A stretch of 64,000 nucleotides of DNA from Candidatus Obscuribacteraceae bacterium (GTDB lineage: Bacteria > Cyanobacteriota > Vampirovibrionia > Obscuribacterales > Obscuribacteraceae): positions 192,001 through 256,000 of the forward strand of contig JBGASG010000003.1 of assembly GCA_044229845.1 (NCBI GenBank). Direction: 5' to 3'. Both the position numbers and the translations under genes were made by a program. Positions 1 through 64,000 of this stretch are shown here, one piece after another; position 1 is the first letter of the stretch, and each line of letters begins with the position of its first letter. The notes below the pieces were generated by a model. It made no database searches and was not told the DNA's origin. It saw nothing but the letters and a program-made list of their open reading frames with translations.

Positions 1-1
1 T

Positions 2-109
2 GGCTGGCTCTGTCGGGAGGAAACATCGAAGACGAACGCTCCGGACATCGATATACCGGTGCGCCCCGCTGTTTCCACTCCGGAGAAAGAACTGGTTGCG
101 ACTCGCTGA
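2..109 (+). CDS. possible 3' end of an upstream gene (partial)
   Basis: Frame 2 is open from the window start to TGA at 107-109 (GWLCREETSKTNAPDIDIPVRPAVSTPEKELVATR), ending just before the next ATG. Frame 1 is also open here, so this is ambiguous. Confidence 0.25.
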   Translation, partial: GWLCREETSKTNAPDIDIPVRPAVSTPEKELVATR

Positions 110-123
110 CCTCACAATCTCAA

Positions 124-915
124 ATGAAGCTTCGCGACGCAGTAATTCAAACAGAACGTTTTTTTGAGCGCATGCTCGGCACCTATGAAAAGGGACCGAC
201 CAGCACTACAGATCCCGACTTGCTGACACTGTCGGAAAAGTACAAGCTGCAAATCATCACCGACTACTCAGCCGACGAGCAGACCTTTTCTTTTTCCGCG
301 CTCGACAAAGCACAACGGAAAAACGCTCGCGATTTGCTGGAGACAGAACTTGATCTGTACACTCCGCAAGCAATCCACGACAGCAGATTGGAACGCATCG
401 TTCTGTGTTCCGACTTGAAGGGCGGTGAAGACACCGTCTCAGGGCTTGCCGACATGGGCTTTTTGATTGTCGACACGATTTTCATCAACATCGACCGCGT
501 CAAGAAATTCTGGGAGCACGCGCAGCGCACCGTTCATCACGAACTCTTTCACTGCATGGACTTTTTCGATGACGGACTGATTGATTTCGAGTGGAGAAAA
601 CTCAACCAGCCCGGTTTCACCTACTGGCACCTGAACAATCTCACGGTCAAAGAAACGCACAAGGGTGGGTTTCTTCAAGACTATTGCATGAAGTCGGAGT
701 GGGAAGATAAAGCGGTTGTCTATAGCTATCTGATCGTCAATCATGCCGAAGTTCTGCGCCGCTGCGAGAAGGACAAAATTCTGGCTGAGAAAGTAGAACG
801 CATGAAGGAGATCGTACTAAAGATTTCACCGGAGTTCGACGATCAGTTCTGGGAGCGCATCAATCAGCGCTCACTGAAACACTCGCGCGAGTTCAGCATT
901 CCAGGACACGTGTAA
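124..915 (+). CDS. putative zinc-dependent metallopeptidase
   Basis: 263-aa ORF with HExxH (HHELFH) and a downstream ..SEWEDKA.. motif that could supply the third Zn ligand. Confidence 0.65.
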   Translation: MKLRDAVIQTERFFERMLGTYEKGPTSTTDPDLLTLSEKYKLQIITDYSADEQTFSFSALDKAQRKNARDLLETELDLYTPQAIHDSRLERIVLCSDLKGGEDTVSGLADMGFLIVDTIFINIDRVKKFWEHAQRTVHHELFHCMDFFDDGLIDFEWRKLNQPGFTYWHLNNLTVKETHKGGFLQDYCMKSEWEDKAVVYSYLIVNHAEVLRRCEKDKILAEKVERMKEIVLKISPEFDDQFWERINQRSLKHSREFSIPGHV

Positions 916-932
916 ATCAGACAACGGTCTGA

Positions 933-2675
933 TTACTTGGCCGGTGGCGGCGTAAAGAAAGGCGGGTTGGAGGTCGGCTCGGGTTTCTTCTTCACCTTGG
1001 AGCTGTTGCTGAGCGGCGGAGGAGTAAACATCGGTGGTGCTACATCCGGTGTCACCGATTTTTTCTTTTCCGGTGCCCCAATCGGTGGTGGCGTGAACAT
1101 CGGAGGCGTCAGCTTTTCATCATCGGTAATGGGCGGCGGCATAAACATGGGTGGTGCCAGTTTTGACGTGTCAGGGGGCTCCGGTGGAATGAAAGAGGGC
1201 GGTGGCAAATAGACGGGCGGTGCGGTGCTCGTCGATTTGGGCGTAAACTGCAAGGACGGGTACTGCGCATAGAGATGAGCCATGGTGGCTTTATCCCGAT
1301 TGCTCAATCCTTTCTGCCTCAAATCAGAACGGAAGTACATTACGTCTTTAATCAGCTTCGAGTGTCCAAGACCGAGTGCATGTCCGAACTCGTGCAAGAC
1401 AGTGTGTGCGCATTCACCTTCTTTCTCCGCTTCGTCGGGATGGAACGGATCGACAGTGCTGATCTGCACTTTGGCGTGACTGAGAGCACCCGTTTCACTG
1501 CACTCGCATGACGTCAGTCCGCAAACCAGAGTGTTGGCGTGCGAACTGCCGGCTTCCAATGGTGACGCGGTCCAGATCACTTCGATGTCCGCCTTACTTC
1601 TGTCAGAGACTATTTTGTAGTCCAGCTTGCTGCCCGAACCCGAACACCATGAATCGAGCGCCTGCTTAACCAGATTGGGATAAGAACTCTGGTAGCCTCG
1701 GACACCGGTGCCTGGCAGGATGGCGACTTTGATCGGCAACTTTTTACGAGGCCAGCGATTGGGTGATTCGTTGCCTCGCATGACCGCCAGATAATCGGGC
1801 GTTAGATTGTTGGGGTTGTTGAACTGCTTGCGATCATCAAGAAAGCCTTGCTTGCTCTCCAAAAGTAATTGACGCCGCGATAAATCGGTTTCGCCGGCGG
1901 CGCTGCGATCTATCCACATAATGGCGTCGTCGAATTTGCAGGCATCGGCATACGCCACCGCCAGACTGTGCATCGTTTGATAGTCATCCGGTTCAGACTT
2001 GAGAGCCAGCTTGCCCTCGGCTATTGCCTGTTCTGGCGCCCCTGCGTAATGGAGCACGTAACACAAGCTGGAGTGAATTGCGCCGGTGTAGGGAGTGGGA
2101 TCGTAGGTGGCTGCCTTTTCCAGAAACTTGCGTGCTTGCACATAGTTATCTTTATCGACGGCAGCCTCGCTCTTTTTCAAATAGCTGAAGGCCACCACTT
2201 CGCGTACGAGTTTTTGTGCATCACTCCTGTCATGCGGATTAGTGGTGGCACCGATGTACTTATTTAAATACTCAACAGCAGCATCGTACTTTTTGTTTCG
2301 GTAATACAACAACCCAATGTTGTAGAGCGTCTCAGTTCTGGACGGGTCGAACGACATCGTCCTTTTCAGTTCGGCTACCGCCGCATCTACGTTTTTCATT
2401 TGCTCGTAACAGTCTGCAAGCTGTTTGTGAATCGTCACCGAATAGGAGGTGGGATCGAAAGCTGCCGCGCGCACTAAAACGTCTTTAGCCTGTGAGTACT
2501 TGCCAGCCGAGATCAACTGGTCGGCTTTCAGGCACTCTTGATAAACTGCCGATTCTATTTGAAAACTCTTGATCAAGTTGCGTCCGAACGATGGCGCAAA
2601 GCTGCCGCCTGTGACAAGAAACGCCATAAGCATCGCGACCAAGATGCGGTTTTGCTGGCTTCGGTGCTTTTTCAC
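933..2675 (-). CDS. secreted TPR-repeat protein with matrixin (M10 metzincin) domain and proline-rich tail
   Basis: N-terminal signal peptide (basic then hydrophobic), TPR-like helices, HEFGHALGLGHS (HExxHxxGxxH) with a Met-turn (DVMY), and C-terminal PPxFxPPP repeats. Confidence 0.85.
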   Translation of the reverse strand: MKKHRSQQNRILVAMLMAFLVTGGSFAPSFGRNLIKSFQIESAVYQECLKADQLISAGKYSQAKDVLVRAAAFDPTSYSVTIHKQLADCYEQMKNVDAAVAELKRTMSFDPSRTETLYNIGLLYYRNKKYDAAVEYLNKYIGATTNPHDRSDAQKLVREVVAFSYLKKSEAAVDKDNYVQARKFLEKAATYDPTPYTGAIHSSLCYVLHYAGAPEQAIAEGKLALKSEPDDYQTMHSLAVAYADACKFDDAIMWIDRSAAGETDLSRRQLLLESKQGFLDDRKQFNNPNNLTPDYLAVMRGNESPNRWPRKKLPIKVAILPGTGVRGYQSSYPNLVKQALDSWCSGSGSKLDYKIVSDRSKADIEVIWTASPLEAGSSHANTLVCGLTSCECSETGALSHAKVQISTVDPFHPDEAEKEGECAHTVLHEFGHALGLGHSKLIKDVMYFRSDLRQKGLSNRDKATMAHLYAQYPSLQFTPKSTSTAPPVYLPPPSFIPPEPPDTSKLAPPMFMPPPITDDEKLTPPMFTPPPIGAPEKKKSVTPDVAPPMFTPPPLSNSSKVKKKPEPTSNPPFFTPPPAK

Positions 2676-2735
2676 GACGTGTCTCTAGTAAAATCGGACG
2701 TATCACATTATGGCGCATTTGCCGAGGAAGCACTC

Positions 2736-3404
2736 GTGGCACAAAAGGGCGAAGAGATCAAAGGTGGAACCATAGTCAGGGCGTTCATCGATCTGATTAT
2801 TGTGGGATTGCTGCTGTGCGGTGCCGGATTTGGGGGCTACTGGTACGGGATGCATGAACGCCTGGCGCCTGTGCATGACGTGCCACCGGGAACGGCCGCG
2901 GCGTTGCCGCCCAGTGTGGTCACTCCAGCATCAGGCACAGCTACGGCAACCGGCACGAGCACCGGACCAAGTACCGGCACCAGCACAACCACCGGGGCAT
3001 CGACGGCACATACTCCACCGACCAACATGTCCGGATCGGCAAAGAAAGGTAAGCGCAAATACTGGGTAGTTTCTTCAGGAATCGACTACACCGGTTTTCA
3101 AATCGTTGTGAACGTAAACGGCAACCCGGTAGACAGCTTTTTCGGTCCCGGCAAAAGCGTCGATGTGACTCGCTTTGTCAAACCGGGACAGGAAAATGAA
3201 GTGACGTTCGAAGAGAAGGCGATGGGAGAGAAATACAACAAGCATCCGGGAGATGAATCGGCAGAACTCAAGGTGCGCCTCGTTCATGGACCGCAGATAA
3301 CCGAGGATTTCAAACCTGAAGACGTGCTGATTACTGTCACGCGCAACGCGGCCGAAAGCGAAAGCATGGATGAGACCAAACAATTTGAGGCGGCTGCGGA
3401 ATGA
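2736..3404 (+). CDS. membrane-anchored hypothetical protein
   Basis: In-frame GTG at 2736 after GAGGAAG. One TM helix (IDLIIVGLLLCGAGFGGYWYG), a Thr/Gly/Pro linker, and a beta-rich C-terminal domain. Confidence 0.7.
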   Translation: MAQKGEEIKGGTIVRAFIDLIIVGLLLCGAGFGGYWYGMHERLAPVHDVPPGTAAALPPSVVTPASGTATATGTSTGPSTGTSTTTGASTAHTPPTNMSGSAKKGKRKYWVVSSGIDYTGFQIVVNVNGNPVDSFFGPGKSVDVTRFVKPGQENEVTFEEKAMGEKYNKHPGDESAELKVRLVHGPQITEDFKPEDVLITVTRNAAESESMDETKQFEAAAE

Positions 3405-3838
3405 AAGCCGGCGGCATCATGGTTTCGATGATTCTGATCGCGGACGCGTTTTTCGTCGGCTACTTTTTGGGGTTTCATTCGCGTAGTGTTGACGTGATCG
3501 ATCCCAACATGAAGCCAGCACCGCCACCTGCAGTAATCAAACCGGCGGCGCCGACAGTACCGGCTAAACCGGGGGCCGCGACGCCGGCTAAACCAGGAAC
3601 CGCAACGCCGGCTGCCGATCCGGGTAAACCAGGAGCCGCCACACCGGCTAAGTCGGCGGGCACAAACTCCAAGTCGAAGGGCTCCAGCACAAAGTCCGGC
3701 AAAGCAACGGCTGCTAAGGCAACCAAAACCACGGGAACCAAGGGAACGAAGACTACCGACAAGAATCCAAAAGGCAAGAAAGGCGACTCCCCAAAGTCGC
3801 CTTCCAAGTCGGTCCCGGCTAAAAACCATCAGACTTAG
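3401..3838 (+). CDS. membrane-anchored Pro/Ala/Lys-rich low-complexity protein
   Basis: ATGA overlap with the upstream gene. N-terminal TM ending GYFLG resembles that of the neighbour; PAKPG repeats follow. Confidence 0.65.
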   Translation: MKAGGIMVSMILIADAFFVGYFLGFHSRSVDVIDPNMKPAPPPAVIKPAAPTVPAKPGAATPAKPGTATPAADPGKPGAATPAKSAGTNSKSKGSSTKSGKATAAKATKTTGTKGTKTTDKNPKGKKGDSPKSPSKSVPAKNHQT

Positions 3839-4956
3839 ATTGGTCCGGCGGGCGGCACACCAAATTCCTGCTCAAGCGATTGCACTCCGAATGTGCCGGC
3901 GATGCCTCCCAAGATGACCAACGGAATCTTGTAGCGGGCTGGGAACGCCTGGCAAATCTTGCCAGCTGCGGCGGAGCCGCCTTCGTATCCGAACCAGTTG
4001 ATTCCTGTTTGAGCCAGCCGCTCGTGCCCCTGCTCCAGTCCTCTGTTATAAGCCCCGAATACGTCTGTGACAGTGACCGCGACCCCCAGCAATCCCAGCT
4101 TGCCAGCCATTCTTTGCCATTTGCCGGACGGAAGCAAGTGCGTCGATTCGACGGCGCATGTGCCGCCATCTGCGGTGCGCCTCACCTGGTCGCGGAAATC
4201 CAAAAGCACCACGTCGACGGCCGGGTCTTCCGCAAACAGCGGGTCGCATGGCAGTCTATGGATGTTGTCGCCCGTGCCCTTGTTGATATCAAAGGGCAGC
4301 AGCTTTCCACTGGGTGAAACCAGCGGTGCTGGGTAATGCGTGAACAAATGCCTGTTCACTGCACTCGCTGCTTGCGAGCGCGATAGGGAATCCCAACTCG
4401 GATAATAGTGCGTATCGAACACATTGCCCCCCAGATCGTTGATGCGCAGCGCCATCGTACGCGCACTGGTCTCCGCCTGCTGGACACCGAGGCACTGAGA
4501 AACAAAGGCTTCCGACATGTAAGCGCGCGCTTCAGACAGCAAGGCACGCTTTGCCATAATCGGTTCCGCTCGGTGACCGGGCGGCAAATCATACAGAATG
4601 ATTCCGTCGTGGTGCCCGACTTCATGAGCAAGCCATGCGGCTGCCACTTTGGTAGGATTCTCAATGGGTGCACCGACAGCATGTGACAGCTGTTCTGCCG
4701 GGTTGTGCCAGAAGGTGACCATCTTCGCATCAGCGTGATAGGCCACGTCAGAAACGTTTTTGACAGACTCGAAAATCCAGCCGTCCTTTTGCATGTCGGA
4801 CAGGCGTTGGACTAGCTGTTTACCGGTCGAGCCGCACCGCGAGAGCAGCTCACACTGCGCCTCTAACGGATTGCCCCAGGATGCAGTGGCCGCCCACATC
4901 GCGCTGCGAATAGCTAAACCATCTGTGGTGGCATGAAAAGTTTCTTGTGTGTCCAT
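3835..4956 (-). CDS. putative gluzincin-type metallopeptidase with C-terminal glycine-rich hydrophobic helices
   Basis: AHEVGHH (HExxH) plus a downstream SEARA glutamate. C-terminal GLLGVAVTV and ILGGIAGTFG segments. Confidence 0.6.
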   Translation of the reverse strand: MDTQETFHATTDGLAIRSAMWAATASWGNPLEAQCELLSRCGSTGKQLVQRLSDMQKDGWIFESVKNVSDVAYHADAKMVTFWHNPAEQLSHAVGAPIENPTKVAAAWLAHEVGHHDGIILYDLPPGHRAEPIMAKRALLSEARAYMSEAFVSQCLGVQQAETSARTMALRINDLGGNVFDTHYYPSWDSLSRSQAASAVNRHLFTHYPAPLVSPSGKLLPFDINKGTGDNIHRLPCDPLFAEDPAVDVVLLDFRDQVRRTADGGTCAVESTHLLPSGKWQRMAGKLGLLGVAVTVTDVFGAYNRGLEQGHERLAQTGINWFGYEGGSAAAGKICQAFPARYKIPLVILGGIAGTFGVQSLEQEFGVPPAGPI

Positions 4957-5000
4957 TGATGCATTGTCCTCTGCGAGTGAGCAGCATCGTAGGCACCAGA

Positions 5001-5442
5001 TGTGGAGTCAGCGTGGAGAGAGTGTGGAGAAAGTTGGACCTGGCAGCGGAAAGTACGTGTCTGCAAAATGGTGCGCAAAACCAAGCGCACCGCATGCGTC
5101 CGGGCGTCATCCGGAAGCAGAGGCGGTGCGAGCGAGGTCCCTTGGGGTAGCTGATGATCTTTAGCCGATCACGTTGCTAGGGATCTTCAACTTATCAAGC
5201 ATGTGTGTACTCGTTGCGGATAAAGTGTGGAGAAAGTGTGACCGCGCATTAAATGCCGGCCGGCAGAAGGAGAGAGGCTAGCCACACGTAGCTGCCTCCC
5301 GCCCTCGCCTACCGCTAGCGGATCAGCTGGTGAGCGGAGCCCCTAGCACGCTACAGCCATACTCCACTCACTTCGCTGATTTCCAGCAGCGTAACGCGCT
5401 CGTGTGGAGAAAGAGTGGAGGGAATGTAAGGAGTGTAAGGAC
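5001..5442. repeat. three clusters of 11-bp-phased TGTGGAGAA-like (DnaA-box-like) motifs
   Basis: GTGTGGAGAAAG is exact at 5022, 5225 and 5402. Related 9-mers start at 5001/5012/5023, 5215/5226 and 5403/5414/5425. Confidence 0.6.
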
Positions 5443-5523
5443 CTCCAACAAAAGCCTCATGGCCACTGAAGAATCGCACGCGTCACCAGGAGGCAACTAT
5501 GTCTACTGAGCTTGAATAGTAAA

Positions 5524-5600
5524 TGGGGCAGATGACGGGACTTGAACCCGCGAGTACCGGAACCACAATCCGGGGCCTTAACCGCTTGGCGACACCTGCC
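5524..5600 (-). tRNA. tRNA-His(GTG)
   Basis: Minus strand GGCAGGTG...CCGGA-TTGTGGT-TCCGG...GGTTCAAGTCC...CATCTGCC-CCA. Has the G-1:C73 His identity pair and an encoded CCA. Confidence 0.96.
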
Positions 5601-5657
5601 GTACTTGGGACGATTAGAGATTCTAGCATAACCCGGATGACTGACCAGGCTGGGTTC

Positions 5658-7682
5658 TCAGTGATAGAACACAGCAAAGAGCGGCGGCAAAACACGAGCC
5701 AACGCCCCGCCAATGACGAAGGCAGCCACCCAAGATCCCACCCAAATTGAGAAGGCAATTTTAGGGCCACGTTCCTTAATCATTACGCCAAGGGTGGCAA
5801 TACACGGAACGAAGAGCGTGATCACAATCATCGAAACCACGGCTTGCACTGGTGTCAGTCCAACGTCGGTTAGACCGAAGGCGGCGAAGTCGCGCCTCAC
5901 GATGCCGAGTATGAATGTAGTAGGGATGCGAGGGTCGGGCGGCAACTGCAACAGATTGACTGTAATCGGACGCAGGACATTTATGATCACATTCAGCAAT
6001 CCGGTCTCCTGCGCCACCGTAACAACCAATCCCGCGATGGCAAACATAGAAATTGACTCCTTCAAAAAGTTGAAGGACTTGGTCCAGGTTTTGCTGAGCA
6101 CGTTACCCATGCGCGGCAAACGCATCGGGGGCAGGTCGATGAGCAGTCCGACCGCCTTTCCCGGCATCAGTTTGTTGAGCATCACCCCGGTGATCCCCAG
6201 GATAGTACCGATTACGCCACCATACACAGCCCAGGGAAGAAACCCACCAACCTTCGCCAAAGTGCCAGACACGATACCAAGCTGCGCGGAACACGGAATA
6301 GCAACCCCGAGCAACGCGGTGGCGATAATTTTCTCCCGGTTTGATGACAGCAGACGCGTCGTGACGGTAGCCATGGTCACGCACCCCAGCCCCAAAATCA
6401 AAGGAATAATGGCGCGCCCGTTCAATCCAAATTTGCACAAAATTCTATCGACGAGCACCGCCAGTCGCGGCAGGTATCCAGAATCTTCGAGCAACGAAAG
6501 CCCGAAGTAGAACGCCAGCACCAGCGGAAACAGCAATCCCAGCAGATAAGTGACAGTCAGCGTCAGAACGCCGTACTCGCCGGCTAAGGCATTGGCGATG
6601 GCACTGACGATGCCCGGATGGGCCCAGAAGTCGTAGGTCACCGTATCCGGTGGCACAGTCGCACGCGCACTATCGAACTTTTGAGCCAGCGTCGGATCGG
6701 CTGATGTGCCGCCGGTGAAATCGAATACTTCTTTGCCGACGGTAATCTTGGCGGGAGAAACGGTCGCTACAACGCGCCGAACAAGCGGCTCGTAGTACAC
6801 ACGCATGCCGGCCTTTTCGGTGAAATTGACCAGGTCGCCGGCGATCCAGATTCCCAACAATTGATAGAAGAGCAGATAGCAAACGGCGAAGCACACTATG
6901 CTGCCGTACCAAGGATGTAGAAGAAACCGACCCAGCCGCGCGGAAAAACTGGGCTTATCGGTTGTATGTTGAACAATGCGGCCGACGAGTTCGTTGACAC
7001 GCTTACGGCGCGCTCGATAGACAGTTGCCTGCATGTTTGGCGGAGCATTGGAAAACGTAGCAGCAGAGACTTCATCGCCTTCAATGGCCAGAACTGCGGC
7101 TGCGCGACTGCCACCATCTGCAACCAGCGGCGCGATCAGTTCTTGCATTTCAAGAGTAGTATCGGCAACGGTGGCACGTAAAACCGCTGTCGCAATTTGA
7201 TCGACCCCTTCACCGCGCACAGCCACTGTTTGCAAAACAGGCACGCCCAGTTCAGTTTCGAGTTTTCCGAAATCGATCTTTAGCCCGCGATCCTTCGCCT
7301 CATCGCACTGATTGACGACGACGATCATTTCCTTGCCCATGTCGAGCAGCTGCAATGTCAGAAACAAATCGCGATCCAGACTGAGAGCCGAAACCACGTT
7401 GACGATCGTTTCCGCCTCCAAAATCATCCCTCGCGCAATGCGCTCTTCATCGTTGAAGCTGGAGACGCCGTAAATGCCTGGAGTGTCCGTCAGCTCATTG
7501 TTTCCCAGTTTGCCGTGGGAAATGTCGATGGTCGTTCCGGGGTAATTGGACACGTCGGCTTTAGCGCCGGTGAGCGCGTTGAACAGCGCGGACTTGCCCA
7601 CATTCGGGTTGCCGGCCAGTGCAATTCGTCTGACGCGGGAAGCAGATGCCGTATCGGTTGCCACTGACGCGCGGGCAGCCAT
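5658..7682 (-). CDS. feoB: ferrous iron transport protein B
   Basis: G1 GNPNVGKS, NYPGTT, DTPG and NxxD GTPase motifs; LEDSGYLPR, gate-domain PCSAQ and FVPCIAT motifs; many TM helices. Start set at the ATG at 7682, which has a GAGGA RBS. Confidence 0.95.
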   Translation of the reverse strand: MAARASVATDTASASRVRRIALAGNPNVGKSALFNALTGAKADVSNYPGTTIDISHGKLGNNELTDTPGIYGVSSFNDEERIARGMILEAETIVNVVSALSLDRDLFLTLQLLDMGKEMIVVVNQCDEAKDRGLKIDFGKLETELGVPVLQTVAVRGEGVDQIATAVLRATVADTTLEMQELIAPLVADGGSRAAAVLAIEGDEVSAATFSNAPPNMQATVYRARRKRVNELVGRIVQHTTDKPSFSARLGRFLLHPWYGSIVCFAVCYLLFYQLLGIWIAGDLVNFTEKAGMRVYYEPLVRRVVATVSPAKITVGKEVFDFTGGTSADPTLAQKFDSARATVPPDTVTYDFWAHPGIVSAIANALAGEYGVLTLTVTYLLGLLFPLVLAFYFGLSLLEDSGYLPRLAVLVDRILCKFGLNGRAIIPLILGLGCVTMATVTTRLLSSNREKIIATALLGVAIPCSAQLGIVSGTLAKVGGFLPWAVYGGVIGTILGITGVMLNKLMPGKAVGLLIDLPPMRLPRMGNVLSKTWTKSFNFLKESISMFAIAGLVVTVAQETGLLNVIINVLRPITVNLLQLPPDPRIPTTFILGIVRRDFAAFGLTDVGLTPVQAVVSMIVITLFVPCIATLGVMIKERGPKIAFSIWVGSWVAAFVIGGALARVLPPLFAVFYH

Positions 7683-7699
7683 GAAAGGTCCTCGATTTC

Positions 7700-7718
7700 G
7701 ATATTGTGAAATATTATC
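7700..7718 (-). promoter_or_regulatory. putative Fur box
   Basis: Minus strand GATAATATTTCACAATATC matches the Fur consensus GATAATGATAATCATTATC at 13/19 positions and lies 17 bp upstream of the feoB start. Confidence 0.65.
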
Positions 7719-7858
7719 AAGCGGTGCGCGCAAGCGGTCAATCCACCGGCCTTTCTAACATTTTGAGATGCATTACAGAGCTCTATGAGCCAGGTCTTTG
7801 GAACCCCGGGAGCGGCTGTGCTAGAGTCCTTCGGTCGGAAATGCGAGCAATTTTGGGG

Positions 7859-10800
7859 ATGACGAACGGGTTTACAGAGTTGTCACGCAGGTGGGTTCAC
7901 CTGGTCTGCACTGCGGTGCTGTTTCTCCAGTACAGCTGCTTGCCGCTGGCAGTCAGCGCGCAAAGCGATGCCGCGATGGTGGACGCAGTGCCGGTCGAGA
8001 CGCAAGCAGCGGATATCAAACCGGACACGCCGCCCGCTCCGCCAGCGCAGGACGCACCGGCATCTACTGCTCCAGCCGCATCCACTGCTCCAGCCGCATC
8101 CACGACACCGACGGCAACCACTACCCCCGCCGCAGCCGCGCCGGCCGCCACAACCACTCCGGCTGCCGCAGCCACGCCGGCCGCGCACGTCCCTGGGCAT
8201 CCGGAAGAGTTCGTGCTGCCAAACGGGCTGAAGGTCCTGATCGTCGAAGACCACGCCTACCCGGTCGTCTGCTGTCTGATGTGGTATCGAGTCGGTTCGC
8301 GGTACGAGCGGTTTGGCTCAACCGGACTCAGCCACCTGACCGAACACTTGATGTACAAAAACGTAGGCAGCTTCAAGTCAGGCGAGATCGGAGCCAGCAT
8401 TGCTCGCATTGGCGGTCAGTTTAACGGTTACACCAGCGACGACTTCACTGCGTTTTTCGAAACGCTGCCGACAAGCAAGCTGGAATTGGCTCTCAAAATA
8501 GAATCAGAGCGGATGCGCGGTGCGACGTTCACCGACGCAGACGTCAACGAAGAAATTGGCAACATTCAAAACGAGTTTGAACGCGAATCAAAAGACGCGA
8601 TGACCGTCCTGTCCAATGAAGTCCGCGCTGCGTTGTTTCAGCAGCACCCTTATCACAATCCCACCATGGGTTGGCGCAATGACGTGGAGAACCTCACAGC
8701 CCAGCAAGTGAAGCTGTTCTACGACCGACACTTCTGGCCCAACAACGCCACGCTCGTTCTAGTCGGCGACGTCAGTTCCAAAACAGCACTGCAGGCAGTG
8801 CAGAAGTACTTTGCGAACGTGCCCCGGTCCCCACAACCAATGCGCGAAGTTAAGGTTTTAGAGCCGATTCAACACGGCGAACGCCGAATTACCGTCAAGC
8901 ATCCCGGCAAACAGGAAATTCTCCAGGTGGCTTTCCATGCACCATCCCTGTCGGAGACTGATGCCCCCGCCATGGTCGTCCTCGAGAAATTGCTGAACAC
9001 ATCTCTTTCCGGGCGACTCAAGACCAAATTGGTAGACAGCAAAGTTTGCGCCACGGCTCAGGCTTCCTTCGAAACGAAGAAGGACCCGAGTGCCTTCAAT
9101 ATTACCTGCATAGCCATTCCCGCCACCGCAAACGCCCAGCAAAAGATGATCGAAGGTCTTGATGTCATGCTGAACCAGCTCAAGACGCAGCCGATTGCGG
9201 ACGGTGAACTGCGGCGCGCGCGCAATCAGGCAGAAGTCGCATTTTATACAGAGCGCGACGGTCCCTACCGCACCGGCTTCCACCTGGGATATTTTGAGAC
9301 GCTGGCGGGCTGGCAGAATGCCTACACCTGGCCGGAGCGGATGCGCACCGTGACCGCCGCCGACATTCAGCGCGTCGCCAAGAAATATCTGCATCCGGAC
9401 AATCGAGTTGTCGCCTGGCTGGCTGGACAATCCGCACCCAAAGCGCCAGTCAAACCGCCTGATGCTAAGGATGAGAAGCCGCCAACCAACAAGTTCGACC
9501 ATGTGAAAGTGACCGGCTACAAGACCGACGATGAAGCAGTCGGTCCCGGCTCCGATTCTACTAACTCGAAATCGGTTACCTCAAAAGTGACGTCCGCGGC
9601 CGCCAGTGGCGTTGGCAACACCGTTTCCACCGCCGGCAAAGCGGTCGGAACGACCGTTTCTACCGCCGGCAAAGCAGTGGGTTCGACCGTCAGCACCGCC
9701 GGCAAAGCAGTAGGAACTACCGTCAGCACCGCCGGCAAGGTAGTAGGTACGACTGTCTCGACTGCTGGACAGGCAGTTGAGACTACGTTGAACACCGCCG
9801 AAAAGGCAGTTTCCACCACTGCCACCGCCATCGGTGCTATCGTCAGCACCCCGGCAGGCATTGGCACCAAGCTGTTGAGGGCTGCCACACCGGACGGAAA
9901 GAGCCCCGACAATTTCGCCCAGCGCGTCGAGAAGCGGACACTGAAGAACGGCATGACGCTGCTCGTTTACGAATCGCATCTGAGCCCGATCGTCCAGATA
10001 TCGGGGCTGGTCAAGGCCGGCGAAGCGTACGAACCGCATGGCCGACGTGGACTGGCATCGCTGGCCTGCTATCTAATGAATCAAGGTTCGACCAAGCGTA
10101 CGCGACAGCAACTGCTACAGCAGCAAGAAGACCTCGGGCTCTCGGCGAACCAGATGCTCACCTTTGAAGAAGAGTTGCAAACTATCGGTTTTCAGGCTCG
10201 TTGCCTCTCGCGCGATTTGCCGACCGAACTGGACATCGTGGGCGACTCGCTGATCAACCCGCCACTATCCGACGACGATATCGAAAGCGCCCAACAGGCA
10301 ATGCCCGGTGTTTTGAAACGCTCGGAGAATCAATCTGACCGCGTCGAGCGCGTTATGCTGCAGAGCTTACTCGCCAACACCTGCGCCTATCGCCCCGCTG
10401 ATCCAATGGAAAAAGCACGCACCATCGGCGGCGCCACACCCGCTGACGTACAGAAGTACTTCGCCAACAACATCGTGCCCGGAGGCACCACTATTGTCAT
10501 CGCCGGTGATATCAGTGCAGACCAGGCAGTAAATCTGGCGGAACGCTCATTCGGACGCTGGTCGGCAAAGGCTGCGCGCCCGAAATTGACCACCCAGCCG
10601 GCTCAGCATCGGGTTCTCAAAACTTCGGTGCCAGTCGCCAGCAAAGCTCGGCATACGGTCTGTTTCGGTCAGTTGGTTCCGATAACGCCCGCGCACCACG
10701 ATTACGGCAGCTTCTTGATCGCTGATTCCGTGTTGGACAATCATCCGATAATATCGCGCATCGCCCGACGATTGAGCAGCGAGCCAAATCTGGCTACTGC

Positions 10801-11239
10801 TCTCAATGAAGACGGCGTAGAGACGAGACTGGAGCCGATCACTCATTACACAATCTGGTCGGTGATCGCTTCTGTGGAACCGAATGCAGTACCGACGGCG
10901 GTGCGAGCGCTACAGGAAGAATTGCGGACGATTGCCAAAACCGGCATCACACCTGATGAGTGCGCTGAAGTAAAACGCTATCTGCTGGGCTCGATTCCGG
11001 TTCGCAAGTTCGCTACACTGTCCAGCGTGGCGCGCACCGCGCTCAACTCCAGCCTGCACGAAGATGATCCGAATGGATATTTATCAGCCATGGACAGCGT
11101 GCGCTCTGCCAGCGCCGAATCCGTTAATAAGATCATTCGCGGGTCATTTAAGCCCGATCAGTGCACCCTGGTGGTGGCCGGTAATGCCCAAACGATTCGC
11201 GCGGCACGTAGTCAAGCGCAAACAAACACCTCTCGATAA
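7859..11239 (+). CDS. M16 (insulinase/pitrilysin family) zinc peptidase with two fused halves, exported
   Basis: LPNGLKV, GLSHLTEH (HxxEH), NGYTSDD and HPY.NPT.GW motifs. The second half (LKNGMTL) lacks HxxEH. Signal-like N-terminus. Start uncertain (7841 or 7859). Confidence 0.9.
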   Translation: MTNGFTELSRRWVHLVCTAVLFLQYSCLPLAVSAQSDAAMVDAVPVETQAADIKPDTPPAPPAQDAPASTAPAASTAPAASTTPTATTTPAAAAPAATTTPAAAATPAAHVPGHPEEFVLPNGLKVLIVEDHAYPVVCCLMWYRVGSRYERFGSTGLSHLTEHLMYKNVGSFKSGEIGASIARIGGQFNGYTSDDFTAFFETLPTSKLELALKIESERMRGATFTDADVNEEIGNIQNEFERESKDAMTVLSNEVRAALFQQHPYHNPTMGWRNDVENLTAQQVKLFYDRHFWPNNATLVLVGDVSSKTALQAVQKYFANVPRSPQPMREVKVLEPIQHGERRITVKHPGKQEILQVAFHAPSLSETDAPAMVVLEKLLNTSLSGRLKTKLVDSKVCATAQASFETKKDPSAFNITCIAIPATANAQQKMIEGLDVMLNQLKTQPIADGELRRARNQAEVAFYTERDGPYRTGFHLGYFETLAGWQNAYTWPERMRTVTAADIQRVAKKYLHPDNRVVAWLAGQSAPKAPVKPPDAKDEKPPTNKFDHVKVTGYKTDDEAVGPGSDSTNSKSVTSKVTSAAASGVGNTVSTAGKAVGTTVSTAGKAVGSTVSTAGKAVGTTVSTAGKVVGTTVSTAGQAVETTLNTAEKAVSTTATAIGAIVSTPAGIGTKLLRAATPDGKSPDNFAQRVEKRTLKNGMTLLVYESHLSPIVQISGLVKAGEAYEPHGRRGLASLACYLMNQGSTKRTRQQLLQQQEDLGLSANQMLTFEEELQTIGFQARCLSRDLPTELDIVGDSLINPPLSDDDIESAQQAMPGVLKRSENQSDRVERVMLQSLLANTCAYRPADPMEKARTIGGATPADVQKYFANNIVPGGTTIVIAGDISADQAVNLAERSFGRWSAKAARPKLTTQPAQHRVLKTSVPVASKARHTVCFGQLVPITPAHHDYGSFLIADSVLDNHPIISRIARRLSSEPNLATALNEDGVETRLEPITHYTIWSVIASVEPNAVPTAVRALQEELRTIAKTGITPDECAEVKRYLLGSIPVRKFATLSSVARTALNSSLHEDDPNGYLSAMDSVRSASAESVNKIIRGSFKPDQCTLVVAGNAQTIRAARSQAQTNTSR
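9617..9820 (+). repeat. 33-bp (11-aa) tandem repeat TTVSTAGKAVG, about 6 copies, in the M16 linker
   Basis: Translation reads NTVSTAGKAVG-TTVSTAGKAVG-STVSTAGKAVG-TTVSTAGKVVG-TTVSTAGQAVE-TTLNTAEKAVS. Confidence 0.9.
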
Positions 11240-11583
11240 CCTCTCTTGACAAAGAGAAATTTACAAACAGGCTAACGAAAAATATATGCGCCCCATTGGT
11301 GGTGCATGAGTGGTGCATATTCGAGATCGTTGTCAAACAACATCAAGATCGGCATCAGTACTGGGTTGCAGCAAACCTTGTCGACAGAGTACGAAAAAAG
11401 CACTGCCAAAAAGCCGCATAAGTCCCGTAAACTCAGCTGTTACAGCCTTTTCGCGGGTTGTCAATTAATTAATCTAACTAGCTAAAACAGCCAATATGGC
11501 TCAAACTATAATGGCGTTCATTGGCATTAAATCGCACGCGTCTGTGCGAAAGTTCCTGAAGTTCTCACGGAGAAAAATCCACG

Positions 11584-12276
11584 TTGATTAGCGAACGAGA
11601 GAAACTAGAATACGAATCCCTCCCCGAGTTCGTGCGCGAGCCTCGCGTCACCCCTCGTGATTCGTACGCTGCTGCAAAAGCGACTGCGCCACAGCAAGCG
11701 ACAAAAACTACATCTCCATATACTGCAGAATTTGAAAAACCGCTGCCCAAAGCAGCAGAACTGGAAGTGCTGTGGCCCGGCGTTGGCGCCGATTTCATCC
11801 ACAGCAGCCGCCGCGGTCCCAGCTTCTATTTGATGCTTGGCTTCATGGGCGGTGCCGTTGCTTCCTTGATTGCTGTCTTCAGCTTCTCTGTCGTCACCGG
11901 CATGGTCGCTCACTCGCCCGCCGATAAGGGCATTGTGGTCGCCCAGGGCAACACCTCCAGCACGTCGCAAATGCGCAGCGGCTTCACCACCGCCGGCGGC
12001 ACGAACAACTCACCGGCAACGACACAACCAGGTGTCACCACCATTAGTGGCGCCGCCGATGTTGTTTTGCCCTCCGTCTCCACCTACGAAGTGAAGACCG
12101 GCGACACCCTGGCCGGCATTGCGCTTCAGACCTACAAGCGTGCCACGCCGCGGCTTCTCGATGAGATCTGCCGCGCCAACGGCATGCGCAATGCCGACGT
12201 GCTCAGCCTGGGACAAAAGCTGGTCCTGCCTGAGTATCACCCACAACAAGTTGCCAACACTGGCACCATCAACTAA
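11584..12276 (+). CDS. membrane-anchored LysM domain protein
   Basis: One TM helix (FYLMLGFMGGAVASLIAVFSF) and a C-terminal YEVKTGDTLAGIA...ICRANGM...LSLGQKLVLP LysM. Confidence 0.88.
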   Translation: MISEREKLEYESLPEFVREPRVTPRDSYAAAKATAPQQATKTTSPYTAEFEKPLPKAAELEVLWPGVGADFIHSSRRGPSFYLMLGFMGGAVASLIAVFSFSVVTGMVAHSPADKGIVVAQGNTSSTSQMRSGFTTAGGTNNSPATTQPGVTTISGAADVVLPSVSTYEVKTGDTLAGIALQTYKRATPRLLDEICRANGMRNADVLSLGQKLVLPEYHPQQVANTGTIN

Positions 12277-12287
12277 TAATCGGTGCA

Positions 12288-14237
12288 GTGGAAAACATAA
12301 AGCCTAGCGTGGAAGACGTCTTTGCACGTCTGTCCGAATATTTTCCTGCGTACGAACACCGCCCGCAGCAGATTGAGTTTGCGCTGGCAGTCGAGCGATC
12401 CATCAAAACCGGCAAGCCTGGCATATTTGAAGCCGGCACGGGCACCGGCAAGACGCTCGCTGCCATGATTCCCTGTGCCCTCTCGGGGAAGAAGGTGGTA
12501 ATCTCCAGTGCCACCATATCTTTGCAGGAACAATACATCCACAAAGATATTCCGACACTACAGGCGATACTACCCTTCGATATCAAAGCGGTGTTATTGA
12601 AAGGGCGCGGTAATTATCTAGGCTTGCGGCGGTATCACGAACACGTCATGGAGCAAGAACTGGATCCTCGCATTCCAGCTTGGGCTGCAGCCACTACAAC
12701 CGGTGATGTGGCGGAACTCGACTTTGTGCCGACAGCCGAGCAATGGACGGAAATAAATTCCGATTCCGACGACTGTCTGCGCCATAAGTGTCCAAGCTTC
12801 AACGAATGCCACTACTTCAAAGCCAAGAAAGAAGCAGAACAAGCCGACATTCTGGTCGTCAACCACGCGCTGCTTCTGATCGATGCCATCAGCGGCGGCA
12901 ATGTCTTGCCCAAATACGACATTCTGGTCATCGACGAGGCTCACCAGCTGCCCGAAATTGCCACCAAGGCATTCAGTGTCGCCATGAGCAATCGCGGCAT
13001 TCAGGTGTTCTGCACGCGCGCACTGAAAAACGTCAATGCACCTGCCTACCTTGTGCACAATGTCGAAGAGCTGGGGATGGAGTTCTTCCAGCGCCTTGCA
13101 TACGCATGCAACGGCCAGCGCACGAGATTGCGCAAACCAGTCGAGGGTATATCCGAATTACATGCGGCTCTGGTGGCGCTTGAAGAATGGCTGGAGAAAC
13201 AAGAGTTCACCGACGTTCTCGAAGTCGACAATCAACGCGAGAAAGCCAAACTGAAAGCAAAGAAACTGCTGTCTACGGTCAGCAGCTATATCGAATGCCT
13301 GGACCTTCTCAGCACCAGCAACCCTGACTGGGTGTTCTGGGTGGACAAGCAGGAAGGCTTCAAAGCGCGTGTGGAGTTAGTTGGCGCGCCACTGGCGATT
13401 GATAGATTTCTCAACGACCATATATTCCACAAAGAAGATCTGCAGACTTCAATCTGGATGTCCGCCACGCTTGCCACTGCCGGCAGTGATCCGTTCCGCT
13501 TCTTTAAAACACAGATCGGCGCACCCAATGGTGTCATTCAGGCCAAGATTGCCAGTCCGTTCGACTACAAACAGCAATCAGTTTTATATCTACCGCGCAA
13601 TCTTCCGGAGCCGAATACACGCGATTTCACCTGGCAGGCTTGCGAGGAAATCAACAACCTTTTGCACATAAGCAATGGGCGCGCATTCGTGCTCTTCACG
13701 AGCTACAACGCGATGAATGCCACTTACGATGCACTGCAGCAGCGCATTCCATTCGAGTGTAAGAAACAGGGAGAAATGCCGCGGAAGAAACTCATCGAAT
13801 GGTTTCGTTCCACTCCTAATGCGGTTCTCTTCGCTACGGCCAGTTTCTGGGAAGGCGTTTCGGTCGACGGCGAGCAGCTCAGCTGCGTAATCATCGATCG
13901 CATCCCGTTCCAATCGCCGGACGATCCAGTTTACGAGGCTCGTTGCGAGCTGATGCAGCAAGATCAAGAACGCAGTTGGTTCAATGATCTGGCTCTGCCT
14001 TATGCCATCATGCGACTGAAGCAGGGCGTGGGACGCCTGATTCGAACACGCTCAGACCGCGGAATTGTGGCTATTCTCGACCCTCGCATTACACAGAAAC
14101 GATATGGACGCACCATCCTCGATTCGCTTCCGCCGATGCGTGTTACGCAGGATATCAAGCAATCGAAGTCGGTGGACGATATTCTTGCCATAGGATATCC
14201 AAACGCAATAAAAAGCCCGACAAATCTCCCACATTAA
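12288..14237 (+). CDS. dinG: DinG/YoaA family ATP-dependent DNA helicase
   Basis: Q motif RPQQ, EAGTGTGKT, DEAH, SATL, LFTSY, FWEGV and QGVGRLIR. Confidence 0.92.
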   Translation: MENIKPSVEDVFARLSEYFPAYEHRPQQIEFALAVERSIKTGKPGIFEAGTGTGKTLAAMIPCALSGKKVVISSATISLQEQYIHKDIPTLQAILPFDIKAVLLKGRGNYLGLRRYHEHVMEQELDPRIPAWAAATTTGDVAELDFVPTAEQWTEINSDSDDCLRHKCPSFNECHYFKAKKEAEQADILVVNHALLLIDAISGGNVLPKYDILVIDEAHQLPEIATKAFSVAMSNRGIQVFCTRALKNVNAPAYLVHNVEELGMEFFQRLAYACNGQRTRLRKPVEGISELHAALVALEEWLEKQEFTDVLEVDNQREKAKLKAKKLLSTVSSYIECLDLLSTSNPDWVFWVDKQEGFKARVELVGAPLAIDRFLNDHIFHKEDLQTSIWMSATLATAGSDPFRFFKTQIGAPNGVIQAKIASPFDYKQQSVLYLPRNLPEPNTRDFTWQACEEINNLLHISNGRAFVLFTSYNAMNATYDALQQRIPFECKKQGEMPRKKLIEWFRSTPNAVLFATASFWEGVSVDGEQLSCVIIDRIPFQSPDDPVYEARCELMQQDQERSWFNDLALPYAIMRLKQGVGRLIRTRSDRGIVAILDPRITQKRYGRTILDSLPPMRVTQDIKQSKSVDDILAIGYPNAIKSPTNLPH

Positions 14238-14301
14238 GGGAGTTGTTGTCGCCCACGACGATTTTCCAGAACACGCGAAAAACGTCAGCTGATCGCGTGC
14301 G

Positions 14302-14766
14302 TTAAACTCCCTCTTCCTCGGCATCTACGACGGCGGCAGACGGCTCGTCTTGCCGGATCAACACCAGATTTACGGGGCAGTGGTCCACCAGATAGTGCAC
14401 GATCGGGTCGCGCGCCATCAAAAATCTCGGCTTAGCCTGAAAATTCATCGTGCCCACGAAGAGCATGTCGATCTCCATTTCTGTGGCGGCTTTGACAATG
14501 CCCGGACCGACCTCACCCACTTTTACAGCGCCCGAGGCTTTGACTCCCTCGCCCTGTAACTGGCCGACCACCATGTTGATCTGCTCTTGGGCCTTTTCAA
14601 CAGGACGATCTGTAGCAATTAACTGGGCGACAATACCCACCTTTTCAGCATCAGGAATGACGCGCAGCAGAACCACCTCGGCGCCCAGCGCCTTTGCCTG
14701 GCGAGCCGCAGCTTCAACAGTCCTGGCGCTGCGTTTGGGGCTACTGAAAGCGACCATGAAACGCAT
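14302..14766 (-). CDS. universal stress protein (Usp domain)
   Basis: MRFMVAFS start, VVLLRV, G..GPGIV..A.....DMLFVG and LVDHCPVNLVLIR Usp pattern. Confidence 0.85.
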   Translation of the reverse strand: MRFMVAFSSPKRSARTVEAAARQAKALGAEVVLLRVIPDAEKVGIVAQLIATDRPVEKAQEQINMVVGQLQGEGVKASGAVKVGEVGPGIVKAATEMEIDMLFVGTMNFQAKPRFLMARDPIVHYLVDHCPVNLVLIRQDEPSAAVVDAEEEGV

Positions 14767-14788
14767 CTTTTCTAAGCCTCCTCAGCCA

Positions 14789-15838
14789 TTAGCCGTGCCA
14801 GATCAGTCGCAGTACAAAATAGCAGACTGCAGCAATAGTTGCCGCAACCGGCAAGGTCAATACCCAGGCCAGCAGGATCAAGTTGAGGGTCTTGGTGTTC
14901 AGTTTTTCCCTGCCGTACATGGGCAAGGTGCCACCCGCCACGGCAGAGCTGAGCGTGTGTGTGGTGCTGATTGGGGCACCGACGTGTGAAGCCACCAGAA
15001 TAATAATCGCAGTCGCCATCGAGGCACCGAAGCCCTGGGAGTGACTGAGACGCTCACGACTGATCTTGGTGCCGACAGTGCGGATCACTCGCCAGCCGCC
15101 GATCACAGTGCCTGCCGCAATCGCGGCCGCTGCCGACAGCATCACCCAGAGCGGCACCTTATCGTGAGTGTATCCATACGCGGCAAAGTGCGTCGCCAGG
15201 ATCAACGTGATGATGCCCATGGTCTTTTGACCATCATTGCTTCCATGGCTAAAACTCACGGAACCACTGCTCAGAACGTGCAGCCAGCGCATAAATCTGG
15301 GGTGAAGTTGATGACTGCTACCGGGGTTTTCCTTTTCTTTGGAGTAAAGCAATGCCAGCCAGGTCAGCAGCGCACCGCCGAGGAAACCAGTTACCGGAGA
15401 AATCAAAAGGGCTAATCCAACCTTACTGAGCTCGTGCCAATCGACTCCATTAAAGTCATTGGCCGCTACCCCGGCACCACATAAAGCGCCAATCAGGCAG
15501 TGCGACGAGCTGACCGGCAAGCCATACCACCAGGTGAGAAGATTCCAGATAACCGCAGCCAGCAACACACTGACGACGATCGTCAATGTCACTTTGTCCT
15601 GCGGAATTATTTTGGTAATCGACTGGGCAACCGCGGTGCCCACCAGGACGGCGCCCAAAAGATTGAGAAATCCGCTCATCATGATGGCTACGTTTGGCTT
15701 GAGCGCTTTGGTATAGATGACGGTGGCTACAGCGTTCGCCGTGTCATGAAAACCGTTAACGAAGTCAAAACCCAGAGCGAGAATGATGGCGACGACGGCA
15801 ACGAAAGTGTCGATTGTGAAAGCCAAATTGCAGTCCAT
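14789..15838 (-). CDS. pit: inorganic phosphate transporter (PiT family)
   Basis: NGFHDTANAVAT, PVSSSH, HGSNDGQKTMG and PISTTH signatures. Confidence 0.93.
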   Translation of the reverse strand: MDCNLAFTIDTFVAVVAIILALGFDFVNGFHDTANAVATVIYTKALKPNVAIMMSGFLNLLGAVLVGTAVAQSITKIIPQDKVTLTIVVSVLLAAVIWNLLTWWYGLPVSSSHCLIGALCGAGVAANDFNGVDWHELSKVGLALLISPVTGFLGGALLTWLALLYSKEKENPGSSHQLHPRFMRWLHVLSSGSVSFSHGSNDGQKTMGIITLILATHFAAYGYTHDKVPLWVMLSAAAAIAAGTVIGGWRVIRTVGTKISRERLSHSQGFGASMATAIIILVASHVGAPISTTHTLSSAVAGGTLPMYGREKLNTKTLNLILLAWVLTLPVAATIAAVCYFVLRLIWHG

Positions 15839-15942
15839 TCCTATAGTGGAACTACTACGTCGATAGGCGAAGTTTACCTATGTGCGCAGTATAGGTGCAG
15901 CAGCACTAAGGAGTGGTTATGAGGAGCGAATCTGCTTAAAAC

Positions 15943-16251
15943 TTAGACAACTTCGCGAGCTTCAACTGCTTCCAAGAAGTTGGGGTCGGTATAGGTCCAC
16001 AAATCGCCCTGTCTCCAGGGCAGTTCCTGCCGGACGAGATATTTGAATACGAGAAGCTGGCGGATGATACGGCGAGCACTGGGATTATTATCGCCACGCT
16101 TATCGTTAGCTAATCTTGTCCGCAGTTGAATGGCTTCCCGCTTCGACCAGCAGTACGCCGGTCCAGGGTTGTTGCCGCGCGAACGGCACAGTATAGCTAC
16201 TTTTCCTGATGGCTGCGGCCAACCGAGCACGAAGTATTGGTCATCCGACAT
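15943..16251 (-). CDS. hypothetical protein
   Basis: 102-aa ORF with globular-looking composition, co-oriented with pit. Confidence 0.65.
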   Translation of the reverse strand: MSDDQYFVLGWPQPSGKVAILCRSRGNNPGPAYCWSKREAIQLRTRLANDKRGDNNPSARRIIRQLLVFKYLVRQELPWRQGDLWTYTDPNFLEAVEAREVV

Positions 16252-16437
16252 ATATGCTATCCGTCACCTTGTACCGATTTGTTTATATCAACGGAAATGC
16301 GCATCAGGCGCGCGTCTCTGCAACATGGTTCATTATGCAACCTATTGAGAAATCTGGCAATTGGCGGGCGGCCGCCGTATAGTCTGCGCATGGCGCGTGG
16401 CGTAAGGCACGCCAGGTTGTGTGAGGTATCGATTAGA

Positions 16438-17403
16438 TTGCAAGTGGTTATATACCATCCAGCGGCAATCGGTGACGTTTTACTGGCGACACCCGTCGCA
16501 CTGGCTCTGAAGCAGTACTTTGTTGATTGCCGAATCACACACGTGACGCATGCATCACTTTTTCCGCTGCTCGCCTGTTGTCCTTACATAGATGAGCTGG
16601 CGCCGGTTTCCGGCGGTCTGCTGGAGCGGCACAAAACAGTTTCTTCCTTTAAACCAGACCGCGTCGTCGATCTGTCTGGGTCTCTGAAGAGTCGCATCGT
16701 CACGTTTGCCAATGCACCAGATACGGTGCACTACAAGAAAGAAGCGAAAGCCGCACCGCCGATGATGCACGCCGTGGAGAACTTCCTGCAGACTCTGTCC
16801 GATTGGGGCGTGCCGACGCCGCAGCCGGCGTTTCCTACCCTGCCCGGATATCGCTTGCCGCCATCACCGTTGCCGGTGGCAGCGGAGACCATCGCTCTGG
16901 TTCCCGGTGTCGGCAACTTGCGCCCGCACCGCGCCTGGTCGAAAGCAAAGTGGATCGCTTTAGGTCAGAAGATCATTTCCGAGTTAGAGCGCCCGGTGAT
17001 TTTGATTGGCGGCGAAGCCGAGAGAAATCTGTGCGATGGCATTGCATCACAACTGGGCAGCGGTTGCACCAATGCTTCCGGACGTTTGAGCCTGCCGGAG
17101 AGCGCCGCCGCCATCTCGGCTTGCGACATGCTGATCTCAGGCGATACCGGTCCGGCTCACCTGGCGGTTGCAGTCGGAACGAAAGTAATCGGACTGTATG
17201 GACCGACTTTCGCCGAGCGAAGTGGTCCCTACGGGCCAACCAACCGAGTCATCAGCGTCTCACATGAATGCGAGTGCAAACAACTCAAGCAGTGTAGATT
17301 CAAACTAGAAGACGGGCGCTGTATGGACCAGATTACCTACGAAGCAGTCTACGAGCTTCTGCTCACGGCGTCCGGCGAGACGGTCGCGAAGTCGATGCAA
17401 TAG
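16438..17403 (+). CDS. glycosyltransferase family 9 (heptosyltransferase-like)
   Basis: AIGDVLLATP, HAVE, DTGPAHLAVAVG and LYGPT motifs. Start estimated at TTG 16438 after GAGGT. Confidence 0.88.
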   Translation: MQVVIYHPAAIGDVLLATPVALALKQYFVDCRITHVTHASLFPLLACCPYIDELAPVSGGLLERHKTVSSFKPDRVVDLSGSLKSRIVTFANAPDTVHYKKEAKAAPPMMHAVENFLQTLSDWGVPTPQPAFPTLPGYRLPPSPLPVAAETIALVPGVGNLRPHRAWSKAKWIALGQKIISELERPVILIGGEAERNLCDGIASQLGSGCTNASGRLSLPESAAAISACDMLISGDTGPAHLAVAVGTKVIGLYGPTFAERSGPYGPTNRVISVSHECECKQLKQCRFKLEDGRCMDQITYEAVYELLLTASGETVAKSMQ

Positions 17404-20400
17404 GTGGTCCAGTTGCGTGCGAAATCTTCGTGCGACATCTGACGAACGACTTCAAGCGGCAGATCCATCGGGAAAGCAGCAACGCTGCCGTTCTTGCGGT
17501 GGATATATCTGTAGGCATGACCGTGACGATAATCGTAGGTTGCTACAGTCATCCATTGTCCGTTGATGTACATCTCCAGTCTGGTCATGTAAGCGTCATG
17601 GGATTCAGACTCGATGGAGTTGATACGGCAGGACTGCGAGAGCGTCTCGATGAAGGGCTTGGGCTCGTTTGATTGAGATTCTGTTGGCAGCAGATTGGTT
17701 TCCGCTGTGCAGAGTGTGGCATTGTTGGCGGCCGACGCCAGTCTGTTCATCAAGCGGTATTGCTTGATCTCTTCTTCGGTCGGCAAGGTGACCGTTTCAC
17801 CCCTGCTCAGGCTGACGGTCGGATGGCCGGTGGTCGCGTCACGCTGTTCGGATAATCCGTTGACGCGCGCAAGCAACGGCCACATGGTCTGGTCTTGCAT
17901 GAGCGAATCACGCAATGCGATCGAACGCAGAGTATCGCCGAGACGAACACGGTAAACGCGTCTGTCTCCCTGCTGGGGCGGCTCTGTTGTGTCGAATTGA
18001 CCTTCCAGATCTTGTAACGAGACCGCCTGGCGGTGACCCGCACTGCGGAGCCGTTGCAAGAAGGATGCCACTTCCTGCTGGTTCTGTTCGTAGGAAATAG
18101 TGGTCGGCGGCGCATAGGCTTCGGTATTGTCGCCTTGCATTATCTCCACCTCGGGGAGAGTCACCTTTTCCATTTCCACTTGTGGGACAGTAATCGCTTC
18201 GGGGGCGACGCTGATGGCGGGAGCACTTTGTTGCTCACCAGCGGCGGTGCCACGAGCGAAGAAATGCTTTCTATGGATGTCCAATTCGGCATCTGAAGGC
18301 AACCAGATTACCTGGTCAACCAGCAGGTGCGGCGTCTTGTTGTCCGGAAGCATGTAGAACCCTGCTGAGCCGCGGTTGATAGTAATGATGAGTTGCGCAA
18401 ACCGCTCGTCGCCGAGCTGAACGCGCGCGATGGACCGGATATTGTCGCCATAACGCACCGTATAACGGCGGCGGCGGCGACCCGCAGCCTTGAACAGGTT
18501 TTGAGATTTTTGCGATTGAGAAACTTTGGCGGTACGACGGTCGCCGAAATTCAGCCCGGCTTCGGCAATCTGCATCATCCAACTTTGCAGCTTGTCAGAG
18601 ACTTGCTGATTGTTGCGAGTCGTCGATCCGGTGACGCGATCAGTGTTCTTCGCATCTTTCTTGATGGTGTCGAAATCGTCGCGATTGCCGTCGGTGCGCT
18701 GACCGCTCTTCGGTTCTGTAGACTGGATGCCGTTACCTACTATGCGGCGAGCCACATGCTCGTCTGTGCGAACAGCTTTATCTTTGCCTTCTGTCTTGCT
18801 ATCACGATCGCGCAGCGAGTTTTTGTCGGCCTTGTCGGTGCCGATGGCCATACCGAAGATTTTTGCCACGGCGTCCAGAGGACGGGCGGCTTTCGGCGCG
18901 GTTGTGTCGACTCTCTCAGTACCGGCTTTAACCAAGCAGTTCGGCTGAGTTTTGACGAGGTTGGATTTCTCGGCGATGACGTTGTTGCCGACCGAGGTCT
19001 TGGCGCCTTTGACACCACCAGGACCGGCGATCAGTTCGGCTTTGCTGACAGGCTTACCGCTCGTGTCGCCAGTGGCGATTGCTTTGTTGGCTTTGCCTGT
19101 CGTCGGGATTGCTTTGGCATCAGCCTTTTCGCCGGACAGTTGCTTGACGGAGGAGATCGATTTCGGGGAGGTGATGGCTTTGACGGCTGCATCGCTGATT
19201 ACGACCTTGCCGCTCGATTTTCCACCGACTCGCGCCGACGAAACTTTGGCGTCGGCTCCGGTTGCCATCACCATGCCTTGGGCATCGCCCTTAGCCGAGC
19301 CGGCGATTTTGACACCGAAGCGGCTACCGACCAGAGCTTTGATATCGGCATCGTTGAGAGTCAGTTTGCCGGTGGTACCAATCTTGGCACCCGAAATAGC
19401 CTTGATGTCAATCTTGTCGGTGGTAACCAGTTTGCTGGTGCCGAAGCGAGTGCCGATGATGGCTTTAACATCGGCATCGCTGACGCTCAACTTGCCGCTG
19501 CCAATTTTGATCGCCGAGACCGATTTGCCCTCTGCCTTCTTGTCGCCCACAACGACAAACTTGGCAGCATCTGCAGCACCCCCCCTGCCGCCGATGGTTC
19601 TGGTCGCATTGGCAATCGCTTTGGCATCGATTTTGATTTCGGTCTTCTCAGCCAGTCTGGAAGCTGCTGGTCTGGTGCCAGTGATGGTCTTGCCTTCGAC
19701 GAGGGTAGACACGCCGTTGCCTGACTTGGAACCGACCAGGCGTGCACCGATCGAACGGTCAGCGCCTTTTTCAGTGATGCCCTTGTCGGCAGCGGCTCCA
19801 CCCTTGGTTGCGGCGATGCCCTTATCGGCGACGACTCCACCCTTGGTTGCGGCTGTGCCCTTCTCGGCAACGACTCCACCCTTGGTTGCAGCGATGCCCT
19901 TGTCGGTTGCGCCAACCACCGGCACAGCTTTGCCGCCGGCGATTTTCGCTTCCGGTCCGACCACTTTGGTACCATTCTTGCCTTCGCCGGCAATCTTCTC
20001 GCCACCTAGAGTTCTGCTGATGGCAATGACTGGCTTGTCGCTTGCGCCCGCAACTCTAATGCCACCAGATTTGGCGTCACCAGCTTTGACCACTTCGATT
20101 TTGGGGGCATCGCCTTTGCCTGGCTGAACCTTAGCGGCAGCGATGTCTGCGGCGCGAGTGGTTCTGGTCGGGAACACGCCCAGCGTGCCGTTACCGGTCA
20201 CTTTTTCAGGCGCCAGTTTTGTAGTTGTTGTGCCAATCAAGCGTGTGCTGGCGGTGGAAATTTCATTAGGCTTAACAGCAGGCTTGCTGGCGAGCATGTG
20301 TTGACTGTCGCTACCAGGTTTAGCTTCCTTGCCGCTATCCAGGCGAGCTCTGGTCGGAAGCTGATCTCCTTTGTTTGCGACTATGGCAGTGCGGCTGGCT

Positions 20401-22649
20401 TCAACTGCGCGCGTCGTAGAAGCCGGGTTGACTGATAGAGCGGTGCGCTCGGTAGGCTTGCCGGGGACAGTAAGAGCGCTGGAGCCTTTGTCCAGAGCGG
20501 TTTTGGCTGCCATGGCTGTCGGTCCGGCTTCCGTCCTCACTACAGGCTTTTGATTCGCAGGAAGTTTTTCTGGTGTGCCAGGTTTTGCATCATCTGGCTT
20601 ACGAATGATGCCCCTCGACAAATCTCCTGCCGCCGCGCGAGTCGACGCCGCGCCTGCGATGGCTTCGCTGATGAGCTTACCCTGCCCAGGAATGACGACT
20701 ACAGGTTTTGCGACATGGTCTTTGATCTCGTTGGGCAGCACTGGTATCTTCGGATCAACTTTTGAGGAAAGGGGGATGTCTTTCGAAGTTGTAGACGCAA
20801 GCGTTGGTTGGCGAAGGGCGTTTTGGAAATCACGGAGAGTTGGAATCGGTCTTCCACCAGCAGTGGTATCATTACCTTTGCCGACGTCAGGATTGTTGGA
20901 AGCAGTTCTTGTAATGGCAGGAATTGGTGTTGGATTGATTTCGGGCTTTTGGACTCCAGTGCTAAATGCCGCCCGAGCTTCAGGAGTACGCGCCGCTGAA
21001 TCTCCCAAGTTGCGTGCGCCAGCCGCAGGCTGACTATAACCCCGAGCTTGATCGTACAAAGCATTGGTGTAAGCAGGGACTGGCTGCCCTTCCTTAGTGA
21101 CGATGGGTCGGCCCGATACCTTGACGTCAGTCGCCACGGTAGTTGTTTCTTTCGGGGGTAAAACAATAACGCTTTGACCGCTGTTAGAAGCGAGTCTGCG
21201 AGCTTCATAGACCATACCTCTCTCTTGGACTGTCGCAGCTACTTCAACTTTTCTGTACGGACTCAGACGGTCTATGCTGCCAGGTGGCTGCCCGATTGCT
21301 TCTGATATAGCGGTAGTGACGTCATTGCCGGTGTAAACGGCTTTTTGCCCCACGAATGGTCTCGTTGCGTTTCCTAACATTTGGGCAGCAGTTCCCTGTC
21401 CTGTGACAGCCTGGCTGTTGACAGACGGCGCTACATCGCGTGACGTCGGAAGAAGTCCCAGATTGCCAGGCGAGAGGACAGTTGTTGTTGCCGTGAACAA
21501 TGTCTGTGCCGCACTCGCTGCGTCATTCAGAAGAGGAGCTTTGGCAGCGGTCGTATCACCACTGAGTGCAGTCAATGGCTTGGAGGCAGAAAGAGAAGCA
21601 GGTCTCTGACCCGCATCAACGGTGTCACCAGTGATCCGATTGGCGCCAACTGCGGTTGTATCGTCAGACACGACGCCAGCAGTTCTGCGGATTCCGCTAG
21701 CGGTATCAACCACCGCTGGGGCAGCATCGCTACCGAGAGCCTTGTCGGCCAGGTTGGCGGCAGCGACACCAGCGGTGGTGGCAATCGGAACAGTTAACGG
21801 TGCGCTGCGCAAGACCGGTTGATCCGCCGAGGACAGGCTGCTAGGCAGCACCGGATCCGCGTTGCCGGTGGTCGCGGCTTTAACAATCGGTTCGGAACTA
21901 ACAGGTCTTGTTTCTGTCGGTCCAACCAAATCCGCACTGCTGGTTGCATTCATCCAGGTTTTTTCGGCAACTGTCGGTTGACCAGCAGTCGCGATCAGGT
22001 CAGCAATTCTTTGCTGGGGCTGTGGTTGCTGGTCCGGGAACTGCGTGTCGTTGGCGGAGTTAAGTACGGTCTTTGATGCGATATCGGTACCCAATGTTCT
22101 CTGCGGTGCGACAAATGATTGTGCTTCTATTGCCTTGCGAACTTCCGGACGCATCTCGGTCAGACCGGTAATGAACGTGGTGCCACGCAATTGCCGACCA
22201 TACGCATCCAGTGGGGTGTAACCGACTGAATCAGACTCGAGAACTGGGCCACTCTTTTGAGCTTGGGTCACCAAAAATCTGGCCGAGTTACCATCCTGAC
22301 CCTGAACTTCAATCACTCTATTTGTGCCGGTGCTGCCCGAGAAGTCTTTCGATTTGTCTACCGAGAGATTGCCAAAATTGAAAGCGCCGCCTGGCCCCAG
22401 AAGAGGACCGGCAGCTGGCTGGGACGCGGGTAGCGTCGGGATTGTGGTGTCATTGGTGGTACGACTGAGGGTCGGGCTGCTGCCGAGGCGAAAGGCTGCG
22501 AACGCGTCGACTGCCGGAGCTGGTTGAGTTTCGCTGGGAGCGGTCGAGACGCCCGGGAATTCCAGCCAGTGTTTCTTATCCGGGTCATCTGCTGACGCCG
22601 GTGGCTGAATATTTGTTTTGTCTGAACCAGAGAGTTCTTCCAAGGACAT
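17349..22649 (-). CDS. giant low-complexity protein, paralog A (two LysM-like domains plus conserved C-terminal domain)
   Basis: 1766 aa, no signal peptide, Ala/Gly/Lys/Thr-rich body. Contains YTVRYGDNIRSIA, YRVRLGDTLRSIA and a terminal ..DLP......EDF..NW..YC..F. Confidence 0.85.
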   Translation of the reverse strand: MSLEELSGSDKTNIQPPASADDPDKKHWLEFPGVSTAPSETQPAPAVDAFAAFRLGSSPTLSRTTNDTTIPTLPASQPAAGPLLGPGGAFNFGNLSVDKSKDFSGSTGTNRVIEVQGQDGNSARFLVTQAQKSGPVLESDSVGYTPLDAYGRQLRGTTFITGLTEMRPEVRKAIEAQSFVAPQRTLGTDIASKTVLNSANDTQFPDQQPQPQQRIADLIATAGQPTVAEKTWMNATSSADLVGPTETRPVSSEPIVKAATTGNADPVLPSSLSSADQPVLRSAPLTVPIATTAGVAAANLADKALGSDAAPAVVDTASGIRRTAGVVSDDTTAVGANRITGDTVDAGQRPASLSASKPLTALSGDTTAAKAPLLNDAASAAQTLFTATTTVLSPGNLGLLPTSRDVAPSVNSQAVTGQGTAAQMLGNATRPFVGQKAVYTGNDVTTAISEAIGQPPGSIDRLSPYRKVEVAATVQERGMVYEARRLASNSGQSVIVLPPKETTTVATDVKVSGRPIVTKEGQPVPAYTNALYDQARGYSQPAAGARNLGDSAARTPEARAAFSTGVQKPEINPTPIPAITRTASNNPDVGKGNDTTAGGRPIPTLRDFQNALRQPTLASTTSKDIPLSSKVDPKIPVLPNEIKDHVAKPVVVIPGQGKLISEAIAGAASTRAAAGDLSRGIIRKPDDAKPGTPEKLPANQKPVVRTEAGPTAMAAKTALDKGSSALTVPGKPTERTALSVNPASTTRAVEASRTAIVANKGDQLPTRARLDSGKEAKPGSDSQHMLASKPAVKPNEISTASTRLIGTTTTKLAPEKVTGNGTLGVFPTRTTRAADIAAAKVQPGKGDAPKIEVVKAGDAKSGGIRVAGASDKPVIAISRTLGGEKIAGEGKNGTKVVGPEAKIAGGKAVPVVGATDKGIAATKGGVVAEKGTAATKGGVVADKGIAATKGGAAADKGITEKGADRSIGARLVGSKSGNGVSTLVEGKTITGTRPAASRLAEKTEIKIDAKAIANATRTIGGRGGAADAAKFVVVGDKKAEGKSVSAIKIGSGKLSVSDADVKAIIGTRFGTSKLVTTDKIDIKAISGAKIGTTGKLTLNDADIKALVGSRFGVKIAGSAKGDAQGMVMATGADAKVSSARVGGKSSGKVVISDAAVKAITSPKSISSVKQLSGEKADAKAIPTTGKANKAIATGDTSGKPVSKAELIAGPGGVKGAKTSVGNNVIAEKSNLVKTQPNCLVKAGTERVDTTAPKAARPLDAVAKIFGMAIGTDKADKNSLRDRDSKTEGKDKAVRTDEHVARRIVGNGIQSTEPKSGQRTDGNRDDFDTIKKDAKNTDRVTGSTTRNNQQVSDKLQSWMMQIAEAGLNFGDRRTAKVSQSQKSQNLFKAAGRRRRRYTVRYGDNIRSIARVQLGDERFAQLIITINRGSAGFYMLPDNKTPHLLVDQVIWLPSDAELDIHRKHFFARGTAAGEQQSAPAISVAPEAITVPQVEMEKVTLPEVEIMQGDNTEAYAPPTTISYEQNQQEVASFLQRLRSAGHRQAVSLQDLEGQFDTTEPPQQGDRRVYRVRLGDTLRSIALRDSLMQDQTMWPLLARVNGLSEQRDATTGHPTVSLSRGETVTLPTEEEIKQYRLMNRLASAANNATLCTAETNLLPTESQSNEPKPFIETLSQSCRINSIESESHDAYMTRLEMYINGQWMTVATYDYRHGHAYRYIHRKNGSVAAFPMDLPLEVVRQMSHEDFARNWTTYCIDFATVSPDAVSRSS
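19770..19910 (-). repeat. 39-bp (13-aa) tandem repeat DKGIAATKGGVVA in paralog A
   Basis: CCCTTGGTTGC recurs at 19801, 19840 and 19879. Confidence 0.85.
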
Positions 22650-22858
22650 GTGGGTTGTCCCTTAAGAGTGTCCGGAACGGACCTTACAAAGAGCCCTGCT
22701 AGCTCGCTAGTAAGGGGGTACCGATGGGTGACTGGATGGGTTATTCGGTGGGTTGTTCGCCCAATGGACAAATCAAGCGCGTGTCTTGGTATATCCGTCC
22801 CTTGCTACAATTCGACAGTCACAACATTAATTCGAAACTTTGGAGGAAACGGCTCGCT

Positions 22859-23059
22859 ATGGACCGTTACTACCTTTTGGACATCATCCGCCGCATCAAG
22901 CTGGAGCGCGACCAACACGACGAGAAATTCGCCACCAACCCAGCTCATAAAGACTGTCTGCCTCGTTTTGAGACAGTCATAGGCAATCTGGAGAAAGAAC
23001 TGGCGGCATTGCCGCAAAGTTCAAGCGCTGACGATTCATCGGCAGCGGGCGAAGGCTAA
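22859..23059 (+). CDS. small helical hypothetical protein (66 aa)
   Basis: GGAGG upstream of ATG 22859; MDRYYLLDIIRRIKLERD...LEKELAALP. Confidence 0.7.
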   Translation: MDRYYLLDIIRRIKLERDQHDEKFATNPAHKDCLPRFETVIGNLEKELAALPQSSSADDSSAAGEG

Positions 23060-23063
23060 GCAG

Positions 23064-26000
23064 TTAAGCTGTTTTTGTCGACGATATGGCGAGATATTCG
23101 CTGACATAGCCCTCCCATGCGCCATACAAGTCGTTATGAGCCAACTCTTTAATCACGGGTAAGGGCAAATCGAGCGCAAACGATCTTACTGCGCCGTAGC
23201 GATCATATTGATGGCGGATCCAGTTGCCTGAGTGCGATTCCTCATAACTGCGAACGCATTGCCAATCAGCGACAAAAATCTGGAGAGAGTACTGAACTTC
23301 ATTCATTGAGATTCGATCGCGAGCGATAAGCAAACGAATGTTCTGATCGAGGAAGACATGTTCACAGACCACGTCTCGCCTGGTTTCGGCAATCGTGGTT
23401 TGCGTCGCATCAGCATCAGCGGTTTTGGCAGGCGTGCACTGCTTGGACCGAAACTCGAGAATTTGCTGGCTCGAAGGCAATCGCAATTTCATTCCACGCG
23501 TCAACCTGGCTTTTGCCCTGCCAATCGCGTCGGTTTCTTGAGAGAGATTATTTACTTCAGCAAGCAGAAACCAGAGCGATTCATCTTGTAGATGCGGATG
23601 GCGGCGAGCGAGACTATTGAGCGTTTCTCCCAATCTGGCGATGCAGTAGGCTGGTTCATCAACTGATGAAGAAAGCGGACCCAATATTTTCTCGACGTTA
23701 TCGCGACGAGTCTTCTGGCGTGCAGCCTGCTCGCTGGGCAAGGTGTGCGTTGTAGCGGGCGTAGTCGTTCCTGGCATCACGTCATACCCAAACGGTAACG
23801 TAGTGGTGCGCTTGCTTGCCTTATAGCGCGTAATGTCGACGTGATTGGGCAGTTGAATCGTCAAACCAGGCTTGAGAGCCAGATAGCGGCGTCCACTCTC
23901 GATGCGCCACGGTATAGCCGATCGATTTAAGTCGAATACCAATCCGGACAATCGCTTGTCGGACAACATTCTGCGTGCGATTGATTCGAGTGTGTCGCCT
24001 GGCTGAATGACGTAGGTAACCCTTGCATTGGCAATTTTGTCTGATGCGACTTGTGCGGACTTGCGTTTTTGCGCGAGAAGAGCCATCCGGCGATCGTTCT
24101 CTTCCAGCTCGCGCTGCCGTCTGGCGTTTCTCTCTTCAGCCAATCGCTCGCGCTCTTGTCGCTGCTCCTGCTCGCGCATTTCATAGCCAAGCAGCTCGCG
24201 CTCGCGCATAGCTTGAATGGTGGCAGCATGCGCCGCATAAGCATCCATCTCGATGTCGTAGCGCTGTTCGATTTCACTTATCGCATCAACCGTCGACTCA
24301 ACGGGCACTGGCAAAACGGTCGAAGCTTGATCAGTGAGTTCAATAGTGGGCAACACAGTCGACGGATCTATCTGCGGACTGCTGCCACCATTACCACTCG
24401 CTTGCGTGTTTGTCTGCGACTGCTGCGATTGATTTGGATCGTTCGCGTTCGGGCTGGAAGCAGCCAGTATTGCTAGATTACGTTGACGCCGTTCTTCGGC
24501 ATCAAGTTCGTCCTCACAAACTTGCGCCTGACTGCTGGTTTCTTCTTGCGTATTCTCAAGCGGGGACAGCGGCTGCGTCAGCACCACCTGAGGTGTGTCG
24601 TCGTCCGGCTTCTTCTTCGTCTCTTCCGGCGGCGGTTGCAGATTGGCGTCTTCGTCGTCTTCGCCAAATAGCTTTTTGCCCTTCTTCTTCGCGGTGTCTT
24701 CCTCGGCGATCGCACCAGGTCCCTTGGGAGTAATTATCTGGATCTTGACTCCAGTCTCTGTACCTTCGGTTTTGACGGTTTCGCGTTTTGACTCGACGCT
24801 TTTCTTGCCGACCTCGGCATCTTTTTTGGCACCGTCGATCTCCTTCTTGCCGAGTTGCATTTCGATTTTGCCGTTCGGTCGTGGTTCGCCAGGTTGCTCG
24901 ACTTTACCCTCGCGCGGACGCCCAAGAGGTAAATCTTCACGCTTGATTTGCGGGTTCTCGCCGGCTCCTTTGAGCGTGCGATCGATAACTCTAAACTCAT
25001 GCGGTTCGTTTCGGCGGCTTCCATTTTCGACTTTGGATTCGCCCAAAGTGCGTCGGGTCTGATCCAATAACTCCAGCCGCGCCTGGATCCTCACTTCGTG
25101 CGGCGGGATGAACAGAACCGCTCGATCAACTCTTTCTTGAGGCCCTCTGCGATCGCTTTCCGCTGACGGTTTACCGATGAATACCAGCTGATCAAGCTTC
25201 TGTTGAAACTCCCTGATCTGTTGCGGTCTATCTTGAACCAATTCTTTTGTTGAAGAAACGAGCGGCAGCCTCTCCTTCAACGCGGGAAGCGATTTATCGA
25301 CTTTACTCTCCACCGCCAAGTCTTTTTGACCAACGACGAAATTCTCTTTACCGCGCAGGTCGAGTTTCGCCAGCAGATCAGGTTTAGTCTGCCAATCAAG
25401 CTTTGTTGGCAGATCAAGCTTTTTCGGCAGATCAAGCTTCACCGGCAGATCCAGTTTGGTGCTCAAGTTGAGTTTCGATGGCGCCTCGTCTTTGGAGCGT
25501 ATAGGCTCTACTTTGCCAGGCTGCGGTTTGACCGTTGCAGTTGATTCCTCACGATCTAGTTTGTCCACCTTGAATGCCTGTGGCTTACGCACGTCGAGAG
25601 AGTCTAGTTTCTGGAAATCGTCGCGTTTTTCCTTTGGTCCGTTTCCCGGCAGTGGCACCAAGCCTTTGTCTGCGCCTGGTTTGTCTGCGCCGGGTTTCTC
25701 TACCCAACCTCGCTTCTCGACGTTACTGCCAATCGCGGACTCGACCGGCTTGCTGCCCACATTCCCGGTGTCTACTTTGAAGTATTTATCTACCTTTTGG
25801 AGGATTTCGTTGAGAGCCCATGAGCCAAGGTTATCCACGACCTTGTTGTAAGCACCCGGTTTCGCGTCAGCCACGTTCAGCCAGCCGACATCTTTGGTTT
25901 GACCGGCATCAACAACTTTCCAACTCGTGGCATTTGCCGGGCTCGGGTCCAACTTCCATCCGGTGTAACTGGTTGAACTCGTTTCGCCTTTAGACCCGGT

Positions 26001-26879
26001 GCCGGAGTCCCTTGCCACGGCAGTGTAATCCGGTTTCCATCCCTTGTCGTCGGCGGTCACGCCATAGTCTGGTTTCCACCCCTTGTCACCGGTGGACACA
26101 CCAAAATCCGGCTTCCATCCTTTGTCACCGGCAGCGGTGGCACTATTCACCACACCGGCCTTATCTGAGCCAACTGAGCTATCGCTCAAGAGTTCTTTCG
26201 ACCGAACGATCGCTCGGCTGGAAGTGTCGGCAACATTGTATGCGGTATCAGTGGTCCTCGCCCAGCCTACGGCAACGGAATTGCCTGGCGAGTCCAACGA
26301 CTTGTCGGCAGGCGCGACTCGACTGCCGATTGAGCCCGGTGCATCATCTGCTTTTGTGGAGGTGAGAGAAATATGCTGTGCGCCGGCGTCCACTAGTCCG
26401 GCCGCGCCTTCGACAGGCTTTCCTGGTGCCTCGACAGGGTAAGCTGGGTCGGCATTGTTGACACCAAGACTCAAACGCTCGGCAGCAGACAGAACCGCTC
26501 GTTCGCCTTTAGAACCGGTTGATTCGGGTTCAACGCGTTTTCCAGGAGCCGGTGACAGCACAACTGAGACACTATCATCGTTCGAAGCGCGCAAAAGACC
26601 CGTCAATAACGGAGAGACTAGTCTTGTGTGTGTCGGCTGCGAAGTTTGCGAGTCACTCGCCGGTTGAGGCGATTGTCCTGGTTGTGGGCCGACTTCAAAA
26701 CCTTGAGTGAGTGTGTGCGACTCTTCATTAGCGGGCAATTGCATTCGCTTTTTAATCGTATCGCTGTCATCAGGACTGCGGAGATCGACACTATCGTGTG
26801 CCGGTCCCGACGATCTAGTTGAGTGCTCGACTGGCTGCTCTGTTTCTTCAGAGTGATGACGTTCTTGTCTTGCGACCAT
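23064..26879 (-). CDS. giant low-complexity protein, paralog B (coiled coil, two LysM-like domains, conserved C-terminal domain)
   Basis: YVIQPGDTLESIA, RRDNVEKILG, ARLGETLNSLARRHP and DLPLPVIKELAHNDL...W..Y. Start set at ATG 26879. Confidence 0.85.
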   Translation of the reverse strand: MVARQERHHSEETEQPVEHSTRSSGPAHDSVDLRSPDDSDTIKKRMQLPANEESHTLTQGFEVGPQPGQSPQPASDSQTSQPTHTRLVSPLLTGLLRASNDDSVSVVLSPAPGKRVEPESTGSKGERAVLSAAERLSLGVNNADPAYPVEAPGKPVEGAAGLVDAGAQHISLTSTKADDAPGSIGSRVAPADKSLDSPGNSVAVGWARTTDTAYNVADTSSRAIVRSKELLSDSSVGSDKAGVVNSATAAGDKGWKPDFGVSTGDKGWKPDYGVTADDKGWKPDYTAVARDSGTGSKGETSSTSYTGWKLDPSPANATSWKVVDAGQTKDVGWLNVADAKPGAYNKVVDNLGSWALNEILQKVDKYFKVDTGNVGSKPVESAIGSNVEKRGWVEKPGADKPGADKGLVPLPGNGPKEKRDDFQKLDSLDVRKPQAFKVDKLDREESTATVKPQPGKVEPIRSKDEAPSKLNLSTKLDLPVKLDLPKKLDLPTKLDWQTKPDLLAKLDLRGKENFVVGQKDLAVESKVDKSLPALKERLPLVSSTKELVQDRPQQIREFQQKLDQLVFIGKPSAESDRRGPQERVDRAVLFIPPHEVRIQARLELLDQTRRTLGESKVENGSRRNEPHEFRVIDRTLKGAGENPQIKREDLPLGRPREGKVEQPGEPRPNGKIEMQLGKKEIDGAKKDAEVGKKSVESKRETVKTEGTETGVKIQIITPKGPGAIAEEDTAKKKGKKLFGEDDEDANLQPPPEETKKKPDDDTPQVVLTQPLSPLENTQEETSSQAQVCEDELDAEERRQRNLAILAASSPNANDPNQSQQSQTNTQASGNGGSSPQIDPSTVLPTIELTDQASTVLPVPVESTVDAISEIEQRYDIEMDAYAAHAATIQAMRERELLGYEMREQEQRQERERLAEERNARRQRELEENDRRMALLAQKRKSAQVASDKIANARVTYVIQPGDTLESIARRMLSDKRLSGLVFDLNRSAIPWRIESGRRYLALKPGLTIQLPNHVDITRYKASKRTTTLPFGYDVMPGTTTPATTHTLPSEQAARQKTRRDNVEKILGPLSSSVDEPAYCIARLGETLNSLARRHPHLQDESLWFLLAEVNNLSQETDAIGRAKARLTRGMKLRLPSSQQILEFRSKQCTPAKTADADATQTTIAETRRDVVCEHVFLDQNIRLLIARDRISMNEVQYSLQIFVADWQCVRSYEESHSGNWIRHQYDRYGAVRSFALDLPLPVIKELAHNDLYGAWEGYVSEYLAISSTKTA

Positions 26880-27080
26880 CAGGATTACCTGCTGAGGCCG
26901 AATGCGGCGATGTGATTCACTCACGCTGCGAGCACGCGCGAAAAGAATCATTTAGTAAGTATGGGGCGGGTGTCAGTACGATTGTACTCACAACGCCGGA
27001 ATTGTCTGCTATCCACAATACATTTCCGGCTCTGCGCACACGAATACGCAGAGAGTTAATCTACTCAGACGAAATCTGTT

Positions 27081-30000
27081 CTATTCGGCTATCTTTCTTC
27101 CTTGCTGGAAGTTGCAGGAATACTTCTCCCAGTGCGCTGATATATCGTTCTCAGCCAGTTCCTTAGCGGCATGTGGAGGAAGGTCGATACGGCTTGTGGT
27201 TTTCTTGCCGGTGACCGAAAACTCATGACGCAGAGTAACGTCTGCATTCACTTCATACTGAACGACCGGTCTCCAGAAGTCTTCCTGACGCACTTCAAGT
27301 CTCGTTCTGAAGCCGGCACCATCGCCTTCGCCAGTATTGCCGTAATTGACAATCCGGCAGGTTTCGCTGAGATGCTGGATGATATTGCGTTGACCGCGAT
27401 CATCGCCGACGGCTTTCTGCAGTTGCTGTCCTTCGCGCGGCACCATGCCTGCTGCTTGCAGCAGACTGTTGGTAGCATCGTCAGGATCGCGGGTGGCGAT
27501 TCCAGGCGGCGTGTATCGGACAATGTCTCCAGGCCGCACGAACGGCAGAACGTTACTGGCGGCTACTCGCGTTGCGGAGTCGCTGGTGTTGTCGGAAACA
27601 ATCACCGTACCGCTACCCCCGACGACCGGATCTTGCGTGACGTCCTGAGACTCATCTCCGATCTTGATTTGGACATCTTGAAGTGTGGTAGCCATGGACG
27701 GATCACTTTCAGCGGGCACCGAATAAGGTGCTTGAGGAGCCGTAATTTGTTCGGCTTTTCCGGCTGTTTTCGGCGGCTTCAGTTTGAGCTTGAATGACTC
27801 GATCTCTTCCAGAGTCGGCAAGCTGATTGTGGTACCACGCTTGATTTGAGCAACCGGAGTACCCTTGCCGTCGACGTCCGTGGTCAGCTCGTTTACTTCC
27901 GCGAGGAGTTTCCACAAAGTGACATCTTTGAGAGCCGGGTGACGCATGGCGACGGAACGCAAGGTATCACCCAATCTGCAAATATAGCGAATACGTCCGT
28001 CGGCCGGCGGCGCTTGAGTCTTAGCAACGGACCCGAGCAGGCTCTCAACATTGGCGCGGCGCGTAGCATCCTTTTCAACTTCGGCTTCAGACTTCGGTTG
28101 TCCAGCAGCAGCAGCGGCTGGCAGAAGCCCTAATCTGATCAAGCCCGGATTGGTAGCGCGCGATGAATTGCACATGCCTTCCGGTGCTTCTTCGTACTGG
28201 AACTTGATGCTCTGCCTTCCGAAGAGTCGCGCGTGAAAACGACGAATTTCGGCTTGAGTTGGCAGTTGAATCACAGACCGTGGCGAGAGTTGGAGATAAC
28301 GAATGTCTCCTTGCATTCTCGACGGAATCAAGTGCTTATTGATCTCGTAAAGCAGCGGAGCCAATCGTTTGTCTCGCAGTTTCTTGATGGCGATTGATTC
28401 AAGGGTGTCACCTTGCAACACCACATACTTCTGACGCACCTCCGGCACGAAGTTTTCTTCCAATCCTTCGACTGGATTCCTCGTCTTCTTGGTGGCCATA
28501 GCTGCCAGCATGGCATCTGAGAAACGCTTCGCGCGCTCTTCCAGCTCGCGCTGTTCTCGGTCTTCACGCAACTCCTGGTCGCGGCGACGATTTTCAGCAA
28601 GTTCGAGTTCATAGCGCTCGCGGCGTTCTTTCTCGATTTCGTCGTACTTGTTGATCTCTTCGACTTTCCAGTCGTAGCTGGTGCCCATGAGACGACCGAC
28701 TTCAGCACGGTCTTCCATGTCGTGGATGATGGCCTCTGTGTTGAGACCGCCTGGCACGGTTGGATCGGCAAGTTCCACAAGCGGCGCACTGCCGATGGTG
28801 GTAACGTCCACAGGCAGAGTGGGCAACGAAATGGCGGGTTGTGCCCCGTCATCATCGCGATCGTGGTCGTGGTGACTGGCAATCGGAGCCACATCGAGTG
28901 CCGGCGCGATAGCCTGATTCATACCATCTACAAAGGGATTGACCGGCTCGGCGGCGGATTGAATCGGTTGCACAGCCACCGGTGTATCGATGTCCGACAT
29001 GACAGGCTGCGGATCGGACACCGGAGGATTGGTGTTGGCCACCAACCGATCGGCGACGCTGTATCCGGCTTGCTCAGCCTGAGGCAGCGTCACTGGCGGG
29101 ACTGTCGGCTCGAGCATGGGAGCAAATGGCGGCGTCAAATCGTTCGCAGGCGTCTGCTGCGAAATCGAGGCCGAATTATCCGTAGTTTCCTTCACGGCCA
29201 CGTCATTCGGTCTCGAAACGGCGAAGTCCTCGATCGGTCTGGGTGCCGGAGCCTCAATGAACGAATGTTCGACCGTTTCTGAGTCGATCTTGTGAGTGAC
29301 CTCGGCAACTTGATGCGGGAAGTTCTCTGACGAATGAGAGATGTCATCGAGCGGGAACGAAGCTGAACTGGCCGCCGGCATTGGATCAAAATAAGCCGGC
29401 ACGGGAGCCGTAGATGCCGCTTTTGAAATATCTCCGAGTCCTGCGCTGTACTCAACATCGGTATGCGCTTTCGGCTGTGCCGTAACGACGTCCTGATTGG
29501 CAACTGGCTCGGAATGAGCCTGTACTGGCTGTCCAGATTGGCTGCCTATAGCAATGTCGACCACCGCATCTACCACAGAGTACCCGGGTTGGGTCTGGTG
29601 GCTGACAGGCTCCTGATTTGAATAGACAACTGTACCGGATGAAGTCTCGTGCACTATCGGCTCCTGACTGCTGTAACCGCCGTCCGAATGGGAGACCGGC
29701 TGCGACGTCGAGTGCGACGAGGAATCGCCGACTTGAACGTGGACAACAATGTCGGGTTCATGTGAGACGGTTGGCGTTACGTCATTGCCCTTCGGCACGG
29801 GCAACGGTTCCGGCTTGGGTTCCGGTTTTACTTCTGGCTTTGGTGTCACCTCGACGTCCGGTTTCGTTACTGGTGTCGAAGTGGGCTCGGGCTTCGGCGT
29901 CACTTCCACATCCGACTTGGGCGTAGGTGTTGGCGTCGGAGTTGGAGTTGGCTCAATTTTTACCACAATTTCGCCGCTGATAGGCACTATTGGATTTCCG

Positions 30001-33000
30001 TCAGGATTAGTGGTAGTCGTGTTGGTGCCGGTAGTCGTTCCAGTCTGCGTGGTGTCACCGGTTTTGATTTCCGTACCAGGTGGCGTTGTCGTACCGGTCG
30101 TGGTTCCGGTCTGCGTGGTGTCGCCGGTTTTGATTTCCGTGTCAGGTGGAGTTGTCGTACCGGTCGTGGGTCCAGTCTGCGTGGTGTCGCCGGTTTTGAT
30201 TTCCGTACCGGTCTGTGTCTGCGTGCCGGTCTGTGTGCCGGTCCCAATCTGCGTACTGGTATCGGTGGATGTATTGTTGGTCGGAATCGCCGTCCCTGAG
30301 GATGTCGTAATACCGATATCCTTGAGCATCTGGCTGAGCACATCGGGCGGGATGTTATCGACATCTTGCGGGTTGTGCGTGACGAGCTGTCCACCGATAA
30401 CGACGGTAGTGCCCGTAGGAGTCGACGATGAATCCTGCGCGATCGGATGACCGTTCGGATCGGTGAAGAATACGTGGACGTTGGAGCCCTGCGTCTGTCC
30501 GGTTTGGTCGACCCAAACCAGCGTGCCGGAGGATGATTCCAACGGCTTACCATCGGGGCTTACATACACGATGTTTCCGGAGCCCACGTTCGGATTTCTG
30601 TCGATCACCACAACTACGTCATCACCGACTCCGGTCGGGCGCGTACCATTGAGAATAATGGTGGTGGTATCACCGGAGCTGACCGGGCGGCCGTCTGGTG
30701 ACAAAACAATCACGTGCGGTTCATCACCGTATTTGGTGACGGTGCCATTATCAATCGAAACGACGTGGCTATTGGCAGTCGTATATTGCTGTCCTGTCGA
30801 ATCCTGCCAGGAAATAGCTTTACTGTTTCCAGTCGCTTGCTGGCTGTCGGCCGGTAGTTCATCGAGCAACACCTTCAAATTGCCGTTCTTGTCGACGAAG
30901 ATGACTCCGCCACCATCAGTAATGGCGAAGCCTTTACGGTTGTCGATATAGACGGTGGCATTACTGCTGGTGATCTGCCGATTGGCATCCACTGTGACGA
31001 CGGTGCCGTCAGCAGTAGTTGCCGACTTGCCTGAACCATCGAGAACGATCTTGCGATCTCCAGAAGGATTTTGCGCAGCTGGCGGTGCAAAATTGGTCTG
31101 GGCAGCGTTGGGATCAGTGACAGCCTGAGCTGTTGCGGTGGCGGTGTTGGTTCCAGGAGCAAGTTCTTTGCCGCCAGGAATAGTTGCACCGGTTCCTGGC
31201 AATCCGGTCTTGTCGCCGAGCGCGGTGGCGCCGGTGAGAGACACACCGCCGGTGACCGTGGCACCGCCTGCGATGTTGATACCACCGGCCGAATTCAAGC
31301 CGACACCGGAGACCGAGAGACCGCCGCCGGCGCTAATTGAATCTTTACCGGTGGTAACCGTCATACCGACCACTACGGTGCCGGATGTAGCTGTCACTAC
31401 TCCAGAACCAGGTCCAGCAACCTGTCCGGTACCCGTACCGTTGTTCACCGATACAGACGTGCCGGGCGCCTGGGTTTGTCCACCCTGTTGTCCGGGATCT
31501 TTACTATTCTGCTGTCCGGACACGACTGTGCCACCGGCGCCAGTAATCTGGACGCCTGGCAAGTTGATCGGTTGCATTTGCACTGCGCCGCCGGCGCCGC
31601 CCGCTCCCGGCACATTGCCAGGATCTTTGCCGCCCGCGCCTGGCAGGTTGGCACCGGTCGGCTGTTGTCCGAAGCCAGGAATGTTGATCAGTGATTGACC
31701 GGTGGTCGGGTTGATGACGTTGCCTTGAGCGTCTTTAAGGACTGCACCAGTGCCGTCAGCTGCGATACCACCTTTGCCGAGTGGTCCCGGTACGATTACG
31801 CCGCCAGGTCCGATCGTCGAGCCCGGGGGCAGGGCAACGGCCTTACCGTCAGCTGTGATCGGCATACCTTTCGCATCGAATTTGCCGATTGGAATACCGT
31901 CCAGTCCGATAGAGCCTTTGATGGGCAGTCCGGTAGTGGGATCGATAGCCTGACGGCCGATTCCGCCAAGTTCCCCTTTGCCGCCGACTAGTTCGGCTCT
32001 GCCTGTGATCGGATCGATGCGCAGACCTTCTATAGGTTTGCCGTTGGCATCCAACCGTATACCGTCGATAGGTTTGCCGGTAGCGGGATCTATTCGTACG
32101 AAACCGTCACGTCCACCGATTTCCAGACGCGCACCGGGCGGAAGCGGTCCGGCGATACCGGACATTTCACCGCGCAACACCATGCCATCGTGTTTGCCAC
32201 CAGGAAAATCGAAAATCGGTTTTCCAGTGACAGGATCCAGCATCGGTCGACCAGTGGTCGGATCCATGCGGAGAACAGCGCCATCACGGCCGATTCCAAC
32301 CACGCCGGCGTCCTTGCCGCCGATCACGACGCCATCTTTACCGATGATGACACCATCTTTGCCGGTCAGCGAGACACCCACCTCACCACGGCCGGTGCCA
32401 GGCGCCATCGGCAACCCTGTGCCACCAACTTTGGTGAACACCGTGCCCATCGAATCGATCATGCCGTCGCGGTTGAGTCCGGAGAATACCGGCTTGCCGC
32501 CTGCATTGACCAGCACGCCTTTTTCATCCAGGTGCATACCGCCTGCGGCCAGAACTGATGCTGCAAATCGGTTGCCTGAGCTATCAGTGACGACTCCTCC
32601 GGCAGTCTTCTCAAGGAAATCGAGACGTCTGCCGGCTTGTTCCCATTTCGCTTGTTCAGCCGGCGATGAGGCGGAAAGTACATGCTTAGCGATTTCTTCG
32701 CGCATTTGGTCGATGGTCAGCGGCTTGCCGCCGGCTGCTCCGCCATCAGCGGCTCCCCTGCCGTCGGGTCCACCTTTGCCGTCACCCTTGACACCCTGTG
32801 CGGCACCATTGACGTCCGCAAGGGCCGCCTGCAATTTGGCCTTCTCGGCGTCGGAGCCCTTGGTGAGCTGCAACATCTGCTCACGAGCCATGATTTCTCG
32901 TTGCAGACCTTCAATTCTAGTCTGCGATTCTTTCACTACAGCATCACGCGCCTTGGCGTCAGCAATAAGGGCGTCAGCTGTCGGCGGTCCCTTGTCTGGT

Positions 33001-36000
33001 TTGGCGACCACGACCGGTTGATCAGTTCCGCCCGTTCCTTTCTGGTCGACTTTGACTTCTTTTCCTGGCGTGCCCGGGGTGCCACCAGCTACAGCGTCGA
33101 CAACTTTCGGCGCCTCGACTCTGAGTTTTTCCGCCCCATCGCGGGTGCGGGTATCACCGGCAGGAGCCGTTACGATACCACCAGGGTTTTCAACCAGCTT
33201 GGTATAGGCATTTCGGATCGCGCCATCGTCAGCACCCTTCGTTTCTTTAAAATAGGTATTGACGGTTTCGGGAGGCAGAGTAGAGAGATACTTAGCCTTC
33301 TCCTCCGGCGTTTTATAGGTATCTAGTTTGGTTTGTATTTCAGCTGACGTCGGCGGCTTCGCCGAGCTGTCTGTACCGGCACCCACTCCATTGTTACCTG
33401 TATCCCCTTTTGCGGGTTTCTCAGGGACGATGGTGGCAGCGCCGACAGTATCTTTGTAATCGGTGATCGCCTTCGACAATCCAGCTTGGACGCCTGAAGC
33501 AATATCCGGGTTCAACTTAATGTACTTATCGGCAAACTGTTGTGCACCATGATCTCCGGTCACAGCCGCGTTGGCGGCGGCATTGGTCACCACCTGGGTG
33601 ACACCTTGCGCTTTCTCGGCCGCAGTCAAGTTCGGATTGTCTTTAATGGCTTGAATTCTGCTCTCTGACACTACCGGGTCGAACTTAACTGGAGTCGGAG
33701 CACCGCCATTGGCTTGGGATGCCTGATAGAGATCCAGCACCTTGCCGCCTTTGTCGGTAGCAACGGAGCTGACGATGCCTTTGTTCACATCGGGAGCAAT
33801 TGCGGTTATAGAGTTCAGATAGTCAACCCGAGCTTTATCGTCAGGAAGCCCAGTCAGTCTGGTATTGATATCCGCTTTGAGCGCTTTTTCGTACTCCGAC
33901 TTGGCTCCGCCTGACAGTGTGGGAATCACGCTTGATACCAGACTTTGCTGACTTTTGTCACCGGAAGTAGCAAGTTGCGCTATGTAGGCACCCTGCTGTT
34001 CAGGCGTCATGGTCTTCAATTTCTCTTGCAATGCTGCCGGTGTCAGAGCTTCGACACGCGGTGTATTGCTGAGCAATTGAGCAGCTTCCATAGCGCGGGT
34101 GGTGTCTTTGTAGGTGTCTAGAGCGCTGCCCTGCAACTTATCTACGTACGGCTTCACGGCTGCGATGCCGTCTGCCGAGGTGGAAAGCGAAGCAAGATAC
34201 TTCGCTTGCGCATTAGTATCATTTCCGAAGGTCTTAAGCTGAGCCTCAATTGTGGCGGCGCTGAGAGCGGGATCTGCCGGCTTAGGAACCACATGCGTTT
34301 CGAGAGGCGCGATTTGCTGCTCGCGCTGATCTCGCCGTGCACTTAAATCCACAGGCGCAGCGGGAGCACCCGGGACCGGGACAGTAGTGCCTTCTTTCGG
34401 AGGCACAGTGGTGCCAAGTTGGCGAGCCAGGGTCAGGTCGGACTGATCAACTAGTCCTTTTTGAACCAATGGATTGAGGGCTTCGGTGCGGGCTGCGGTG
34501 CGGGCAGCCAGATCTTGCGGAGATACGGGTCCTGTTTCGGTTGGTCCAGTGCCCGGCTTGGTCTGCGTGTGGTCACCGGTGGGAGGAACTACCGGCGCAC
34601 CATCTCTAATTTTTCCGAACTTATCCACAACTTCGCTTTGAGTGCTGCCATCTCCGGACGAGACATGTCCAAGAATGGTGGCACGCGCCTGTTCCAACTT
34701 AGCGCGCTGGTCATTGGCCGCGAGGACAGCCGGGTCGCTGCCGGCTGGTAGATTTTTGACATCCGTGGCCGGCGGTCTGACACCACCTTGCTCCGTCGCC
34801 GCAGGCTGACCGGCTCTGATCAATTCGGTGAGAGCCTGTCCATAAGACTGTTTGCCGGCGGCATCCAGCTTGGCAATTTCACCTTGCACTTCGGCGCGGT
34901 ATTGCGGTCCCATGTTGCTGACTTGGGCTAGGTACTGAGCGCGCGCGACCGGGTCGTCTTTGAATTTTTCGAGGTTGGCGGCAATGTCTTTTTTGGCGGC
35001 TTCGGTGAGCGGAGTCGTGGCACCGCCAGCGACATCAGTTGTACCGGCCAAACGCTTTGCTTCAATCTGAGCCGGAGTGAGCGGCGGGTTGGCTTGCAGG
35101 TCGCCTGTCGTCGGCATCCCTTGGCGGTTCTCAGCCGCGGTTGCAGGTACCGGAACTCCAGGCGAGTCAGCCGTCACCAGCATCAATTTGCCATCTGGTC
35201 CCTTCACCACCTTCGGTGCGTGGCTGTCGGCGGCAGGAATGGTAGTTGCAGGCAGAACAGTTTCGACAGGCGCTACCGGCTTTGCCTGTTCAAAGCTTTG
35301 AATCGGCTTGCCTTCTTTGTCATAAGTCTGAATCGGCTGCCCTGCCGTATCGAGCGGCGGAATCTGTTTGCCCGAGGTGGCATCAAATCTAGGTGGTACC
35401 ACCTGCCCGCTGGCGTCATACGTTGGAATCGGGTTTGGCTGAACCGCTTGCTCGAAACTCTGAATCGGTTTGCCGTCTTTGTCGAATGTCTGGACCGGTT
35501 TTCCTTCAGCATCCAGAGGGGCGATTTGCCGCCCACTCGTGGTGTCATAGCTGGCTGGAATGGGCTGTCCGGTCGAATCAAAGGTTTGAATCGGAGCAGG
35601 CTGAACGACCGCCGTATCGGTTACCGGTACTGTAGCACCTGAGGTGGTGTCACCTGGAACCGCTTGAGTTTGAGCGTAATCGATTGCAGCCTGCAGTTGC
35701 TCCGGCGTGGCGTTTTTCTGCCAGTCGGCGAGGTTGTTCGAGTTCAAGCCATTCAGGAAGCTGTAGTCGTTAGCAGCCACTTTGTCGCGATAACCGAAGT
35801 AGCCATTCAAATCTTCCGGGGATGCGGTGGCAAACCAATCAGATTGCGCTTCGTTGCTGAGCCGATCCACATAGCTGAAATCGCCGGCCGCCTGGCGATT
35901 TTTATAGTCCATGTACTTATTGAAGTCTTCATCTGATGAATTGACGATGAAATCGCTGCGGTTGGCTGGATTGAGGCGATCTACATAACTGTAATCACCG

Positions 36001-37412
36001 GCAGCTTTGCGCTCGGTGTAGTTGAGGTAGGAGTTGAATTCTTCATCGGTGGAGTTGGTGATGAAGTTTGTGTAGTTGGCGTCGTTCAGCTTTTCGGTGA
36101 AGCTGTAATCGCCGGCATTGATTTTGTCTTTGTAGTTGACATAAGCGTTCCAGTCGGCATCGCTGGCATTCAGTAGAAAGTCGTCCTGATTTGCCTGACT
36201 CTCCTTATCCAGGAAGGAGTAGTCGCCGGCGTCAATCTTGTTTTGATAGTTGACGTATTTGATGAAGTCGTCGGTGGACGAATTGACGAGCCAGTCAGTC
36301 TTAGCGTCTGGCGGCAATTTATTGACAAAGCTGTAATCGCCGTTGGCAATCTTGTCTTTGTAGTTCTGATAGCCCTGGAATTCAGCATCGCTGGAGTTCA
36401 TCATCCAGTCGGCTTTCGCTTCCGGCGTCATCTTATCGACATAGTCGAAGTTGCCGGCCGCTGTATTGTCCAAATATTTCCGGTAGGCGTTCCACTCGGC
36501 GTCACTGGAGGTCTCGATGAAATTCATCAGATCGTCATTCGACATGTTGTTGACGAAGCTATAGTCGCCGGCCTGTTTGCGCTCTTCAAAGTTCCAGTAC
36601 GCCTCAAAGTCAGGCGTGCTGCTGGTGGCCATCCACTGGGCGCGGTTTTCGGGGCTGAGTTTGTCGACGAAGTTGTAGTTGCCGTTGGCAATGTTGCTCT
36701 CGTAGTTGGCATATGCAGCCAGGTCTTGCGGGCTGGCCGTCGACTTCCACTGTTGATACTGCTCTTCCGTCATCGTGTTGACGTAGCCGTAGTCTCCAGC
36801 TTGCTTGCGCTGCGTGTAGGCTTCGTACTCTTTCATCACCTGAGCGTATTCAGGGTTGGTTCGATACTCTTTTGCAACTTCGGTATCGGTGGCGAACATC
36901 GCATCGAGGTCGCTGTAATCACCTTTCGCGTGGCGGGCATTGAGTTCCGTTTGGCGGGCGGCATAAGATGCCTGGTTGGCGGTCAGGGACGCGAGAAGCG
37001 TCGCGTCCCCACCGGCTGCAGCAATCTGGGCGGCGCTCAACTCCGGAGAAACGATGGCGCCCGGAAGCAGATCGGGCTTGCCGGCCAAGCTGGCGGGCAG
37101 CGGATTAACGGCGAGCGAGAGGTCGGCAGCATTCAGGGTGCCGATGTTTTTGTTAGCCAGGTCGGTCGGCAGAGCCGTGCCGGTCAAGTCGAAGTCGGTA
37201 ACAAACGGCAGCGCACCGAATTGCTGAGCATTCAGCGACAGCGTGAACGCTTCCTGGTTGGCCGGGTCAGCTCCGTCGGCGTCTGAGTGCAACGTCTCTG
37301 AGGTCTGGTCGTCCTCTGTCGTCGTCGCATTCGGGTCGTCGGTAGCGTCAGCTGCCGGGTCAGTTGTTTTCTTCTTGCTGGGATCTTCAGGAGCGTCTGT
37401 TACTGGGGCCAT
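27081..37412 (-). CDS. giant multi-repeat protein, paralog C (3443 aa; two LysM-like domains plus conserved C-terminal domain)
   Basis: YVVLQGDTLESIA, RRANVESLLG, CRLGDTLRSVAMRHP and DLPPHAAKELAENDISAHWEKY. Several internal repeat families. Confidence 0.88.
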   Translation of the reverse strand: MAPVTDAPEDPSKKKTTDPAADATDDPNATTTEDDQTSETLHSDADGADPANQEAFTLSLNAQQFGALPFVTDFDLTGTALPTDLANKNIGTLNAADLSLAVNPLPASLAGKPDLLPGAIVSPELSAAQIAAAGGDATLLASLTANQASYAARQTELNARHAKGDYSDLDAMFATDTEVAKEYRTNPEYAQVMKEYEAYTQRKQAGDYGYVNTMTEEQYQQWKSTASPQDLAAYANYESNIANGNYNFVDKLSPENRAQWMATSSTPDFEAYWNFEERKQAGDYSFVNNMSNDDLMNFIETSSDAEWNAYRKYLDNTAAGNFDYVDKMTPEAKADWMMNSSDAEFQGYQNYKDKIANGDYSFVNKLPPDAKTDWLVNSSTDDFIKYVNYQNKIDAGDYSFLDKESQANQDDFLLNASDADWNAYVNYKDKINAGDYSFTEKLNDANYTNFITNSTDEEFNSYLNYTERKAAGDYSYVDRLNPANRSDFIVNSSDEDFNKYMDYKNRQAAGDFSYVDRLSNEAQSDWFATASPEDLNGYFGYRDKVAANDYSFLNGLNSNNLADWQKNATPEQLQAAIDYAQTQAVPGDTTSGATVPVTDTAVVQPAPIQTFDSTGQPIPASYDTTSGRQIAPLDAEGKPVQTFDKDGKPIQSFEQAVQPNPIPTYDASGQVVPPRFDATSGKQIPPLDTAGQPIQTYDKEGKPIQSFEQAKPVAPVETVLPATTIPAADSHAPKVVKGPDGKLMLVTADSPGVPVPATAAENRQGMPTTGDLQANPPLTPAQIEAKRLAGTTDVAGGATTPLTEAAKKDIAANLEKFKDDPVARAQYLAQVSNMGPQYRAEVQGEIAKLDAAGKQSYGQALTELIRAGQPAATEQGGVRPPATDVKNLPAGSDPAVLAANDQRAKLEQARATILGHVSSGDGSTQSEVVDKFGKIRDGAPVVPPTGDHTQTKPGTGPTETGPVSPQDLAARTAARTEALNPLVQKGLVDQSDLTLARQLGTTVPPKEGTTVPVPGAPAAPVDLSARRDQREQQIAPLETHVVPKPADPALSAATIEAQLKTFGNDTNAQAKYLASLSTSADGIAAVKPYVDKLQGSALDTYKDTTRAMEAAQLLSNTPRVEALTPAALQEKLKTMTPEQQGAYIAQLATSGDKSQQSLVSSVIPTLSGGAKSEYEKALKADINTRLTGLPDDKARVDYLNSITAIAPDVNKGIVSSVATDKGGKVLDLYQASQANGGAPTPVKFDPVVSESRIQAIKDNPNLTAAEKAQGVTQVVTNAAANAAVTGDHGAQQFADKYIKLNPDIASGVQAGLSKAITDYKDTVGAATIVPEKPAKGDTGNNGVGAGTDSSAKPPTSAEIQTKLDTYKTPEEKAKYLSTLPPETVNTYFKETKGADDGAIRNAYTKLVENPGGIVTAPAGDTRTRDGAEKLRVEAPKVVDAVAGGTPGTPGKEVKVDQKGTGGTDQPVVVAKPDKGPPTADALIADAKARDAVVKESQTRIEGLQREIMAREQMLQLTKGSDAEKAKLQAALADVNGAAQGVKGDGKGGPDGRGAADGGAAGGKPLTIDQMREEIAKHVLSASSPAEQAKWEQAGRRLDFLEKTAGGVVTDSSGNRFAASVLAAGGMHLDEKGVLVNAGGKPVFSGLNRDGMIDSMGTVFTKVGGTGLPMAPGTGRGEVGVSLTGKDGVIIGKDGVVIGGKDAGVVGIGRDGAVLRMDPTTGRPMLDPVTGKPIFDFPGGKHDGMVLRGEMSGIAGPLPPGARLEIGGRDGFVRIDPATGKPIDGIRLDANGKPIEGLRIDPITGRAELVGGKGELGGIGRQAIDPTTGLPIKGSIGLDGIPIGKFDAKGMPITADGKAVALPPGSTIGPGGVIVPGPLGKGGIAADGTGAVLKDAQGNVINPTTGQSLINIPGFGQQPTGANLPGAGGKDPGNVPGAGGAGGAVQMQPINLPGVQITGAGGTVVSGQQNSKDPGQQGGQTQAPGTSVSVNNGTGTGQVAGPGSGVVTATSGTVVVGMTVTTGKDSISAGGGLSVSGVGLNSAGGINIAGGATVTGGVSLTGATALGDKTGLPGTGATIPGGKELAPGTNTATATAQAVTDPNAAQTNFAPPAAQNPSGDRKIVLDGSGKSATTADGTVVTVDANRQITSSNATVYIDNRKGFAITDGGGVIFVDKNGNLKVLLDELPADSQQATGNSKAISWQDSTGQQYTTANSHVVSIDNGTVTKYGDEPHVIVLSPDGRPVSSGDTTTIILNGTRPTGVGDDVVVVIDRNPNVGSGNIVYVSPDGKPLESSSGTLVWVDQTGQTQGSNVHVFFTDPNGHPIAQDSSSTPTGTTVVIGGQLVTHNPQDVDNIPPDVLSQMLKDIGITTSSGTAIPTNNTSTDTSTQIGTGTQTGTQTQTGTEIKTGDTTQTGPTTGTTTPPDTEIKTGDTTQTGTTTGTTTPPGTEIKTGDTTQTGTTTGTNTTTTNPDGNPIVPISGEIVVKIEPTPTPTPTPTPKSDVEVTPKPEPTSTPVTKPDVEVTPKPEVKPEPKPEPLPVPKGNDVTPTVSHEPDIVVHVQVGDSSSHSTSQPVSHSDGGYSSQEPIVHETSSGTVVYSNQEPVSHQTQPGYSVVDAVVDIAIGSQSGQPVQAHSEPVANQDVVTAQPKAHTDVEYSAGLGDISKAASTAPVPAYFDPMPAASSASFPLDDISHSSENFPHQVAEVTHKIDSETVEHSFIEAPAPRPIEDFAVSRPNDVAVKETTDNSASISQQTPANDLTPPFAPMLEPTVPPVTLPQAEQAGYSVADRLVANTNPPVSDPQPVMSDIDTPVAVQPIQSAAEPVNPFVDGMNQAIAPALDVAPIASHHDHDRDDDGAQPAISLPTLPVDVTTIGSAPLVELADPTVPGGLNTEAIIHDMEDRAEVGRLMGTSYDWKVEEINKYDEIEKERRERYELELAENRRRDQELREDREQRELEERAKRFSDAMLAAMATKKTRNPVEGLEENFVPEVRQKYVVLQGDTLESIAIKKLRDKRLAPLLYEINKHLIPSRMQGDIRYLQLSPRSVIQLPTQAEIRRFHARLFGRQSIKFQYEEAPEGMCNSSRATNPGLIRLGLLPAAAAAGQPKSEAEVEKDATRRANVESLLGSVAKTQAPPADGRIRYICRLGDTLRSVAMRHPALKDVTLWKLLAEVNELTTDVDGKGTPVAQIKRGTTISLPTLEEIESFKLKLKPPKTAGKAEQITAPQAPYSVPAESDPSMATTLQDVQIKIGDESQDVTQDPVVGGSGTVIVSDNTSDSATRVAASNVLPFVRPGDIVRYTPPGIATRDPDDATNSLLQAAGMVPREGQQLQKAVGDDRGQRNIIQHLSETCRIVNYGNTGEGDGAGFRTRLEVRQEDFWRPVVQYEVNADVTLRHEFSVTGKKTTSRIDLPPHAAKELAENDISAHWEKYSCNFQQGRKIAE
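30025..30206 (-). repeat. 66-bp (22-aa) Thr-rich tandem repeat TEIKTGDTTQTGxTTGTTTPP, 3 copies
   Basis: GTTTTGATTTCCGT occurs at 30061, 30127 and 30193. Confidence 0.9.
35661..36800 (-). repeat. ten 38-aa (114-bp) tandem repeats, consensus AGDYSFVxKLxxxxxxDWxxNSSxxDFxxYxNYxxKxx
   Basis: Ten consecutive gap-free 38-aa units in the N-terminal part of paralog C. Confidence 0.92.
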
Positions 37413-37612
37413 GGTTTGAACTCCACGCGAATTGGCTTCAGGCCTTAGAACTCTAGTAATTACCTACCCTTCTCTTTACATTCTTAATAAACGGAATGAT
37501 TAAATCTGCAGCCGCTCTTATGAGCGGCGACAGGTTTGAGGGGAGTGTGGGGATGCCTGGGGTGTAGTTCGGTCGTTCGGTCGTTGCGGGAAGTACCGGG
37601 GGTGTCGGTTTC

Positions 37613-37636
37613 AAAAGGACCGGGGGGTCCCCGGTC
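37613..37636 (-). terminator. putative intrinsic terminator after paralog D
   Basis: Minus strand GACCGGGG-ACC-CCCCGGTC followed by CTTTT, overlapping the TGA stop. Confidence 0.55.
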
Positions 37637-40600
37637 AGGGTCGGGGCGCGCCCGCTGTCGAGGCAAACTTGTCACAGTAGACTCGCCAGTTGGACGTGAT
37701 GTCGTTTTCGGCCAGTTCCTTAGCGGCTTGCGGGGGCAAGTCGATGCGCACGGTGCGGCGGGAGCCGTCCGCGTTATACTCGTGGCGCAGAGCCACGTCT
37801 TCAAAAATTTCGTAACCGAGGACGGGCAGCCAGTAAGTGCCGGTGAGGCGCATTTCCAGTCGCAGCTTCAGTCCGTGCAGTTCTACCTCGCCGTGGCGAG
37901 ACACGCGCACTTGTTCGGATATCTGAACGGTGTCGGTTGGACCTTCGTCGACGCTGGCCGCAATTTGGGTTGTTGGTCCGTCACCACTGGTGGTGTCAGA
38001 ACGAACAACGCGAGTGCGATCATCCCGCATCATCGGCTGAGTTTCCGGGCCCGAGGTCGCCGCCGACGGAGATACCGGCTCGGTAGCCGCGCCACCACCT
38101 GCGAGGGCACCGGCAGCAGCCGCCGGTCGCGTTTGTGCTACCGTATTTGGTGCGAGTTTCACTTCCTCATCAAACGATCTGAAGCAGCCGGGACAGATGC
38201 TGGCACTAGCTATGGTGGCACGCCCGCAGCCACCGCAGTTTTTGGTCTTCAGATCGTGCGGCCCGCTGGCATAAACATTGGTCTTGCGATCGCCGCCGAC
38301 AGTCCTGGCCTTATAGGCAGCCACTTCCTCCGCGGTCGGAATGGCGATAGTCATGCCCCGGCGCAGAGCCGCCTGCGGAACACCCTTCTCATCCGTACGG
38401 GCGGTCATGTCGTTCACTTCGGCCAATAACTTCCAAAGTCCTACATCTTGCAGAAGCGGATGTTTCATAGACACCGACTTAAGCGTGTCACCCAGGCGCA
38501 CGACATAAGTGCTGCGACTGCCGGCTTCCTGCTTGGCGCCGCTCAGCGGTCCGAGCAACTTCTCGATGTTCTCGCGGCGCTTCTTAGCCGCAGCTACCGC
38601 ATCGGCAGCCAGATCTTCGAGATCTTCCCCGGTGGCTGCGGGCGCATTTTTGCCGCCCTGCTCGCCGTCCCAGTTCTCGCCGAACTTGGCAGTCAGTTCC
38701 TCTTCAGCGGTGAGTTTCTTGCTGGCTTCTCCGAAATCGAGTTTGACACCGCCGCCCGCTACCAGACGTCCACGGAATTCGCGAATTTCTTGAGTGGTAG
38801 GCAGCCAGATAACCATCTTCGGACGCAGCGCCACCACATCACGACCTTTGCGCTGGATGACGGGAATCACTTCTTTATTGATCTCATAGATCAAAGCAGC
38901 CAGACGTTTGTCACGCAGCATCTTGCTGGCGATGCTCTCCAGTGTGTCGCCTTCCTTGACGATGTACTTGGTGCGACGTTCGGGCTCCTTCTTGTCTTTT
39001 TCTTGAGCCTTCTCCTGCTCTTCCTTTTCCTTCAATTCCTGACGTTTCTTGGCGGCGATCAAAGCTGCCAGTGCGGCATCCTTTGCTTGTTGTTCTTCCT
39101 TGTCCAGACGAGCTTCCTCCTCCTCTTCCTCTTTCTTCTTCTTCTGCTTAGCCTGCTCTTCTTCGAGCGCCTTCATGGCGGCAGCCGATTGTTCTTTGGC
39201 CGTTGCCATATCTAAAGGATTGAGAGGATTGAGCCCGACATCTTTGATGCCGGCCAAGGAGGGGTCGACGCGCATGCCCAGCTGTCCCAGCGCGGCAGCC
39301 ATATCCGCCTGCGCCTTGGCAGCACCATCGACCTTGATGGCTGTCGGGTCGAGTTTGAGAGCAGCATTGAACTCTTTGCCGCCCAGGATGCCCGCAGTGC
39401 CCGCGTCTTTGAGACCCATGTCGCGAGTAATTTGCGACAGAAGGGTTGAGGCGGCTGCGTCTTTGATCGCCCCTTGATCCAGTTGGCGCACACCCTGAAT
39501 CAATACATCTATTGGTTTGCCTGTCAGTTGTGCCGCCATGCCCAGCTCGGAGGTGCGCAATGTTGTTTGCTGCAAAGCGCTGGGATTGAGTATCTGGTTG
39601 AGCACATCGCGCAGAGCAGGCGTCATATTTTTGCCCATCAGCTCTTGCTGCAATTGCAGCATGCGCACATTCATCGTTTCTCCAGCATTGAGCTTGACGG
39701 CAAACATGTCGCCTCGGACGTCTTTGAGACTCAATTGTCCCGGCAGAAGTCCCAGTTCGGCAGCCAGTCGTCCGTCTTGCATACGGCGGCCCATGATGTC
39801 GGCCACTGTCAGCCCTTCGCCCGGTTTCAATCCCAGTTGAGTATTCAGATCCTTGAGGATCTTGTTGAGTTCGAGGAAGAAGGCTTTGCCGCCCTCGCCG
39901 GTAAGTCCCTTATCCAGAGCCTGCTGATTGACCTTCAGGAAGTCGGTCAGGCGTTCGAACGGCGATCTCGGCACGCCACCATCGGCGGTGGTGCGTCCTT
40001 GCATCAGATCCATAAAGTTAGCCAGCTTCTGTTGCTGCAGCGCGTCCAGTTTACCCAGCCCTTGCGGATTGTCCAGTAACTGCTTGAGGGAGATGCCGGA
40101 CTTGTCCAGTCCGAGATCTTTCAGGATGTCAGCCATGCGCTGTCCATTAGGACCGAGTGCATCGAGCTTGCCGGCTTGAATTTTGCTCATCGCATCGAGC
40201 ATTTGCGCGCGCAGTTGAGGATTTTGCAGATCCATCTGCAACTGCTGCATGCGCAGCGCTTGCATCTGATCGCCGCCGCCCATACGGTCTTGCATCATCA
40301 TCTTCGCAATGTCTTGCTGCGACAAATTGCGGAAGTCTTGCTGAGTCATCTTGGCAAAATCAGGATTGAACTTGGCGAGATCTTGCTGAGTAAGCCTGCC
40401 GAGGTCGATTTGACGCCCGGTGGCATCGACCAATTTGCCGGTGTCGATCGGTTTGCCGGCGCCGTCCAGAATTACCGGCTTGCCGCTCACATCGACCGGC
40501 TTCACACCTACATCCACCGGCTTGATGCCGCCCGGCAATCCGCCATCGGGGCGGAATGTAGTCGGGTTGACTGTTCTCAAATCTTGAACCAGGTTGCGAA

Positions 40601-41672
40601 CATCATCGCGATTGTTGAAGTTGTAGCCGCCCTGAATCTGTCCACTGGCCTTCAGCTGGTCGAGCACGGCGGTGACACCCTGGGTGTGCCCATCAGCAAA
40701 GGTGAGGTTGCCGGTCTTCGGATCGTACTTGGTGGCACCGGTAGCATCCAAAATGGTCCTGGTGAACTGGTTGCCGCTTGGGTAGACCTGAGTATCGCCA
40801 GGCTTCGGTACGACGACTGGTGTGACTGCAGGTGTGTCTGCTTTCACAACCGGTGTGTCTGCCTTCACTACCGGCGTATCAGCTTTGACGACCGGTGTGG
40901 TGCCTGCCGGCGCGGCGGGAGCCTCGTACTGCACTCCGGAACCTTGCTTCCAGGTGAGACTGGCAGCCGGTTGGTCGGCGCCGGCCTGGAACGAAAGTTT
41001 TTTGTCACTCCTGTCGAACGAGAAAGAGGCGCCGTCCTTGGTGGTATAGACGGTCGTGTCTCCGCGGCGTGTGGACTGGACGCCGGTCAAATCGTGCTGT
41101 GCGGCAAATGCTTGAAACTGCGGTTGTTGAACCAGACCTTTCATCACACGGCTGTCGAGACCCTGTGCGAATGCGGCGACACTGCTGTCCGGCGTTGTGA
41201 CCGCGGCACCATCGCTGGTTGCGGCGCCGGCGGGGGCCTTCTCTGCGCGCACGACTGGAGCGCCGGCGATCGGCTCACCGGTCGATGGCTTGATTGGCGT
41301 GTAAGTCCCGTCGGTATTGACCGTCCAGGCTTCTTTACCGCCACGAGCATAGAAATTGGTCACCCCTTCGGCATTGGTGGTCTCGATGCCGCGCACCTTC
41401 TCGCCATTGATCTGCAATTCGGCTCGGCGTGCCAATCCGACGCCCTCACTGGAAGCGACGTCGGTGCGGAAGCCGGCAATGCGATCTTTCAGCTCGGTGT
41501 TGGAGCCGGGCACCTGATTGGTGGGCAGGTCGGCGCGCAATAGCCCCGCTGCCGTCTCGCCTGCCTGCAGGTCGTTGCCGGTGACGGGCTTGTCACGCCC
41601 GAGCTTCTCCACCTTGTTGGGATCGAGAGAGTCGATGTTGGGAGAACCTGGCTTTTGTTCGAGAGGCGGCAT
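37635..41672 (-). CDS. giant protein, paralog D (coiled coil, two LysM-like domains, zinc ribbon, conserved C-terminal domain)
   Basis: YIVKEGDTLESIA, RRENIEKLLG, VRLGDTLKSVSMKHP, CGGC-x10-CPGC and DLPPQAAKELAENDITSNWRVYC. ATG at 41672 has a GAGGA RBS. Confidence 0.87.
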   Translation of the reverse strand: MPPLEQKPGSPNIDSLDPNKVEKLGRDKPVTGNDLQAGETAAGLLRADLPTNQVPGSNTELKDRIAGFRTDVASSEGVGLARRAELQINGEKVRGIETTNAEGVTNFYARGGKEAWTVNTDGTYTPIKPSTGEPIAGAPVVRAEKAPAGAATSDGAAVTTPDSSVAAFAQGLDSRVMKGLVQQPQFQAFAAQHDLTGVQSTRRGDTTVYTTKDGASFSFDRSDKKLSFQAGADQPAASLTWKQGSGVQYEAPAAPAGTTPVVKADTPVVKADTPVVKADTPAVTPVVVPKPGDTQVYPSGNQFTRTILDATGATKYDPKTGNLTFADGHTQGVTAVLDQLKASGQIQGGYNFNNRDDVRNLVQDLRTVNPTTFRPDGGLPGGIKPVDVGVKPVDVSGKPVILDGAGKPIDTGKLVDATGRQIDLGRLTQQDLAKFNPDFAKMTQQDFRNLSQQDIAKMMMQDRMGGGDQMQALRMQQLQMDLQNPQLRAQMLDAMSKIQAGKLDALGPNGQRMADILKDLGLDKSGISLKQLLDNPQGLGKLDALQQQKLANFMDLMQGRTTADGGVPRSPFERLTDFLKVNQQALDKGLTGEGGKAFFLELNKILKDLNTQLGLKPGEGLTVADIMGRRMQDGRLAAELGLLPGQLSLKDVRGDMFAVKLNAGETMNVRMLQLQQELMGKNMTPALRDVLNQILNPSALQQTTLRTSELGMAAQLTGKPIDVLIQGVRQLDQGAIKDAAASTLLSQITRDMGLKDAGTAGILGGKEFNAALKLDPTAIKVDGAAKAQADMAAALGQLGMRVDPSLAGIKDVGLNPLNPLDMATAKEQSAAAMKALEEEQAKQKKKKEEEEEEARLDKEEQQAKDAALAALIAAKKRQELKEKEEQEKAQEKDKKEPERRTKYIVKEGDTLESIASKMLRDKRLAALIYEINKEVIPVIQRKGRDVVALRPKMVIWLPTTQEIREFRGRLVAGGGVKLDFGEASKKLTAEEELTAKFGENWDGEQGGKNAPAATGEDLEDLAADAVAAAKKRRENIEKLLGPLSGAKQEAGSRSTYVVRLGDTLKSVSMKHPLLQDVGLWKLLAEVNDMTARTDEKGVPQAALRRGMTIAIPTAEEVAAYKARTVGGDRKTNVYASGPHDLKTKNCGGCGRATIASASICPGCFRSFDEEVKLAPNTVAQTRPAAAAGALAGGGAATEPVSPSAATSGPETQPMMRDDRTRVVRSDTTSGDGPTTQIAASVDEGPTDTVQISEQVRVSRHGEVELHGLKLRLEMRLTGTYWLPVLGYEIFEDVALRHEYNADGSRRTVRIDLPPQAAKELAENDITSNWRVYCDKFASTAGAPRP

Positions 41673-41810
41673 GGGCGATCCTCGTGATTTCTGCGACGTG
41701 GACTCCGGGGCCGGAATTGCCCAAGAATCAGCCGCGAAGGCAAGCTGGGTGGCAAAATGAGTAGTAAGGGGGACAATTGCGGCTGCGAATGCGGCTAGCA
41801 AACCGCCAAA

Positions 41811-41839
41811 ATGATAACTTATTAAGAAACGCTTGTCAA
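41811..41839 (-). promoter_or_regulatory. sigma70-type promoter upstream of paralog D
   Basis: Minus strand TTGACA-17 bp-TATCAT. Confidence 0.7.
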
Positions 41840-42000
41840 TCGCTCAAAAGCCCAGAGGACGCGGCTTACAGTTAAATTTCAGCCGTCCGGAGACGAGCGT
41901 GGACCAGGCGGCCGAGAACCCCGGGACGAAACGTCCTGCCGGCCGCGGCACGCCACCATATTCAACACCATGTATAGTATCAGCGGTTGGTGAGAAACAG

Positions 42001-42906
42001 CTACTCCGGCGACGCATCCGGCACTGGAGCCGGAGCAGCGGCAGCATCGGGATTGTCCGAAAGCTCCGGAAAAACTCCCAGTTCGCCGTCGTGGGTTCGC
42101 ACTCTCAACTTGTAGACAATGTCGGTGGTGACGCAGCGTCCCTGCAGATAAAGCCGGCAAATGTTGCCGGATCCGTCGAAGAAACCCACATAGTGGCGCT
42201 GGGTCCCCTCGGGAGCCTTGTCTCCCAGGTAATACAGCGCGCTGCCACGAAACTTCACCCCAAGAATTTTGCGTCGCTCCCCAAGTTCGTTAAGCAAGAT
42301 ACCGCGGTCATCTTCGCGAATTTCGATGGACTCCATCGGCAGATCGTCGGAGAGAGGTTTTTCCGGGGGACGAATCAAAAGGTCGTCGTCATCAGTAAGT
42401 TCGACGATAGGAGCCGTTCGCCCCGCCGCTGAAAACAGCCGTCCTTGATCGACAAACACGATGTCTCCCAACTCCTGAACGCCCAGTTCATCAGCCAGAC
42501 TGAGCGGTCCGACTACCTCGTCTTCGTCGTCTCCCCAGGAATCGGACTCTTGCACCCCCGGCGCGGAGTCGTCGGCTTGCGGCTTCTCATCGACAATCTC
42601 GGCATCATAAAGGTCTGAGGAGCGCTGCTGCTGCTCGCCACCTTGCTCACCGTCCTCATCCTCGTCCTCGTCCTCGTCCAGATAGTCTTCTGGTCGAACA
42701 GACACCTCATCGTCGTCGTCATCGAAGTCGGCGTCTTCCGGCGCAGCAACTGCTACTGCCGGCTGTTCGTCCTCTTCATCCGGAGTATTCGGATCGCTGG
42801 TGCTGGGATCGGTGGAGTTGGCAGTAGAAGACTGTGCTTCGTCGTCCGCGTTTTGAGTAGCGGGAGCCGGCTGCTGTCCTCGATAGCGTTCACGCCTAGC
42901 CGCCAC
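42001..42906 (-). CDS. highly acidic hypothetical protein with C-terminal globular domain
   Basis: Asp/Glu-rich N-terminal half. The GTG start overlaps the end of the upstream ATPase gene by 11 bp. Confidence 0.75.
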   Translation of the reverse strand: MAARRERYRGQQPAPATQNADDEAQSSTANSTDPSTSDPNTPDEEDEQPAVAVAAPEDADFDDDDDEVSVRPEDYLDEDEDEDEDGEQGGEQQQRSSDLYDAEIVDEKPQADDSAPGVQESDSWGDDEDEVVGPLSLADELGVQELGDIVFVDQGRLFSAAGRTAPIVELTDDDDLLIRPPEKPLSDDLPMESIEIREDDRGILLNELGERRKILGVKFRGSALYYLGDKAPEGTQRHYVGFFDGSGNICRLYLQGRCVTTDIVYKLRVRTHDGELGVFPELSDNPDAAAAPAPVPDASPE

Positions 42907-45900
42907 CGCCGCCTTCTCCTCCTCCGCCTTCCTGTCCCTCGTTCTGGAAGTTTTCCAGAGCTGTGCGGACTTTGTGCAAGAGTACCAGCTGAGCGTCGGT
43001 CGAAAGCTGCTGATCTTTGATCAAGTGAACAGCCAGGCAGTAAGCCAGATCGAGATCGCCCTGACCGATCATGCGTTCGGTAAGCAATCTGCAGAACCAT
43101 GCTGCCGAATCGGAAGCCGATGAATCTTTGCGGTTGATGGAAGAGTTGAAGTCGAATTTGATCTTCGGATCGCGAACGATTTCCGAGACTTCGAAGCGAT
43201 AAATGCATTTAGATGTGCACGGACCACAGGTGGGGTGCGGACCTTGATCGCGCTTGTGCAATTCGATGAAGTCGTCACGCCACTCGCGCAATACTGAAAT
43301 ATCGAGGCGGCGGTTGACTTCACTTGGTTGAAATGCTGGTCTCAAAAGGTTCAACCAGCGCAGATGCTGCTCGCGCACCTGATCATAGAACCAGTAGTTT
43401 TCTTCGCCCTTGCGCTCGAAATAACGTTCAGTCGCCTGAGTAAGAGCGCACCAGGTGATACCGGTGAGATTACCGGAACGGGCACGACCGCCGATCACCC
43501 GCTGAATCTCGTGGATGATCTGAGCGCGGAAGTGCACCAGTTGCGTGAGATCCTTCAGCGTCGAAAGCACATAGCGGTTATATACTTGCCGGAATAGAGT
43601 ATCGTCAGCCACCATCACCGCCGTGTCGAGAATGGCGGAATCGCAGCGATGCAGGCAGAACTTACAGCCCATATGGCGGTCGAAGTTCTTGACGATCTCC
43701 AGTCCGGCCATCGCTTCCCGCACCACCTGATCAGACTCGTGTGGTGTCTCCGGCGGTGGCACAGAAGCCGTCTTGTCATACATAATCGCCAGATGGAAAG
43801 GTGTCTCCATCTTTTCCGCATACACGATGGCGCGTCCTTGCCCGAGCGCAGTCACGTGGCGCTTCTGAATATCATCAAGGTTCATGGCACCACCCATGGA
43901 GTCGCGGTCGTCGGTGGCCACGATGCGGTGCATAACCTTCAAGTTCGTGTTTTTCAGCGCTTCCGGAGCCAGTTTGTTGGGGATCTGGTCTGCGATGATA
44001 AAGCCCTGACCATATGAACGAATTTCTGCCAGCATGTTGGTGAAGAATTCCACCGCTTTACCGGCCGGGTTGGCACTTTCCGCGCTCTGCGAAGTAGGCA
44101 CGTTCTTCAAAAGACGGTGAGCCTCTTCAATCAGCATGACGTGCTGCAAGTTATCGTGCGGTCCCAGTGATTCACGGTATTCGTAAAGGAAGACGAGAAT
44201 CATACCCATCAGGAATGACTTTTCAGAGTCTTCCGACACCATCTTGAGCTCAACGACCGTCGGTCTGCCGAATAGAATTTCAGGCGGGATAGATCTCCTG
44301 GTGTTGAGCATCTGCCCTTTACCACCAATGAGCAGCGAGCCGATACGGGCTTTCAGCGCAGCCTGCACGTCAGGTCCGATTCTCTCCGAATATCCGAATG
44401 ATTCGGTAATCGGGTCGATGATTTCGAACAAGTCTTTCATGGTCGGATAAATCTCGGGCGGACAGTCCGGATCACCGACGTTGATGCCTGGCGGCAGGCG
44501 ACGATTCTTGTTTTGCACAAGGTCCCATCCGCGCACACCGTAGATGGCGTTCAAAGCCTTTTCCAACACCTGCGGCATTGGTGAATACATTTCAAAAGAT
44601 GCGTTAAACACAGACTTCAAGGCATCAAGGTGAGTCTGTACTTTCACTCCTTTCATGATTTCAAATGGGTTGAGGCGGAATGGTGATACCGTTTCATCCC
44701 CCAGAGAAAATGCCTGACCGTGTCCTTTGAAGGTCTCGGACATTAGCATCATGTGCCGATATTCTGATTTCGCCGGCTCGATCACCATAAACGGGATCTT
44801 GTATCGCCAGAGCTGGTTGAGCAGATAGAAACACGTGTTAGTTTTACCGCCGCCGGTCACCCCGCAGACAATGGTGTGTTTTTGCAGCGCATCCACATCG
44901 ACATAGTAGAGGTTGCCTGTGTCCATGTTCTTATCGAGGATGTTGCCGATGGCAATTACCCTGGTTGGATCTTTCGGCGGAATCTCGGCGAGCGAAAATT
45001 CAGCAGATCGGCGAATGCGGAAGCCAGGCATTTCGCTCTTCGGTAAGTGGCAAAACGCTGACAGCATTCGGGAGTTGAGTGGTGACACAAATGTATAGCG
45101 CAGCAGATCTTGCACCGTGTCGCCCTGACGCTTGTTAGACAACAAACCGAATTGTTCGACGTGCGGCTTCAAGCCCGGCAGCTGGTGCGTGCGCAATGGT
45201 GTCGGACGACTTTGTTCGTCGGTGTAGATAGCGCGAATCAAAGACTGCAGTCGCACAAAGACAGACTGATCCGGTGCGAAGTAATAAACGCCGACCTGCC
45301 ACATTCCGACTGCGGTACCCAGCTGCACGTGCTTCAGATAGGCATCTTGCAACTCTAAGTAGTACTTGATGCGCCGCTTTTTCTCAGGGTCTTCTTGATC
45401 TTGAGCTCGCTGAATCTGATCAACAATGGCAAACTCTTCCTGGCTGACCAGGCGCTGCGGAATTGGCGCCGCCAGAAGCAAGATGCCGAACTGGTTGCCC
45501 TGCAAGCCGTTCGCGACACGCTCAATCTGCTCAGACTCCATGGTGCTGTCGATAGAACTCTTCAGCGAAGGCACGCCGGTAACGATGCCGGTGTAAGTCG
45601 CCAGAGGCGAGATCATGGAACGAATCGCATCGCTGCTGAAAGGCTCCGCGTGAATATCTACGCCGTTGTAGACGCTATGGAGCAGCGACCGCAAAGTCGT
45701 GTAGGGCAGATTAGGATCTTGCTGCGGTTTGCTGCCGTTGCCGTTGGTTTCTTGAAAAACGGGCGGTGACATGCCCATGTAGTAATTGACGCCGGCTTTG
45801 TTGCCGATCACCAGATACGCGATGTTAGCTTTCTGCGCGTGCAAGCCGGTGAGGGCATCTTCCATAACGTATTGCCGCTTGGGCAGTTGGTTAGGATCGT

Positions 45901-46114
45901 TATTGGCTTGCGGCTGTTGTTGTTGCTGCTGTTTTTCCCGTTCTATGTCCCAGGATCGCAATACGCCATCGATGCGTACGAATGTCAGCCCGGGCACTCG
46001 CCAGCTCTCGAATGCTGCCGGATCTATAGGTTGACCCTCCAGCGCATCGAGATCATAGCGGCGCAAGTCCGCTATCTTCTCGTCCCAAATATTTCGACTA
46101 GGTGCCTGTGTCAT
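42896..46114 (-). CDS. HerA/VirB4-like (FtsK-HerA superfamily) ATPase with C-terminal Cys-rich domain
   Basis: HTIVCGVTGGGKT Walker A, VIEPAKSEY, LNPF, MLIEEAH Walker B, EIRSYG Arg-finger motif and IADQ. Two CxxCxxxC motifs. No TM helix. Confidence 0.9.
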   Translation of the reverse strand: MTQAPSRNIWDEKIADLRRYDLDALEGQPIDPAAFESWRVPGLTFVRIDGVLRSWDIEREKQQQQQQPQANNDPNQLPKRQYVMEDALTGLHAQKANIAYLVIGNKAGVNYYMGMSPPVFQETNGNGSKPQQDPNLPYTTLRSLLHSVYNGVDIHAEPFSSDAIRSMISPLATYTGIVTGVPSLKSSIDSTMESEQIERVANGLQGNQFGILLLAAPIPQRLVSQEEFAIVDQIQRAQDQEDPEKKRRIKYYLELQDAYLKHVQLGTAVGMWQVGVYYFAPDQSVFVRLQSLIRAIYTDEQSRPTPLRTHQLPGLKPHVEQFGLLSNKRQGDTVQDLLRYTFVSPLNSRMLSAFCHLPKSEMPGFRIRRSAEFSLAEIPPKDPTRVIAIGNILDKNMDTGNLYYVDVDALQKHTIVCGVTGGGKTNTCFYLLNQLWRYKIPFMVIEPAKSEYRHMMLMSETFKGHGQAFSLGDETVSPFRLNPFEIMKGVKVQTHLDALKSVFNASFEMYSPMPQVLEKALNAIYGVRGWDLVQNKNRRLPPGINVGDPDCPPEIYPTMKDLFEIIDPITESFGYSERIGPDVQAALKARIGSLLIGGKGQMLNTRRSIPPEILFGRPTVVELKMVSEDSEKSFLMGMILVFLYEYRESLGPHDNLQHVMLIEEAHRLLKNVPTSQSAESANPAGKAVEFFTNMLAEIRSYGQGFIIADQIPNKLAPEALKNTNLKVMHRIVATDDRDSMGGAMNLDDIQKRHVTALGQGRAIVYAEKMETPFHLAIMYDKTASVPPPETPHESDQVVREAMAGLEIVKNFDRHMGCKFCLHRCDSAILDTAVMVADDTLFRQVYNRYVLSTLKDLTQLVHFRAQIIHEIQRVIGGRARSGNLTGITWCALTQATERYFERKGEENYWFYDQVREQHLRWLNLLRPAFQPSEVNRRLDISVLREWRDDFIELHKRDQGPHPTCGPCTSKCIYRFEVSEIVRDPKIKFDFNSSINRKDSSASDSAAWFCRLLTERMIGQGDLDLAYCLAVHLIKDQQLSTDAQLVLLHKVRTALENFQNEGQEGGGGEGGGGG

Positions 46115-46263
46115 TTCTTTGAAAGTTTCCCGCTATAAGACTAATCGTCTTAAAGCACCACGTAACGCCTGCTTTTTCCCCGGACCGGCTCCCTATCCGC
46201 TCTCTACGCCTTGTTTTTACCATGCCTGCTCGTAAATATCAGGCATTGCCGAATATCAGGCGC

Positions 46264-49200
46264 TCAAGCCGGAGATTCTGCCAGTTCTTTAGACTTCTTG
46301 TTCTTGTCTTTCTCCTTTTGAGTTTTTGGTCGATTGGCGTAGATCTGATCGATCAAGCTGCGGTTGATGTCCTTGTCGGCGACGTCTTTGAAATCCGGAG
46401 ATTGCATATTGAAGACGCCGGCTACAGTGCCTACTCTGTAGCAGAAGTACGTCCGCTCCTCTTGACCCACTACGCGGTCGATGTTGAGTTTTTCTTCGTC
46501 TGAAATAAGTTCGAACTGTGGTGAAGTATTGACCTTGTTGAAGATGTTCTGAATGGTCTGGTGCTTTACTTTACGACCGTCCACACGGAACATTTGAGGT
46601 CCTAACATATCGCCGTCCTTTTTAGCCAGCGCGAAGATGCACATGGTGCCGGTGTTGATTACTACCTGGTTGCGGTAGTCTTCCGGCAGACCTTGCAAAG
46701 TCTTGGTGGCTGCGATCAGACCGATCTGAAACTTTTTCGTTTCGCTGGTGAGCGCATCGAAAGTTTCTTTTTCAATGAATGAATCGAATTCATCGAGATA
46801 CAACGCAGTCGGCCGGCGCTTGTTGGAGTTTTTCAGCGACAGCGACAGGGCGGCCTGCTTCAAGCCGCTGACGATCAAAGAACCGAGCAAGTTGGCGTTC
46901 TGGTCCAACTGCCCTTGCGGTATTTTGACGAACAGAATCGACTTGTCGTTGATGACGTCCCGCAGGCTGAGGTCACCTTTAGCCTTTGTGAGAATCGGAC
47001 GAATACGCGGGTCACCAAGCATTGGCTGCACGCGGTTGAGAATCGGCTCGATCCAGTTCAACCATTGATCTGTACGGGCGAGGCGCTTGTAGTTGTTCCA
47101 CGCGTCTATGAGTGTGATGTACTCGGCGCGCTCGTTCTTCATGCGCTCGACCTTCTCCAACAGCACATCGCGAAAGTCGTTCTCCGCCAGCAAGGTGGGC
47201 AGGTCGGTGAGGGTACGCCCGTTAGCCATGAGCAAAATAGCGGCGTTGCGCAAAATGTTGGCGGTCTGCTGGTTCCACTGGCTCTGCGAACCAGGCGGTT
47301 CCGTATATATGGCTTTGAATCCGAACACGATTGCCGAAGCTGCGTTCTGCAGGTCGCCGTCTTCAGGAAACTCAAGCGGGTTGTAGCCAATCTGATGATC
47401 GACATCGCCGAAAGTCGGGTCGATTACAACAATCCGCTTGGCCATGTCGCGTCCCTTAGGATGAGAAGCGACCCAATCCAACAACAGATCTACCAGTCCG
47501 CCGTCGGAGTCGACCAGCACCACTGCGCGGTCAGCCGCTGCCATATCGTGAGCAATCATAGACGCCATCATGCGGCTCTTGCCTTTGGCAGCGCCGCCCA
47601 GGATCAATATGTGGGGATTCTGCTCGCGAACATCCGGCGGCATAGACAGCGTGCGCGGTGTGTAAAAGCTGAAGATGTTCCAGTCGACGCGGCTGCCGAA
47701 AGGCACGCCTCCGGGCTTCAGCCCGCGCCCAAATTCCCGCACCATCTTGGTGTGCTGCGCCTGGAACTGAGAAGGAATGTATTTCTTCTTCGCCCAGATG
47801 TTGATCATGCCGGATGGTCCGAACAGTTTCAGTGAAAGCATAGCCAGCAGGGCACCGATGCCGATGATGCCCAGGGCGACGTTGAGGAAGAACTGGTGCA
47901 TCTTCTTCGGATCTTTGCCGATGTCATCCATATTGACGCCCTTGCCGCCACCGGCACCGCCAGTATTGATTGGAATCTGGCCGCTGGCAATCTGCGTGCC
48001 GGTTGGTCCGGCTCCGGGCTCGAAGCTCTCCTGCATAAAGCCTTTGAAATCACCGACGAAGGTTTGAATCTGTCCGCGCCAGCCGAAGCCTACGCGCTTG
48101 GTGTACTTGTAGGCACCACGGAACAATGGAGCCTCTCGGGTCTGTTCATTCCCGGGCGTGATATTGGCGATGATGGCAATCGGTTTGCCTCGCGCCTGTT
48201 TATTTTCGTCGACGTACTGTTTGCCCAGTTCCATCCGTCCATTTTTGTAGGTGCCGTTCACGAAGAACAAACCGAAAGAATCCATGCCCTGTCCCTGGAC
48301 CTGTTCGCCGTTTTGCACCAGCGTCAGGTCGCCCTGGACAGATTTGCCTGCTGCCGGTCCGGGCCCGGCCGTAGCCGCCTTTGCAGGTCCCATGATCGTC
48401 TTCCATTTGCCGCCGACGTACTGTCCGCTGGACTGGCCGCCACCGCCTCCTCCAAACGGATTTGGAAATCCGCCAGCGTTGCTGCTTGTGCCGCTGCTCG
48501 GCATAGTGGGGTGCTGCTGCCCGGCATTAGAGATTGATTGTCCGAGTGAACCAAATACGGTGCTGAGAATTCCGAGCACCGGTGCCACTACCATGAATAT
48601 AACGATGCCGGCCGTCATCACGGTCTGCATCTTCATGGGTATGCCGAAAAGGCTGATCGTCTTGTCTTCGGTGACGCGATCTTCAAGACGCGGACGGCGC
48701 TTCGGCTTCTTATCCTTTTCTTCTTCATCTTCGTCGTCGTCATCTTCATCTTTGACGACGATTTTGTGTTTGGGAGGCTTGCCGTCCTCTTCGAACATCG
48801 AGGACTTGGACTTCGATTTGACCGGCTCCAATTTTTCATCGTCGTCGTCGGCAACCACCGGCTTCTTGGCCGGCGGCGGAGCGTCTGTAGTTGCACCTTC
48901 CTTTGCGGCGCGCTGGGCGCGAGCGATTGCCTCGGCAATAATCGAAGGCTGGGCACCGCTCATGGTCTGGTCTAATCCGCCCCCGGTGGTCGGACCGCCG
49001 GTCGGGCTGCCCGCACCGGCAGGCGCGCTGACAGCCGGGGCAGACGAATTTTGCGAGAAAGGACTGGCTGCTGGTTGTGATGATCCCTGAGAAAAGAAAT
49101 CTGCGCCGGAATCGAAGAAAGAGCTGTTGTTGGCTGGAGGAGCCGCCACAAAGGGAGCCGGCGCCTCGACGGGCGCCGCGACAACCGGTGCCTCAGTTAC

Positions 49201-50577
49201 GGGAGCGGCAGCCGGTGCCGCAGCCGATTCGGTGTTGACACTGTCAGTAGTGGCAGGCTCGGTGGTTGCTCCGCTGTCAGCGGCAGGCGCTGGATCGCCG
49301 GGCTTGACACCAAAAGGCAAGAACGCTGAATCATTACCGCTGGACGGTGGTGCACCAGCCGGCGCTCCGGCAAAGAAATCGCCTTTGGTCTCGGACAGTG
49401 GCTGCGTGATTGGACCGGTGGCCACTTGATTGAGTCCGCCGCCGCCAATCTGCCCCGGCCCGGTCACCACCTGATTGGGTTGCGACATTGTCTGGCTAGG
49501 CGGAGGCAACGCGGGAGCACTGGCGACCGATATGGTCGAATGCGGCTGGCTGGCGGCTGCCAGCGCCACATTGCTGGCCGGCTCGGCTATAAAAGATGCG
49601 ACCTGTGACTGGTCGGCGGCTGCCGGATTGGGAGTCGTCTCCGGTTGGGCAGCATCCGGCGGTTTATCAGCGATCGAATTCGACTGTCCGCTGTGGAAAA
49701 GCGCCCCAGCAATCGCAGCGGCGGCTGCACCGGCAGCAAATCCGCTCGCCGCGGCAGCCAGCGGAGGAATAGATGCGGACTGGTTGATGCCACCAACCGG
49801 AGCGATTGTACCGACTGGAATCGGTCCGCCTATAGGCAAGTCAGACACCGATTCATCCGAGTCAGCGTCCGAGCTGCCACCGTCGATGGTCGGTTTGATT
49901 GGCTCGGGTTGCGGCTGCGGAGCCGAATCATCCGCGGAGTCTGCCGGCATCGCTTCTTGCGGCAAAGCAAAAGAATTATCGGAAACAACCAATTTGGGCT
50001 TCTCCGATTCAGGCATGAGAGTCATGGGTTGGGCTACAGAAGCAGCCTCAGCGGCGAACTGCTCAGCAACCGGCTCCAACGAAATCAAACCCGATACGTC
50101 CTGGGCACCGCCAGTCGTTCCCGGAATTAGAGAAGCTGCACTGCCCAGGAGACTGCCTAGTTTTGATTGCGCTGCCGGCGGCACCGGCTCAGGCGGTGGA
50201 GGCGTGGCGATCGGACGTCCGGTGGCAAAGTCTATTTCGGTCGGTTGCGGCGGAACAACATTGATCGGGGCAGCGTGCGGCGAGCCCCAGGTGTTGGCGG
50301 CGGCGGCGTGTCCGTTGCCATTGCCGTTGCCATTGCCGTCCTCACCTTCTTGCATGTAGCTGTGTTGCGTATAGAGATTGCGGTACTGGTAACGGTTTAC
50401 AGCTTTTTCTAAAACAAGCGGATCGGGCGCGACAGCTACAGCCAGCGGGGCACTGGTATGCGAAATGACCGGCAGCGCGGTTGGCGAGTGCTTCGAGATG
50501 GTGGCGCCGCAATCAGGACAGGCTTTTGCCTTACCCCTGAGAATCACACCACATTGCTGGCAAATGAGAATTTCCAT
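46264..50577 (-). CDS. VirD4/TrwB-like coupling-protein ATPase 1 (zinc ribbon, disordered region, TM, beta-rich domain, TM, ATPase)
   Basis: N-terminal CQQC-x10-CPDC and two TM helices. ATPase motifs HILILGGAAKGKS, VLVDSDG, YNPL, ILRN, EPILNRV and LYLDEF. Confidence 0.87.
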   Translation of the reverse strand: MEILICQQCGVILRGKAKACPDCGATISKHSPTALPVISHTSAPLAVAVAPDPLVLEKAVNRYQYRNLYTQHSYMQEGEDGNGNGNGNGHAAAANTWGSPHAAPINVVPPQPTEIDFATGRPIATPPPPEPVPPAAQSKLGSLLGSAASLIPGTTGGAQDVSGLISLEPVAEQFAAEAASVAQPMTLMPESEKPKLVVSDNSFALPQEAMPADSADDSAPQPQPEPIKPTIDGGSSDADSDESVSDLPIGGPIPVGTIAPVGGINQSASIPPLAAAASGFAAGAAAAAIAGALFHSGQSNSIADKPPDAAQPETTPNPAAADQSQVASFIAEPASNVALAAASQPHSTISVASAPALPPPSQTMSQPNQVVTGPGQIGGGGLNQVATGPITQPLSETKGDFFAGAPAGAPPSSGNDSAFLPFGVKPGDPAPAADSGATTEPATTDSVNTESAAAPAAAPVTEAPVVAAPVEAPAPFVAAPPANNSSFFDSGADFFSQGSSQPAASPFSQNSSAPAVSAPAGAGSPTGGPTTGGGLDQTMSGAQPSIIAEAIARAQRAAKEGATTDAPPPAKKPVVADDDDEKLEPVKSKSKSSMFEEDGKPPKHKIVVKDEDDDDEDEEEKDKKPKRRPRLEDRVTEDKTISLFGIPMKMQTVMTAGIVIFMVVAPVLGILSTVFGSLGQSISNAGQQHPTMPSSGTSSNAGGFPNPFGGGGGGQSSGQYVGGKWKTIMGPAKAATAGPGPAAGKSVQGDLTLVQNGEQVQGQGMDSFGLFFVNGTYKNGRMELGKQYVDENKQARGKPIAIIANITPGNEQTREAPLFRGAYKYTKRVGFGWRGQIQTFVGDFKGFMQESFEPGAGPTGTQIASGQIPINTGGAGGGKGVNMDDIGKDPKKMHQFFLNVALGIIGIGALLAMLSLKLFGPSGMINIWAKKKYIPSQFQAQHTKMVREFGRGLKPGGVPFGSRVDWNIFSFYTPRTLSMPPDVREQNPHILILGGAAKGKSRMMASMIAHDMAAADRAVVLVDSDGGLVDLLLDWVASHPKGRDMAKRIVVIDPTFGDVDHQIGYNPLEFPEDGDLQNAASAIVFGFKAIYTEPPGSQSQWNQQTANILRNAAILLMANGRTLTDLPTLLAENDFRDVLLEKVERMKNERAEYITLIDAWNNYKRLARTDQWLNWIEPILNRVQPMLGDPRIRPILTKAKGDLSLRDVINDKSILFVKIPQGQLDQNANLLGSLIVSGLKQAALSLSLKNSNKRRPTALYLDEFDSFIEKETFDALTSETKKFQIGLIAATKTLQGLPEDYRNQVVINTGTMCIFALAKKDGDMLGPQMFRVDGRKVKHQTIQNIFNKVNTSPQFELISDEEKLNIDRVVGQEERTYFCYRVGTVAGVFNMQSPDFKDVADKDINRSLIDQIYANRPKTQKEKDKNKKSKELAESPA

Positions 50578-50660
50578 CTCGCTCTACTATCCCTTGACAT
50601 CTATGTCCTGATCTGCTTTGCCTTTTGGCTATCGTAGTTATTCCCGTCAGTTCCCCTTTT

Positions 50661-53336
50661 TCACTTTTTATCTTTATATGGCCGGTAGGCTCGAGCCAGC
50701 AACTTCATATCGACACTGTCCCTGTCGATGTCCGGAAAGTCCGGCGCCCGCATGTTGAAGACCCCGGCTACGCTGGAGACCTTGTACCAGAAGAAGGTGC
50801 GGTCCTCCTGTCCGATGATGCGATCCATATTCAGCTTTTCCTCGTCGGCAATCAGGTCATAGTTCGATATGGCTGTGTTGACGGCGTTGAAGATGTGCTG
50901 AATCGTGCGCTGCTTCGCCTGGCGACCGTCAACCCGGAAAATTTGCTTGCCTAGCGCTTCGGCGTCTTTCGGGGCGCAGGCGAAGGCGGCCATGTTGCCG
51001 ACGTTGTTGACCACGTAGTTGCGGTAGTCTTCGGGAATCTCTTGCAAACTGCGTGTCGAACAAATCAGACCCAACCCATAACGGCGGGTGTCGTTGCCGA
51101 CCAGCTGAAACATGTCTTTGTCGATGAAGGACGAAAAGTCATCGAGATAAAGCGAAGCTGGATATCGGCAGGCATCGTCTTCATGAGATAGAGACAGGGC
51201 TGCGTTTTGCACGCAACCGACAACCAATGCACCAACCAGCGAGGCATGATCGCCGAAGCGCGCCCGGGGCAACTTGACGATCACGATGCCTTGATTCTCC
51301 AGCACCGAACGAAAGTCGACGTCGTGTTTGCCACTGGATATGATGGCATTCAGTTTGGGATCGCCGAGGACGGGTTGCAACCGGTTGAGAATCGGCTCCA
51401 CCCAGTCCAGCCACTGTTCGCTGCGGGCCAACTTGCGGTAACGGCTCCAGGACTCGGAGATCATCAGCAGTTCTGCGCACTCGTCTTTGCGAGCCTCGAC
51501 AGTCTGCAACAACAGATCTCGTTCGTCGTTGTCTGTCAGCAGTGTCGGCAGATCACCGAGACTGCGACCGTTCACCGCCAGCAGCAGCAACGCACTGCGC
51601 AAGATGTGCGCCGTCTGCTGCGTCCAGGTCTGCTGTTGTCCTGGTGCAGGCGTGTATATGGCACGAAAACCTGCCACTACAGATGATGCCATATTCTGCA
51701 ACTGGCCGTCGTTCGGCTCGCGAATCGGGTTGAAGGACAGCGGCAAATCGCGCGTACCATCGATGATTCGCAAGCGTTTGGTCAGCTGGGATGCATCCTG
51801 GTGGCAGGCGATATGGCGCACCACCAGATCGGACAGCGCGCCGTCTGGATCGACGATGATCACTGCTCTGTCACCACATTCGATATCATGCACGGCCATG
51901 CCGGCCAGCAAGCGCGTCTTGCCCTTGCCGCTGCCACCGACCGCCAGGATATGAGGATTAGTGATGCGCAAATCGGCCGGCAAGTTGAGCCGGCGGGGAG
52001 CAAGGTGCCAGGGCGCCCAGTCGATGCGCGTCCCCAGCGGCAGCGAACCGGCAGTCAGCCCTCGTCCATACTGCGAAAGCCATTTGTTTTGATCGCCCTT
52101 GTGACGAGTCGGCACATACTGCTTGCGACTCTTTATATTGATATAGCCGTTCGGTCCGAATATTTTCACCGAGGCGCCGATCAGCCCGAAGCTGAGCAGC
52201 AAAAAGCCGAGCAGCGACTTCAAGAACAGATCGCGCAACCAGTCGCCCGAGGGAGGATGCACCAGCAAGTAGAAGAAGTCGCGACGATTCGCTTCCCAGG
52301 TGCCGCGACCGCCGGACATGATCCAGCCGCTCAGGCGTCCCTCGCTCAAGTGTCCCTGTCCATCAAATCGCAGTCCGCGCTGTCCAGGAACCAGCGATCG
52401 TTGACCGAGCGAGACACTGCCATTATCGAGGGCAATGCCGGACAGTCCATCACCGCCCGCCGACAGGGGTGTGCCGGTCAGTCCGGTGCCGCGCCGCTGC
52501 AGGTGCACGAAGAAACTGCGCGTCTTGACGCCCAGCGTCGTATACTGGACCTGCCAGATGCCTTCATCACTGTAACCGCTCAGTAGCGGCGTCTGCGTGG
52601 CTGCTATCAGCATGACGGCGGCCAGGACGGCGGCGCCGAAGACATAGAGCTGACGGGCCGAGGGTACTCCGGCTGACGCAAATTTAGCGCTCTGTCGACG
52701 CTTGCGCGCAGCTTTTGTGGGCTCAGGCAGGACGACTGCCGGCTCTTGCTCTGCAGATCTCGTGAGTCTTGCTACCACCTGTGGTGAGTCGGCGGCGGTC
52801 GATTTTGCCACCGCCTTTGCCACTATCGGCGGCGGCGGGTCCGGTTGTTGTTTCGCCACTGCTGGCGGTACCACTGCCGGTGGCGGCGCGGGCGACGGCG
52901 CGGTCTGTTCTGCCACCGCCGGCGGAGCCGGTACGGAGCGCAGGGCCGGTATCATGTTGACAGCGTTGGCGAAAAAGTCGGCAGCCTGCTCGCTGGCTGG
53001 CTTTTCTTCCATGAAAGTGAGTGATTGGATCGGCACGTCCGGTGCCGGTTGCGGCTGAGATTGAGCCCCCGCCACTGAAGCTGCCGGTGCCGTATGAGGC
53101 AGGGGCGACTCAGTCGGGTCGGGGAGCGAAAACGGCTGAGCCTGGACCGCTACCGGAGACACAACGGCGACCGGCGCGGACGGTCGACTCTCGCCGGCTT
53201 TCAGTGGTTGAAGATTGATGTTCGCTCGCGACGATCTGGTCGCAGAAATTGAGGAGACTTTCAGTCCGCATTCGCTGCAGAACTTGTCCTTTTCTCGAAT
53301 TACATTGCCGCAATGGTGGCAAAAAAGGAGGTCCAC
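50661..53336 (-). CDS. VirD4/TrwB-like coupling-protein ATPase 2 (paralog of 46264-50577)
   Basis: CHHC-x10-CSEC and two TM helices. HILAVGGSGKGKT, IVDPDG, FNPI and LYLDDF. Shares the FRVDGR..DEEKLN.DR..GQE.RT..VAGVFNM tail. Confidence 0.87.
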   Translation of the reverse strand: MDLLFCHHCGNVIREKDKFCSECGLKVSSISATRSSRANINLQPLKAGESRPSAPVAVVSPVAVQAQPFSLPDPTESPLPHTAPAASVAGAQSQPQPAPDVPIQSLTFMEEKPASEQAADFFANAVNMIPALRSVPAPPAVAEQTAPSPAPPPAVVPPAVAKQQPDPPPPIVAKAVAKSTAADSPQVVARLTRSAEQEPAVVLPEPTKAARKRRQSAKFASAGVPSARQLYVFGAAVLAAVMLIAATQTPLLSGYSDEGIWQVQYTTLGVKTRSFFVHLQRRGTGLTGTPLSAGGDGLSGIALDNGSVSLGQRSLVPGQRGLRFDGQGHLSEGRLSGWIMSGGRGTWEANRRDFFYLLVHPPSGDWLRDLFLKSLLGFLLLSFGLIGASVKIFGPNGYINIKSRKQYVPTRHKGDQNKWLSQYGRGLTAGSLPLGTRIDWAPWHLAPRRLNLPADLRITNPHILAVGGSGKGKTRLLAGMAVHDIECGDRAVIIVDPDGALSDLVVRHIACHQDASQLTKRLRIIDGTRDLPLSFNPIREPNDGQLQNMASSVVAGFRAIYTPAPGQQQTWTQQTAHILRSALLLLAVNGRSLGDLPTLLTDNDERDLLLQTVEARKDECAELLMISESWSRYRKLARSEQWLDWVEPILNRLQPVLGDPKLNAIISSGKHDVDFRSVLENQGIVIVKLPRARFGDHASLVGALVVGCVQNAALSLSHEDDACRYPASLYLDDFSSFIDKDMFQLVGNDTRRYGLGLICSTRSLQEIPEDYRNYVVNNVGNMAAFACAPKDAEALGKQIFRVDGRQAKQRTIQHIFNAVNTAISNYDLIADEEKLNMDRIIGQEDRTFFWYKVSSVAGVFNMRAPDFPDIDRDSVDMKLLARAYRPYKDKK

Positions 53337-53755
53337 GTGTGCCTCGGTTGTTTAAAAACGCCCCTCATAAAACGATGGTTTTGGATGGTCCGGAGTCTTC
53401 CCCAGGGAGCTTCTCTGACGAGAAGCTGATAAACGCACCCCCGATTGAGTGAGGATGCGGCTTGACGACTTTCTTCCGGTTGCTTCGTGTGAAGGCTCTT
53501 CTTGGTACTAACGATGTTAAGTTAATTTGCCCTAATGGACAGCAGCATGGTACATTCGCCCTTGCCCCTTGTCAAGATGAGCAGCGACTCCGAGGAAAGG
53601 GTTACCAGCTATATACTGTGATGGGTGCAGGGGCGCCGCTTGCGTGGTCCAAATGGCGACCACTCAAAAGTTATCAGGCCGGTTAGTTTCACCTGTGTAG
53701 TGGAACAGATAGATACAGGAAGAAGGCAAAAGGCAGGCTCACTCTCGTTACAAGC

Positions 53756-55888
53756 TTGCCAGACTCCGCCTCGAAGGCGGGGTCAAACAGCAGGGTCCTA
53801 GCAGGGAATTCAGGAAGGAAAAACCGCATGCCGCGGGAGGACAAAGGCACAAGCTCGGCAAGTCCGCTGAAAGATGCTTCTGGTGGAAACGACAACAACA
53901 CGTCGTCACTGGCCGCACGGCGGGCTCGTTTGCGTGGCACGCTGGCACGCGCGACCAGTGCCCAGGATGAGACTTACGAACAAATGCCCGCCCCCACATT
54001 CGGTTCAGAAGGCATGATGAGCGGCGTTGATGAAGCAGCCTCGGCTCCCGAAGCCGCAGTCGGTGCAGCCGACACACCAGATGTATCCGAAGGCGGACTC
54101 GATCAGCCCGGCGGCGGCGGCAGTCAGCCGGCTGCCAACGAAGAGAACGGAGCGTCCAGCATGCCCGCACAAGACCCGCCTCACCAAGACCCCGCACCTG
54201 TCGCACCGTCCAGCGCAGCCGACCCATCCCCATTTTCACAAGATTCCTCACCCTGGGGCGAAGACCCGAATCCATCGCCGGCGCCCAATTTGCTGGCAGC
54301 TTTTATTCCGGCACCGGTGTCATCGCCGCAAGCCTCCTTCACCGCACCACCGCAGTTGCAGCCGCTGGCCGAGGTGCCGCCTCACGCCATCGAACTGTTG
54401 CAGAGCATCGACCAGGCTATGAATGCCTGCGCCACCAACCTGGCCACGTTGCAACGGCTATCCGGCGAACAGACCGATGTGCTCAAGAACTTGACGAACA
54501 CGTTGCAGAATCAGACTCTTTCGCAGATTGGACTCAATCTCAACAGTCTCACCGACTCATTATCTGCTGCTCTCGAGCCGATGAAGGCAATCGGAGAACT
54601 GGTGCCGGCGATGGATCAGTTGGTGACCACGCTGGAAGGCAAGGAAGCTTATCCCCAGCAAGAGAAGATGTCGCAGGACCAGTTGGTGACGAGCCTCGCT
54701 GACCAGCTGTCTGCCGGACTTATAGATCCCTGGACTTTCAGATGCGCCTACATGGCAGTTTATCCGACTGATCACCCGGCTGATTTGCTGCACAGACTGG
54801 TCGAATTGCTCGGCACTCAGAGACTTTCCGGAGATCTCTTCCGGGCAGCGTACGAAGCAGTGCAAGCCGCGGAGCCGCCGGCCGGCGGCGGATCATTTAT
54901 TCCGCCCACTAGAAACCTCGACCCGGCGCAGATAGACGAAACGATCAAAAAGCAACTCGACCAGCTGCAAAAGTCTAACGACGAAATGCGCAAGCGTCAG
55001 GAAGAACGCGAAGCCGAACTGCAGCGGGTGCTGGAAACCAAAGACCGGGAACTGGCCGAACTGCAAGAGAAGATGCAGAAAATTCCCGAGGCAGATCCCG
55101 GCAAAGAAGACGAATATCAGTCTTTGCTCGAAAGCAAGGACATGGAGTTGGTCGAGAAAGAGTCGGAAAACAATATGCTGCGCGCGCAAATGGAAGAGTT
55201 GCGCTCGCAAACAGAAGAGATGGTCAAAGACATGCAGAAGCAGATCTCTGACCTGAAAGTTGCCCACGAAGAATCGGTCGCCAATCAGCCACCAAAGCCG
55301 GTATCAAGCTTCTTCGACAATGCGCCGTCACCGGCTCGGTCCCTTTTCGACAGCGGACCGCAAAAGAGTCTCTTCGATCAACAACAACAGCAGCAGCAGC
55401 AAGCCAATATGGCCACCACGCAGCCGACCCCCGCACCGGCACCGACACCGATGCCGTTGCAGCAAATGGCAGCTGCGCAGATGACACCGCAGCCGCTGGC
55501 ACCGCAAAATCAGCAAATTTCCCAGAGTATGCAAGCGATGGCCCCGCCGGCGCCCAGCGTGTCAGGCGGCATGGCTCCCCCCGTCAATGGCGGCGGAGCT
55601 CCACCCACCGCATCGCCCGTAGTACCACCGTCGGCGCCGGCGCCACCGCCAGCGCCACCAGCACCGCCAACCCGACCTGCGGCCCAGACGGCTACCACTC
55701 CCTTCAGTCAGGGACAGGGCAGCTACGGGAGCGGCGTTCGCGCACAGGTCTTCGAAGTGATTGTTCGCCAAGCTCTCGCTGGAGCGCCCTGGCGCGAAAT
55801 CTGCGCCGGACCGATGCAGGTCAACAACATCACCCCAGATGAAGTGGAAGCAGAAGTCAAACGCCGCCAGGCATTGCTCAACAAGTAG
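53756..55888 (+). CDS. Pro/acidic disordered and coiled-coil hypothetical protein
   Basis: 710 aa with a heptad-rich E/K/Q segment, poly-Q/Pro linkers and a compact C-terminal helical motif (GVRAQVFEVIVRQALAGAPWREIC). Confidence 0.8.
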   Translation: MPDSASKAGSNSRVLAGNSGRKNRMPREDKGTSSASPLKDASGGNDNNTSSLAARRARLRGTLARATSAQDETYEQMPAPTFGSEGMMSGVDEAASAPEAAVGAADTPDVSEGGLDQPGGGGSQPAANEENGASSMPAQDPPHQDPAPVAPSSAADPSPFSQDSSPWGEDPNPSPAPNLLAAFIPAPVSSPQASFTAPPQLQPLAEVPPHAIELLQSIDQAMNACATNLATLQRLSGEQTDVLKNLTNTLQNQTLSQIGLNLNSLTDSLSAALEPMKAIGELVPAMDQLVTTLEGKEAYPQQEKMSQDQLVTSLADQLSAGLIDPWTFRCAYMAVYPTDHPADLLHRLVELLGTQRLSGDLFRAAYEAVQAAEPPAGGGSFIPPTRNLDPAQIDETIKKQLDQLQKSNDEMRKRQEEREAELQRVLETKDRELAELQEKMQKIPEADPGKEDEYQSLLESKDMELVEKESENNMLRAQMEELRSQTEEMVKDMQKQISDLKVAHEESVANQPPKPVSSFFDNAPSPARSLFDSGPQKSLFDQQQQQQQQANMATTQPTPAPAPTPMPLQQMAAAQMTPQPLAPQNQQISQSMQAMAPPAPSVSGGMAPPVNGGGAPPTASPVVPPSAPAPPPAPPAPPTRPAAQTATTPFSQGQGSYGSGVRAQVFEVIVRQALAGAPWREICAGPMQVNNITPDEVEAEVKRRQALLNK

Positions 55889-55935
55889 CAAGTCGCTTGA
55901 GTAACCGCGCCAGCACCGCTCGAGTCAGGAGGCGA

Positions 55936-58566
55936 TTACTTGTCGTTGCCGTTCAGGTCTGATTCACGCAGTCGGCGATAGGCACCGCTGGTGTTCTGAT
56001 CGCGCTTCACGAATCCGAGCGCCACCAGCTCGCTCAACGTCCGCAAGAGCAAATAGCGGTCGGCATAAATAGAATCCGACATGGCTTCGTTGCTGACACC
56101 GTCTTCCAGCAGCATCCAGACATCCACTGCCAGATCGCAAGTCTCCTCACTGAGCTTAGAGGTATCGAGCACTCGTACTTTCTTTTCATAGCCGGTGCGC
56201 GGCCAACCGATCGACTCGATCAACCTTGGCAGTTCATCGGCTCTGCGTGCGGCTTCCAGAAGCAGCCCGTGAGCTGGCATGACACTGATCGTCGGATCGT
56301 TTTGCTCTTTAGAGACATCCTGCGGATCAAAGCGGAAGTTATATGGATCGTTGCGAGCCGCCAACTCGTAGAAGGCATGCAATCCTTTCAGGTGTTTGAA
56401 CCGCACGTTCAAAAGATTGTGCCCTTTCACCGCCAGGCGCGCCACTTCTTCGCCCTTGTTATCAGTCAGACTGAGCACGCCGTCACGACCGGCTACCGTG
56501 ATTGTTTGCAGGACGGTCGGCAGGTCAAAGTAAGCGAGGTTGCCCTGCAAACTGTTTGGCTGCGCCGGCTTGTCATCACTCAACCGCTTCTCAATCAAGT
56601 CCTGGACTCGATTGTGGAACTCGTCGTTCTTGTTGAGCATGTCCTGGAACATCTCGCCGGTGATCTTGAGCAGCTTTGTCGATTGCGGCACGCGCACGGT
56701 GGCAATCCGGTTGCAACCACGGGCGATGGCAATTTCCCCGAACAGCTCTCCAGAAGCCAGGTAGGCAAGCACTTTACCGCCCTGCACCACTTCTACACTG
56801 CCTTCGTAAACCAGGTAGCAATCACCAGGCGGATCACCTTCGCTGACTATGACTTCGCCGTTCTTATAGATTTCTTCAGTGACTTGCTTCGATAGTCTGT
56901 CCAGTTGCTTTTCGCCAAGAACGCGAAAGATAGGGCTGTCCAGGAAGAAATGCAGGCGGTTCTCCAGCTCGCGCTCATAGTTTTCTTTGATCTGTTTGGC
57001 TTGCTCGGCAAAGCGATGGGACATCTCGAGATTGCCCAGGGCTTCCTGCAATCGAGCCAAGTGCTCGAGCGTAGTGCCGACCAGGGCACTGCGATCGCCA
57101 AGCATTTGCGAACGAATTTGCAGAGATTGGTAATAGAGAGGCTCGCTCTCGATCAGGCGCTTCTGTACATAGTACAAGTTAGCCATGCGGAACAGGCAGT
57201 CGGCCAGTTCCAGATCCTTTTGACCGGTCGATTGTTTGAGAATAAACAGTCCGCGCTTGTAGAGGCCTTCGGCGGCAGCAAAGGCCCGCCGGCGCACGTA
57301 CAGATCGGCCAGTTGCATGTTCAACTGCGCAACGCCCGAGTGGTGGATGCCCAGCGCTCGCTCAGCGGCCATCAGCTCAGCTGATGTGGTCAAAACATCT
57401 TTGAGATCTTCCATCGCCATGGTCGGCTCTTCCCAACCTAGAAGACGCAGAGCGCTTTCCAGAGTGTGGTTTTCCTCTGCCACCATGCGCAGTGCCTTGC
57501 TGCCCAATTGAGCCGGCACCAGCGATTCCTCGATCAGTATCTGCACCTCCAAGACGGCTTTCAGCACCGCCTCGGTGATCAACGAAAGTTGAATAAGCTC
57601 GTGCCCGATCGGTGTGCTGTTTTTCTGCTGAGTCTTGAGTGCATGATCCAGCGAGCTCGCATCCAGAAGTCCGGCTTCGGTCAAAAGTTCTCCGACTCGC
57701 TTGCGCTCTCCTTTCTTGCCCTTGCGAGACCAAAAGGTTGACAGTTGACGGAGAAAGGCGGTCGTCTCCGGATTTTCTATGCCCAGCACCCGCTCATGTA
57801 CACGCAAAGACGAGGTGTAGAGCTGCTCAGCTTCGGCTAGATTGCCTTCGGCTTCGAAAACGCTGCCTAGCATGCGCAAGCAACGAGCCGTATTGATGTG
57901 CTCAGGTCCCAGACCCTCTTGCAAGATCTGCAAAGCCCTCCAGCCATACGTGCGGGCGTCCTCAAAGTTACGCTCGTTGACGGCAATTTGAGCCAGTTTG
58001 ATCAACGCGATTGCCGTTTTGGAATGACGCGGTCCGAAGAAATGCTCAAAAAGCCCCAGAGCGCGCTGATAGACGCCGCGAGCCTTGGCAAATTGCTCAG
58101 ATGACGTATAGGCGTCTCCCAGGTCCAGGAGCGGTCCGATCAACTCTCGGCTGTCGGCGGCATATTTCGTCTCGGCGACTTTAAACCCTTGCTCGGCCAC
58201 GAAAATCGCATCTGACTTGTCGTCTTGCTGCCTGACCTCCTGCAGGTAGGCGCGCGTAGCCGTAACAGCATCATGTAAAGTCATATTGTGGCGGCGTGCA
58301 AGCTTCAGAGCTTTTATACAAATGTCGGCACTGATTTCGCCGGCATTGACCATGTCCTGAGCCTCAAGAGCCAGCTCTAGGTCCTCGTTGGAGACCAAAT
58401 CCATGACAACGAGAGACTGCCCGACGAGCATGGAGTGCTCCTTCGAGTGTTTTAATGCGGCTTCCAACTTGTCGGCAGCCACGATCTCAGCTTTTACCAG
58501 TAGGTCGCCGATTAAAAGCCGCGAAGTGGGCTTCTCGGTGACGTACATGGACCGTTCTTTATCCAC
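55936..58566 (-). CDS. MshEN-like x2, TPR, cyclic-nucleotide-binding and DUF4388 signalling protein
   Basis: LIGDLLVKAEIV..LEAAL and RVGELLTEAGLL..LDHAL..Q motifs, and LG..H-type TPRs. cNMP motif FGEIA....RIATV. LQGNLAYFDLPTVLQ..GVL matches DUF4388. Confidence 0.85.
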   Translation of the reverse strand: MDKERSMYVTEKPTSRLLIGDLLVKAEIVAADKLEAALKHSKEHSMLVGQSLVVMDLVSNEDLELALEAQDMVNAGEISADICIKALKLARRHNMTLHDAVTATRAYLQEVRQQDDKSDAIFVAEQGFKVAETKYAADSRELIGPLLDLGDAYTSSEQFAKARGVYQRALGLFEHFFGPRHSKTAIALIKLAQIAVNERNFEDARTYGWRALQILQEGLGPEHINTARCLRMLGSVFEAEGNLAEAEQLYTSSLRVHERVLGIENPETTAFLRQLSTFWSRKGKKGERKRVGELLTEAGLLDASSLDHALKTQQKNSTPIGHELIQLSLITEAVLKAVLEVQILIEESLVPAQLGSKALRMVAEENHTLESALRLLGWEEPTMAMEDLKDVLTTSAELMAAERALGIHHSGVAQLNMQLADLYVRRRAFAAAEGLYKRGLFILKQSTGQKDLELADCLFRMANLYYVQKRLIESEPLYYQSLQIRSQMLGDRSALVGTTLEHLARLQEALGNLEMSHRFAEQAKQIKENYERELENRLHFFLDSPIFRVLGEKQLDRLSKQVTEEIYKNGEVIVSEGDPPGDCYLVYEGSVEVVQGGKVLAYLASGELFGEIAIARGCNRIATVRVPQSTKLLKITGEMFQDMLNKNDEFHNRVQDLIEKRLSDDKPAQPNSLQGNLAYFDLPTVLQTITVAGRDGVLSLTDNKGEEVARLAVKGHNLLNVRFKHLKGLHAFYELAARNDPYNFRFDPQDVSKEQNDPTISVMPAHGLLLEAARRADELPRLIESIGWPRTGYEKKVRVLDTSKLSEETCDLAVDVWMLLEDGVSNEAMSDSIYADRYLLLRTLSELVALGFVKRDQNTSGAYRRLRESDLNGNDK

Positions 58567-58724
58567 CCTTGATTACTCAGCATTTCTGCCGCTACAGTCT
58601 CATTATGCCCCGTCGGGCGGGGTAATTCCCCTCTGAAACGCTTTTCCGGCGCCAATACGTGCCTTCTCAGCGATAAATCTTCAAAATCGGACACTGGCAT
58701 CGCCTTTGCACCACAGGCAGTGGC

Positions 58725-58755
58725 AAAAAAAGCGCACCGGGGAAACCGGTGCGCT
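58725..58755 (-). terminator. intrinsic terminator
   Basis: Perfect 10-bp stem AGCGCACCGG/CCGGTGCGCT with a 5-nt loop, followed by a T-run on the minus strand, downstream of 58780-59076. Confidence 0.85.
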
Positions 58756-58779
58756 CAAAGGTCTACCGTACGACGACAG

Positions 58780-59076
58780 TTATTTGGCGGGAGCTGCGGT
58801 GGTGGTGGCAGGCGCTGCTGGCGCCCCCCCAACACCGGCTTTGGCGCCGAGGTTGTCGTAAGTCTTCCACTGGCTATAGATGATCTGCAGGTTTTCCTGG
58901 TACTTAGCCAAGATAGCAATCGGCAGGTCAACAAACATCTCGTGCATCATGTAGAACATGACGCAGAGGTTGGCGACACAGGTAACTACTACCAGAGTAC
59001 GGGTGAAGCGGCTCTCTTTCTCAATTTTGGTGGCAAGTGCTGCCACGCGATCCGGGCTTGCGGTGTCGTCTACCAT
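58780..59076 (-). CDS. small single-TM hypothetical protein
   Basis: AGAGGA RBS, one hydrophobic helix, Ala/Pro tail, followed by a terminator. Confidence 0.75.
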   Translation of the reverse strand: MVDDTASPDRVAALATKIEKESRFTRTLVVVTCVANLCVMFYMMHEMFVDLPIAILAKYQENLQIIYSQWKTYDNLGAKAGVGGAPAAPATTTAAPAK

Positions 59077-59135
59077 AATTCCTCTTTCCTTGACCTAAAG
59101 CGCATTCAAAGCAGATACCCAAAATAACGCCCGCA

Positions 59136-60572
59136 TTATATCCTCTTGATTTTTGGGGGCACAATTTCCAGCGCAACCAAAGGCTCCTTGACCACGGTCA
59201 AAAGGACTTCAATAAGATCTTTGCAGTCGCTTTCCCTAATGGTTCGAAAATCCAGCACGACCGCTCCATCTTTGATCACTGAAATGACAGGAGGTTCTGC
59301 CTGTCTGAGTTTCAGAGAAAGCTGAGCTGCTTTGCACGCGGCCAACTTCAATTGCAACCCGTAACTGAGAGCATGCTGTCCGGGCAGCGAGCCGCCACCT
59401 GCCACCGACTCGGTTTTTACAACCGCAATGCTGAGGCGGGTGGCATCTGCTGACTGGTCAGCAGCAATACGGCTTTGGCATTTAGAGAGGAAACTTTCAG
59501 CGCGGAACCGCACGCTGTCCGCCGATTCTTTGAGCATGGAAAGTGCCGGCAAGAGTTTTTCCGGGTGCGGTGTCAGATAAGCAATCAGCGTGGTTTCCAA
59601 AAGAGCCAACCCCACTTTATCCAGCCGCAAGGCGCGATAAAGCGGATTTTTCGCCAGCTTATCGACTATTTTTTTGCGTCCGACAATAATGCCTGCCTGC
59701 GGACCGCCCAGGAGTTTGTCGCCGGAAAAACTGACGATATCACAGCCGGTGGCGACCACTTCGCTGACACTGGGCTCCTTTTGCAAGTCGGGAAATTCCG
59801 GCAGCGCCTGACGGCTGAGCAAAACTCCGCTGCCCAAATCCTCCAGCACCGGTACTCTTTTCTTCTTGCCGATCTGCACCACGCTTTCCAGATTCGGTTG
59901 CTCCGTAAAACCTGAGATCTGAAAGTTGGAGCGGTGGCAACGCACAATCAAGCCGGTTTCTTCCCTCACAGCCCGCTCGTAGTCGGTCGCTCGCGTCCTG
60001 TTGGTGGTGCCGACCTCTCGCAGGCGCGCACCACCGGCGGTGATGACCTCGGGCAGACGAAAGCTGCCTCCGATTTCGATCAGTTCGCCGCGCGAAACAA
60101 TCACTTCGCGATCGCGGGCCAGCGTGTTGACGCAAAGTACGACCGCCGCCGCATTGTTGTTTACACAAATAGCAGCTTCCGCTCCAGTTATCAGCCGCAG
60201 CAATGCAGAAACATGCTCCGACCGTTTGCCTCGTTCACCACTGACGAGATCGAACTCCAGATTGGAGTATCCCGAGATTTCCTGCAGCCGCCCGAGCGCT
60301 GACTCGGTCAATGGTGCCCGTCCGAGGTTGGTGTGCAGTACGATACCGGTGCCATTGATCACCCGGCGCATACCTGGTTTGAGCAGCAACTCTGCGCGTT
60401 CGGCTACGCTGTCGGCCAGCGCGTCGACACCGGGAATCTCACCGCCCTCGTCGCGCCGGCGTCCCAGTTCGTCGCGCACTAAGAGCGTCAAAAGATCGCG
60501 GCGAAACCTATCTTGCAGCGCAGACAGACGCGGATGTCTCAGCAATTTGTCTACCTGGGGGATCTGTCTCAT
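59136..60572 (-). CDS. selA: L-seryl-tRNA(Sec) selenium transferase
   Basis: RQIPQVD N-terminus, INGTGIVLHTNLGRAPL, YSNLEFDL, VNNNAAA, EIGGSFR, EVGTTNRT, FSGDKLLGGPQAG (PLP Lys) and GGGSLP. Confidence 0.95.
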   Translation of the reverse strand: MRQIPQVDKLLRHPRLSALQDRFRRDLLTLLVRDELGRRRDEGGEIPGVDALADSVAERAELLLKPGMRRVINGTGIVLHTNLGRAPLTESALGRLQEISGYSNLEFDLVSGERGKRSEHVSALLRLITGAEAAICVNNNAAAVVLCVNTLARDREVIVSRGELIEIGGSFRLPEVITAGGARLREVGTTNRTRATDYERAVREETGLIVRCHRSNFQISGFTEQPNLESVVQIGKKKRVPVLEDLGSGVLLSRQALPEFPDLQKEPSVSEVVATGCDIVSFSGDKLLGGPQAGIIVGRKKIVDKLAKNPLYRALRLDKVGLALLETTLIAYLTPHPEKLLPALSMLKESADSVRFRAESFLSKCQSRIAADQSADATRLSIAVVKTESVAGGGSLPGQHALSYGLQLKLAACKAAQLSLKLRQAEPPVISVIKDGAVVLDFRTIRESDCKDLIEVLLTVVKEPLVALEIVPPKIKRI

Positions 60573-60689
60573 AACACTTTTCGCTTCCCAATTTGCTTTC
60601 AATATTGTGACAGTCGACCCTTGCGGAATGAGGGCTTGAACCGCACAATAAATATATAGACTCCTTGCCGTCTGAGCTGAGGTGTATTC

Positions 60690-60938
60690 GTGGGCAAGAC
60701 CTTGCGTAGCAAAACTCTCTATCAAGATCGCGAATGGCTTTATCAGAAGTATGTGCGCGAAAAACTGAGCACCGTTCAGATCGCGCGCATTTACAGAGAC
60801 GAAGTAAACCGCTGGTGCGATCCCAACACAATCTCGCGTTGGCTGAAGAAGCACAACATTCCGATGCGCTCGCTTGCTGAGGCGCAGCAGAATCGTCATT
60901 CGATCACGCCTGCACCGACCGGTAAAAAAGGCCGTTAG
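60690..60938 (+). CDS. small helix-turn-helix DNA-binding protein
   Basis: GAGGTG RBS and GTG start; YQDREWLYQKY....LSTVQIA........PNTISRWLKKHNIP.R. Confidence 0.75.
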   Translation: MGKTLRSKTLYQDREWLYQKYVREKLSTVQIARIYRDEVNRWCDPNTISRWLKKHNIPMRSLAEAQQNRHSITPAPTGKKGR

Positions 60939-61058
60939 CAGATAGCCAATCGACCGGGTACTTATATATATGATTGGGCATCCCGCGCCCTGGACCCGAC
61001 ATTTGACAGCCACTTCCCTGGCTGTCGTCTAAAAGCGTCTGCGGGTCTGAAATTTCAA

Positions 61059-61286
61059 CTAAAGAGTGGGGGCGCCGCCGGGTACTGAGATCCAGGCGTG
61101 TCCCATGATCATCCCGCAAGTCAGGTAGAGCAGGACGTCGCGTCCCCCGGCTACATAGAAAACCGAGTAAGCCATGCAAGAAGCGGCGCAGCGCCAGAAA
61201 CGCGGATCTCCCTCCCGCAGAGCGACAACCGTCAGAGCGACAGCTGCGGAGAAGGGTCCTCCCAGAAAGAACATATCGAAAAGCAT
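61059..61286 (-). CDS. small hydrophobic hypothetical protein
   Basis: 75-aa ORF with 2-3 hydrophobic segments filling the gap. No recognised motif. Confidence 0.4.
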   Translation of the reverse strand: MLFDMFFLGGPFSAAVALTVVALREGDPRFWRCAASCMAYSVFYVAGGRDVLLYLTCGMIMGHAWISVPGGAPTL

Positions 61287-61386
61287 GAGTTTTCCAGCCG
61301 GTACCGCGTATCCAGAGTCTTCCGTCCTTAATTAATCATCGCCGCCGCAAACTGTCTATGGTACTTTGCCCCATGCACACGGGTAA

Positions 61387-62370
61387 ATGAGAAACATGGA
61401 CTCCGGGGACGACCTGATTTTTGGCAAGAACGCGGTGCTCGCCTATCTTCAGCGCGCTGATGACGGCTCGGGCAACGACTACAAGCAACTGCGTCAGGCT
61501 CTGATTAAGGAGCGGTTTGTCGATCACGACTTGAAAGCAGCCGATATGGCCGGCGAAGTGGAACGTGTCCTCAAGAAGTTGCGCACCGAAACCGGCGACA
61601 AGGGGCTGAAGCTGCCCAACATCAAGCAACTCGAAGGTCTGCCGACGGTGAAGGTCAACAAGATCCTTCTGGCTACGGGCGGCGCTCATGATGGGCGCAT
61701 CGACAAGATCAAGAGTCTGGCTCGCAAGCAGAAGATTCCGCTGCAAAGCTGCGACCGTCGCAAGCTGGATCAACTGGCGGGGCCGCAGCGCCGTCACCAG
61801 GGCGTCGTGGCTTTGATCACCCCCACGGAGATGTGGACTCTGGACACGTTTCTCCAAAAGCTGGTGCTGGACCGCATCAACAGAGAGTTGAACGGACAGA
61901 CGATGTCCGGCTACATGGTGGTGGCACTGGATGGGATTGAAGATCCGCACAATCTGGGAGCCATCGTGCGTACGGCAGAGAGTGCCGGCGCCAAAGCAGT
62001 TTTCGTTCCCCAGCGACGCTCGGCTGGTCTGACCGGCACGGTCGCCAAAACCAGCGCCGGGGCGATTGCTACGTTGCCGATGGTCCGCGTGTCAAATCTA
62101 GTGCACTCTATTGAGACCATGAAGAAGTATGGCTTCTGGGTGGTGGCGCTCGACCACACGGCCGAGCAGGTTTACTGGCAGGCAGACTTGTCGCGTCCCC
62201 TGCTCATCATTGTCGGCAATGAGGGTAAAGGGGTCACCCGTCTTGTTAAGGAGACCTGCGACTTTCTAGTCAAGATTCCCATGCTGGGACAGACCGAGTC
62301 ACTCAATGCCAGCGTTGCTGCTGGCATCGTTATGTACGAAGTTGTTCGCCAATGTAAAGCCGAACTTTAG
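61387..62370 (+). CDS. rlmB: 23S rRNA Gm2251 2'-O-methyltransferase (TrmH/SPOUT family)
   Basis: IFGKNAV, HQGVVA, LDGIEDPHNLGAIVRTA, GNEGKG and ESLNASVA motifs. Confidence 0.93.
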   Translation: MRNMDSGDDLIFGKNAVLAYLQRADDGSGNDYKQLRQALIKERFVDHDLKAADMAGEVERVLKKLRTETGDKGLKLPNIKQLEGLPTVKVNKILLATGGAHDGRIDKIKSLARKQKIPLQSCDRRKLDQLAGPQRRHQGVVALITPTEMWTLDTFLQKLVLDRINRELNGQTMSGYMVVALDGIEDPHNLGAIVRTAESAGAKAVFVPQRRSAGLTGTVAKTSAGAIATLPMVRVSNLVHSIETMKKYGFWVVALDHTAEQVYWQADLSRPLLIIVGNEGKGVTRLVKETCDFLVKIPMLGQTESLNASVAAGIVMYEVVRQCKAEL

Positions 62371-62454
62371 AAGAACGGTTATAATTTTCCCAGTTGAGCG
62401 CCCCAACGGACAACTAAGACCGATCCGGATCGACGTTGAAAACCGGGTCTGTAT

Positions 62455-62484
62455 TTGACACCCTCAAATACAAGCCTGTAGAAT
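62455..62484 (+). promoter_or_regulatory. sigma70 promoter of the tRNA-tuf operon
   Basis: TTGACA-18 bp-TAGAAT followed by a GC-rich discriminator, 30 bp before tRNA-Thr. Confidence 0.75.
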
Positions 62485-62514
62485 TCTGCGTCCGGCCCGG
62501 TTTCCCAGACTTTC

Positions 62515-62586
62515 GCCGGTGTAGCTCAACGGCAGAGCAACGGTTTTGTAAACCGTAGGTTGCGGGTTCGAATCCCATCACCGGCT
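62515..62586 (+). tRNA. tRNA-Thr(TGT)
   Basis: GCCGGTG/CACCGGC acceptor stem, ACGGT-TTTGTAA-ACCGT anticodon arm and GGTTCGAATCC. CCA not encoded. Confidence 0.96.
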
Positions 62587-62590
62587 TTGG

Positions 62591-62673
62591 GGGCGGATGT
62601 CCGAGTGGCTAAAGGAGACGGGCTGTAAACTCGTTGGCGAAAGCCTACGCTGGTTCGAATCCAGCTCCGCCCA
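62591..62673 (+). tRNA. tRNA-Tyr(GTA)
   Basis: GGGCGGA/TCCGCCC acceptor stem, CTGTAAA anticodon loop, long variable arm (GGC-GAAA-GCC) and GGTTCGAATCC. Confidence 0.96.
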
Positions 62674-62675
62674 AA

Positions 62676-62742
62676 TTATTTGCTTATGCCATTGCAGGTG
62701 GTGACCAACACCACCTGCAATACGGGCAGAGCTTGCAAATAA
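62676..62742. repeat. long inverted repeat in the tRNA-Tyr/tRNA-Thr spacer
   Basis: Perfect 13-bp stem ATTGCAGGTGGTG-ACCAA-CACCACCTGCAAT (62691-62721), extended by TTATTTGC/GCAAATAA. Confidence 0.8.
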
Positions 62743-62810
62743 ATAGTTACGGTCCCAGTCGCACATTATCAAGGAGTCTACAATCTATCTCTAAGCTTGG
62801 CTCTCCATGC

Positions 62811-62885
62811 GCCCATGTAGCACAGCGGTAGTGCACCCCCTTGGTAAGGGGGAGGTCACCAGTTCGATTCTGGTCATGGGCTCCA
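62811..62885 (+). tRNA. tRNA-Thr(GGT)
   Basis: GCCCATG/CATGGGC acceptor stem, CCCCC-TTGGTAA-GGGGG anticodon arm, TTCGATT T-loop and encoded CCA. Confidence 0.96.
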
Positions 62886-62979
62886 TTTTCCCCCCAGCAT
62901 GATTGAGCAGCGCAGGCCGACAGCCAGATTGGTAAGGACTGATTCAGCAAACACCCAAAGTAGGAGTTAAACACAGGAA

Positions 62980-64000
62980 ATGGCTCGCCAGAAATTCGAA
63001 CGGAATAAGCCAAACGTAAACGTTGGCACCATCGGTCACGTTGACCACGGCAAGACCTCCCTGACTGCAGCCATCACTAAAGTGCTCGCAGAACAGGGCA
63101 AAGCTAAATTCAAAGCTTACGATGAAATCGACGCTGCTCCCGAAGAGAAAGCGCGTGGTATCACAATCAACACAGCGCACGTCGAGTACGAAACCGACAA
63201 TCGCCACTACAGCCACGTCGATTGCCCGGGACACGCCGACTACATCAAAAACATGATCACCGGCGCAGCCCAGATGGACGGCGCTATCCTCGTCGTCTCC
63301 GCAGCCGACGGCCCGATGCCCCAGACCCGCGAACACATCCTGCTCGCCCGTCAGGTCGGCGTTCCGTACATCGTAGTTTGGCTGAACAAATGCGACATGG
63401 TCGACGATCCTGAATTGCTCGACCTGGTCGAAATGGAAGTTCGCGAACTGCTCTCCAAGTACGAATTCCCCGGCGACGATCTGCCGATCGTGCGCGGTTC
63501 GGCTGTGAAGACTCTGGAAGGCGACGCCAAAGAGAAAGAAAAAATCCTCGAACTGATGCAGAAGGTCGACGAATACATCCCAACCCCCGAACGCGAAATC
63601 GACAAGCCGTTCTTGCTGGCTGTTGAAGACGTGTTCTCGATCACCGGGCGCGGCACCGTTGCCACCGGACGTATCGAGCGCGGACAAGTCAAAGTCGGCG
63701 AAGAAGTGGAAATCGTTGGTTTGCAAGAAACCCGCAAGACCACCGTCACCGGCGTTGAAATGTATCAGAAGACCCTCGACTCGGGTATGGCTGGCGACAA
63801 CGTAGGTATCCTCCTGCGTGGTATCGACAAGACCATGATCGAACGCGGTCAAGTGATCGCCAAACCGGGCTCCATCAAGCCGCACACCAAGTTCTCCTCC
63901 GAAGTGTACGTGCTCTCCAAAGAAGAAGGCGGTCGTCACACCCCGTTCTTCCCCGGATACCGCCCGCAGTTCTACATCCGTACGACCGACGTCACCGGCT
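62980..64000 (+). CDS. tuf: elongation factor Tu (cut by the window end)
   Basis: [40 protein letters not shown] and EGGRHTPFF. Missing from the ORF track because there is no stop inside the window. Confidence 0.98.

Follow-up and report, generated by a model that had tools for sequence, protein, structure and literature searches.

A two-ATPase locus related to type IV secretion and its giant proteins with a shared C-terminal module in the Obscuribacterales: a possible route to the cell envelope

What do three FtsK/HerA-superfamily ATPases do beside a row of giant proteins that resemble one another only at their C-terminal ends? The question is raised by a 64,000-nucleotide stretch of DNA (the window) from a Candidatus Obscuribacterales metagenome-assembled genome (88% complete), whose minus strand carries two VirD4/TrwB-like ATPases, a DUF87 ATPase and an acidic protein whose genes overlap, and four giants, 1295-3443 aa in length (Table 1). 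An earlier note on this DNA had placed the eight reading frames exactly where an ORF check of the window finds them, and had proposed that the ATPases export the giants as polymorphic cargo, an interpretation that as a whole is partly supported. The best explanation, which is held tentatively and is possible rather than probable, is a domesticated two-ATPase machine derived from a type IV secretion system (T4SS) that handles polymorphic giant disordered proteins through their C-terminal module, probably delivering them to the peptidoglycan or envelope.

Table 1. Features of the locus, in window coordinates.
Feature	Coordinates	Strand	Details
Giant 4, 1766 aa	17349..22649	-	cassette 17352-18488; LysM 22.0 bits; DUF7718 22.4 bits, below cut-off
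Giant 3, 1295 aa	23064..26951	-	cassette 23067-24038, shortest (324 aa)
Giant 2, 3443 aa	27081..37412	-	cassette 27084-28451; DUF7718 30.3 bits (cut-off 25)
Giant 1 (G1), 1388 aa	37635..41801	-	cassette 37638-38990, zinc ribbon included
Acidic protein, 301 aa	42001..42906	-	25.9% D+E; ORF list
VirB4-like (DUF87/HerA-superfamily) soluble ATPase, 1072 aa	42896..46114	-	DUF87 29.8 bits (cut-off 23.2)
VirD4/TrwB-like membrane ATPase, paralogue 1 (ATP1), 1437 aa	46264..50577	-	TrwB_AAD_bind 33.4 bits
VirD4/TrwB-like membrane ATPase, paralogue 2, 891 aa	50661..53336	-	Zn_Ribbon_1 26.5 bits; TrwB_AAD_bind 16.4 bits
Intergenic region, ~490 nt	53337..53827	.	separates first ATPase gene from divergent up710; sequence reading
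up710	53828..55888	+	conserved divergent neighbour; disordered/coiled-coil; conserved ~60-aa C-terminal domain

The two VirD4-like proteins are paralogues (phmmer E 1e-169); both have a zinc ribbon at the N-terminus and a P-loop domain at the C-terminus, as well as two hydrophobic segments. In ATP1 a low-complexity stretch takes up ~640 aa, a loop domain of ~210 aa lies between hydrophobic segments at residues 646-680 and 893-922, and the P-loop domain occupies residues 980-1304. The 891-aa protein has a disordered region, hydrophobic segments at 226-254 and 369-394 around a ~115-aa loop, and the P-loop domain motifs GGSGKGKT and YLDDF. Under the topology that these segments suggest, the 115-210-aa loop would face the periplasm. 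Only ATP1 exceeds the TrwB_AAD_bind cut-off of 20.5 bits, below which the 891-aa protein falls. ATP1 is the orthologue of the copy that relatives usually carry singly, and its ATPase domain shares 45-76% identity with 60 other rows (58-76% for orthologues); the 891-aa paralogue is a second tandem copy, present in 10 of 61 informative loci of relatives. Resemblance to plasmid T4SS coupling proteins is more distant (21-27% identity). ATP1 scores 31 bits against the VirD4-like CD1115 family, far under that family's cut-off, and the FtsK_SpoIIIE score in the block (16 bits) is also below threshold.

The third ATPase lacks a hydrophobic segment in a hydrophobicity scan. Three parts make up its structure model (pLDDT 63): an alpha/beta domain at the N-terminus (~40-350), a core with the P-loop (~380-790; motifs GVTGGGKT and MLIEEAH) and, at the C-terminus, a helical domain that contains Cys (~820-1060). 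Intact Walker A and B motifs can be read in all three ATPases. TrwK/VirB4 is the top Foldseek match (E 1.3e-10), and the alignment with TrwK (VIA) spans 570 residues of the model between 40 and 806 (Z 14.8), whereas HerA chains align from residue ~371 only (Z 10-12). As modelled, the ATPase that had been labelled HerA/VirB4-like is a two-domain VirB4-like protein, which is a new assignment: the VirB4 half of the label extends over both domains, and the HerA half applies to the core onwards. Since ATP1 passes the TrwB_AAD_bind cut-off and the 1072-aa protein is VirB4-like over both domains, both motors appear to be of T4SS type, although the VirB4 and TraG sequence families are unmatched in the genome (88% complete). 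ESM Atlas clusters of DUF87+DUF8350+HerA_C architecture share a feature similarity of 0.98 with the VirB4-like protein.

Members of the VirD4/TrwB family and relatives of HerA and VirB4 move DNA, and the locus could accordingly be what is left of a conjugation or DNA-uptake system, or a variant of one, fixed in the chromosome, with the giants as wall-anchored mating or contact accessories. Weak NCBIfam matches to TraD, CedD and HerA models are consistent with this. Plasmid DUF87 proteins, such as those of Rhodococcus opacus pRoPD630_2 and Streptomyces sp. NBC_00105, share 32-36% identity with the VirB4-like protein (coverage 83-86% in three of five records, 64-65% in the other two), and those plasmid relatives that extend over the full length are actinobacterial (~32% identity, E down to 4e-137). 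The Rhodococcus gene directly follows a mobC-relaxase and lies 5 kb from a T4SS; the Streptomyces gene is near a replication-relaxation gene. Because these nearest full-length relatives adjoin relaxase genes, they point to DNA rather than protein as the substrate, against the envelope-delivery reading. However, the plasmid genes differ from the block in adjoining relaxase/T4SS genes or in their varied plasmid contexts, and have neither such a VirD4-like paralogue nor LysM/DUF7718 giants nearby.

The surroundings of the block also argue against DNA transfer. In the 88%-complete genome, none of three relaxase families (Relaxase, TrwC and MobA_MobL) and five T4SS families scored above its cut-off; VirB3, VirB6/TrbL, VirB8 and pilin were not found, and TrbI/VirB10 gave below-cut-off matches only. 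Nor do relaxase, VirB, pilin, integrase or nuclease families appear among window ORFs of at least 150 aa, as the earlier note had said. The flanks lack an integrase, oriT-type context or mobile-element signature, and the order DinG-Usp-PHO4-GT9 / giants-acid-VirB4-like-VirD4-like-up710-SelA is preserved in other genera. To judge from this gene order, the block lies within conserved housekeeping synteny and is vertically inherited and non-mobile. A DNA device would have to accommodate this strictly vertical distribution and would leave the conserved link to the DUF7718 cassette without a role; it is decidedly improbable.

The motors are under strong purifying selection. The VirB4-like ATPase is 77-87% identical across genera and 80-83% in three comparison genomes (G010, G013 and G016), in which the flanking PHO4, DinG, SelA and GT9 genes are 38-81% identical; better conservation than that of adjacent housekeeping genes suggests a core cellular role. 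In the same three genomes up710 keeps its position at 41-52% identity, and it is likewise placed in most loci. It has no hydrophobic segment, two small ORFs of its own genome also carry its C-terminal domain, and it may or may not be part of the system. The intergenic region beside it is a presumed promoter region. Metatranscriptome contigs from four studies (at least 95% identity) cover 13-27 of 30 bins of the block, which is weak evidence for its expression. The start of the acidic gene overlaps the end of the VirB4-like gene by 11 nt. Its product combines a hyper-acidic disordered N-terminal half with a conserved C-terminal domain of ~150 aa (37-50% identical in 41 relatives); no family match, PDB match or kinship to DUF7718 was found for the protein.

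The giants have variable bodies on a common C-terminal cassette. As the earlier note had recognised, the bodies are without pairwise similarity (best BLASTP E 0.83) and the C-termini are homologous: the cassette, of 324-456 aa, is common to all four, is 40, 34 and 29% identical to that of Giant 1, and has 48 invariant columns. Its profile matches the four genes at E 1e-88 to 3e-176, so the sharing is beyond chance. As a correction to the earlier note, the cassette consists of two LysM folds plus DUF7718; the zinc ribbon between them occurs, among window giants, in Giant 1 alone. The ribbon is also present in a 54-member family consensus, and a Cys4 ribbon is found in most cassettes. In an AF2 model of Giant 1, both LysM folds exceed pLDDT 90 and match LysM domains (Z 6.6-7.0), followed by the zinc ribbon and a DUF7718 mostly above 90. 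For DUF7718 itself no clear structural relative emerged (best Z 6.0); it also exists elsewhere as a small stand-alone ORF, and is absent from three neighbouring giants that have the LysM pair, all of which counts against the envelope-delivery reading.

The bodies contain 2 Cys in 6282 residues, where enzymes encoded nearby have 11-13 per 625-1072 aa, and ~70-73% disorder-promoting residues; that of Giant 1 is of low complexity and Cys-free, that of Giant 2 Cys-free with several internal repeat families. Low Cys content, disorder and dissimilar bodies together make the giants look like exported unfolded substrates. A hydrophobicity scan found no hydrophobic or signal-like segment in any of the four giants of the window or in any of 12 complete relatives, in agreement with the earlier claim that Sec signals are lacking. 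Public gene calls begin Giant 1 at Met44 (~41672; 1345 aa), and the 3' end of Giant 4 overlaps that of the convergent GT9 gene. Across the family the clients span 1300-6000 aa and are hypervariable, with several copies, variable in number, per genome.

Variable bodies on a constant C-terminal handle, in several copies per genome, would also suit polymorphic effectors, toxins or adhesins sent by the ATPase set into prey, hosts or competitors. One of 15 other family members bears RHS repeats (61.7 bits), which are of a type usually exported. A predator with a T4SS is known from the same class (PMC4451040); that system is a canonical T-type T4SS, different from that of the block. However, no toxin, adhesin, enzyme or immunity-like domain was found in the four window giants or in 14 of the 15 other members, no small immunity-type gene lies behind the giants in the ORF list, and no apparatus for crossing a target envelope was found. 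For a system that every sampled genome of the order possesses, and that is set in a housekeeping context, a core envelope function fits better than an accessory weapon. The prey or host effector idea of the earlier note is not supported, and such a role is improbable.

Whether ATPases and giants belong together was assessed in one set of 151 genomes of the class, including the source genome. The cassette occurs in 33 genomes, and the VirB4-like and VirD4-like genes in the same 31; all belong to two families (f1 and f2) of one order, and none of the 118 genomes from the class's nine other families has either cassette or ATPases. Within the source genome, the four DUF7718 genes and the three ATPases occur nowhere but in the block. 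Among loci with at least 2.5 kb of downstream sequence, the acidic gene lies behind the VirB4-like gene in 49 of 59 and a cassette gene directly follows the acidic gene in 55 of 59; a VirD4-like gene is present in 60 of the 61 loci that extend far enough upstream. Of the 55 linked loci, 54 have the giant in convergent orientation to the ATPases, so the genes do not form one operon: the co-oriented layout reported earlier holds in the source species and is peculiar to it. Further observations weigh against the envelope-delivery reading. In f2 the three parts lie on separate contigs, and a triplicated VirB4-like gene stands beside a 6341-aa giant without a match to the cassette profile; some cassette genes are distant from the ATPases. 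Having survived the co-distribution, linkage and conjugative-element tests, the earlier claims that ATPases and giants belong together and that they are not a conjugation module are supported.

A further rival is a HerA-type conflict or anti-phage defence system with the giants as sensors or effectors. All three ATPases have weak PADLOC matches to "mad8" (E 8e-11 to 3e-9), and the C-terminal part of the VirB4-like protein has weak HerA matches (E down to 4e-13); Foldseek retrieves Sir2-HerA and DUF4297-HerA complexes, and in one cyanobacterium a stand-alone DUF7718 adjoins restriction-modification and transposase-like genes. Defence systems are patchy and mobile, whereas 31-33 of the 33 genomes sampled from the order have the block, at a fixed locus. 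The block showed neither nuclease, Sir2 or TIR domains nor any other effector domain. The likeness to these complexes and to HerA-NurA resides in the DUF87 P-loop core, whereas the N-terminal domain of the block's ATPase follows VirB4 rather than the HerA type, no nuclease or Sir2 partner was seen beside it, and VirB4 matches outrank those to defence HerA proteins. A defence function is highly unlikely.

A cytoplasmic role for the giants remains a serious rival, albeit one on the unlikely side. The giants would then be disordered cytoplasmic or membrane-proximal scaffolds or tethers that are never exported, their LysM-like, zinc-ribbon and DUF7718 module would bind proteins or a small ligand, and the membrane-anchored VirD4-like and the VirB4-like ATPases would assemble, remodel or pull them, for instance as part of an apparatus that is specific to the order and serves the cytoskeleton, segregation, condensates or motility. 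Cys4 zinc ribbons, commoner in cytoplasmic proteins, occur in the cassette consensus and in both VirD4-like proteins, at their cytoplasmic N-termini. Matches of the LysM folds to cytoplasmic Kbp (Z 6.6) and to LysM-like domains of contractile-injection baseplates (Z 6.2-7.0) are as good as those to peptidoglycan binders; with the zinc ribbons, this means that LysM domains, which the earlier note had described as usually acting outside the cytoplasm, do not prove a location there. The missing signal peptides and channel genes, the conservation of the VirB4-like protein above its housekeeping neighbours, and the low Cys content and high disorder suit cytoplasmic proteins too. Against this, both ATPase families are known as polymer translocases, acting across or at membranes, the VirD4-like loop would face the periplasm, the hypervariable clients, with their varying copy number, are closer in kind to surface or exported repertoires than to housekeeping scaffolds, and one family member carries RHS repeats.

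Known secretion systems share individual features with the block. T4SS effectors of the Xanthomonas XVIPCD type are recognised through a conserved C-terminal domain, and the block likewise pairs a VirD4/TrwB-like membrane coupling ATPase and a VirB4-like fold with clients of variable body and one constant C-terminal domain; it differs in the T4SS parts and sequence families not found, in its fixed chromosomal inheritance and in clients that are very long disordered proteins with LysM pairs. In type VII secretion, the FtsK-like membrane ATPase EccC/EssC recognises C-terminal signals. The block resembles it in an FtsK/HerA-superfamily ATPase that is membrane-anchored and has two transmembrane segments, in substrates with a C-terminal mark and no Sec signal, and in the N-terminal domain of the VirB4-like model, which matches chains of ESX-3 (Z 9.8) and ESX-5 (Z 7.2); however, the FtsK_SpoIIIE match stays below threshold and EccB-, EccD- and EccE-like genes were unseen in the block (Pfam). 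Type I secretion exports giant repetitive RTX-type adhesins, which are also Cys-poor, lack an N-terminal signal and carry their decisive module C-terminally. The block's motor, by contrast, is not an ABC transporter, membrane-fusion and TolC genes are absent from the block, and no RTX or Ig-like repeats were detected in the window giants or 15 other family members.

Under the envelope-delivery reading, the machine would consist of an inner-membrane VirD4-like coupling protein, a soluble hexameric VirB4-like motor and the small acidic partner, an order-specific assembly that lost the remaining T4SS or never possessed it. Its clients would be members of one fast-evolving family, giant and largely disordered proteins without Cys that have in common, at the C-terminus, a pair of LysM folds, DUF7718 and in most cases a zinc ribbon. 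The folded C-terminal module may dock each giant on the ATPase complex, with DUF7718 as the family-specific handle for recognition; the ATPases may then thread the unfolded body outward through the inner membrane, although the block has no channel-forming or outer-membrane component; and the LysM pair could retain the giant on peptidoglycan. The outcome would be a layer in the envelope or at the surface, made of long and flexible polypeptides that diversify rapidly and are structural or adhesive in appearance rather than toxic. If this is true, the locus may represent an undescribed route by which an order of non-photosynthetic cyanobacterial relatives moves giant proteins into the cell envelope.

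An uninterrupted run of eight minus-strand genes extends from 53336 down to 17349 in the window, and the ORF list agrees with the coordinates proposed for it in the earlier note. The first two products, the coupling-protein-like ATPases ATP2 and ATP1, are paralogues (E 1e-169) that share an order of zinc ribbon, long low-complexity stretch, hydrophobic segment, loop (115 or about 210 aa), second hydrophobic segment and P-loop domain. Walker A and Walker B are intact in both proteins and in the 1072-aa ATPase encoded next, which has no hydrophobic segment. The acidic protein is without a family match in Pfam and NCBIfam, and its gene is followed by those of the four giant proteins. Short, low-depth metatranscriptome contigs from four studies map onto the block, which records presence in RNA libraries only, not transcription, strand or operon structure. 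They fit with expression without proving it, and bins lacking such contigs carry no meaning.

Coordinates of the gene block, its surroundings and related features (window positions unless a contig, locus or the cassette model is named)
Feature	Position	Strand	Description
ATP2	50661-53336	-	891 aa; N-terminal zinc ribbon 26.5 bits; TrwB_AAD_bind sub-threshold, 16.4 bits (Pfam)
ATP1	46264-50577	-	1437 aa; TrwB_AAD_bind 33.4 bits, cut-off 20.5 (Pfam)
1072-aa ATPase	42896-46114	-	DUF87 (PF01935) 29.8 bits, cut-off 23.2 (Pfam)
Acidic protein	42001-42906	-	301 aa; 25.9% Asp+Glu; start overlaps end of 1072-aa ATPase gene by 11 nt
Giant 1	37635-41801	-	LysM and/or DUF7718 close to C-terminus in giants 1-4 (Pfam)
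Giant 2	27081-37412	-	
Giant 3	23064-26951	-	
Giant 4	17349-22649	-	
Giant 4/GT9 overlap	17349-17403		55 nt
up710	53828-55888	+	Divergent neighbour gene
up710 C-terminal domain	55700-55888	+	Final ~60 residues
Short ORF with up710 domain	G000:C8:439850-440185		E 1e-21
Short ORF with up710 domain	G000:C18:134109-134759		E 4e-6
876-aa protein	55936-58566	-	TPR repeats, cyclic-nucleotide-binding domain, DUF4388
230-aa protein	11584-12276	+	Canonical C-terminal LysM, 32.3 bits
Further giant	G000:C8:363817-368496	+	1560 aa
Further giant	C21:33279-38819		
Further giant	C22:185638-191727		
Further giant	C22:192337-198120		
Giant 1 orthologue	L091:15339-18506		Same-species public record
Stand-alone DUF7718 ORF	L118:7328-7892		111 aa, 68 bits; cyanobacterium (G259)
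LysM-like domain 1	cassette model residues 1-80		AlphaFold2
LysM-like domain 2	cassette model residues 160-233		AlphaFold2
Small zinc ribbon	cassette model residues 249-275		In giant 1 and family consensus; absent in giants 2-4
DUF7718	cassette model residues 350-446		Six strands and a long C-terminal helix, mostly pLDDT >90

Type IV secretion (T4SS) has two signature ATPases, VirB4 and VirD4, and members of the HerA helicase family typically combine a HerA-type N-terminal barrel with a NurA nuclease partner. The 1072-aa protein had been called HerA/VirB4-like. Its modelled fold points to the VirB4 half of this label, and HerA chains align with the model only from residue ~371 onwards. In Foldseek, TrwK/VirB4 of plasmid R388 fills the model's ten top ranks (E 1.3e-10 to 1e-7 over ~900 columns), and VIA-align superposes TrwK with Z 14.8 over 570 residues across model positions 40-806. 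HerA chains reach Z 10-12 (Sulfolobus HerA Z 12.1 over 371-793), and none aligns over residues 1-370. The model is of only moderate quality, at pLDDT 63 overall, with the N-terminal domain mostly at 75-90, the C-terminal domain mostly at 70-85 and a poor P-loop core. By sequence, the protein carries the central P-loop domain of the DUF87/HerA type (PF01935), scores far below cut-offs with the NCBIfam HerA equivalogs and finds one weak HerA match when its profile is run against PDB sequences. The VirB4 sequence family CagE_TrbE_VirB (PF03135) is matched neither by this protein in Pfam nor anywhere in the genome at E<=0.01. ATP1 and ATP2 likewise score far below the cut-offs of the NCBIfam VirD4/TraD models; their VirD4-like ATPase domain is 21-27% identical to T4SS coupling proteins, and its profile retrieves no PDB sequence. 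On sequence and fold-model grounds, the block thus probably encodes both T4SS signature ATPases, each highly divergent. The loop domain of ATP1 (residues 685-895) has no usable match in the ESM Atlas. For the C-domain of the acidic protein, profile searches find no PDB sequence and no relation to DUF7718 (probability 0.14%).

The giants' final 324-456 residues align with one another, with 40, 34 and 29% identity to giant 1 and 48 invariant columns, and this common C-terminal module is here called the cassette. No pairwise similarity is detectable among the bodies (best E 0.83), in which disorder-promoting residues make up 70-73%. An AlphaFold2 model built from alignment A4, which combines the window cassettes with 50 further ones from relatives' loci, predicts well-defined domains joined by disordered linkers. 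LysM (PF01476, cut-off 20.9) is recognised in three giants with 26.8, 21.4 and 22.0 bits, in matches that cover only the first 16-31 profile positions, and is assigned to giant 2 through alignment alone. Both LysM-like domains are modelled at pLDDT >90 and match LysM domains with Z 6.6-7.0 and rmsd 1.8-2.7 A, and the cassette profile finds only weak LysM/Kbp matches among PDB sequences. For DUF7718 (PF24839, cut-off 25), giant 2 scores 30.3 bits and giant 4 a sub-threshold 22.4 bits; giants 1 and 3 are missing from the Pfam listing yet are homologous to giant 2 by alignment and phmmer (E 3e-20 and 6e-5). No convincing structural relative of the DUF7718 fold emerges, the best matches, DUF3836 and a Xanthomonas T4SS-related protein, lying at Z 6.0, in a range that the tool calls common. 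A co-fold of the VirD4-like ATPase domain (A6) with DUF7718 (A5) scored 0.00 in a run without controls, and is evidence neither way.

Further giants are encoded outside the window. One ends in the same LysM pair without DUF7718. Three others (1847-2030 aa) start with His/Asp-rich sequence, carry hydrophobic segments close to their C-termini and show LysM-like matches that are only weak. Relatives also encode short complete clients, of 458-780 aa. In L091, the giant 1 orthologue is annotated as two proteins of 340 and 1011 aa, and its open frame spans 1056 aa against 1402 here, which may stem from a frameshift or, the gene being repetitive, from differing assemblies. The 230-aa LysM protein directly upstream of DinG is unrelated to the cassette, and this pairing is kept in two other genomes (G010, G016). 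At the edges of the block, giant 4 and a convergent GT9 glycosyltransferase ORF overlap at their 3' ends. The 876-aa gene between up710 and SelA occurs among related loci only in L091, and so looks like a species-specific insertion next to the block. The small conserved domain that ends up710 is found again in two short ORFs of the same genome.

The association of ATPases and cassette is a trait of the order. Among 151 genomes evenly drawn from the class, the window's own included, the cassette is present in 30/30 members of one family of the order (f1) and 2/2 of another (f2). The VirB4-like ATPase occurs in 28/30 and 2/2, the VirD4-like ATPase in the same 28/30 and in 2/2, and each of the three in 0/118 genomes of the other nine families. 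The ATPase pair occurs in 31 of the 33 genomes sampled from the order; completeness of the two f1 genomes that lack it is 92% and 86%. The sampled genomes are kin, so what is counted is one clade-wide trait rather than a set of independent events. Almost all of the 78 related loci come from Candidatus Obscuribacterales, Obscuribacter or Melainabacteria MAGs. Among 1.84 billion proteins, the cassette profile retrieves 1329 representatives at E<=1e-3 and 280 at E<=1e-30; among the matches listed, those that reach the profile end sit at or near the C-terminus of proteins of 277-5895 aa, and the named ones are LysM peptidoglycan-binding or hypothetical proteins of Obscuribacterales or 'Cyanobacteria bacterium'. 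DUF7718 alone spreads wider, as small stand-alone ORFs in 4/300 other genomes of the phylum and in a Thermus control, and the neighbourhoods in two cyanobacterial genomes are uninformative. In one cyanobacterium (L118), such an ORF overlaps an 84-aa ORF and the pair adjoins a DNA methylase-Mrr fusion and a YhgA-like transposase gene; the two genes may together make up a small module of a defence or mobile island.

Linkage was counted in 73 loci of the f1 type. A cassette gene lies downstream of the VirB4-like gene in 55 of the 59 loci with at least 2.5 kb of downstream sequence, and 52 of these 55 genes reach DUF7718, the remaining three having the LysM pair only. The acidic gene is present in 49/59 loci, and a VirD4-like gene in 60 of the 61 with upstream sequence, in two copies in 10. 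Four loci lack a cassette gene: two have less than 3 kb downstream, one continues into ordinary genes and one carries a co-oriented giant (>3254 aa) that runs off the locus. The 36-kb co-oriented array described earlier does exist in the window, but it is not the general layout: the giant is convergent to the ATPases in 54/55 linked loci and co-oriented only in L091. The four giants and two coupling proteins seen here thus represent an expansion, confined to one lineage, of a simpler conserved core. At least 27 of 31 sampled genomes have a listed cassette match no more than about 20 kb from the VirB4-like gene; G017, G063 and the two f2 genomes depart from this. In f2, the VirB4-like gene is triplicated (57-62% identity), and two copies flank a 6341-aa giant with no Pfam domain and no cassette-profile match; a VirD4-like gene (61% identity) and a cassette gene stand on other contigs, both at contig ends, and co-occurrence holds. 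Two Ser/Thr protein kinase genes, one encoding several hydrophobic segments and TPR repeats, adjoin the VirB4-like paralogues and giant in these loci (L023/L024/L112, G025:C129).

The block is flanked by housekeeping genes (FeoB, M16 peptidase, DinG, Usp, PHO4 and GT9 on one side; SelA, SpoU and EF-Tu on the other), and this gene order is preserved in other genera. In the same other-genus genomes, the VirB4-like protein is 80-83% identical, compared with 38-81% for PHO4, DinG, SelA, GT9 and Usp. Identity among relatives is 58-76% for orthologous VirD4-like ATPase domains, 37-50% for the acidic C-domain and 20-45% for the cassette. Elsewhere in the window's own genome there is no further copy of the ATPases, of the acidic domain or of DUF7718.

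VirB4 and VirD4 are typically parts of large T4SS machines on mobile elements. In the window's own genome, which is 88% complete, there is no match to T4SS-DNA_transf/TraG (PF02534), TrbL/VirB6 (PF04610) or VirB8 (PF04335), and VirB10/TrbI (PF03743) appears only below its cut-off (best 33.5 bits vs 35). At this completeness, the result does not prove that membrane channel parts are absent. The system falls outside T4SS on all features but the coupling-protein domain and the VirB4 fold. The initial suggestion that it is not a conjugation module agrees with the vertical, housekeeping context and with the lack of any match to the relaxase families PF03432 (Relaxase), PF08751 (TrwC) and PF03389 (MobA_MobL) in the same 88% complete genome. 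The FtsK_SpoIIIE domain of T7SS EccC/EssC type (PF01580) reaches 16 bits on the VirB4-like protein and 26 bits at best in the genome. A role as substitute for a missing FtsK is rejected: FtsK_SpoIIIE is nearly absent from the class (3/151 genomes at E<=1e-10, against 8/14 control genomes in the same strict search), so that it shows no complementary distribution with the system. Vampirovibrio, a relative that lives as a predator, is described as having a T4SS of the canonical T-type (PMC4451040), which differs from the present ATPase/giant system.

The ATPases have relatives on mobile DNA. Searching plasmids by tblastn with the VirB4-like protein returned 47 records, with full-length matches only in Rhodococcus and Streptomyces (83-86% coverage, ~32% identity, E down to 4e-137). 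In the Rhodococcus plasmid pRoPD630_2, the relative follows mobC and a relaxase gene, with two hypothetical genes between and a T4SS 5 kb off; a Streptomyces plasmid carries it near a replication-relaxation gene, and an Anabaena plasmid copy stands in another context. The ESM Atlas adds DUF87+DUF8350+HerA_C clusters from Actinomycetota and Bacillota. Together with the coupling-protein relatives, these similarities support a conjugation-related ancestry, and they keep a DNA-related function alive: the motors might still translocate DNA, a reading that is decidedly improbable here. That the block is a defence system is highly improbable. PADLOC 2.0 yields only weak, partial HerA and mad8 matches (E 4e-13 to 8e-7) and none for the acidic protein or the giants, and it matched no defined defence system.

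We tentatively favour a protein translocation machine, in which export, docking and location are all predicted. The folded C-terminal module would dock a giant onto the VirD4-like/VirB4-like complex, the disordered, Cys-free body would be threaded across the inner membrane, and the LysM pair, by its predicted binding, would then anchor the giant to peptidoglycan. A more specific and somewhat more doubtful version is a minimal new export class, in which the VirB4-like and VirD4-like ATPases alone would thread giants via the C-terminal handle, giving a wall-fixed, fast-evolving polypeptide brush order-wide. Export is suggested by the family roles of both motors, by the membrane topology of the coupling-protein-like ATPases and by the near-absence of Cys from the giants' bodies (2 in 6282 residues). 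It also draws on the pairing of ultra-conserved motors with hypervariable multi-copy clients that share one constant handle, on RHS repeats in one family member and on a hydrophobicity scan that finds no Sec-type N-termini in the four window giants or in 12/12 complete relatives. What counts against it is that no channel or outer-membrane part was found, that the cassette includes a zinc ribbon, that giant and ATPase genes are convergent, and that the plasmid relatives are linked to relaxases. The LysM folds are ambiguous as well, since true wall binders are not their only matches: cytoplasmic Kbp and the baseplate proteins found in contractile injection systems match too. The main rival, a cytoplasmic scaffold or remodelling role for the giants, is unlikely in our estimate, and the earlier proposal that they serve as effectors is improbable.

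The system's parts belong to known superfamilies, and public annotations of the components read 'hypothetical', 'DUF87' or 'LysM'. Neither DUF7718 nor the present gene set was found in the literature searched. A preprint puts the number of unknown protein families in Obscuribacterales at 616 per genome on average (10.1101/2022.01.26.477801). Here, an orphan VirB4/VirD4 pair has turned into a core chromosomal feature of a whole order, tied to giant disordered proteins, with a motor more strongly conserved than the neighbouring housekeeping genes. If the giants are exported, the system would represent a new secretion route for very large proteins, together with domesticated conjugation ATPases; if they are not, it would represent a new cytoplasmic use of VirB4/VirD4-type motors. 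Either outcome would account for tens of kilobases of 'dark' coding sequence in each genome of an uncultured and little-studied lineage that is sister to the cyanobacteria, and would place DUF7718 and a broad DUF87 subfamily in a functional context for the first time.

Follow-up and report, generated by a model that had tools for sequence, protein, structure and literature searches.

Among the described systems that come closest to the locus analysed here are the T4SS effectors of Xanthomonadales, which carry the XVIPCD. According to PMC8740702, this C-terminal domain of ~120 residues is required for translocation and interacts with VirD4 through the all-alpha domain of the latter. The parallel lies in an encoded VirD4-type coupling ATPase and in proteins that are otherwise unrelated but end in a folded domain of ~100-120 residues. 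Likewise, a conserved beta-rich C-terminal domain (CTD) is found on diverse large proteins in the T9SS. The T7SS offers membrane-anchored P-loop ATPases (EccC/EssC) with two membrane helices before the ATPase domain as well as Sec-less substrates, and the proteins described below would likewise be recognised by their C-terminal end. Polymorphic toxins (Rhs, CDI, LXG) are modular proteins with one constant and one variable end. We analysed a stretch of 64,000 nucleotides (the window) from a member of Candidatus Obscuribacterales, non-photosynthetic relatives of cyanobacteria, in which four giant proteins sharing a C-terminal domain are encoded beside a set of ATPases. A first-pass annotation had taken this domain for a possible secretion or sorting signal, analogous to the T9SS CTD or to C-terminal T4SS signals.

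Four giant proteins with a common C-terminal domain

The four giants are encoded on the minus strand, and all reading frames are open: giant A (ORF 17349-22649, 1766 aa), giant B (ORF 23064-26951, 1295 aa), giant C (ORF 27081-37412, 3443 aa) and giant D (ORF 37635-41801, 1388 aa, or 1345 aa from the likely start ATG at 41672). All four have the same layout, in which a charged segment is followed by two LysM modules, a linker and the C-terminal domain, and they are largely of low complexity. Their N-terminal parts gave no BLAST match among one another at E<=1e-3, so that the initial description of a variable N-terminus and a constant C-terminus stands. This polarity is the reverse of that of polymorphic toxins, and no toxin or immunity family was detected with Pfam, NCBIfam or PADLOC.

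Alignment of the last 110 residues of the giants, as proposed by the first-pass annotation, revealed 13 invariant columns (R, L, W, V, Y, R, G, DLP, D, W and Y) and identities to copy C of 22, 22 and 43%; the tails are exactly as quoted there. Their likeness exceeds chance. The tails are homologous copies of a domain of ~100 residues, located at 17364..17681 in giant A, 23070..23396 in B, 27084..27413 in C and 37641..37967 in D (all minus strand). The shared region is longer than the ~95 aa originally assigned to it: the alignable C-terminal part of the giants extends over ~400-470 residues and includes the two LysM modules and the preceding charged stretch.

The domain had at first been considered unrecognisable, which proved incorrect: it matches the Pfam family DUF7718 (PF24839; curated cut-off 25 bits). 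When the giants were searched by hmmscan, C gave the best match of the four (E 4e-7, 30.3 bits), followed by the divergent DUF7718 of A (E 1e-4, 22.4 bits) and by D (E 0.03), and a six-frame search of the genome placed both C (37.1 bits) and A (28.2 bits) above the cut-off. Giant D remained below it (14.5/18.6 bits) and B, which is too divergent for the Pfam model, gave no match to it; these two are joined to the DUF7718-like family through the alignment and a family profile, not through the Pfam cut-off. Judged by sequence homology, the tail domain is a divergent member of this catalogued, uncharacterised family, and it is also of similar size (~104 positions). Typical DUF7718 proteins, which occur in other phyla, either stand alone with ~105-118 residues or form the N-terminal part of proteins of ~220 residues. 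Unlike these, the domain described here is restricted to a single order and forms the last element of giants, where it follows two LysM modules. A full-text literature search returned nothing in print on DUF7718, and no paper joining Obscuribacterales with LysM was found; a search on giant proteins and HerA in Melainabacteria yielded irrelevant matches only.

When the genome, with its 55,420 six-frame ORFs, was searched for further copies, as the first-pass annotation had suggested, an HMM built from the four tails found only these four; the next match had an E-value of 0.15. Among 1.84 billion representatives, the four-copy profile matched 418 clusters (E<=1e-3); the names of the clusters of six relatives were uninformative, one being 'hypothetical protein'. 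In a tree, each tail lies at a distance of 0.3-1.6 from its closest outside sequences, which leave out the window's own sequences and fragments of them, and at 3.4-5.8 from the other three tails. As each tail is nearer to domains of other organisms than to its companions, the four domains are old paralogues, and the domain has therefore been kept on diverging proteins.

In an AlphaFold2 model of the giant C domain (mean pLDDT 89.9), six strands are combined with one 24-residue C-terminal helix (80-103), and the tail domain is confidently predicted to be a compact sheet-plus-helix unit. Foldseek comparison of the model with the PDB returned no match at E<=1e-3, the best VIA-align score against 48,161 chains was Z 5.6, which is inside the stated noise range, and a profile search of PDB sequences with the domain gave a best E-value of 0.096. 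Fold look-alikes within this noise were left unused, namely the low-ranking Lpt proteins and DUF3836, a Xanthomonas T4SS-related protein (Z 5.4) and the type III chaperone ExsC (Z 4.6). Pfam, NCBIfam and the PDB-sequence profile search matched the domain to no enzymatic or DNA-binding family, and no catalytic family or motif was detected in it; a confident match of that kind would, according to the first-pass annotation, have spoken against a sorting signal.

LysM modules, N-termini and distribution

Each domain is preceded by a pair of LysM modules on the minus strand. In giant A, the pair and the linker between its modules occupy 17778..18464 (LysM1 18294-18464, LysM2 17778-17954); the pairs of the other giants lie at 23472..24014 in B (LysM1 23844-24014, LysM2 23472-23645), 27813..28427 in C (LysM1 28257-28427, LysM2 27813-27986) and 38334..38966 in D (LysM1 38796-38966, LysM2 38334-38507). 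The curated cut-off of Pfam LysM (PF01476; 20.9 bits) is passed in A (22.0 bits), B (21.4 bits) and D (26.8 bits), and C scores 15.1 bits, which is under it; two aligned units of the form Y-x-V-x-x-G-D-T-L-x-S-I-A ... L-P are found in each of the four. The matches are partial because, compared with the Pfam model, these modules have a longer loop ahead of their last strand. LysM modules were also present in 23 of the 34 full-length relatives that were scanned.

LysM domains normally act outside the cytoplasm. The four giants have no signal-peptide-like N-terminus and no predicted membrane helix, and among 77 full-length relatives a Sec-like N-terminus was found in none, as judged by a simple hydropathy rule on the first 50 residues and not by a trained predictor, and a membrane-helix-like segment in one. 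Thus, the frequent Sec signals that would have spoken against the first proposal are not seen. Cargo proteins of the T9SS cross the inner membrane by Sec first, which sets them apart from the giants and their relatives, and the host lineage is cyanobacterial and not Bacteroidota. Moreover, no T9SS tail (Por_Secre_tail-type) was detected on the four giants at E<=0.1 (Pfam) or E<=0.01 (NCBIfam).

Further LysM-tailed giants without a DUF7718-type tail are encoded in the same genome. In five of them, a membrane helix precedes the LysM, whereas another carries the two LysM modules but lacks a membrane helix. Since such proteins exist, the domain is not the sole possible route of such proteins to the wall. 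They also speak for an alternative in which the domain, instead of being a recognition signal, serves anchoring or oligomerisation as a structural end-piece: it would cap the LysM modules and attach to copies of itself or to a partner in the envelope or cytoskeleton. The giants would then be static tethers or scaffolds, and the ATPases next to them would have another substrate (e.g. DNA) or use the giants only as a platform. A compact sheet-plus-helix fold is typical of interaction modules, and the one to five paralogues of the domain per genome could make mixed assemblies. However, an end-piece leaves unexplained how the LysM modules of giants with neither signal peptide nor membrane helix reach the peptidoglycan, and also why the domain takes the last place in the chain: among the matches listed, 136 of 150 (in 149 relatives) end less than 15 residues from the end of the protein. 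We regard this alternative as rather unlikely, albeit one to be taken seriously. Even if the domain were only a structural end-piece, the giants are a cleanly defined, lineage-specific family of LysM proteins.

The fused form of the domain, which terminates proteins 1,000-5,900 residues in length, is present in all 27 genomes of the family and its sister family and in none of 13 other genomes of the class. Broken down, the domain occurs in 24/24 genera of the family, 3/3 sister-family genomes and 0/13 genomes of other families of the class; the corresponding figures for the HerA-like ATPase described below are 22/24, 3/3 and 0/13. Stand-alone DUF7718 proteins (~105-118 residues) are found in archaea, Verrucomicrobiota and Actinomycetota as well as in 4 of 200 other cyanobacterial genomes, and all four of the latter lack a match to the HerA-like protein of the window used as query. 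As stand-alone DUF7718 occurs in genomes without this ATPase, the fold is not intrinsically a secretion signal. The stand-alone genes overlap or adjoin a conserved gene for a small partner (~85 residues), thereby forming two-gene cassettes, which in two cyanobacteria lie beside transposase-like genes, and the protein-atlas clusters nearest to the tail domain are all small DUF7718 proteins. These observations would fit a domain that keeps the role of the stand-alone proteins, maybe toxin-antitoxin-like or regulatory, and is unrelated to the ATPases. We consider this improbable: the small partner has no homologue in the genome of the window, a catalytic family or motif is missing from the search results, and the fused form, which is linked to the ATPase locus, does not extend beyond one order.

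The neighbouring ATPase set

The conserved gene set found beside the domain gene encodes a HerA-like ATPase and a small acidic protein as well as VirD4-like ATPases, of which there are one or two and which are membrane-anchored. In the window, these genes lie on the minus strand. The small acidic protein (42001..42906, 301 aa) begins with an acidic, disordered region and has a C-domain of ~150 aa, encoded at 42034-42525, that is conserved and mostly beta; its gene overlaps by 11 nt that of a soluble HerA/DUF87-like P-loop ATPase (42896..46114, 1072 aa). A VirD4/TrwB-like ATPase (46264..50577, 1437 aa) is composed of an N-terminal zinc ribbon, a long low-complexity region rich in Pro, Ala and Ser, two predicted membrane helices (aa 646-664 and 896-914) and a P-loop domain, and matches TrwB_AAD_bind with an E-value of 3e-8. 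The second, VirD4/TraD-like ATPase (50661..53336, 891 aa) has the same build of zinc ribbon, two predicted membrane helices (aa 229-247 and 370-388) and P-loop domain, and both zinc-ribbon ATPases give TraD/VirD4-like NCBIfam matches. For the C-domain of the acidic protein, Foldseek found no match and the best VIA-align score was Z 3.1; a lectin-like identity was rejected, as the protein-atlas neighbours pointing to it were weak and shared few features.

Related loci were collected with the HerA-like protein as search query, and gene order was described for the 51 in which the HerA-like gene is followed by at least 3 kb of downstream sequence. A gene ending in the tail domain is present in 44 of them (43 convergent, 1 co-directional), and the acidic-protein gene follows the HerA-like gene in 43 of the 51; a VirD4-like gene is located directly upstream in 50 of 53 loci. 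This constant link to membrane-anchored, coupling-protein-like ATPases is left unexplained by a structural end-piece. On the other hand, synteny is kept even though 43 of the 44 loci are convergent, so that co-transcription is not required, which we count in favour of an end-piece, as we do the fact that no channel-forming or outer-membrane component was recognised in the locus.

Relatives of HerA, FtsK and VirD4 are often DNA motors. Between genera of the family, the HerA-like ATPase shows 78-84% identity, and this level of ~80%, as compared to values of up to 35-65% for its neighbours, suggests strong constraint. The ATPase system is universal in a major lineage of non-photosynthetic relatives of cyanobacteria that are common in activated sludge. 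To judge from its conservation, it probably has a central role in the cell envelope or lifestyle of these uncultured bacteria. Anti-phage defence was considered and discarded: PADLOC left the giants without a match and assigned to the ATPases nothing but generic P-loop matches (HerA and mad8), and a mobile defence island would hardly show chromosomal synteny throughout the family. Among the matches listed for Obscuribacter and secretion systems, no publication deals with this locus by title or abstract.

Comparison with the T4SS leaves a mixed picture. A VirD4-type coupling ATPase is encoded (see the TrwB_AAD_bind match above). However, the genome of the window, which is 88% complete, gave no match to PF03135 (VirB4) or PF04610 (VirB6/TrbL), and its best match to TrbI/VirB10 (PF03743) reaches 33.5 bits against a cut-off of 35. 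As to the XVIPCD, neither a sequence relationship to the tail domain nor a fold match was detected; the cargo would here be largely low-complexity LysM proteins and not toxins, and binding of the tail domain to a coupling protein is putative. The T7SS differs as well, as single ATPase domains reside here on separate proteins with a HerA-like partner and the substrates would be giant proteins instead of helical hairpins. WXG100 (PF06013) was not found in the same 88%-complete genome, and in Pfam the three ATPases match DUF87 and TrwB_AAD_bind and not FtsK_SpoIIIE. A canonical sorting signal, whether of the T9SS (CTD), of the T7SS or of a T4SS with its full VirB/VirD4 machinery, would account for the C-terminal position and the presence of VirD4-like ATPases. 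With these families missing or below cut-off, no T9SS tail family on the giants and no Sec-like relatives, this reading is largely refuted, and we hold it to be extremely improbable.

A possible docking function of the domain

The reading that we prefer, if tentatively and with somewhat less than even confidence, is that the tail domain serves as a docking handle for the neighbouring ATPases or their acidic companion, by which the wall-binding end of the giants would be delivered outward. That is, the VirD4-like and HerA-like ATPases, or the small acidic protein, would recognise the giants by the DUF7718 tail, such that the domain would bind a component of the ATPase set. The ATPases, which would in this case translocate protein rather than DNA, would move the C-terminal, peptidoglycan-binding end of the giants out of the cytoplasm, and the LysM modules would end up at the cell wall. 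As supports we counted the homology of the tails, the confident fold, the C-terminal position, the N-termini without Sec-like features, the lineage-wide co-occurrence and gene neighbourhood with the ATPases, the two predicted membrane helices per VirD4-like ATPase, the persistence of the domain on diverging paralogues and the analogy to the XVIPCD.

Counted against docking were the relative G024, the gene arrangement in the sister family, the stand-alone DUF7718 proteins, the other LysM giants, the lack of a recognised channel component and the frequent role of HerA, FtsK and VirD4 relatives as DNA motors. G024 (92% complete) possesses two domain-bearing genes, and no HerA-like or VirD4-like gene was detected in it; nor does an acidic-protein gene lie beside one of the two (L007, at a contig start). 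Genomes of the sister family do not have the domain gene adjacent to the ATPases. The idea of a secretion or sorting signal is thus partly supported, by context: it gains from the co-occurrence and synteny with the ATPases and from the N-termini of the relatives, and loses by these cases and by the canonical parts that were not found. For the form fused to giants, none of the findings that the first-pass annotation had named as refuting its proposal was made: this form co-occurs with the ATPases across the family, G024 being a relative in which they were not detected, and the genomes without a HerA-like match also include the four cyanobacterial ones with stand-alone DUF7718.

In a wider form, which we regard as doubtful, Obscuribacterales would carry an undescribed machine for protein export or wall anchoring, made up of two VirD4-like membrane ATPases, an exceptionally conserved HerA-like ATPase and a small acidic adaptor with a new fold. 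This machine would grip the giant, largely low-complexity proteins at the folded DUF7718 domain and pass them through with the C-terminus leading, whereupon the LysM modules would lock onto peptidoglycan. If so, its mode of secretion would differ from all of types I to XI. Should the more limited docking function apply, the domain would mark out the cargo of an ATPase-driven system that has not been described before and the parts of which are unstudied so far, and DUF7718 would obtain its first functional context; the 100-residue tag would also provide a handle for finding clients and testing the system.

A further gene accompanies the set. Divergently transcribed, it encodes a coiled-coil protein of 710 aa (53756..55888, plus strand), is syntenic in 40 of the 44 loci with enough upstream DNA, and its product is 84-93% identical over the last ~70 residues in several genera.

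The C-terminal module of four giant LysM proteins

Four giant ORFs are arranged in tandem on the minus strand of the window (within 17349..41801), encoding proteins A (1766 aa), B (1295 aa), C (3443 aa) and D (1388 aa; the ATG at 41672 is the likelier start). The four tails quoted in the first-pass annotation are the exact C-terminal ends of the translated proteins. Alignment of the last 110 residues revealed 13 invariant columns, with A, B and D being 22–43% identical to C, a similarity that, judged from sequence, is beyond chance. The domain, which the annotation had not recognised, is in fact catalogued: Pfam family DUF7718 (PF24839) matches C with E 4e-7 (30.3 bits, above the Pfam cut-off of 25), A with E 1e-4 and D with E 0.03; when all six reading frames of the genome are searched, C and A score above the cut-off, at 37.1 and 28.2 bits, respectively. 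Run against the 55,420 six-frame ORFs of the assembly (5.16 Mb, 88% complete), a profile built from the copies in A–D retrieved just those copies, with the next match at E 0.15. Alignment, DUF7718 and the four-copy profile thus confirm a common C-terminal domain on the four giants, in which a catalogued DUF appears in a new, fused form.

The common unit had been put at ~95 aa, which holds for the tail domain and not for the extent of the similarity, as the alignable module spans the last 400–480 residues. Over this length, a stretch rich in Glu, Arg and Lys comes first, then LysM1 and, after a variable linker, LysM2, with another linker leading to the terminal domain. Only in C does the LysM score fall under the Pfam cut-off, the other three giants exceeding it; all eight LysM units have in common the pattern Y-x-V-x-x-G-D-T-L-x-S-I-A ... 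L-P, with a loop longer than that of the Pfam model. The proposed combination of a constant C-terminus with a variable N-terminus stands, since BLAST among the N-terminal 800–3000 residues of A–D gave no match at E ≤ 1e-3. These N-terminal parts are low in cysteine (0.1–0.4%) and abundant in Ala, Gly, Thr and Pro. In giant C, residues 206–515 (window 35868-36797, minus strand) contain nine copies of a G-D-Y-S-F-V-type motif at a spacing of exactly 38 residues, which indicates a putative 38-residue repeat array. In giant D, the linker that joins LysM2 to the terminal domain (window 37968-38333, minus strand) carries a zinc-ribbon-like C-x-x-C ... C-x-x-C motif, and a comparable C-x-x-C-type motif precedes the terminal domain of a database fragment (P0016).

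Distribution and predicted fold of the terminal domain

According to the family profile, the terminal domain occurs in 24/24 genera of the window's family and in 3/3 genomes of a sister family within the same order, with 1–5 copies in each genome, and in 0/13 genomes from other families of the class, a count that describes a pattern rather than a statistic because the genomes are kin and not independent. A profile search of 1.84 billion representatives yielded 418 clusters at E ≤ 1e-3, of which 247 reach E ≤ 1e-10. Among the 149 best retrievable proteins, the domain ends less than 15 residues from the protein end in 136 of 150 matches; the longest host protein has 5,895 residues. None of 77 full-length relatives (starting with M, >600 aa) has a signal-peptide-like N-terminal hydrophobic stretch as judged by a simple hydropathy rule, and a membrane-helix-like segment was seen in one. 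A Pfam scan of 34 of these relatives at E ≤ 1e-3 detected LysM in 23, DUF7718 in 22 and no other family. In the tree, the window's copies lie 3.4–5.8 from each other and 0.3–1.6 from their nearest foreign copies (the window's own sequences and their fragments left out). The domains of A–D are therefore far nearer to foreign copies than to each other and represent old paralogous lineages, not recent duplicates.

From a 34-row alignment (the four window copies and 30 short database fragments), AlphaFold2 produced a confident model (mean pLDDT 89.9, pTM 0.81) of six strands followed by a helix at residues 80–103, which carries the D-L-P ... N-D ... N-W ... Y motif. In the structural comparison suggested in the first-pass annotation, Foldseek gave no match to the PDB at E ≤ 1e-3, the top VIA-align score against 48,161 chains (Z 5.6) falls within the tool's stated noise range, and a profile search of PDB sequences reached a lowest E of 0.096, none of the three pointing to an enzymatic or nucleic-acid-binding relationship.

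A conserved ATPase locus next to the giants

Upstream of the giants and on the same strand lie genes for two VirD4-like ATPases (50661..53336 and 46264..50577), a HerA-like ATPase (42896..46114) and an acidic protein (42001..42906). Each of the VirD4-like proteins (891 and 1437 aa) begins with a zinc ribbon, followed by an extended low-complexity stretch rich in Pro, Ala and Ser, two predicted membrane helices that would anchor it in the membrane, and a P-loop domain resembling those of VirD4, TraD and TrwB. The HerA/DUF87-like ATPase (1072 aa) is soluble. Its gene overlaps by 11 nt with that of the acidic protein (301 aa), which has an acidic disordered N-terminus and a conserved C-domain (~150 residues; window 42034-42525, minus strand). 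The confident AlphaFold2 model of this C-domain (pLDDT 91.5) found no solved-structure match by Foldseek and a top VIA Z of 3.1, and may represent a new fold. Divergent from the ATPase genes, a gene at 53756-55888 (plus strand) encodes a Pro/Gln-rich coiled-coil protein of 710 aa with only a weak phasin-like family match, whose last ~70 residues are 84–93% identical in several genera.

We compared 66 related loci, one of them a 100% identical copy, and used the 51 with at least 3 kb past the HerA-like gene for downstream counts. The acidic protein gene adjoins the HerA-like gene in 43/51 loci, a VirD4-like gene lies directly upstream of it in 50/53, and the coiled-coil gene is syntenic in 40/44. 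A gene ending in the terminal domain is present in 44/51 loci and convergent, tail to tail, with the ATPase operon in 43 of these 44, the sole co-directional case being the window's near-identical relative. The four co-directional giants in tandem, found in the window's genome and in this relative, thus reflect a neighbourhood that is otherwise conserved and has been inverted and expanded locally. Identity of the HerA-like ATPase is 78–84% across genera of the family and ~60% across the order (median 80% for all 66 loci, distant group included), whereas the nearby genes SelA, DinG, PHO4, Usp and GT9 reach 35–65% at most. In the sister family, whose genomes are small, the HerA-like gene is multiplied to 3–4 copies. 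The conserved locus around the terminal domain appears to be undescribed in the literature searched. DNA of window 17000-56000 occurs in many sludge and bioreactor metagenomes, and sludge metatranscriptome contigs (four runs, two studies) align, with few differences if any, to parts of giants A, C and D, of the ATPases and of the coiled-coil gene; as RNA libraries can contain DNA, they weakly support transcription of the locus.

Possible roles of the terminal domain

The best-supported reading, which we hold tentatively, is that the terminal domain acts as a docking handle by which some of the LysM-tailed giants are marked as clients for the ATPase set. An ATPase of the set or the acidic protein would recognise the handle, which would then guide the LysM-bearing C-terminus out of the cytoplasm. 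Homology, fold, terminal position, the lack of Sec-like N-termini, co-distribution, synteny and the membrane anchoring of the VirD4-like ATPases are what the data show, and binding, protein translocation and wall localisation are the presumed steps. Functionally, the nearest analogue is the XVIPCD of Xanthomonadales T4SS effectors, which, according to the abstract of PMC8740702, is a C-terminal domain of ~120 residues; translocation requires it, and its binding partner is the all-alpha domain of VirD4. On the docking reading, coupling-type ATPases would be paired with a C-terminal recognition domain; that the domain marks a categorically new export machine seems doubtful to us. As for known machines, VirB6/TrbL and VirB4-type families as well as WXG100 were not found in the 88%-complete genome, TrbI/VirB10 matches were sub-threshold only, the window's three ATPases have no FtsK_SpoIIIE match in Pfam, and no T9SS tail family (Pfam, NCBIfam) matches the giants. 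These results do not support assignment to T4SS, T7SS or T9SS, and the secretion or sorting signal considered in the first-pass annotation is essentially excluded as a canonical, known one.

Evidence against a tie to the ATPases comes from relatives. One genome (G024, 92% complete) has two domain-bearing genes and no detectable HerA-like or VirD4-like gene, nor does an acidic-protein gene lie in the 1.3 kb that separates one of the two from the contig end; the ATPases were likewise not found in G002 (58% complete). Sister-family genomes carry the domain-bearing giant either on a different contig or at a place not within ~12 kb of the multiplied HerA-like genes. The main rival is a purely structural end-piece for anchoring or oligomerisation, which we consider possible if rather unlikely.

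Also speaking against the link, DUF7718 at large shows no tie to the ATPase system. In the protein atlas, the nearest clusters consist of stand-alone proteins, 102–118 residues long, from archaea, Verrucomicrobiota and Actinomycetota, and small ORFs matching DUF7718 occur in 4/200 other cyanobacterial genomes, in none of which the HerA-like query found a match. In two of these four, a stand-alone DUF7718 gene (~111 aa) overlaps or adjoins a conserved ~85-aa partner gene with a weak DUF5647 match (L080 1483-2047; L081 1269-1700), and such two-gene cassettes lie beside YhgA/Rpn-like or transposase-like genes. That the terminal domain keeps a cassette-type function is a smaller rival and quite improbable; no homologue of the partner was found in the window's genome.

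A further point against the link is that the window's own genome also encodes LysM-tailed giants without the terminal domain (C8:363817-368496; C22:185638-198120; C21:33279-38819; C1:27645-31124; C1:297894-301034). Among giants of this kind, one has both LysM units of the A–D type and no membrane helix, and five have a predicted membrane helix shortly ahead of LysM, which suggests for these five that the giant part is cytoplasmic and LysM external, via a membrane anchor that A–D lack. A conventional LysM protein of this genome is exemplified at window 11584-12276 (plus strand), which encodes an ordinary small protein (230 aa) that has a single membrane helix and matches LysM over its full length (E 1e-7).

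Follow-up and report, generated by a model that had tools for sequence, protein, structure and literature searches.

Two neighbouring genes of a Candidatus Obscuribacteraceae bacterium encode VirD4/TrwB-like coupling proteins (A1 and A2) with different losses in their catalytic motifs. Does each of them need the other for a complete active site, as was proposed from the sequence alone, or are both of them pseudo-ATPases powered by the ATPase (H) encoded next to them? The question was addressed on the 64,000-nucleotide stretch of contig JBGASG010000003.1 that carries the genes (the window) and on related genomes. The host genome of the window is 5.2 Mb in size and 88% complete. The genes follow on the minus strand in the order A2 (891 aa), A1 (1437 aa), H (1072 aa), o42 (301 aa) and four giant genes (1295–3443 aa), and o53 is located upstream of A2 in an orientation divergent from all of them. 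Sigma-70-like sites precede A2 (53547..53575, minus strand, 10/12) and the giant-gene array (41811..41839, minus strand, 11/12); both are consensus matches only, and the region contains about as many such sites as expected by chance (7 vs 5.4). Pieces of A1 and H are found in contigs from RNA libraries of four studies and pieces of A2 in those of two; such contigs do not show transcription.

Fold and catalytic motifs of the coupling proteins

A1 (46264..50577, minus strand) is the main VirD4/TrwB-like protein of the locus and a typical member of an order-wide family, and A2 (50661..53336, minus strand) is its long-branch paralog. The polypeptide of A2 is composed of a Zn ribbon, a disordered linker, two predicted TM helices with a beta-rich periplasmic domain between them, and an ATPase-like domain. 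A1 has the same architecture, the N-terminal Zn ribbon being common to both proteins. A hydropathy scan gives two hydrophobic helices each in A1 and A2 and none in H. The beta-rich domain of A1 (47893..48564, minus strand), predicted to be periplasmic, is flanked by TM segments 653–671 and 896–914 and has no Pfam match; domains of this type are variable across the family and are retained in paralogs devoid of the ATPase domain. PF10412 scores above cut-off for A1. The model of the A1 ATPase domain (pLDDT 95.9) is matched in Foldseek by Cag-beta (top) and TrwB. Its superposition (VIA) gives Z 24.9 and rmsd 3.7 over 396 aligned residues with TrwB, Z 24.1 and rmsd 3.5 over 358 residues with DotL, and Z 23.6 with DndH, so that the top Z values are tied within ~1. 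The coupling proteins have the FtsK/HerA ATPase fold with an all-alpha domain, A1 according to its model and A2 according to its identity to A1 (48% over 509 columns of the ATPase region).

A phmmer search of PDB sequences with A1 returned nothing significant, and the register to TrwB was taken from the family profile (104 sequences), which aligns to TrwB without gaps from Walker B through the GRK and LQS positions. The Arg finger of TrwB is Arg375 according to an excerpt of PMC9886983. A1 K1281 and A2 R751 align to the Arg of the TrwB GRK motif, which we take to be this finger, and by the same profile A1 K1292 and A2 R762 align to the sensor Gln of TrwB. The sensor Gln and related features belong to the definition of the clade, as far as the consulted part of PMC10853773 goes. 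All motifs quoted for A1, A2 and H in the sequence-only reading are present, and the residue equivalence to TrwB that it assumed is borne out by the gapless alignment and by the Z value of the A1 model.

In A1 the Walker A motif GGAAKGKS (residues 994–1001; 47575..47598, minus strand) contains K1000 and K998. The Walker B Glu is retained as E1263 (LYLDEF; 46789..46791, minus strand), the Arg-finger position is occupied by K1281 (ETKKF; 46735..46737, minus strand) and the sensor-1 position by K1292 (ATKT; 46702..46704, minus strand). The Walker A of A2 is GGSGKGKT (residues 467–474); D733 takes the position of the Walker B Glu (LYLDDF; 51138..51140, minus strand), the Arg of the finger position is kept as R751 (DTRRY; 51084..51086, minus strand), and R762 is found at the sensor-1 Gln position (STRS; 51051..51053, minus strand). 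The full catalytic set of Walker B Glu, Arg finger and sensor-1 Gln is missing in both proteins, A1 being E/K/K and A2 D/R/R.

Motif states in single-copy and two-copy loci

Of the 24 relatives in which the A1 domain is matched, 18 have one match only, and all 8 high-quality genomes among them belong to these 18. Around H, 78 loci were fetched; 49 of them reach o53 and have the intervening genes fully seen, and the other 29 were excluded from the copy count. One ATPase-bearing copy is present at 40 of the fully seen loci and two at 9, related genomes among the loci being non-independent samples. In the 40 single copies the Walker A Lys (K1000) and the Walker B Asp are invariant. The Walker B Glu column contains E in 24, N in 11, D in 3 and C in 2 copies; the Arg-finger column contains K in 21, D in 9, R in 6, A in 3 and E in 1. 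In conservation the Glu column is in the lowest 28% and the Arg column in the lowest 21% of the columns. Orthologs occurring singly with canonical motifs had been named as an outcome contrary to the paired reading: they are indeed mostly single, but not canonical, as Glu and Arg are found together in only 5 of the 40, Glu only in 19, Arg only in 1 and neither in 15. The replacement of the sensor Gln in both A1 and A2, regarded earlier as a defect of the pair, is present as described; however, this column is K in 38 and R in 2 of the 40 single copies, and such substitution in all of them makes it a signature of the family and not a defect of A1 and A2.

Among 69 diverse representatives of the family the Glu is kept in 60, the Arg in 28, and the sensor position is Lys or Arg in 67. 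Retention of the Glu in this set means that its loss is real but confined to a few clades. The canonical VirD4-like outgroup (n = 32) has E in 32, R in 27 and Q in 31 sequences. A FastTree with 75 rows requires a minimum of 4 changes in the Glu state and of 7 in the presence or absence of the Arg. Detached and further-decayed copies of the domain also exist, some of them fused to Ser/Thr kinases, and these have no catalytic motifs. Judged from these alignments, the decay of the catalytic residues is a trait of the family. The P-loop Lys and the Walker B Asp are kept and the Glu and Arg drift, which suggests nucleotide binding with little coupled hydrolysis.

The family-specific K998, present in 36 of the 40 single copies, allows another interpretation. 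A1 may be an active homo-hexameric ATPase that, like Cag-beta, works with cis-acting residues: the lysines K998 (P-loop) and K1292 (sensor 1) would stand in for the trans Arg finger and the sensor Gln, and A2 would be dispensable or regulatory. Lys occupies the K998 column in 54 of the 69 representatives and never in the outgroup, where Ser or Thr is found in 27 of 32 sequences; the frequent Lys or Arg at the sensor and the frequent Glu in the representatives point in the same direction. Cag-beta, which has no trans Arg, is yet an active ATPase working through the cis Arg241 of its Walker A, as described in the excerpted text of PMC9886983, and a lysine can serve as the Arg finger according to the part of bioRxiv 10.1101/2024.01.26.577026 that was available. 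On the other hand, K998 is one position off the Cag-beta R241, and the same excerpt of PMC9886983 gives the R241K variant of Cag-beta as inactive. Moreover, the Glu is replaced by N, C or D at 16 of the 40 single-copy loci, those of the entire clade around Obscuribacter phosphatis among them, and yet the locus is intact there. An active A1 of this kind, the main rival of the explanation preferred below, seems unlikely to us.

The two-copy set comprises 11 loci, namely the 9 fully seen ones together with L089 and L093. Complementary states are found in one of them, L051, a near relative of the window, which retains the E/K plus D/R pattern; the same two states occur in P0001 and P0056. Of the other two-copy loci, 5 have both Glu and Arg in both copies, 4 have the Arg in neither copy, and 1 has a fragmentary second copy. 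A complementary pair is obtained in 2–4% of draws from the family's own states if independence is assumed, and over five or six duplication lineages the chance of such a pair is ~11–24%; it is seen in one lineage. The complementary pattern is no more than expected by chance.

Trees (FastTree and a quick IQ-TREE run) indicate separate duplication events for L089a/b (95%), G015a/b (96%) and L127a/b (inside a 100% clade). A2 is located on a long branch, weakly (58% support) near other second copies. At ten loci there is a paralog with the Zn ribbon, the TM helices and the periplasmic domain but without the ATPase domain. In comparison with L051, dN/dS is 0.06 for the ATPase domain of A2, 0.017 for A1 and 0.004 for H. 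By these substitution rates A2 is no pseudogene but a fast-evolving lineage-specific duplicate under persisting purifying selection.

An obligate hetero-oligomer of A1 and A2 is unlikely in view of these data, since 40 of the 49 loci have a single copy that shows the same decay with no partner, and only 1 of the 11 two-copy loci is complementary. A narrower version is that rings of alternating A1 and A2 exist in this lineage only, A1 having lost the Arg finger and A2 the Glu after the duplication, so that complete sites are formed only in mixed rings. The register to TrwB on which it depends is correct and the arrangement is geometrically possible; the two genes are adjacent and co-directional, both are under purifying selection, and the pattern is common to L051 and P0001/P0056. 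Nevertheless, the state of A1 (Glu without Arg) is the commonest one among single-copy loci (19 of 40), 10 of the 11 two-copy loci are non-complementary, and the rebuilt site would still have no sensor Gln. We regard mixed rings as very improbable even in this lineage.

H and the order-wide cluster

H (42896..46114, minus strand) is a soluble ATPase of 1072 aa composed of a VirB4-type N-terminal domain, the ATPase domain and a Cys-containing helical C-terminal domain. Its motifs are GVTGGGKT, EEAH, EIRSYG and ADQ, and the catalytic residues (G/K/T, EE, R699 and Q710) do not vary among the sequences longer than 900 aa (79 of 79). The ATPase domain is 84–93% identical in other genera of the order. 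The model of H is of moderate confidence (pLDDT 69, pTM 0.44). Its ten best Foldseek matches are full-length TrwK/VirB4 chains (TrwK, E 2.6e-12). Residues 41–803 of H superimpose on TrwK 37–805 (VIA) with Z 14.9 and an rmsd of 18.2, the domains being displaced and the whole-chain TM-scores low, and the ATPase part fits VirB4 4ag5 (VIA) with Z 20.0 and an rmsd of 4.5 over 317 aligned residues. If the ATPase part is taken alone, DndH matches slightly better. HerA equivalog scores are far below cut-off. By its modelled fold, and with the moderate confidence of that model, H is VirB4-like rather than HerA-like, and it is likely the motor of the system. The second proposal of the sequence-only reading, that both coupling proteins are pseudo-ATPases powered by the neighbour, fits the data better than the hetero-oligomer does, although the neighbour was called HerA-like there. 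Complex prediction for the ATPase domains of H and A1 gave 0.00 in two runs in which the controls were unfolded, and it carries no weight either way on binding.

In sequence, the closest relatives of H are stand-alone DUF87 ATPases encoded on plasmids of actinobacteria and cyanobacteria, and the homologue P0190 falls into DUF87/HerA_C/DUF8350 clusters only. The plasmid relatives (32–37% identity) come from Rhodococcus, Streptomyces, cyanobacteria and Acinetobacter. Five of them were examined: none has VirD4 directly adjacent or a giant LysM gene, and their vicinity is not matched by the HMMs for the cluster genes (coupling protein, o42, o53 and giant module). In the Rhodococcus case a relaxase and a gene of the VirD4 family are found within ~6 kb. 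Several plasmid relatives are in conflict-like neighbourhoods, and WYL, GTPase and Hsp70 genes occur beside such relatives. A search of 300 other genomes of the phylum with the N-terminal domain of H as the query did not find it, and among the neighbours scanned there is no Pfam or NCBIfam match to a nuclease or Sir2 partner (NurA, Sir2, DUF4297).

Beside H two further genes accompany the coupling protein. o42 (42001..42906, minus strand) encodes a small acidic protein that overlaps the end of H and has a conserved core of ~180 aa, and o53 (53756..55888, plus strand) encodes a coiled-coil protein and constantly adjoins the coupling-protein gene throughout the order; neither has a Pfam match. 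Presence was searched in 41 genomes: the window's own, 24 of the same family, 3 of the sister family and 13 of other orders. The A1 domain is matched in 25 of the 41: the window's own genome, 21 of the 24 from its family, all 3 from the sister family, and none of the 13 from other orders. Among the 27 relatives of the order the C-terminal module of the giants is found in all 27, o53 in 25, strong matches of H in 25, the coupling protein in 24 and o42 in 20. The cluster families were not found in the 13 genomes of other (sister) orders, save two weak ATPase matches for H. Loci with 85–100% identical copies of H are mostly labelled as Obscuribacterales or Melainabacteria. In the main family the genes mostly follow one order (selA, o53, coupling protein(s), H, o42, giant(s)), and in many genomes the locus has a fixed chromosomal position beside selA. 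The sister family (f2) has several H copies, which are linked neither to the coupling-protein gene nor to the giant gene. A coupling-protein gene lies inside the fetched stretch around H in 67 of the 78 loci; in 6 of the 11 loci missing it the fetched stretch ends just upstream of H. One genome (G024) considered as lacking the cluster genes was rejected as such, its contig break falling inside the coupling-protein gene. H, the coupling protein, the two genes o42 and o53 and the giant LysM proteins form a fixed chromosomal cluster. It is near-universal in the sampled Obscuribacterales genomes and extremely conserved, and no description of this VirB4/VirD4-giant cluster was found among the titles and abstract openings searched.

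The four giant proteins are encoded on the minus strand at 37635..41801 (1388 aa from a TTG, a later ATG being the likely true start), 27081..37412 (3443 aa, with repeats), 23064..26951 (1295 aa) and 17349..22649 (1766 aa), and each of them ends in a LysM-LysM-DUF7718-like module. They are hypervariable and repetitive, especially in their N-terminal parts, and hydropathy gives no signal peptide or TM helix. The LysM scores are weak and partial. RHS repeats are present in the giants of one relative, seen in two fetches. At 63 of the 78 loci the distance between H and giant genes is at most 10 kb. Domains of the RHS and LysM types usually occur in extracellular proteins. Since domains of extracellular type are found here on leaderless proteins encoded next door to H, the giants would be the likeliest cargo.

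Our preferred explanation, to which we give a probability of about 0.45, is that a pseudo-ATPase VirD4-like adaptor and a VirB4-like motor export the giant proteins. A1 and A2 would be two versions of one protein, derived from VirD4 and predicted to reside in the inner membrane, by which ATP is likely bound but hydrolysed weakly or not at all. They would serve as adaptor, membrane anchor and receptor in contact with H, and H would likely power the export of the giant leaderless LysM proteins as its cargo. A2 likely adds a second periplasmic and N-terminal part, because duplicates in other lineages drop the ATPase domain. The split into E/K and D/R would then be incidental, a drift at two positions under loose constraint throughout the family. 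Several observations count against this explanation: the activity of Cag-beta, the plasmid relatives of H, the weak LysM scores and the E/K plus D/R pattern kept in L051. Retention of the Glu in most of the diverse representatives means that many lineages may still hydrolyse ATP. The export route is missing, as no channel or outer-membrane component was identified among the genes searched, and the detached H copies of the sister family show that linkage to the coupling and giant genes is not universal.

Taken further, the Obscuribacterales may possess an export system of their own, in which an invariant VirB4 motor and a pseudo-ATPase receptor secrete giant LysM/RHS proteins without the known T4SS channel proteins, the shared C-terminal module being recognised and duplications of the receptor diversifying its periplasmic domain. 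In this extended form the proposal is tentative and somewhat doubtful.

The ancestry of both folds also agrees with movement of DNA (uptake, release or exchange, as by the archaeal Ced system) by the VirB4/VirD4 pair, the giants being long-term neighbours only. The match of H to CedD stays below the cut-off (E 8.5e-16, 57.7 bits at a cut-off of 600), and in the sister family H is unlinked from the giant gene. Against this stand the failure to find a relaxase (PF03432) or a VirB6-like gene in the 88%-complete genome, the fixed locus beside selA with no mobile element, and the giant-protein module with the same order-limited distribution; we consider DNA transfer quite improbable. Kinase fusions of the decayed domain, the WYL, GTPase and Hsp70 genes beside plasmid relatives of H, giants with no signal peptide and the failure to find a channel gene would suit a cytoplasmic or inner-membrane machine for signalling, scaffolding or conflict that exports nothing through the envelope, with the decayed domain as a docking module and the giants as intracellular scaffolds. 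But the extracellular character typical of RHS and LysM domains and the hypervariable, repetitive N-terminal parts of the giants speak against such a machine, and a near-invariant H in a fixed locus seems unlike fast-turnover defence genes, so that it appears highly improbable.

Comparison with known systems

VirB4 is the signature subunit of all T4SSs, and VirB6 is highly conserved among them, according to an excerpt of PMC12857230. Searches of the 88%-complete genome for VirB3, VirB6 and VirB9 (PF05101, PF04610, PF03524) gave no match, divergent forms being able to escape them. A VirB8 search gave no match either in this genome or in the control genomes. The VirB10-like profile PF03743 gave four sub-cut-off TrbI-like matches, all outside the locus, and the three of them inspected look like stand-alone proteins with signal-like N-termini. 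No conserved cluster gene in the window has more than two TM helices, as would be expected of a VirB6-like polytopic channel gene. The chromosomal position of the cluster is fixed and not mobile. By the channel genes tested in the cluster it falls outside the T4SSs proper and is a T4SS-like energy module.

The A1/A2 family resembles Type IV coupling proteins (TrwB/VirD4, DotL) in the ATPase plus all-alpha fold and in the two N-terminal TM helices found by hydropathy. It differs from them in the family-wide replacement of the sensor Gln by Lys or Arg, in the drift of the Arg and Glu columns, in the long cytoplasmic N-terminus with Zn ribbon and disordered region, in the beta-rich periplasmic domain, and in that no relaxase or channel genes were found with it. 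Cag-beta is similar to A1 in its missing trans Arg finger; the cis Arg241 that keeps it active is discussed above. H shares with VirB4/TrwK the fold and the intact catalytic motifs, whereas its Cys-containing helical C-terminal domain is extra, and no VirB3 was found with it. A complete conjugation-type (T-type) T4SS is described for Vampirovibrio chlorellavorus of the same class in the part of PMC4451040 consulted. This is likewise a VirB4-based machine in a non-photosynthetic cyanobacterium; in contrast to it, none of the channel genes searched for is found here, and the present cluster was not found in the other orders sampled.

If the preferred explanation is true, a VirB4/VirD4 pair that is passed on vertically, has a decayed coupling ATPase and lacks any recognisable channel genes would show how far such a module can be stripped and repurposed. 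The cluster would offer the first candidate for surface building in the little-studied Obscuribacterales, and the family is a natural series of Glu/Arg states for asking whether a coupling protein needs ATP hydrolysis.

The closest functional analogy is with Type VII EccC/EssC, where one active FtsK/HerA-clade ATPase domain is found beside degenerate domains. In contrast to this tandem polypeptide, the present cluster has separate VirB4- and VirD4-type genes with one ATPase domain each, and no WXG100 protein (PF06013) was found in the 88%-complete genome. In the available excerpt of bioRxiv 10.1101/2024.01.26.577026 the degenerate domains D2 and D3 of EccC/EssC are proposed to be regulatory. 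By analogy, H and the coupling proteins could divide labour between motor and adaptor in the same way as do the domains of EccC.

Coupling-protein paralogs and reuse of their domains

Directly upstream of H, the VirB4-like ATPase gene, coupling-protein paralogs of 550-795 aa that are devoid of the ATPase domain are found at loci L062, L064, L065, L066, L088, L092, L109, L115, L116 and L126. These paralogs retain the Zn ribbon, the TM part and the periplasmic domain. The main coupling-protein gene of L092 (L092:2570-7050) is read as two frames of 959 and 510 aa, with the frame break ahead of the second TM helix; this may be either a natural split or an assembly error.

Domains of the coupling protein are also met in other proteins. 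Ser/Thr kinase domains are joined to a decayed coupling-protein-like domain in L141:7701-10238 (minus strand) and in homologues P0101, P0116, P0117, P0134 and P0148, all of which are located apart from the cluster. The periplasmic beta-rich domain occurs twice in a 363-aa protein of genome G000 (C1:481968-483056).

Surroundings of o53 and further LysM proteins

The C-terminal ~50 aa of the divergently transcribed coiled-coil gene o53 (window 55700-55870) form a small domain that recurs in two other genes (G000 C8:439856-440185 and C18:134124-134759). In the window's genome, a gene at 55936-58566 (minus strand) is inserted between o53 and the chromosomal neighbour selA. Its product is a TPR protein that combines a cNMP-binding domain and DUF4388 with c-di-GMP-binding motifs of the MshE type.

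A fifth giant LysM protein is encoded at G000 C8:363826-368496, adjoining a transposase-like gene. It possesses both LysM parts and is devoid of the C-terminal domain. Several more large proteins, each with one LysM-type module, are encoded on C1, C21 and C22 of G000.

Relatives of H in the sister family and on cyanobacterial plasmids

In the sister Obscuribacterales family (L137, L138; G025:C129) H is present in three copies, two of them in tandem. The H copies are detached from the coupling-protein gene, and the large proteins encoded beside them have no relation to the LysM giants.

Upstream of the H relative on the cyanobacterial plasmid locus L132 lie five small genes (103-125 aa, hydrophobic N-termini), four of which are clearly paralogous; none of the five has a match in Pfam. 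The H relatives on cyanobacterial plasmids (L132:5950-13513, L133:7976-14712) share a downstream set composed of a ~250-270 aa gene, a 100 aa gene, a metallopeptidase-like gene and DUF692.
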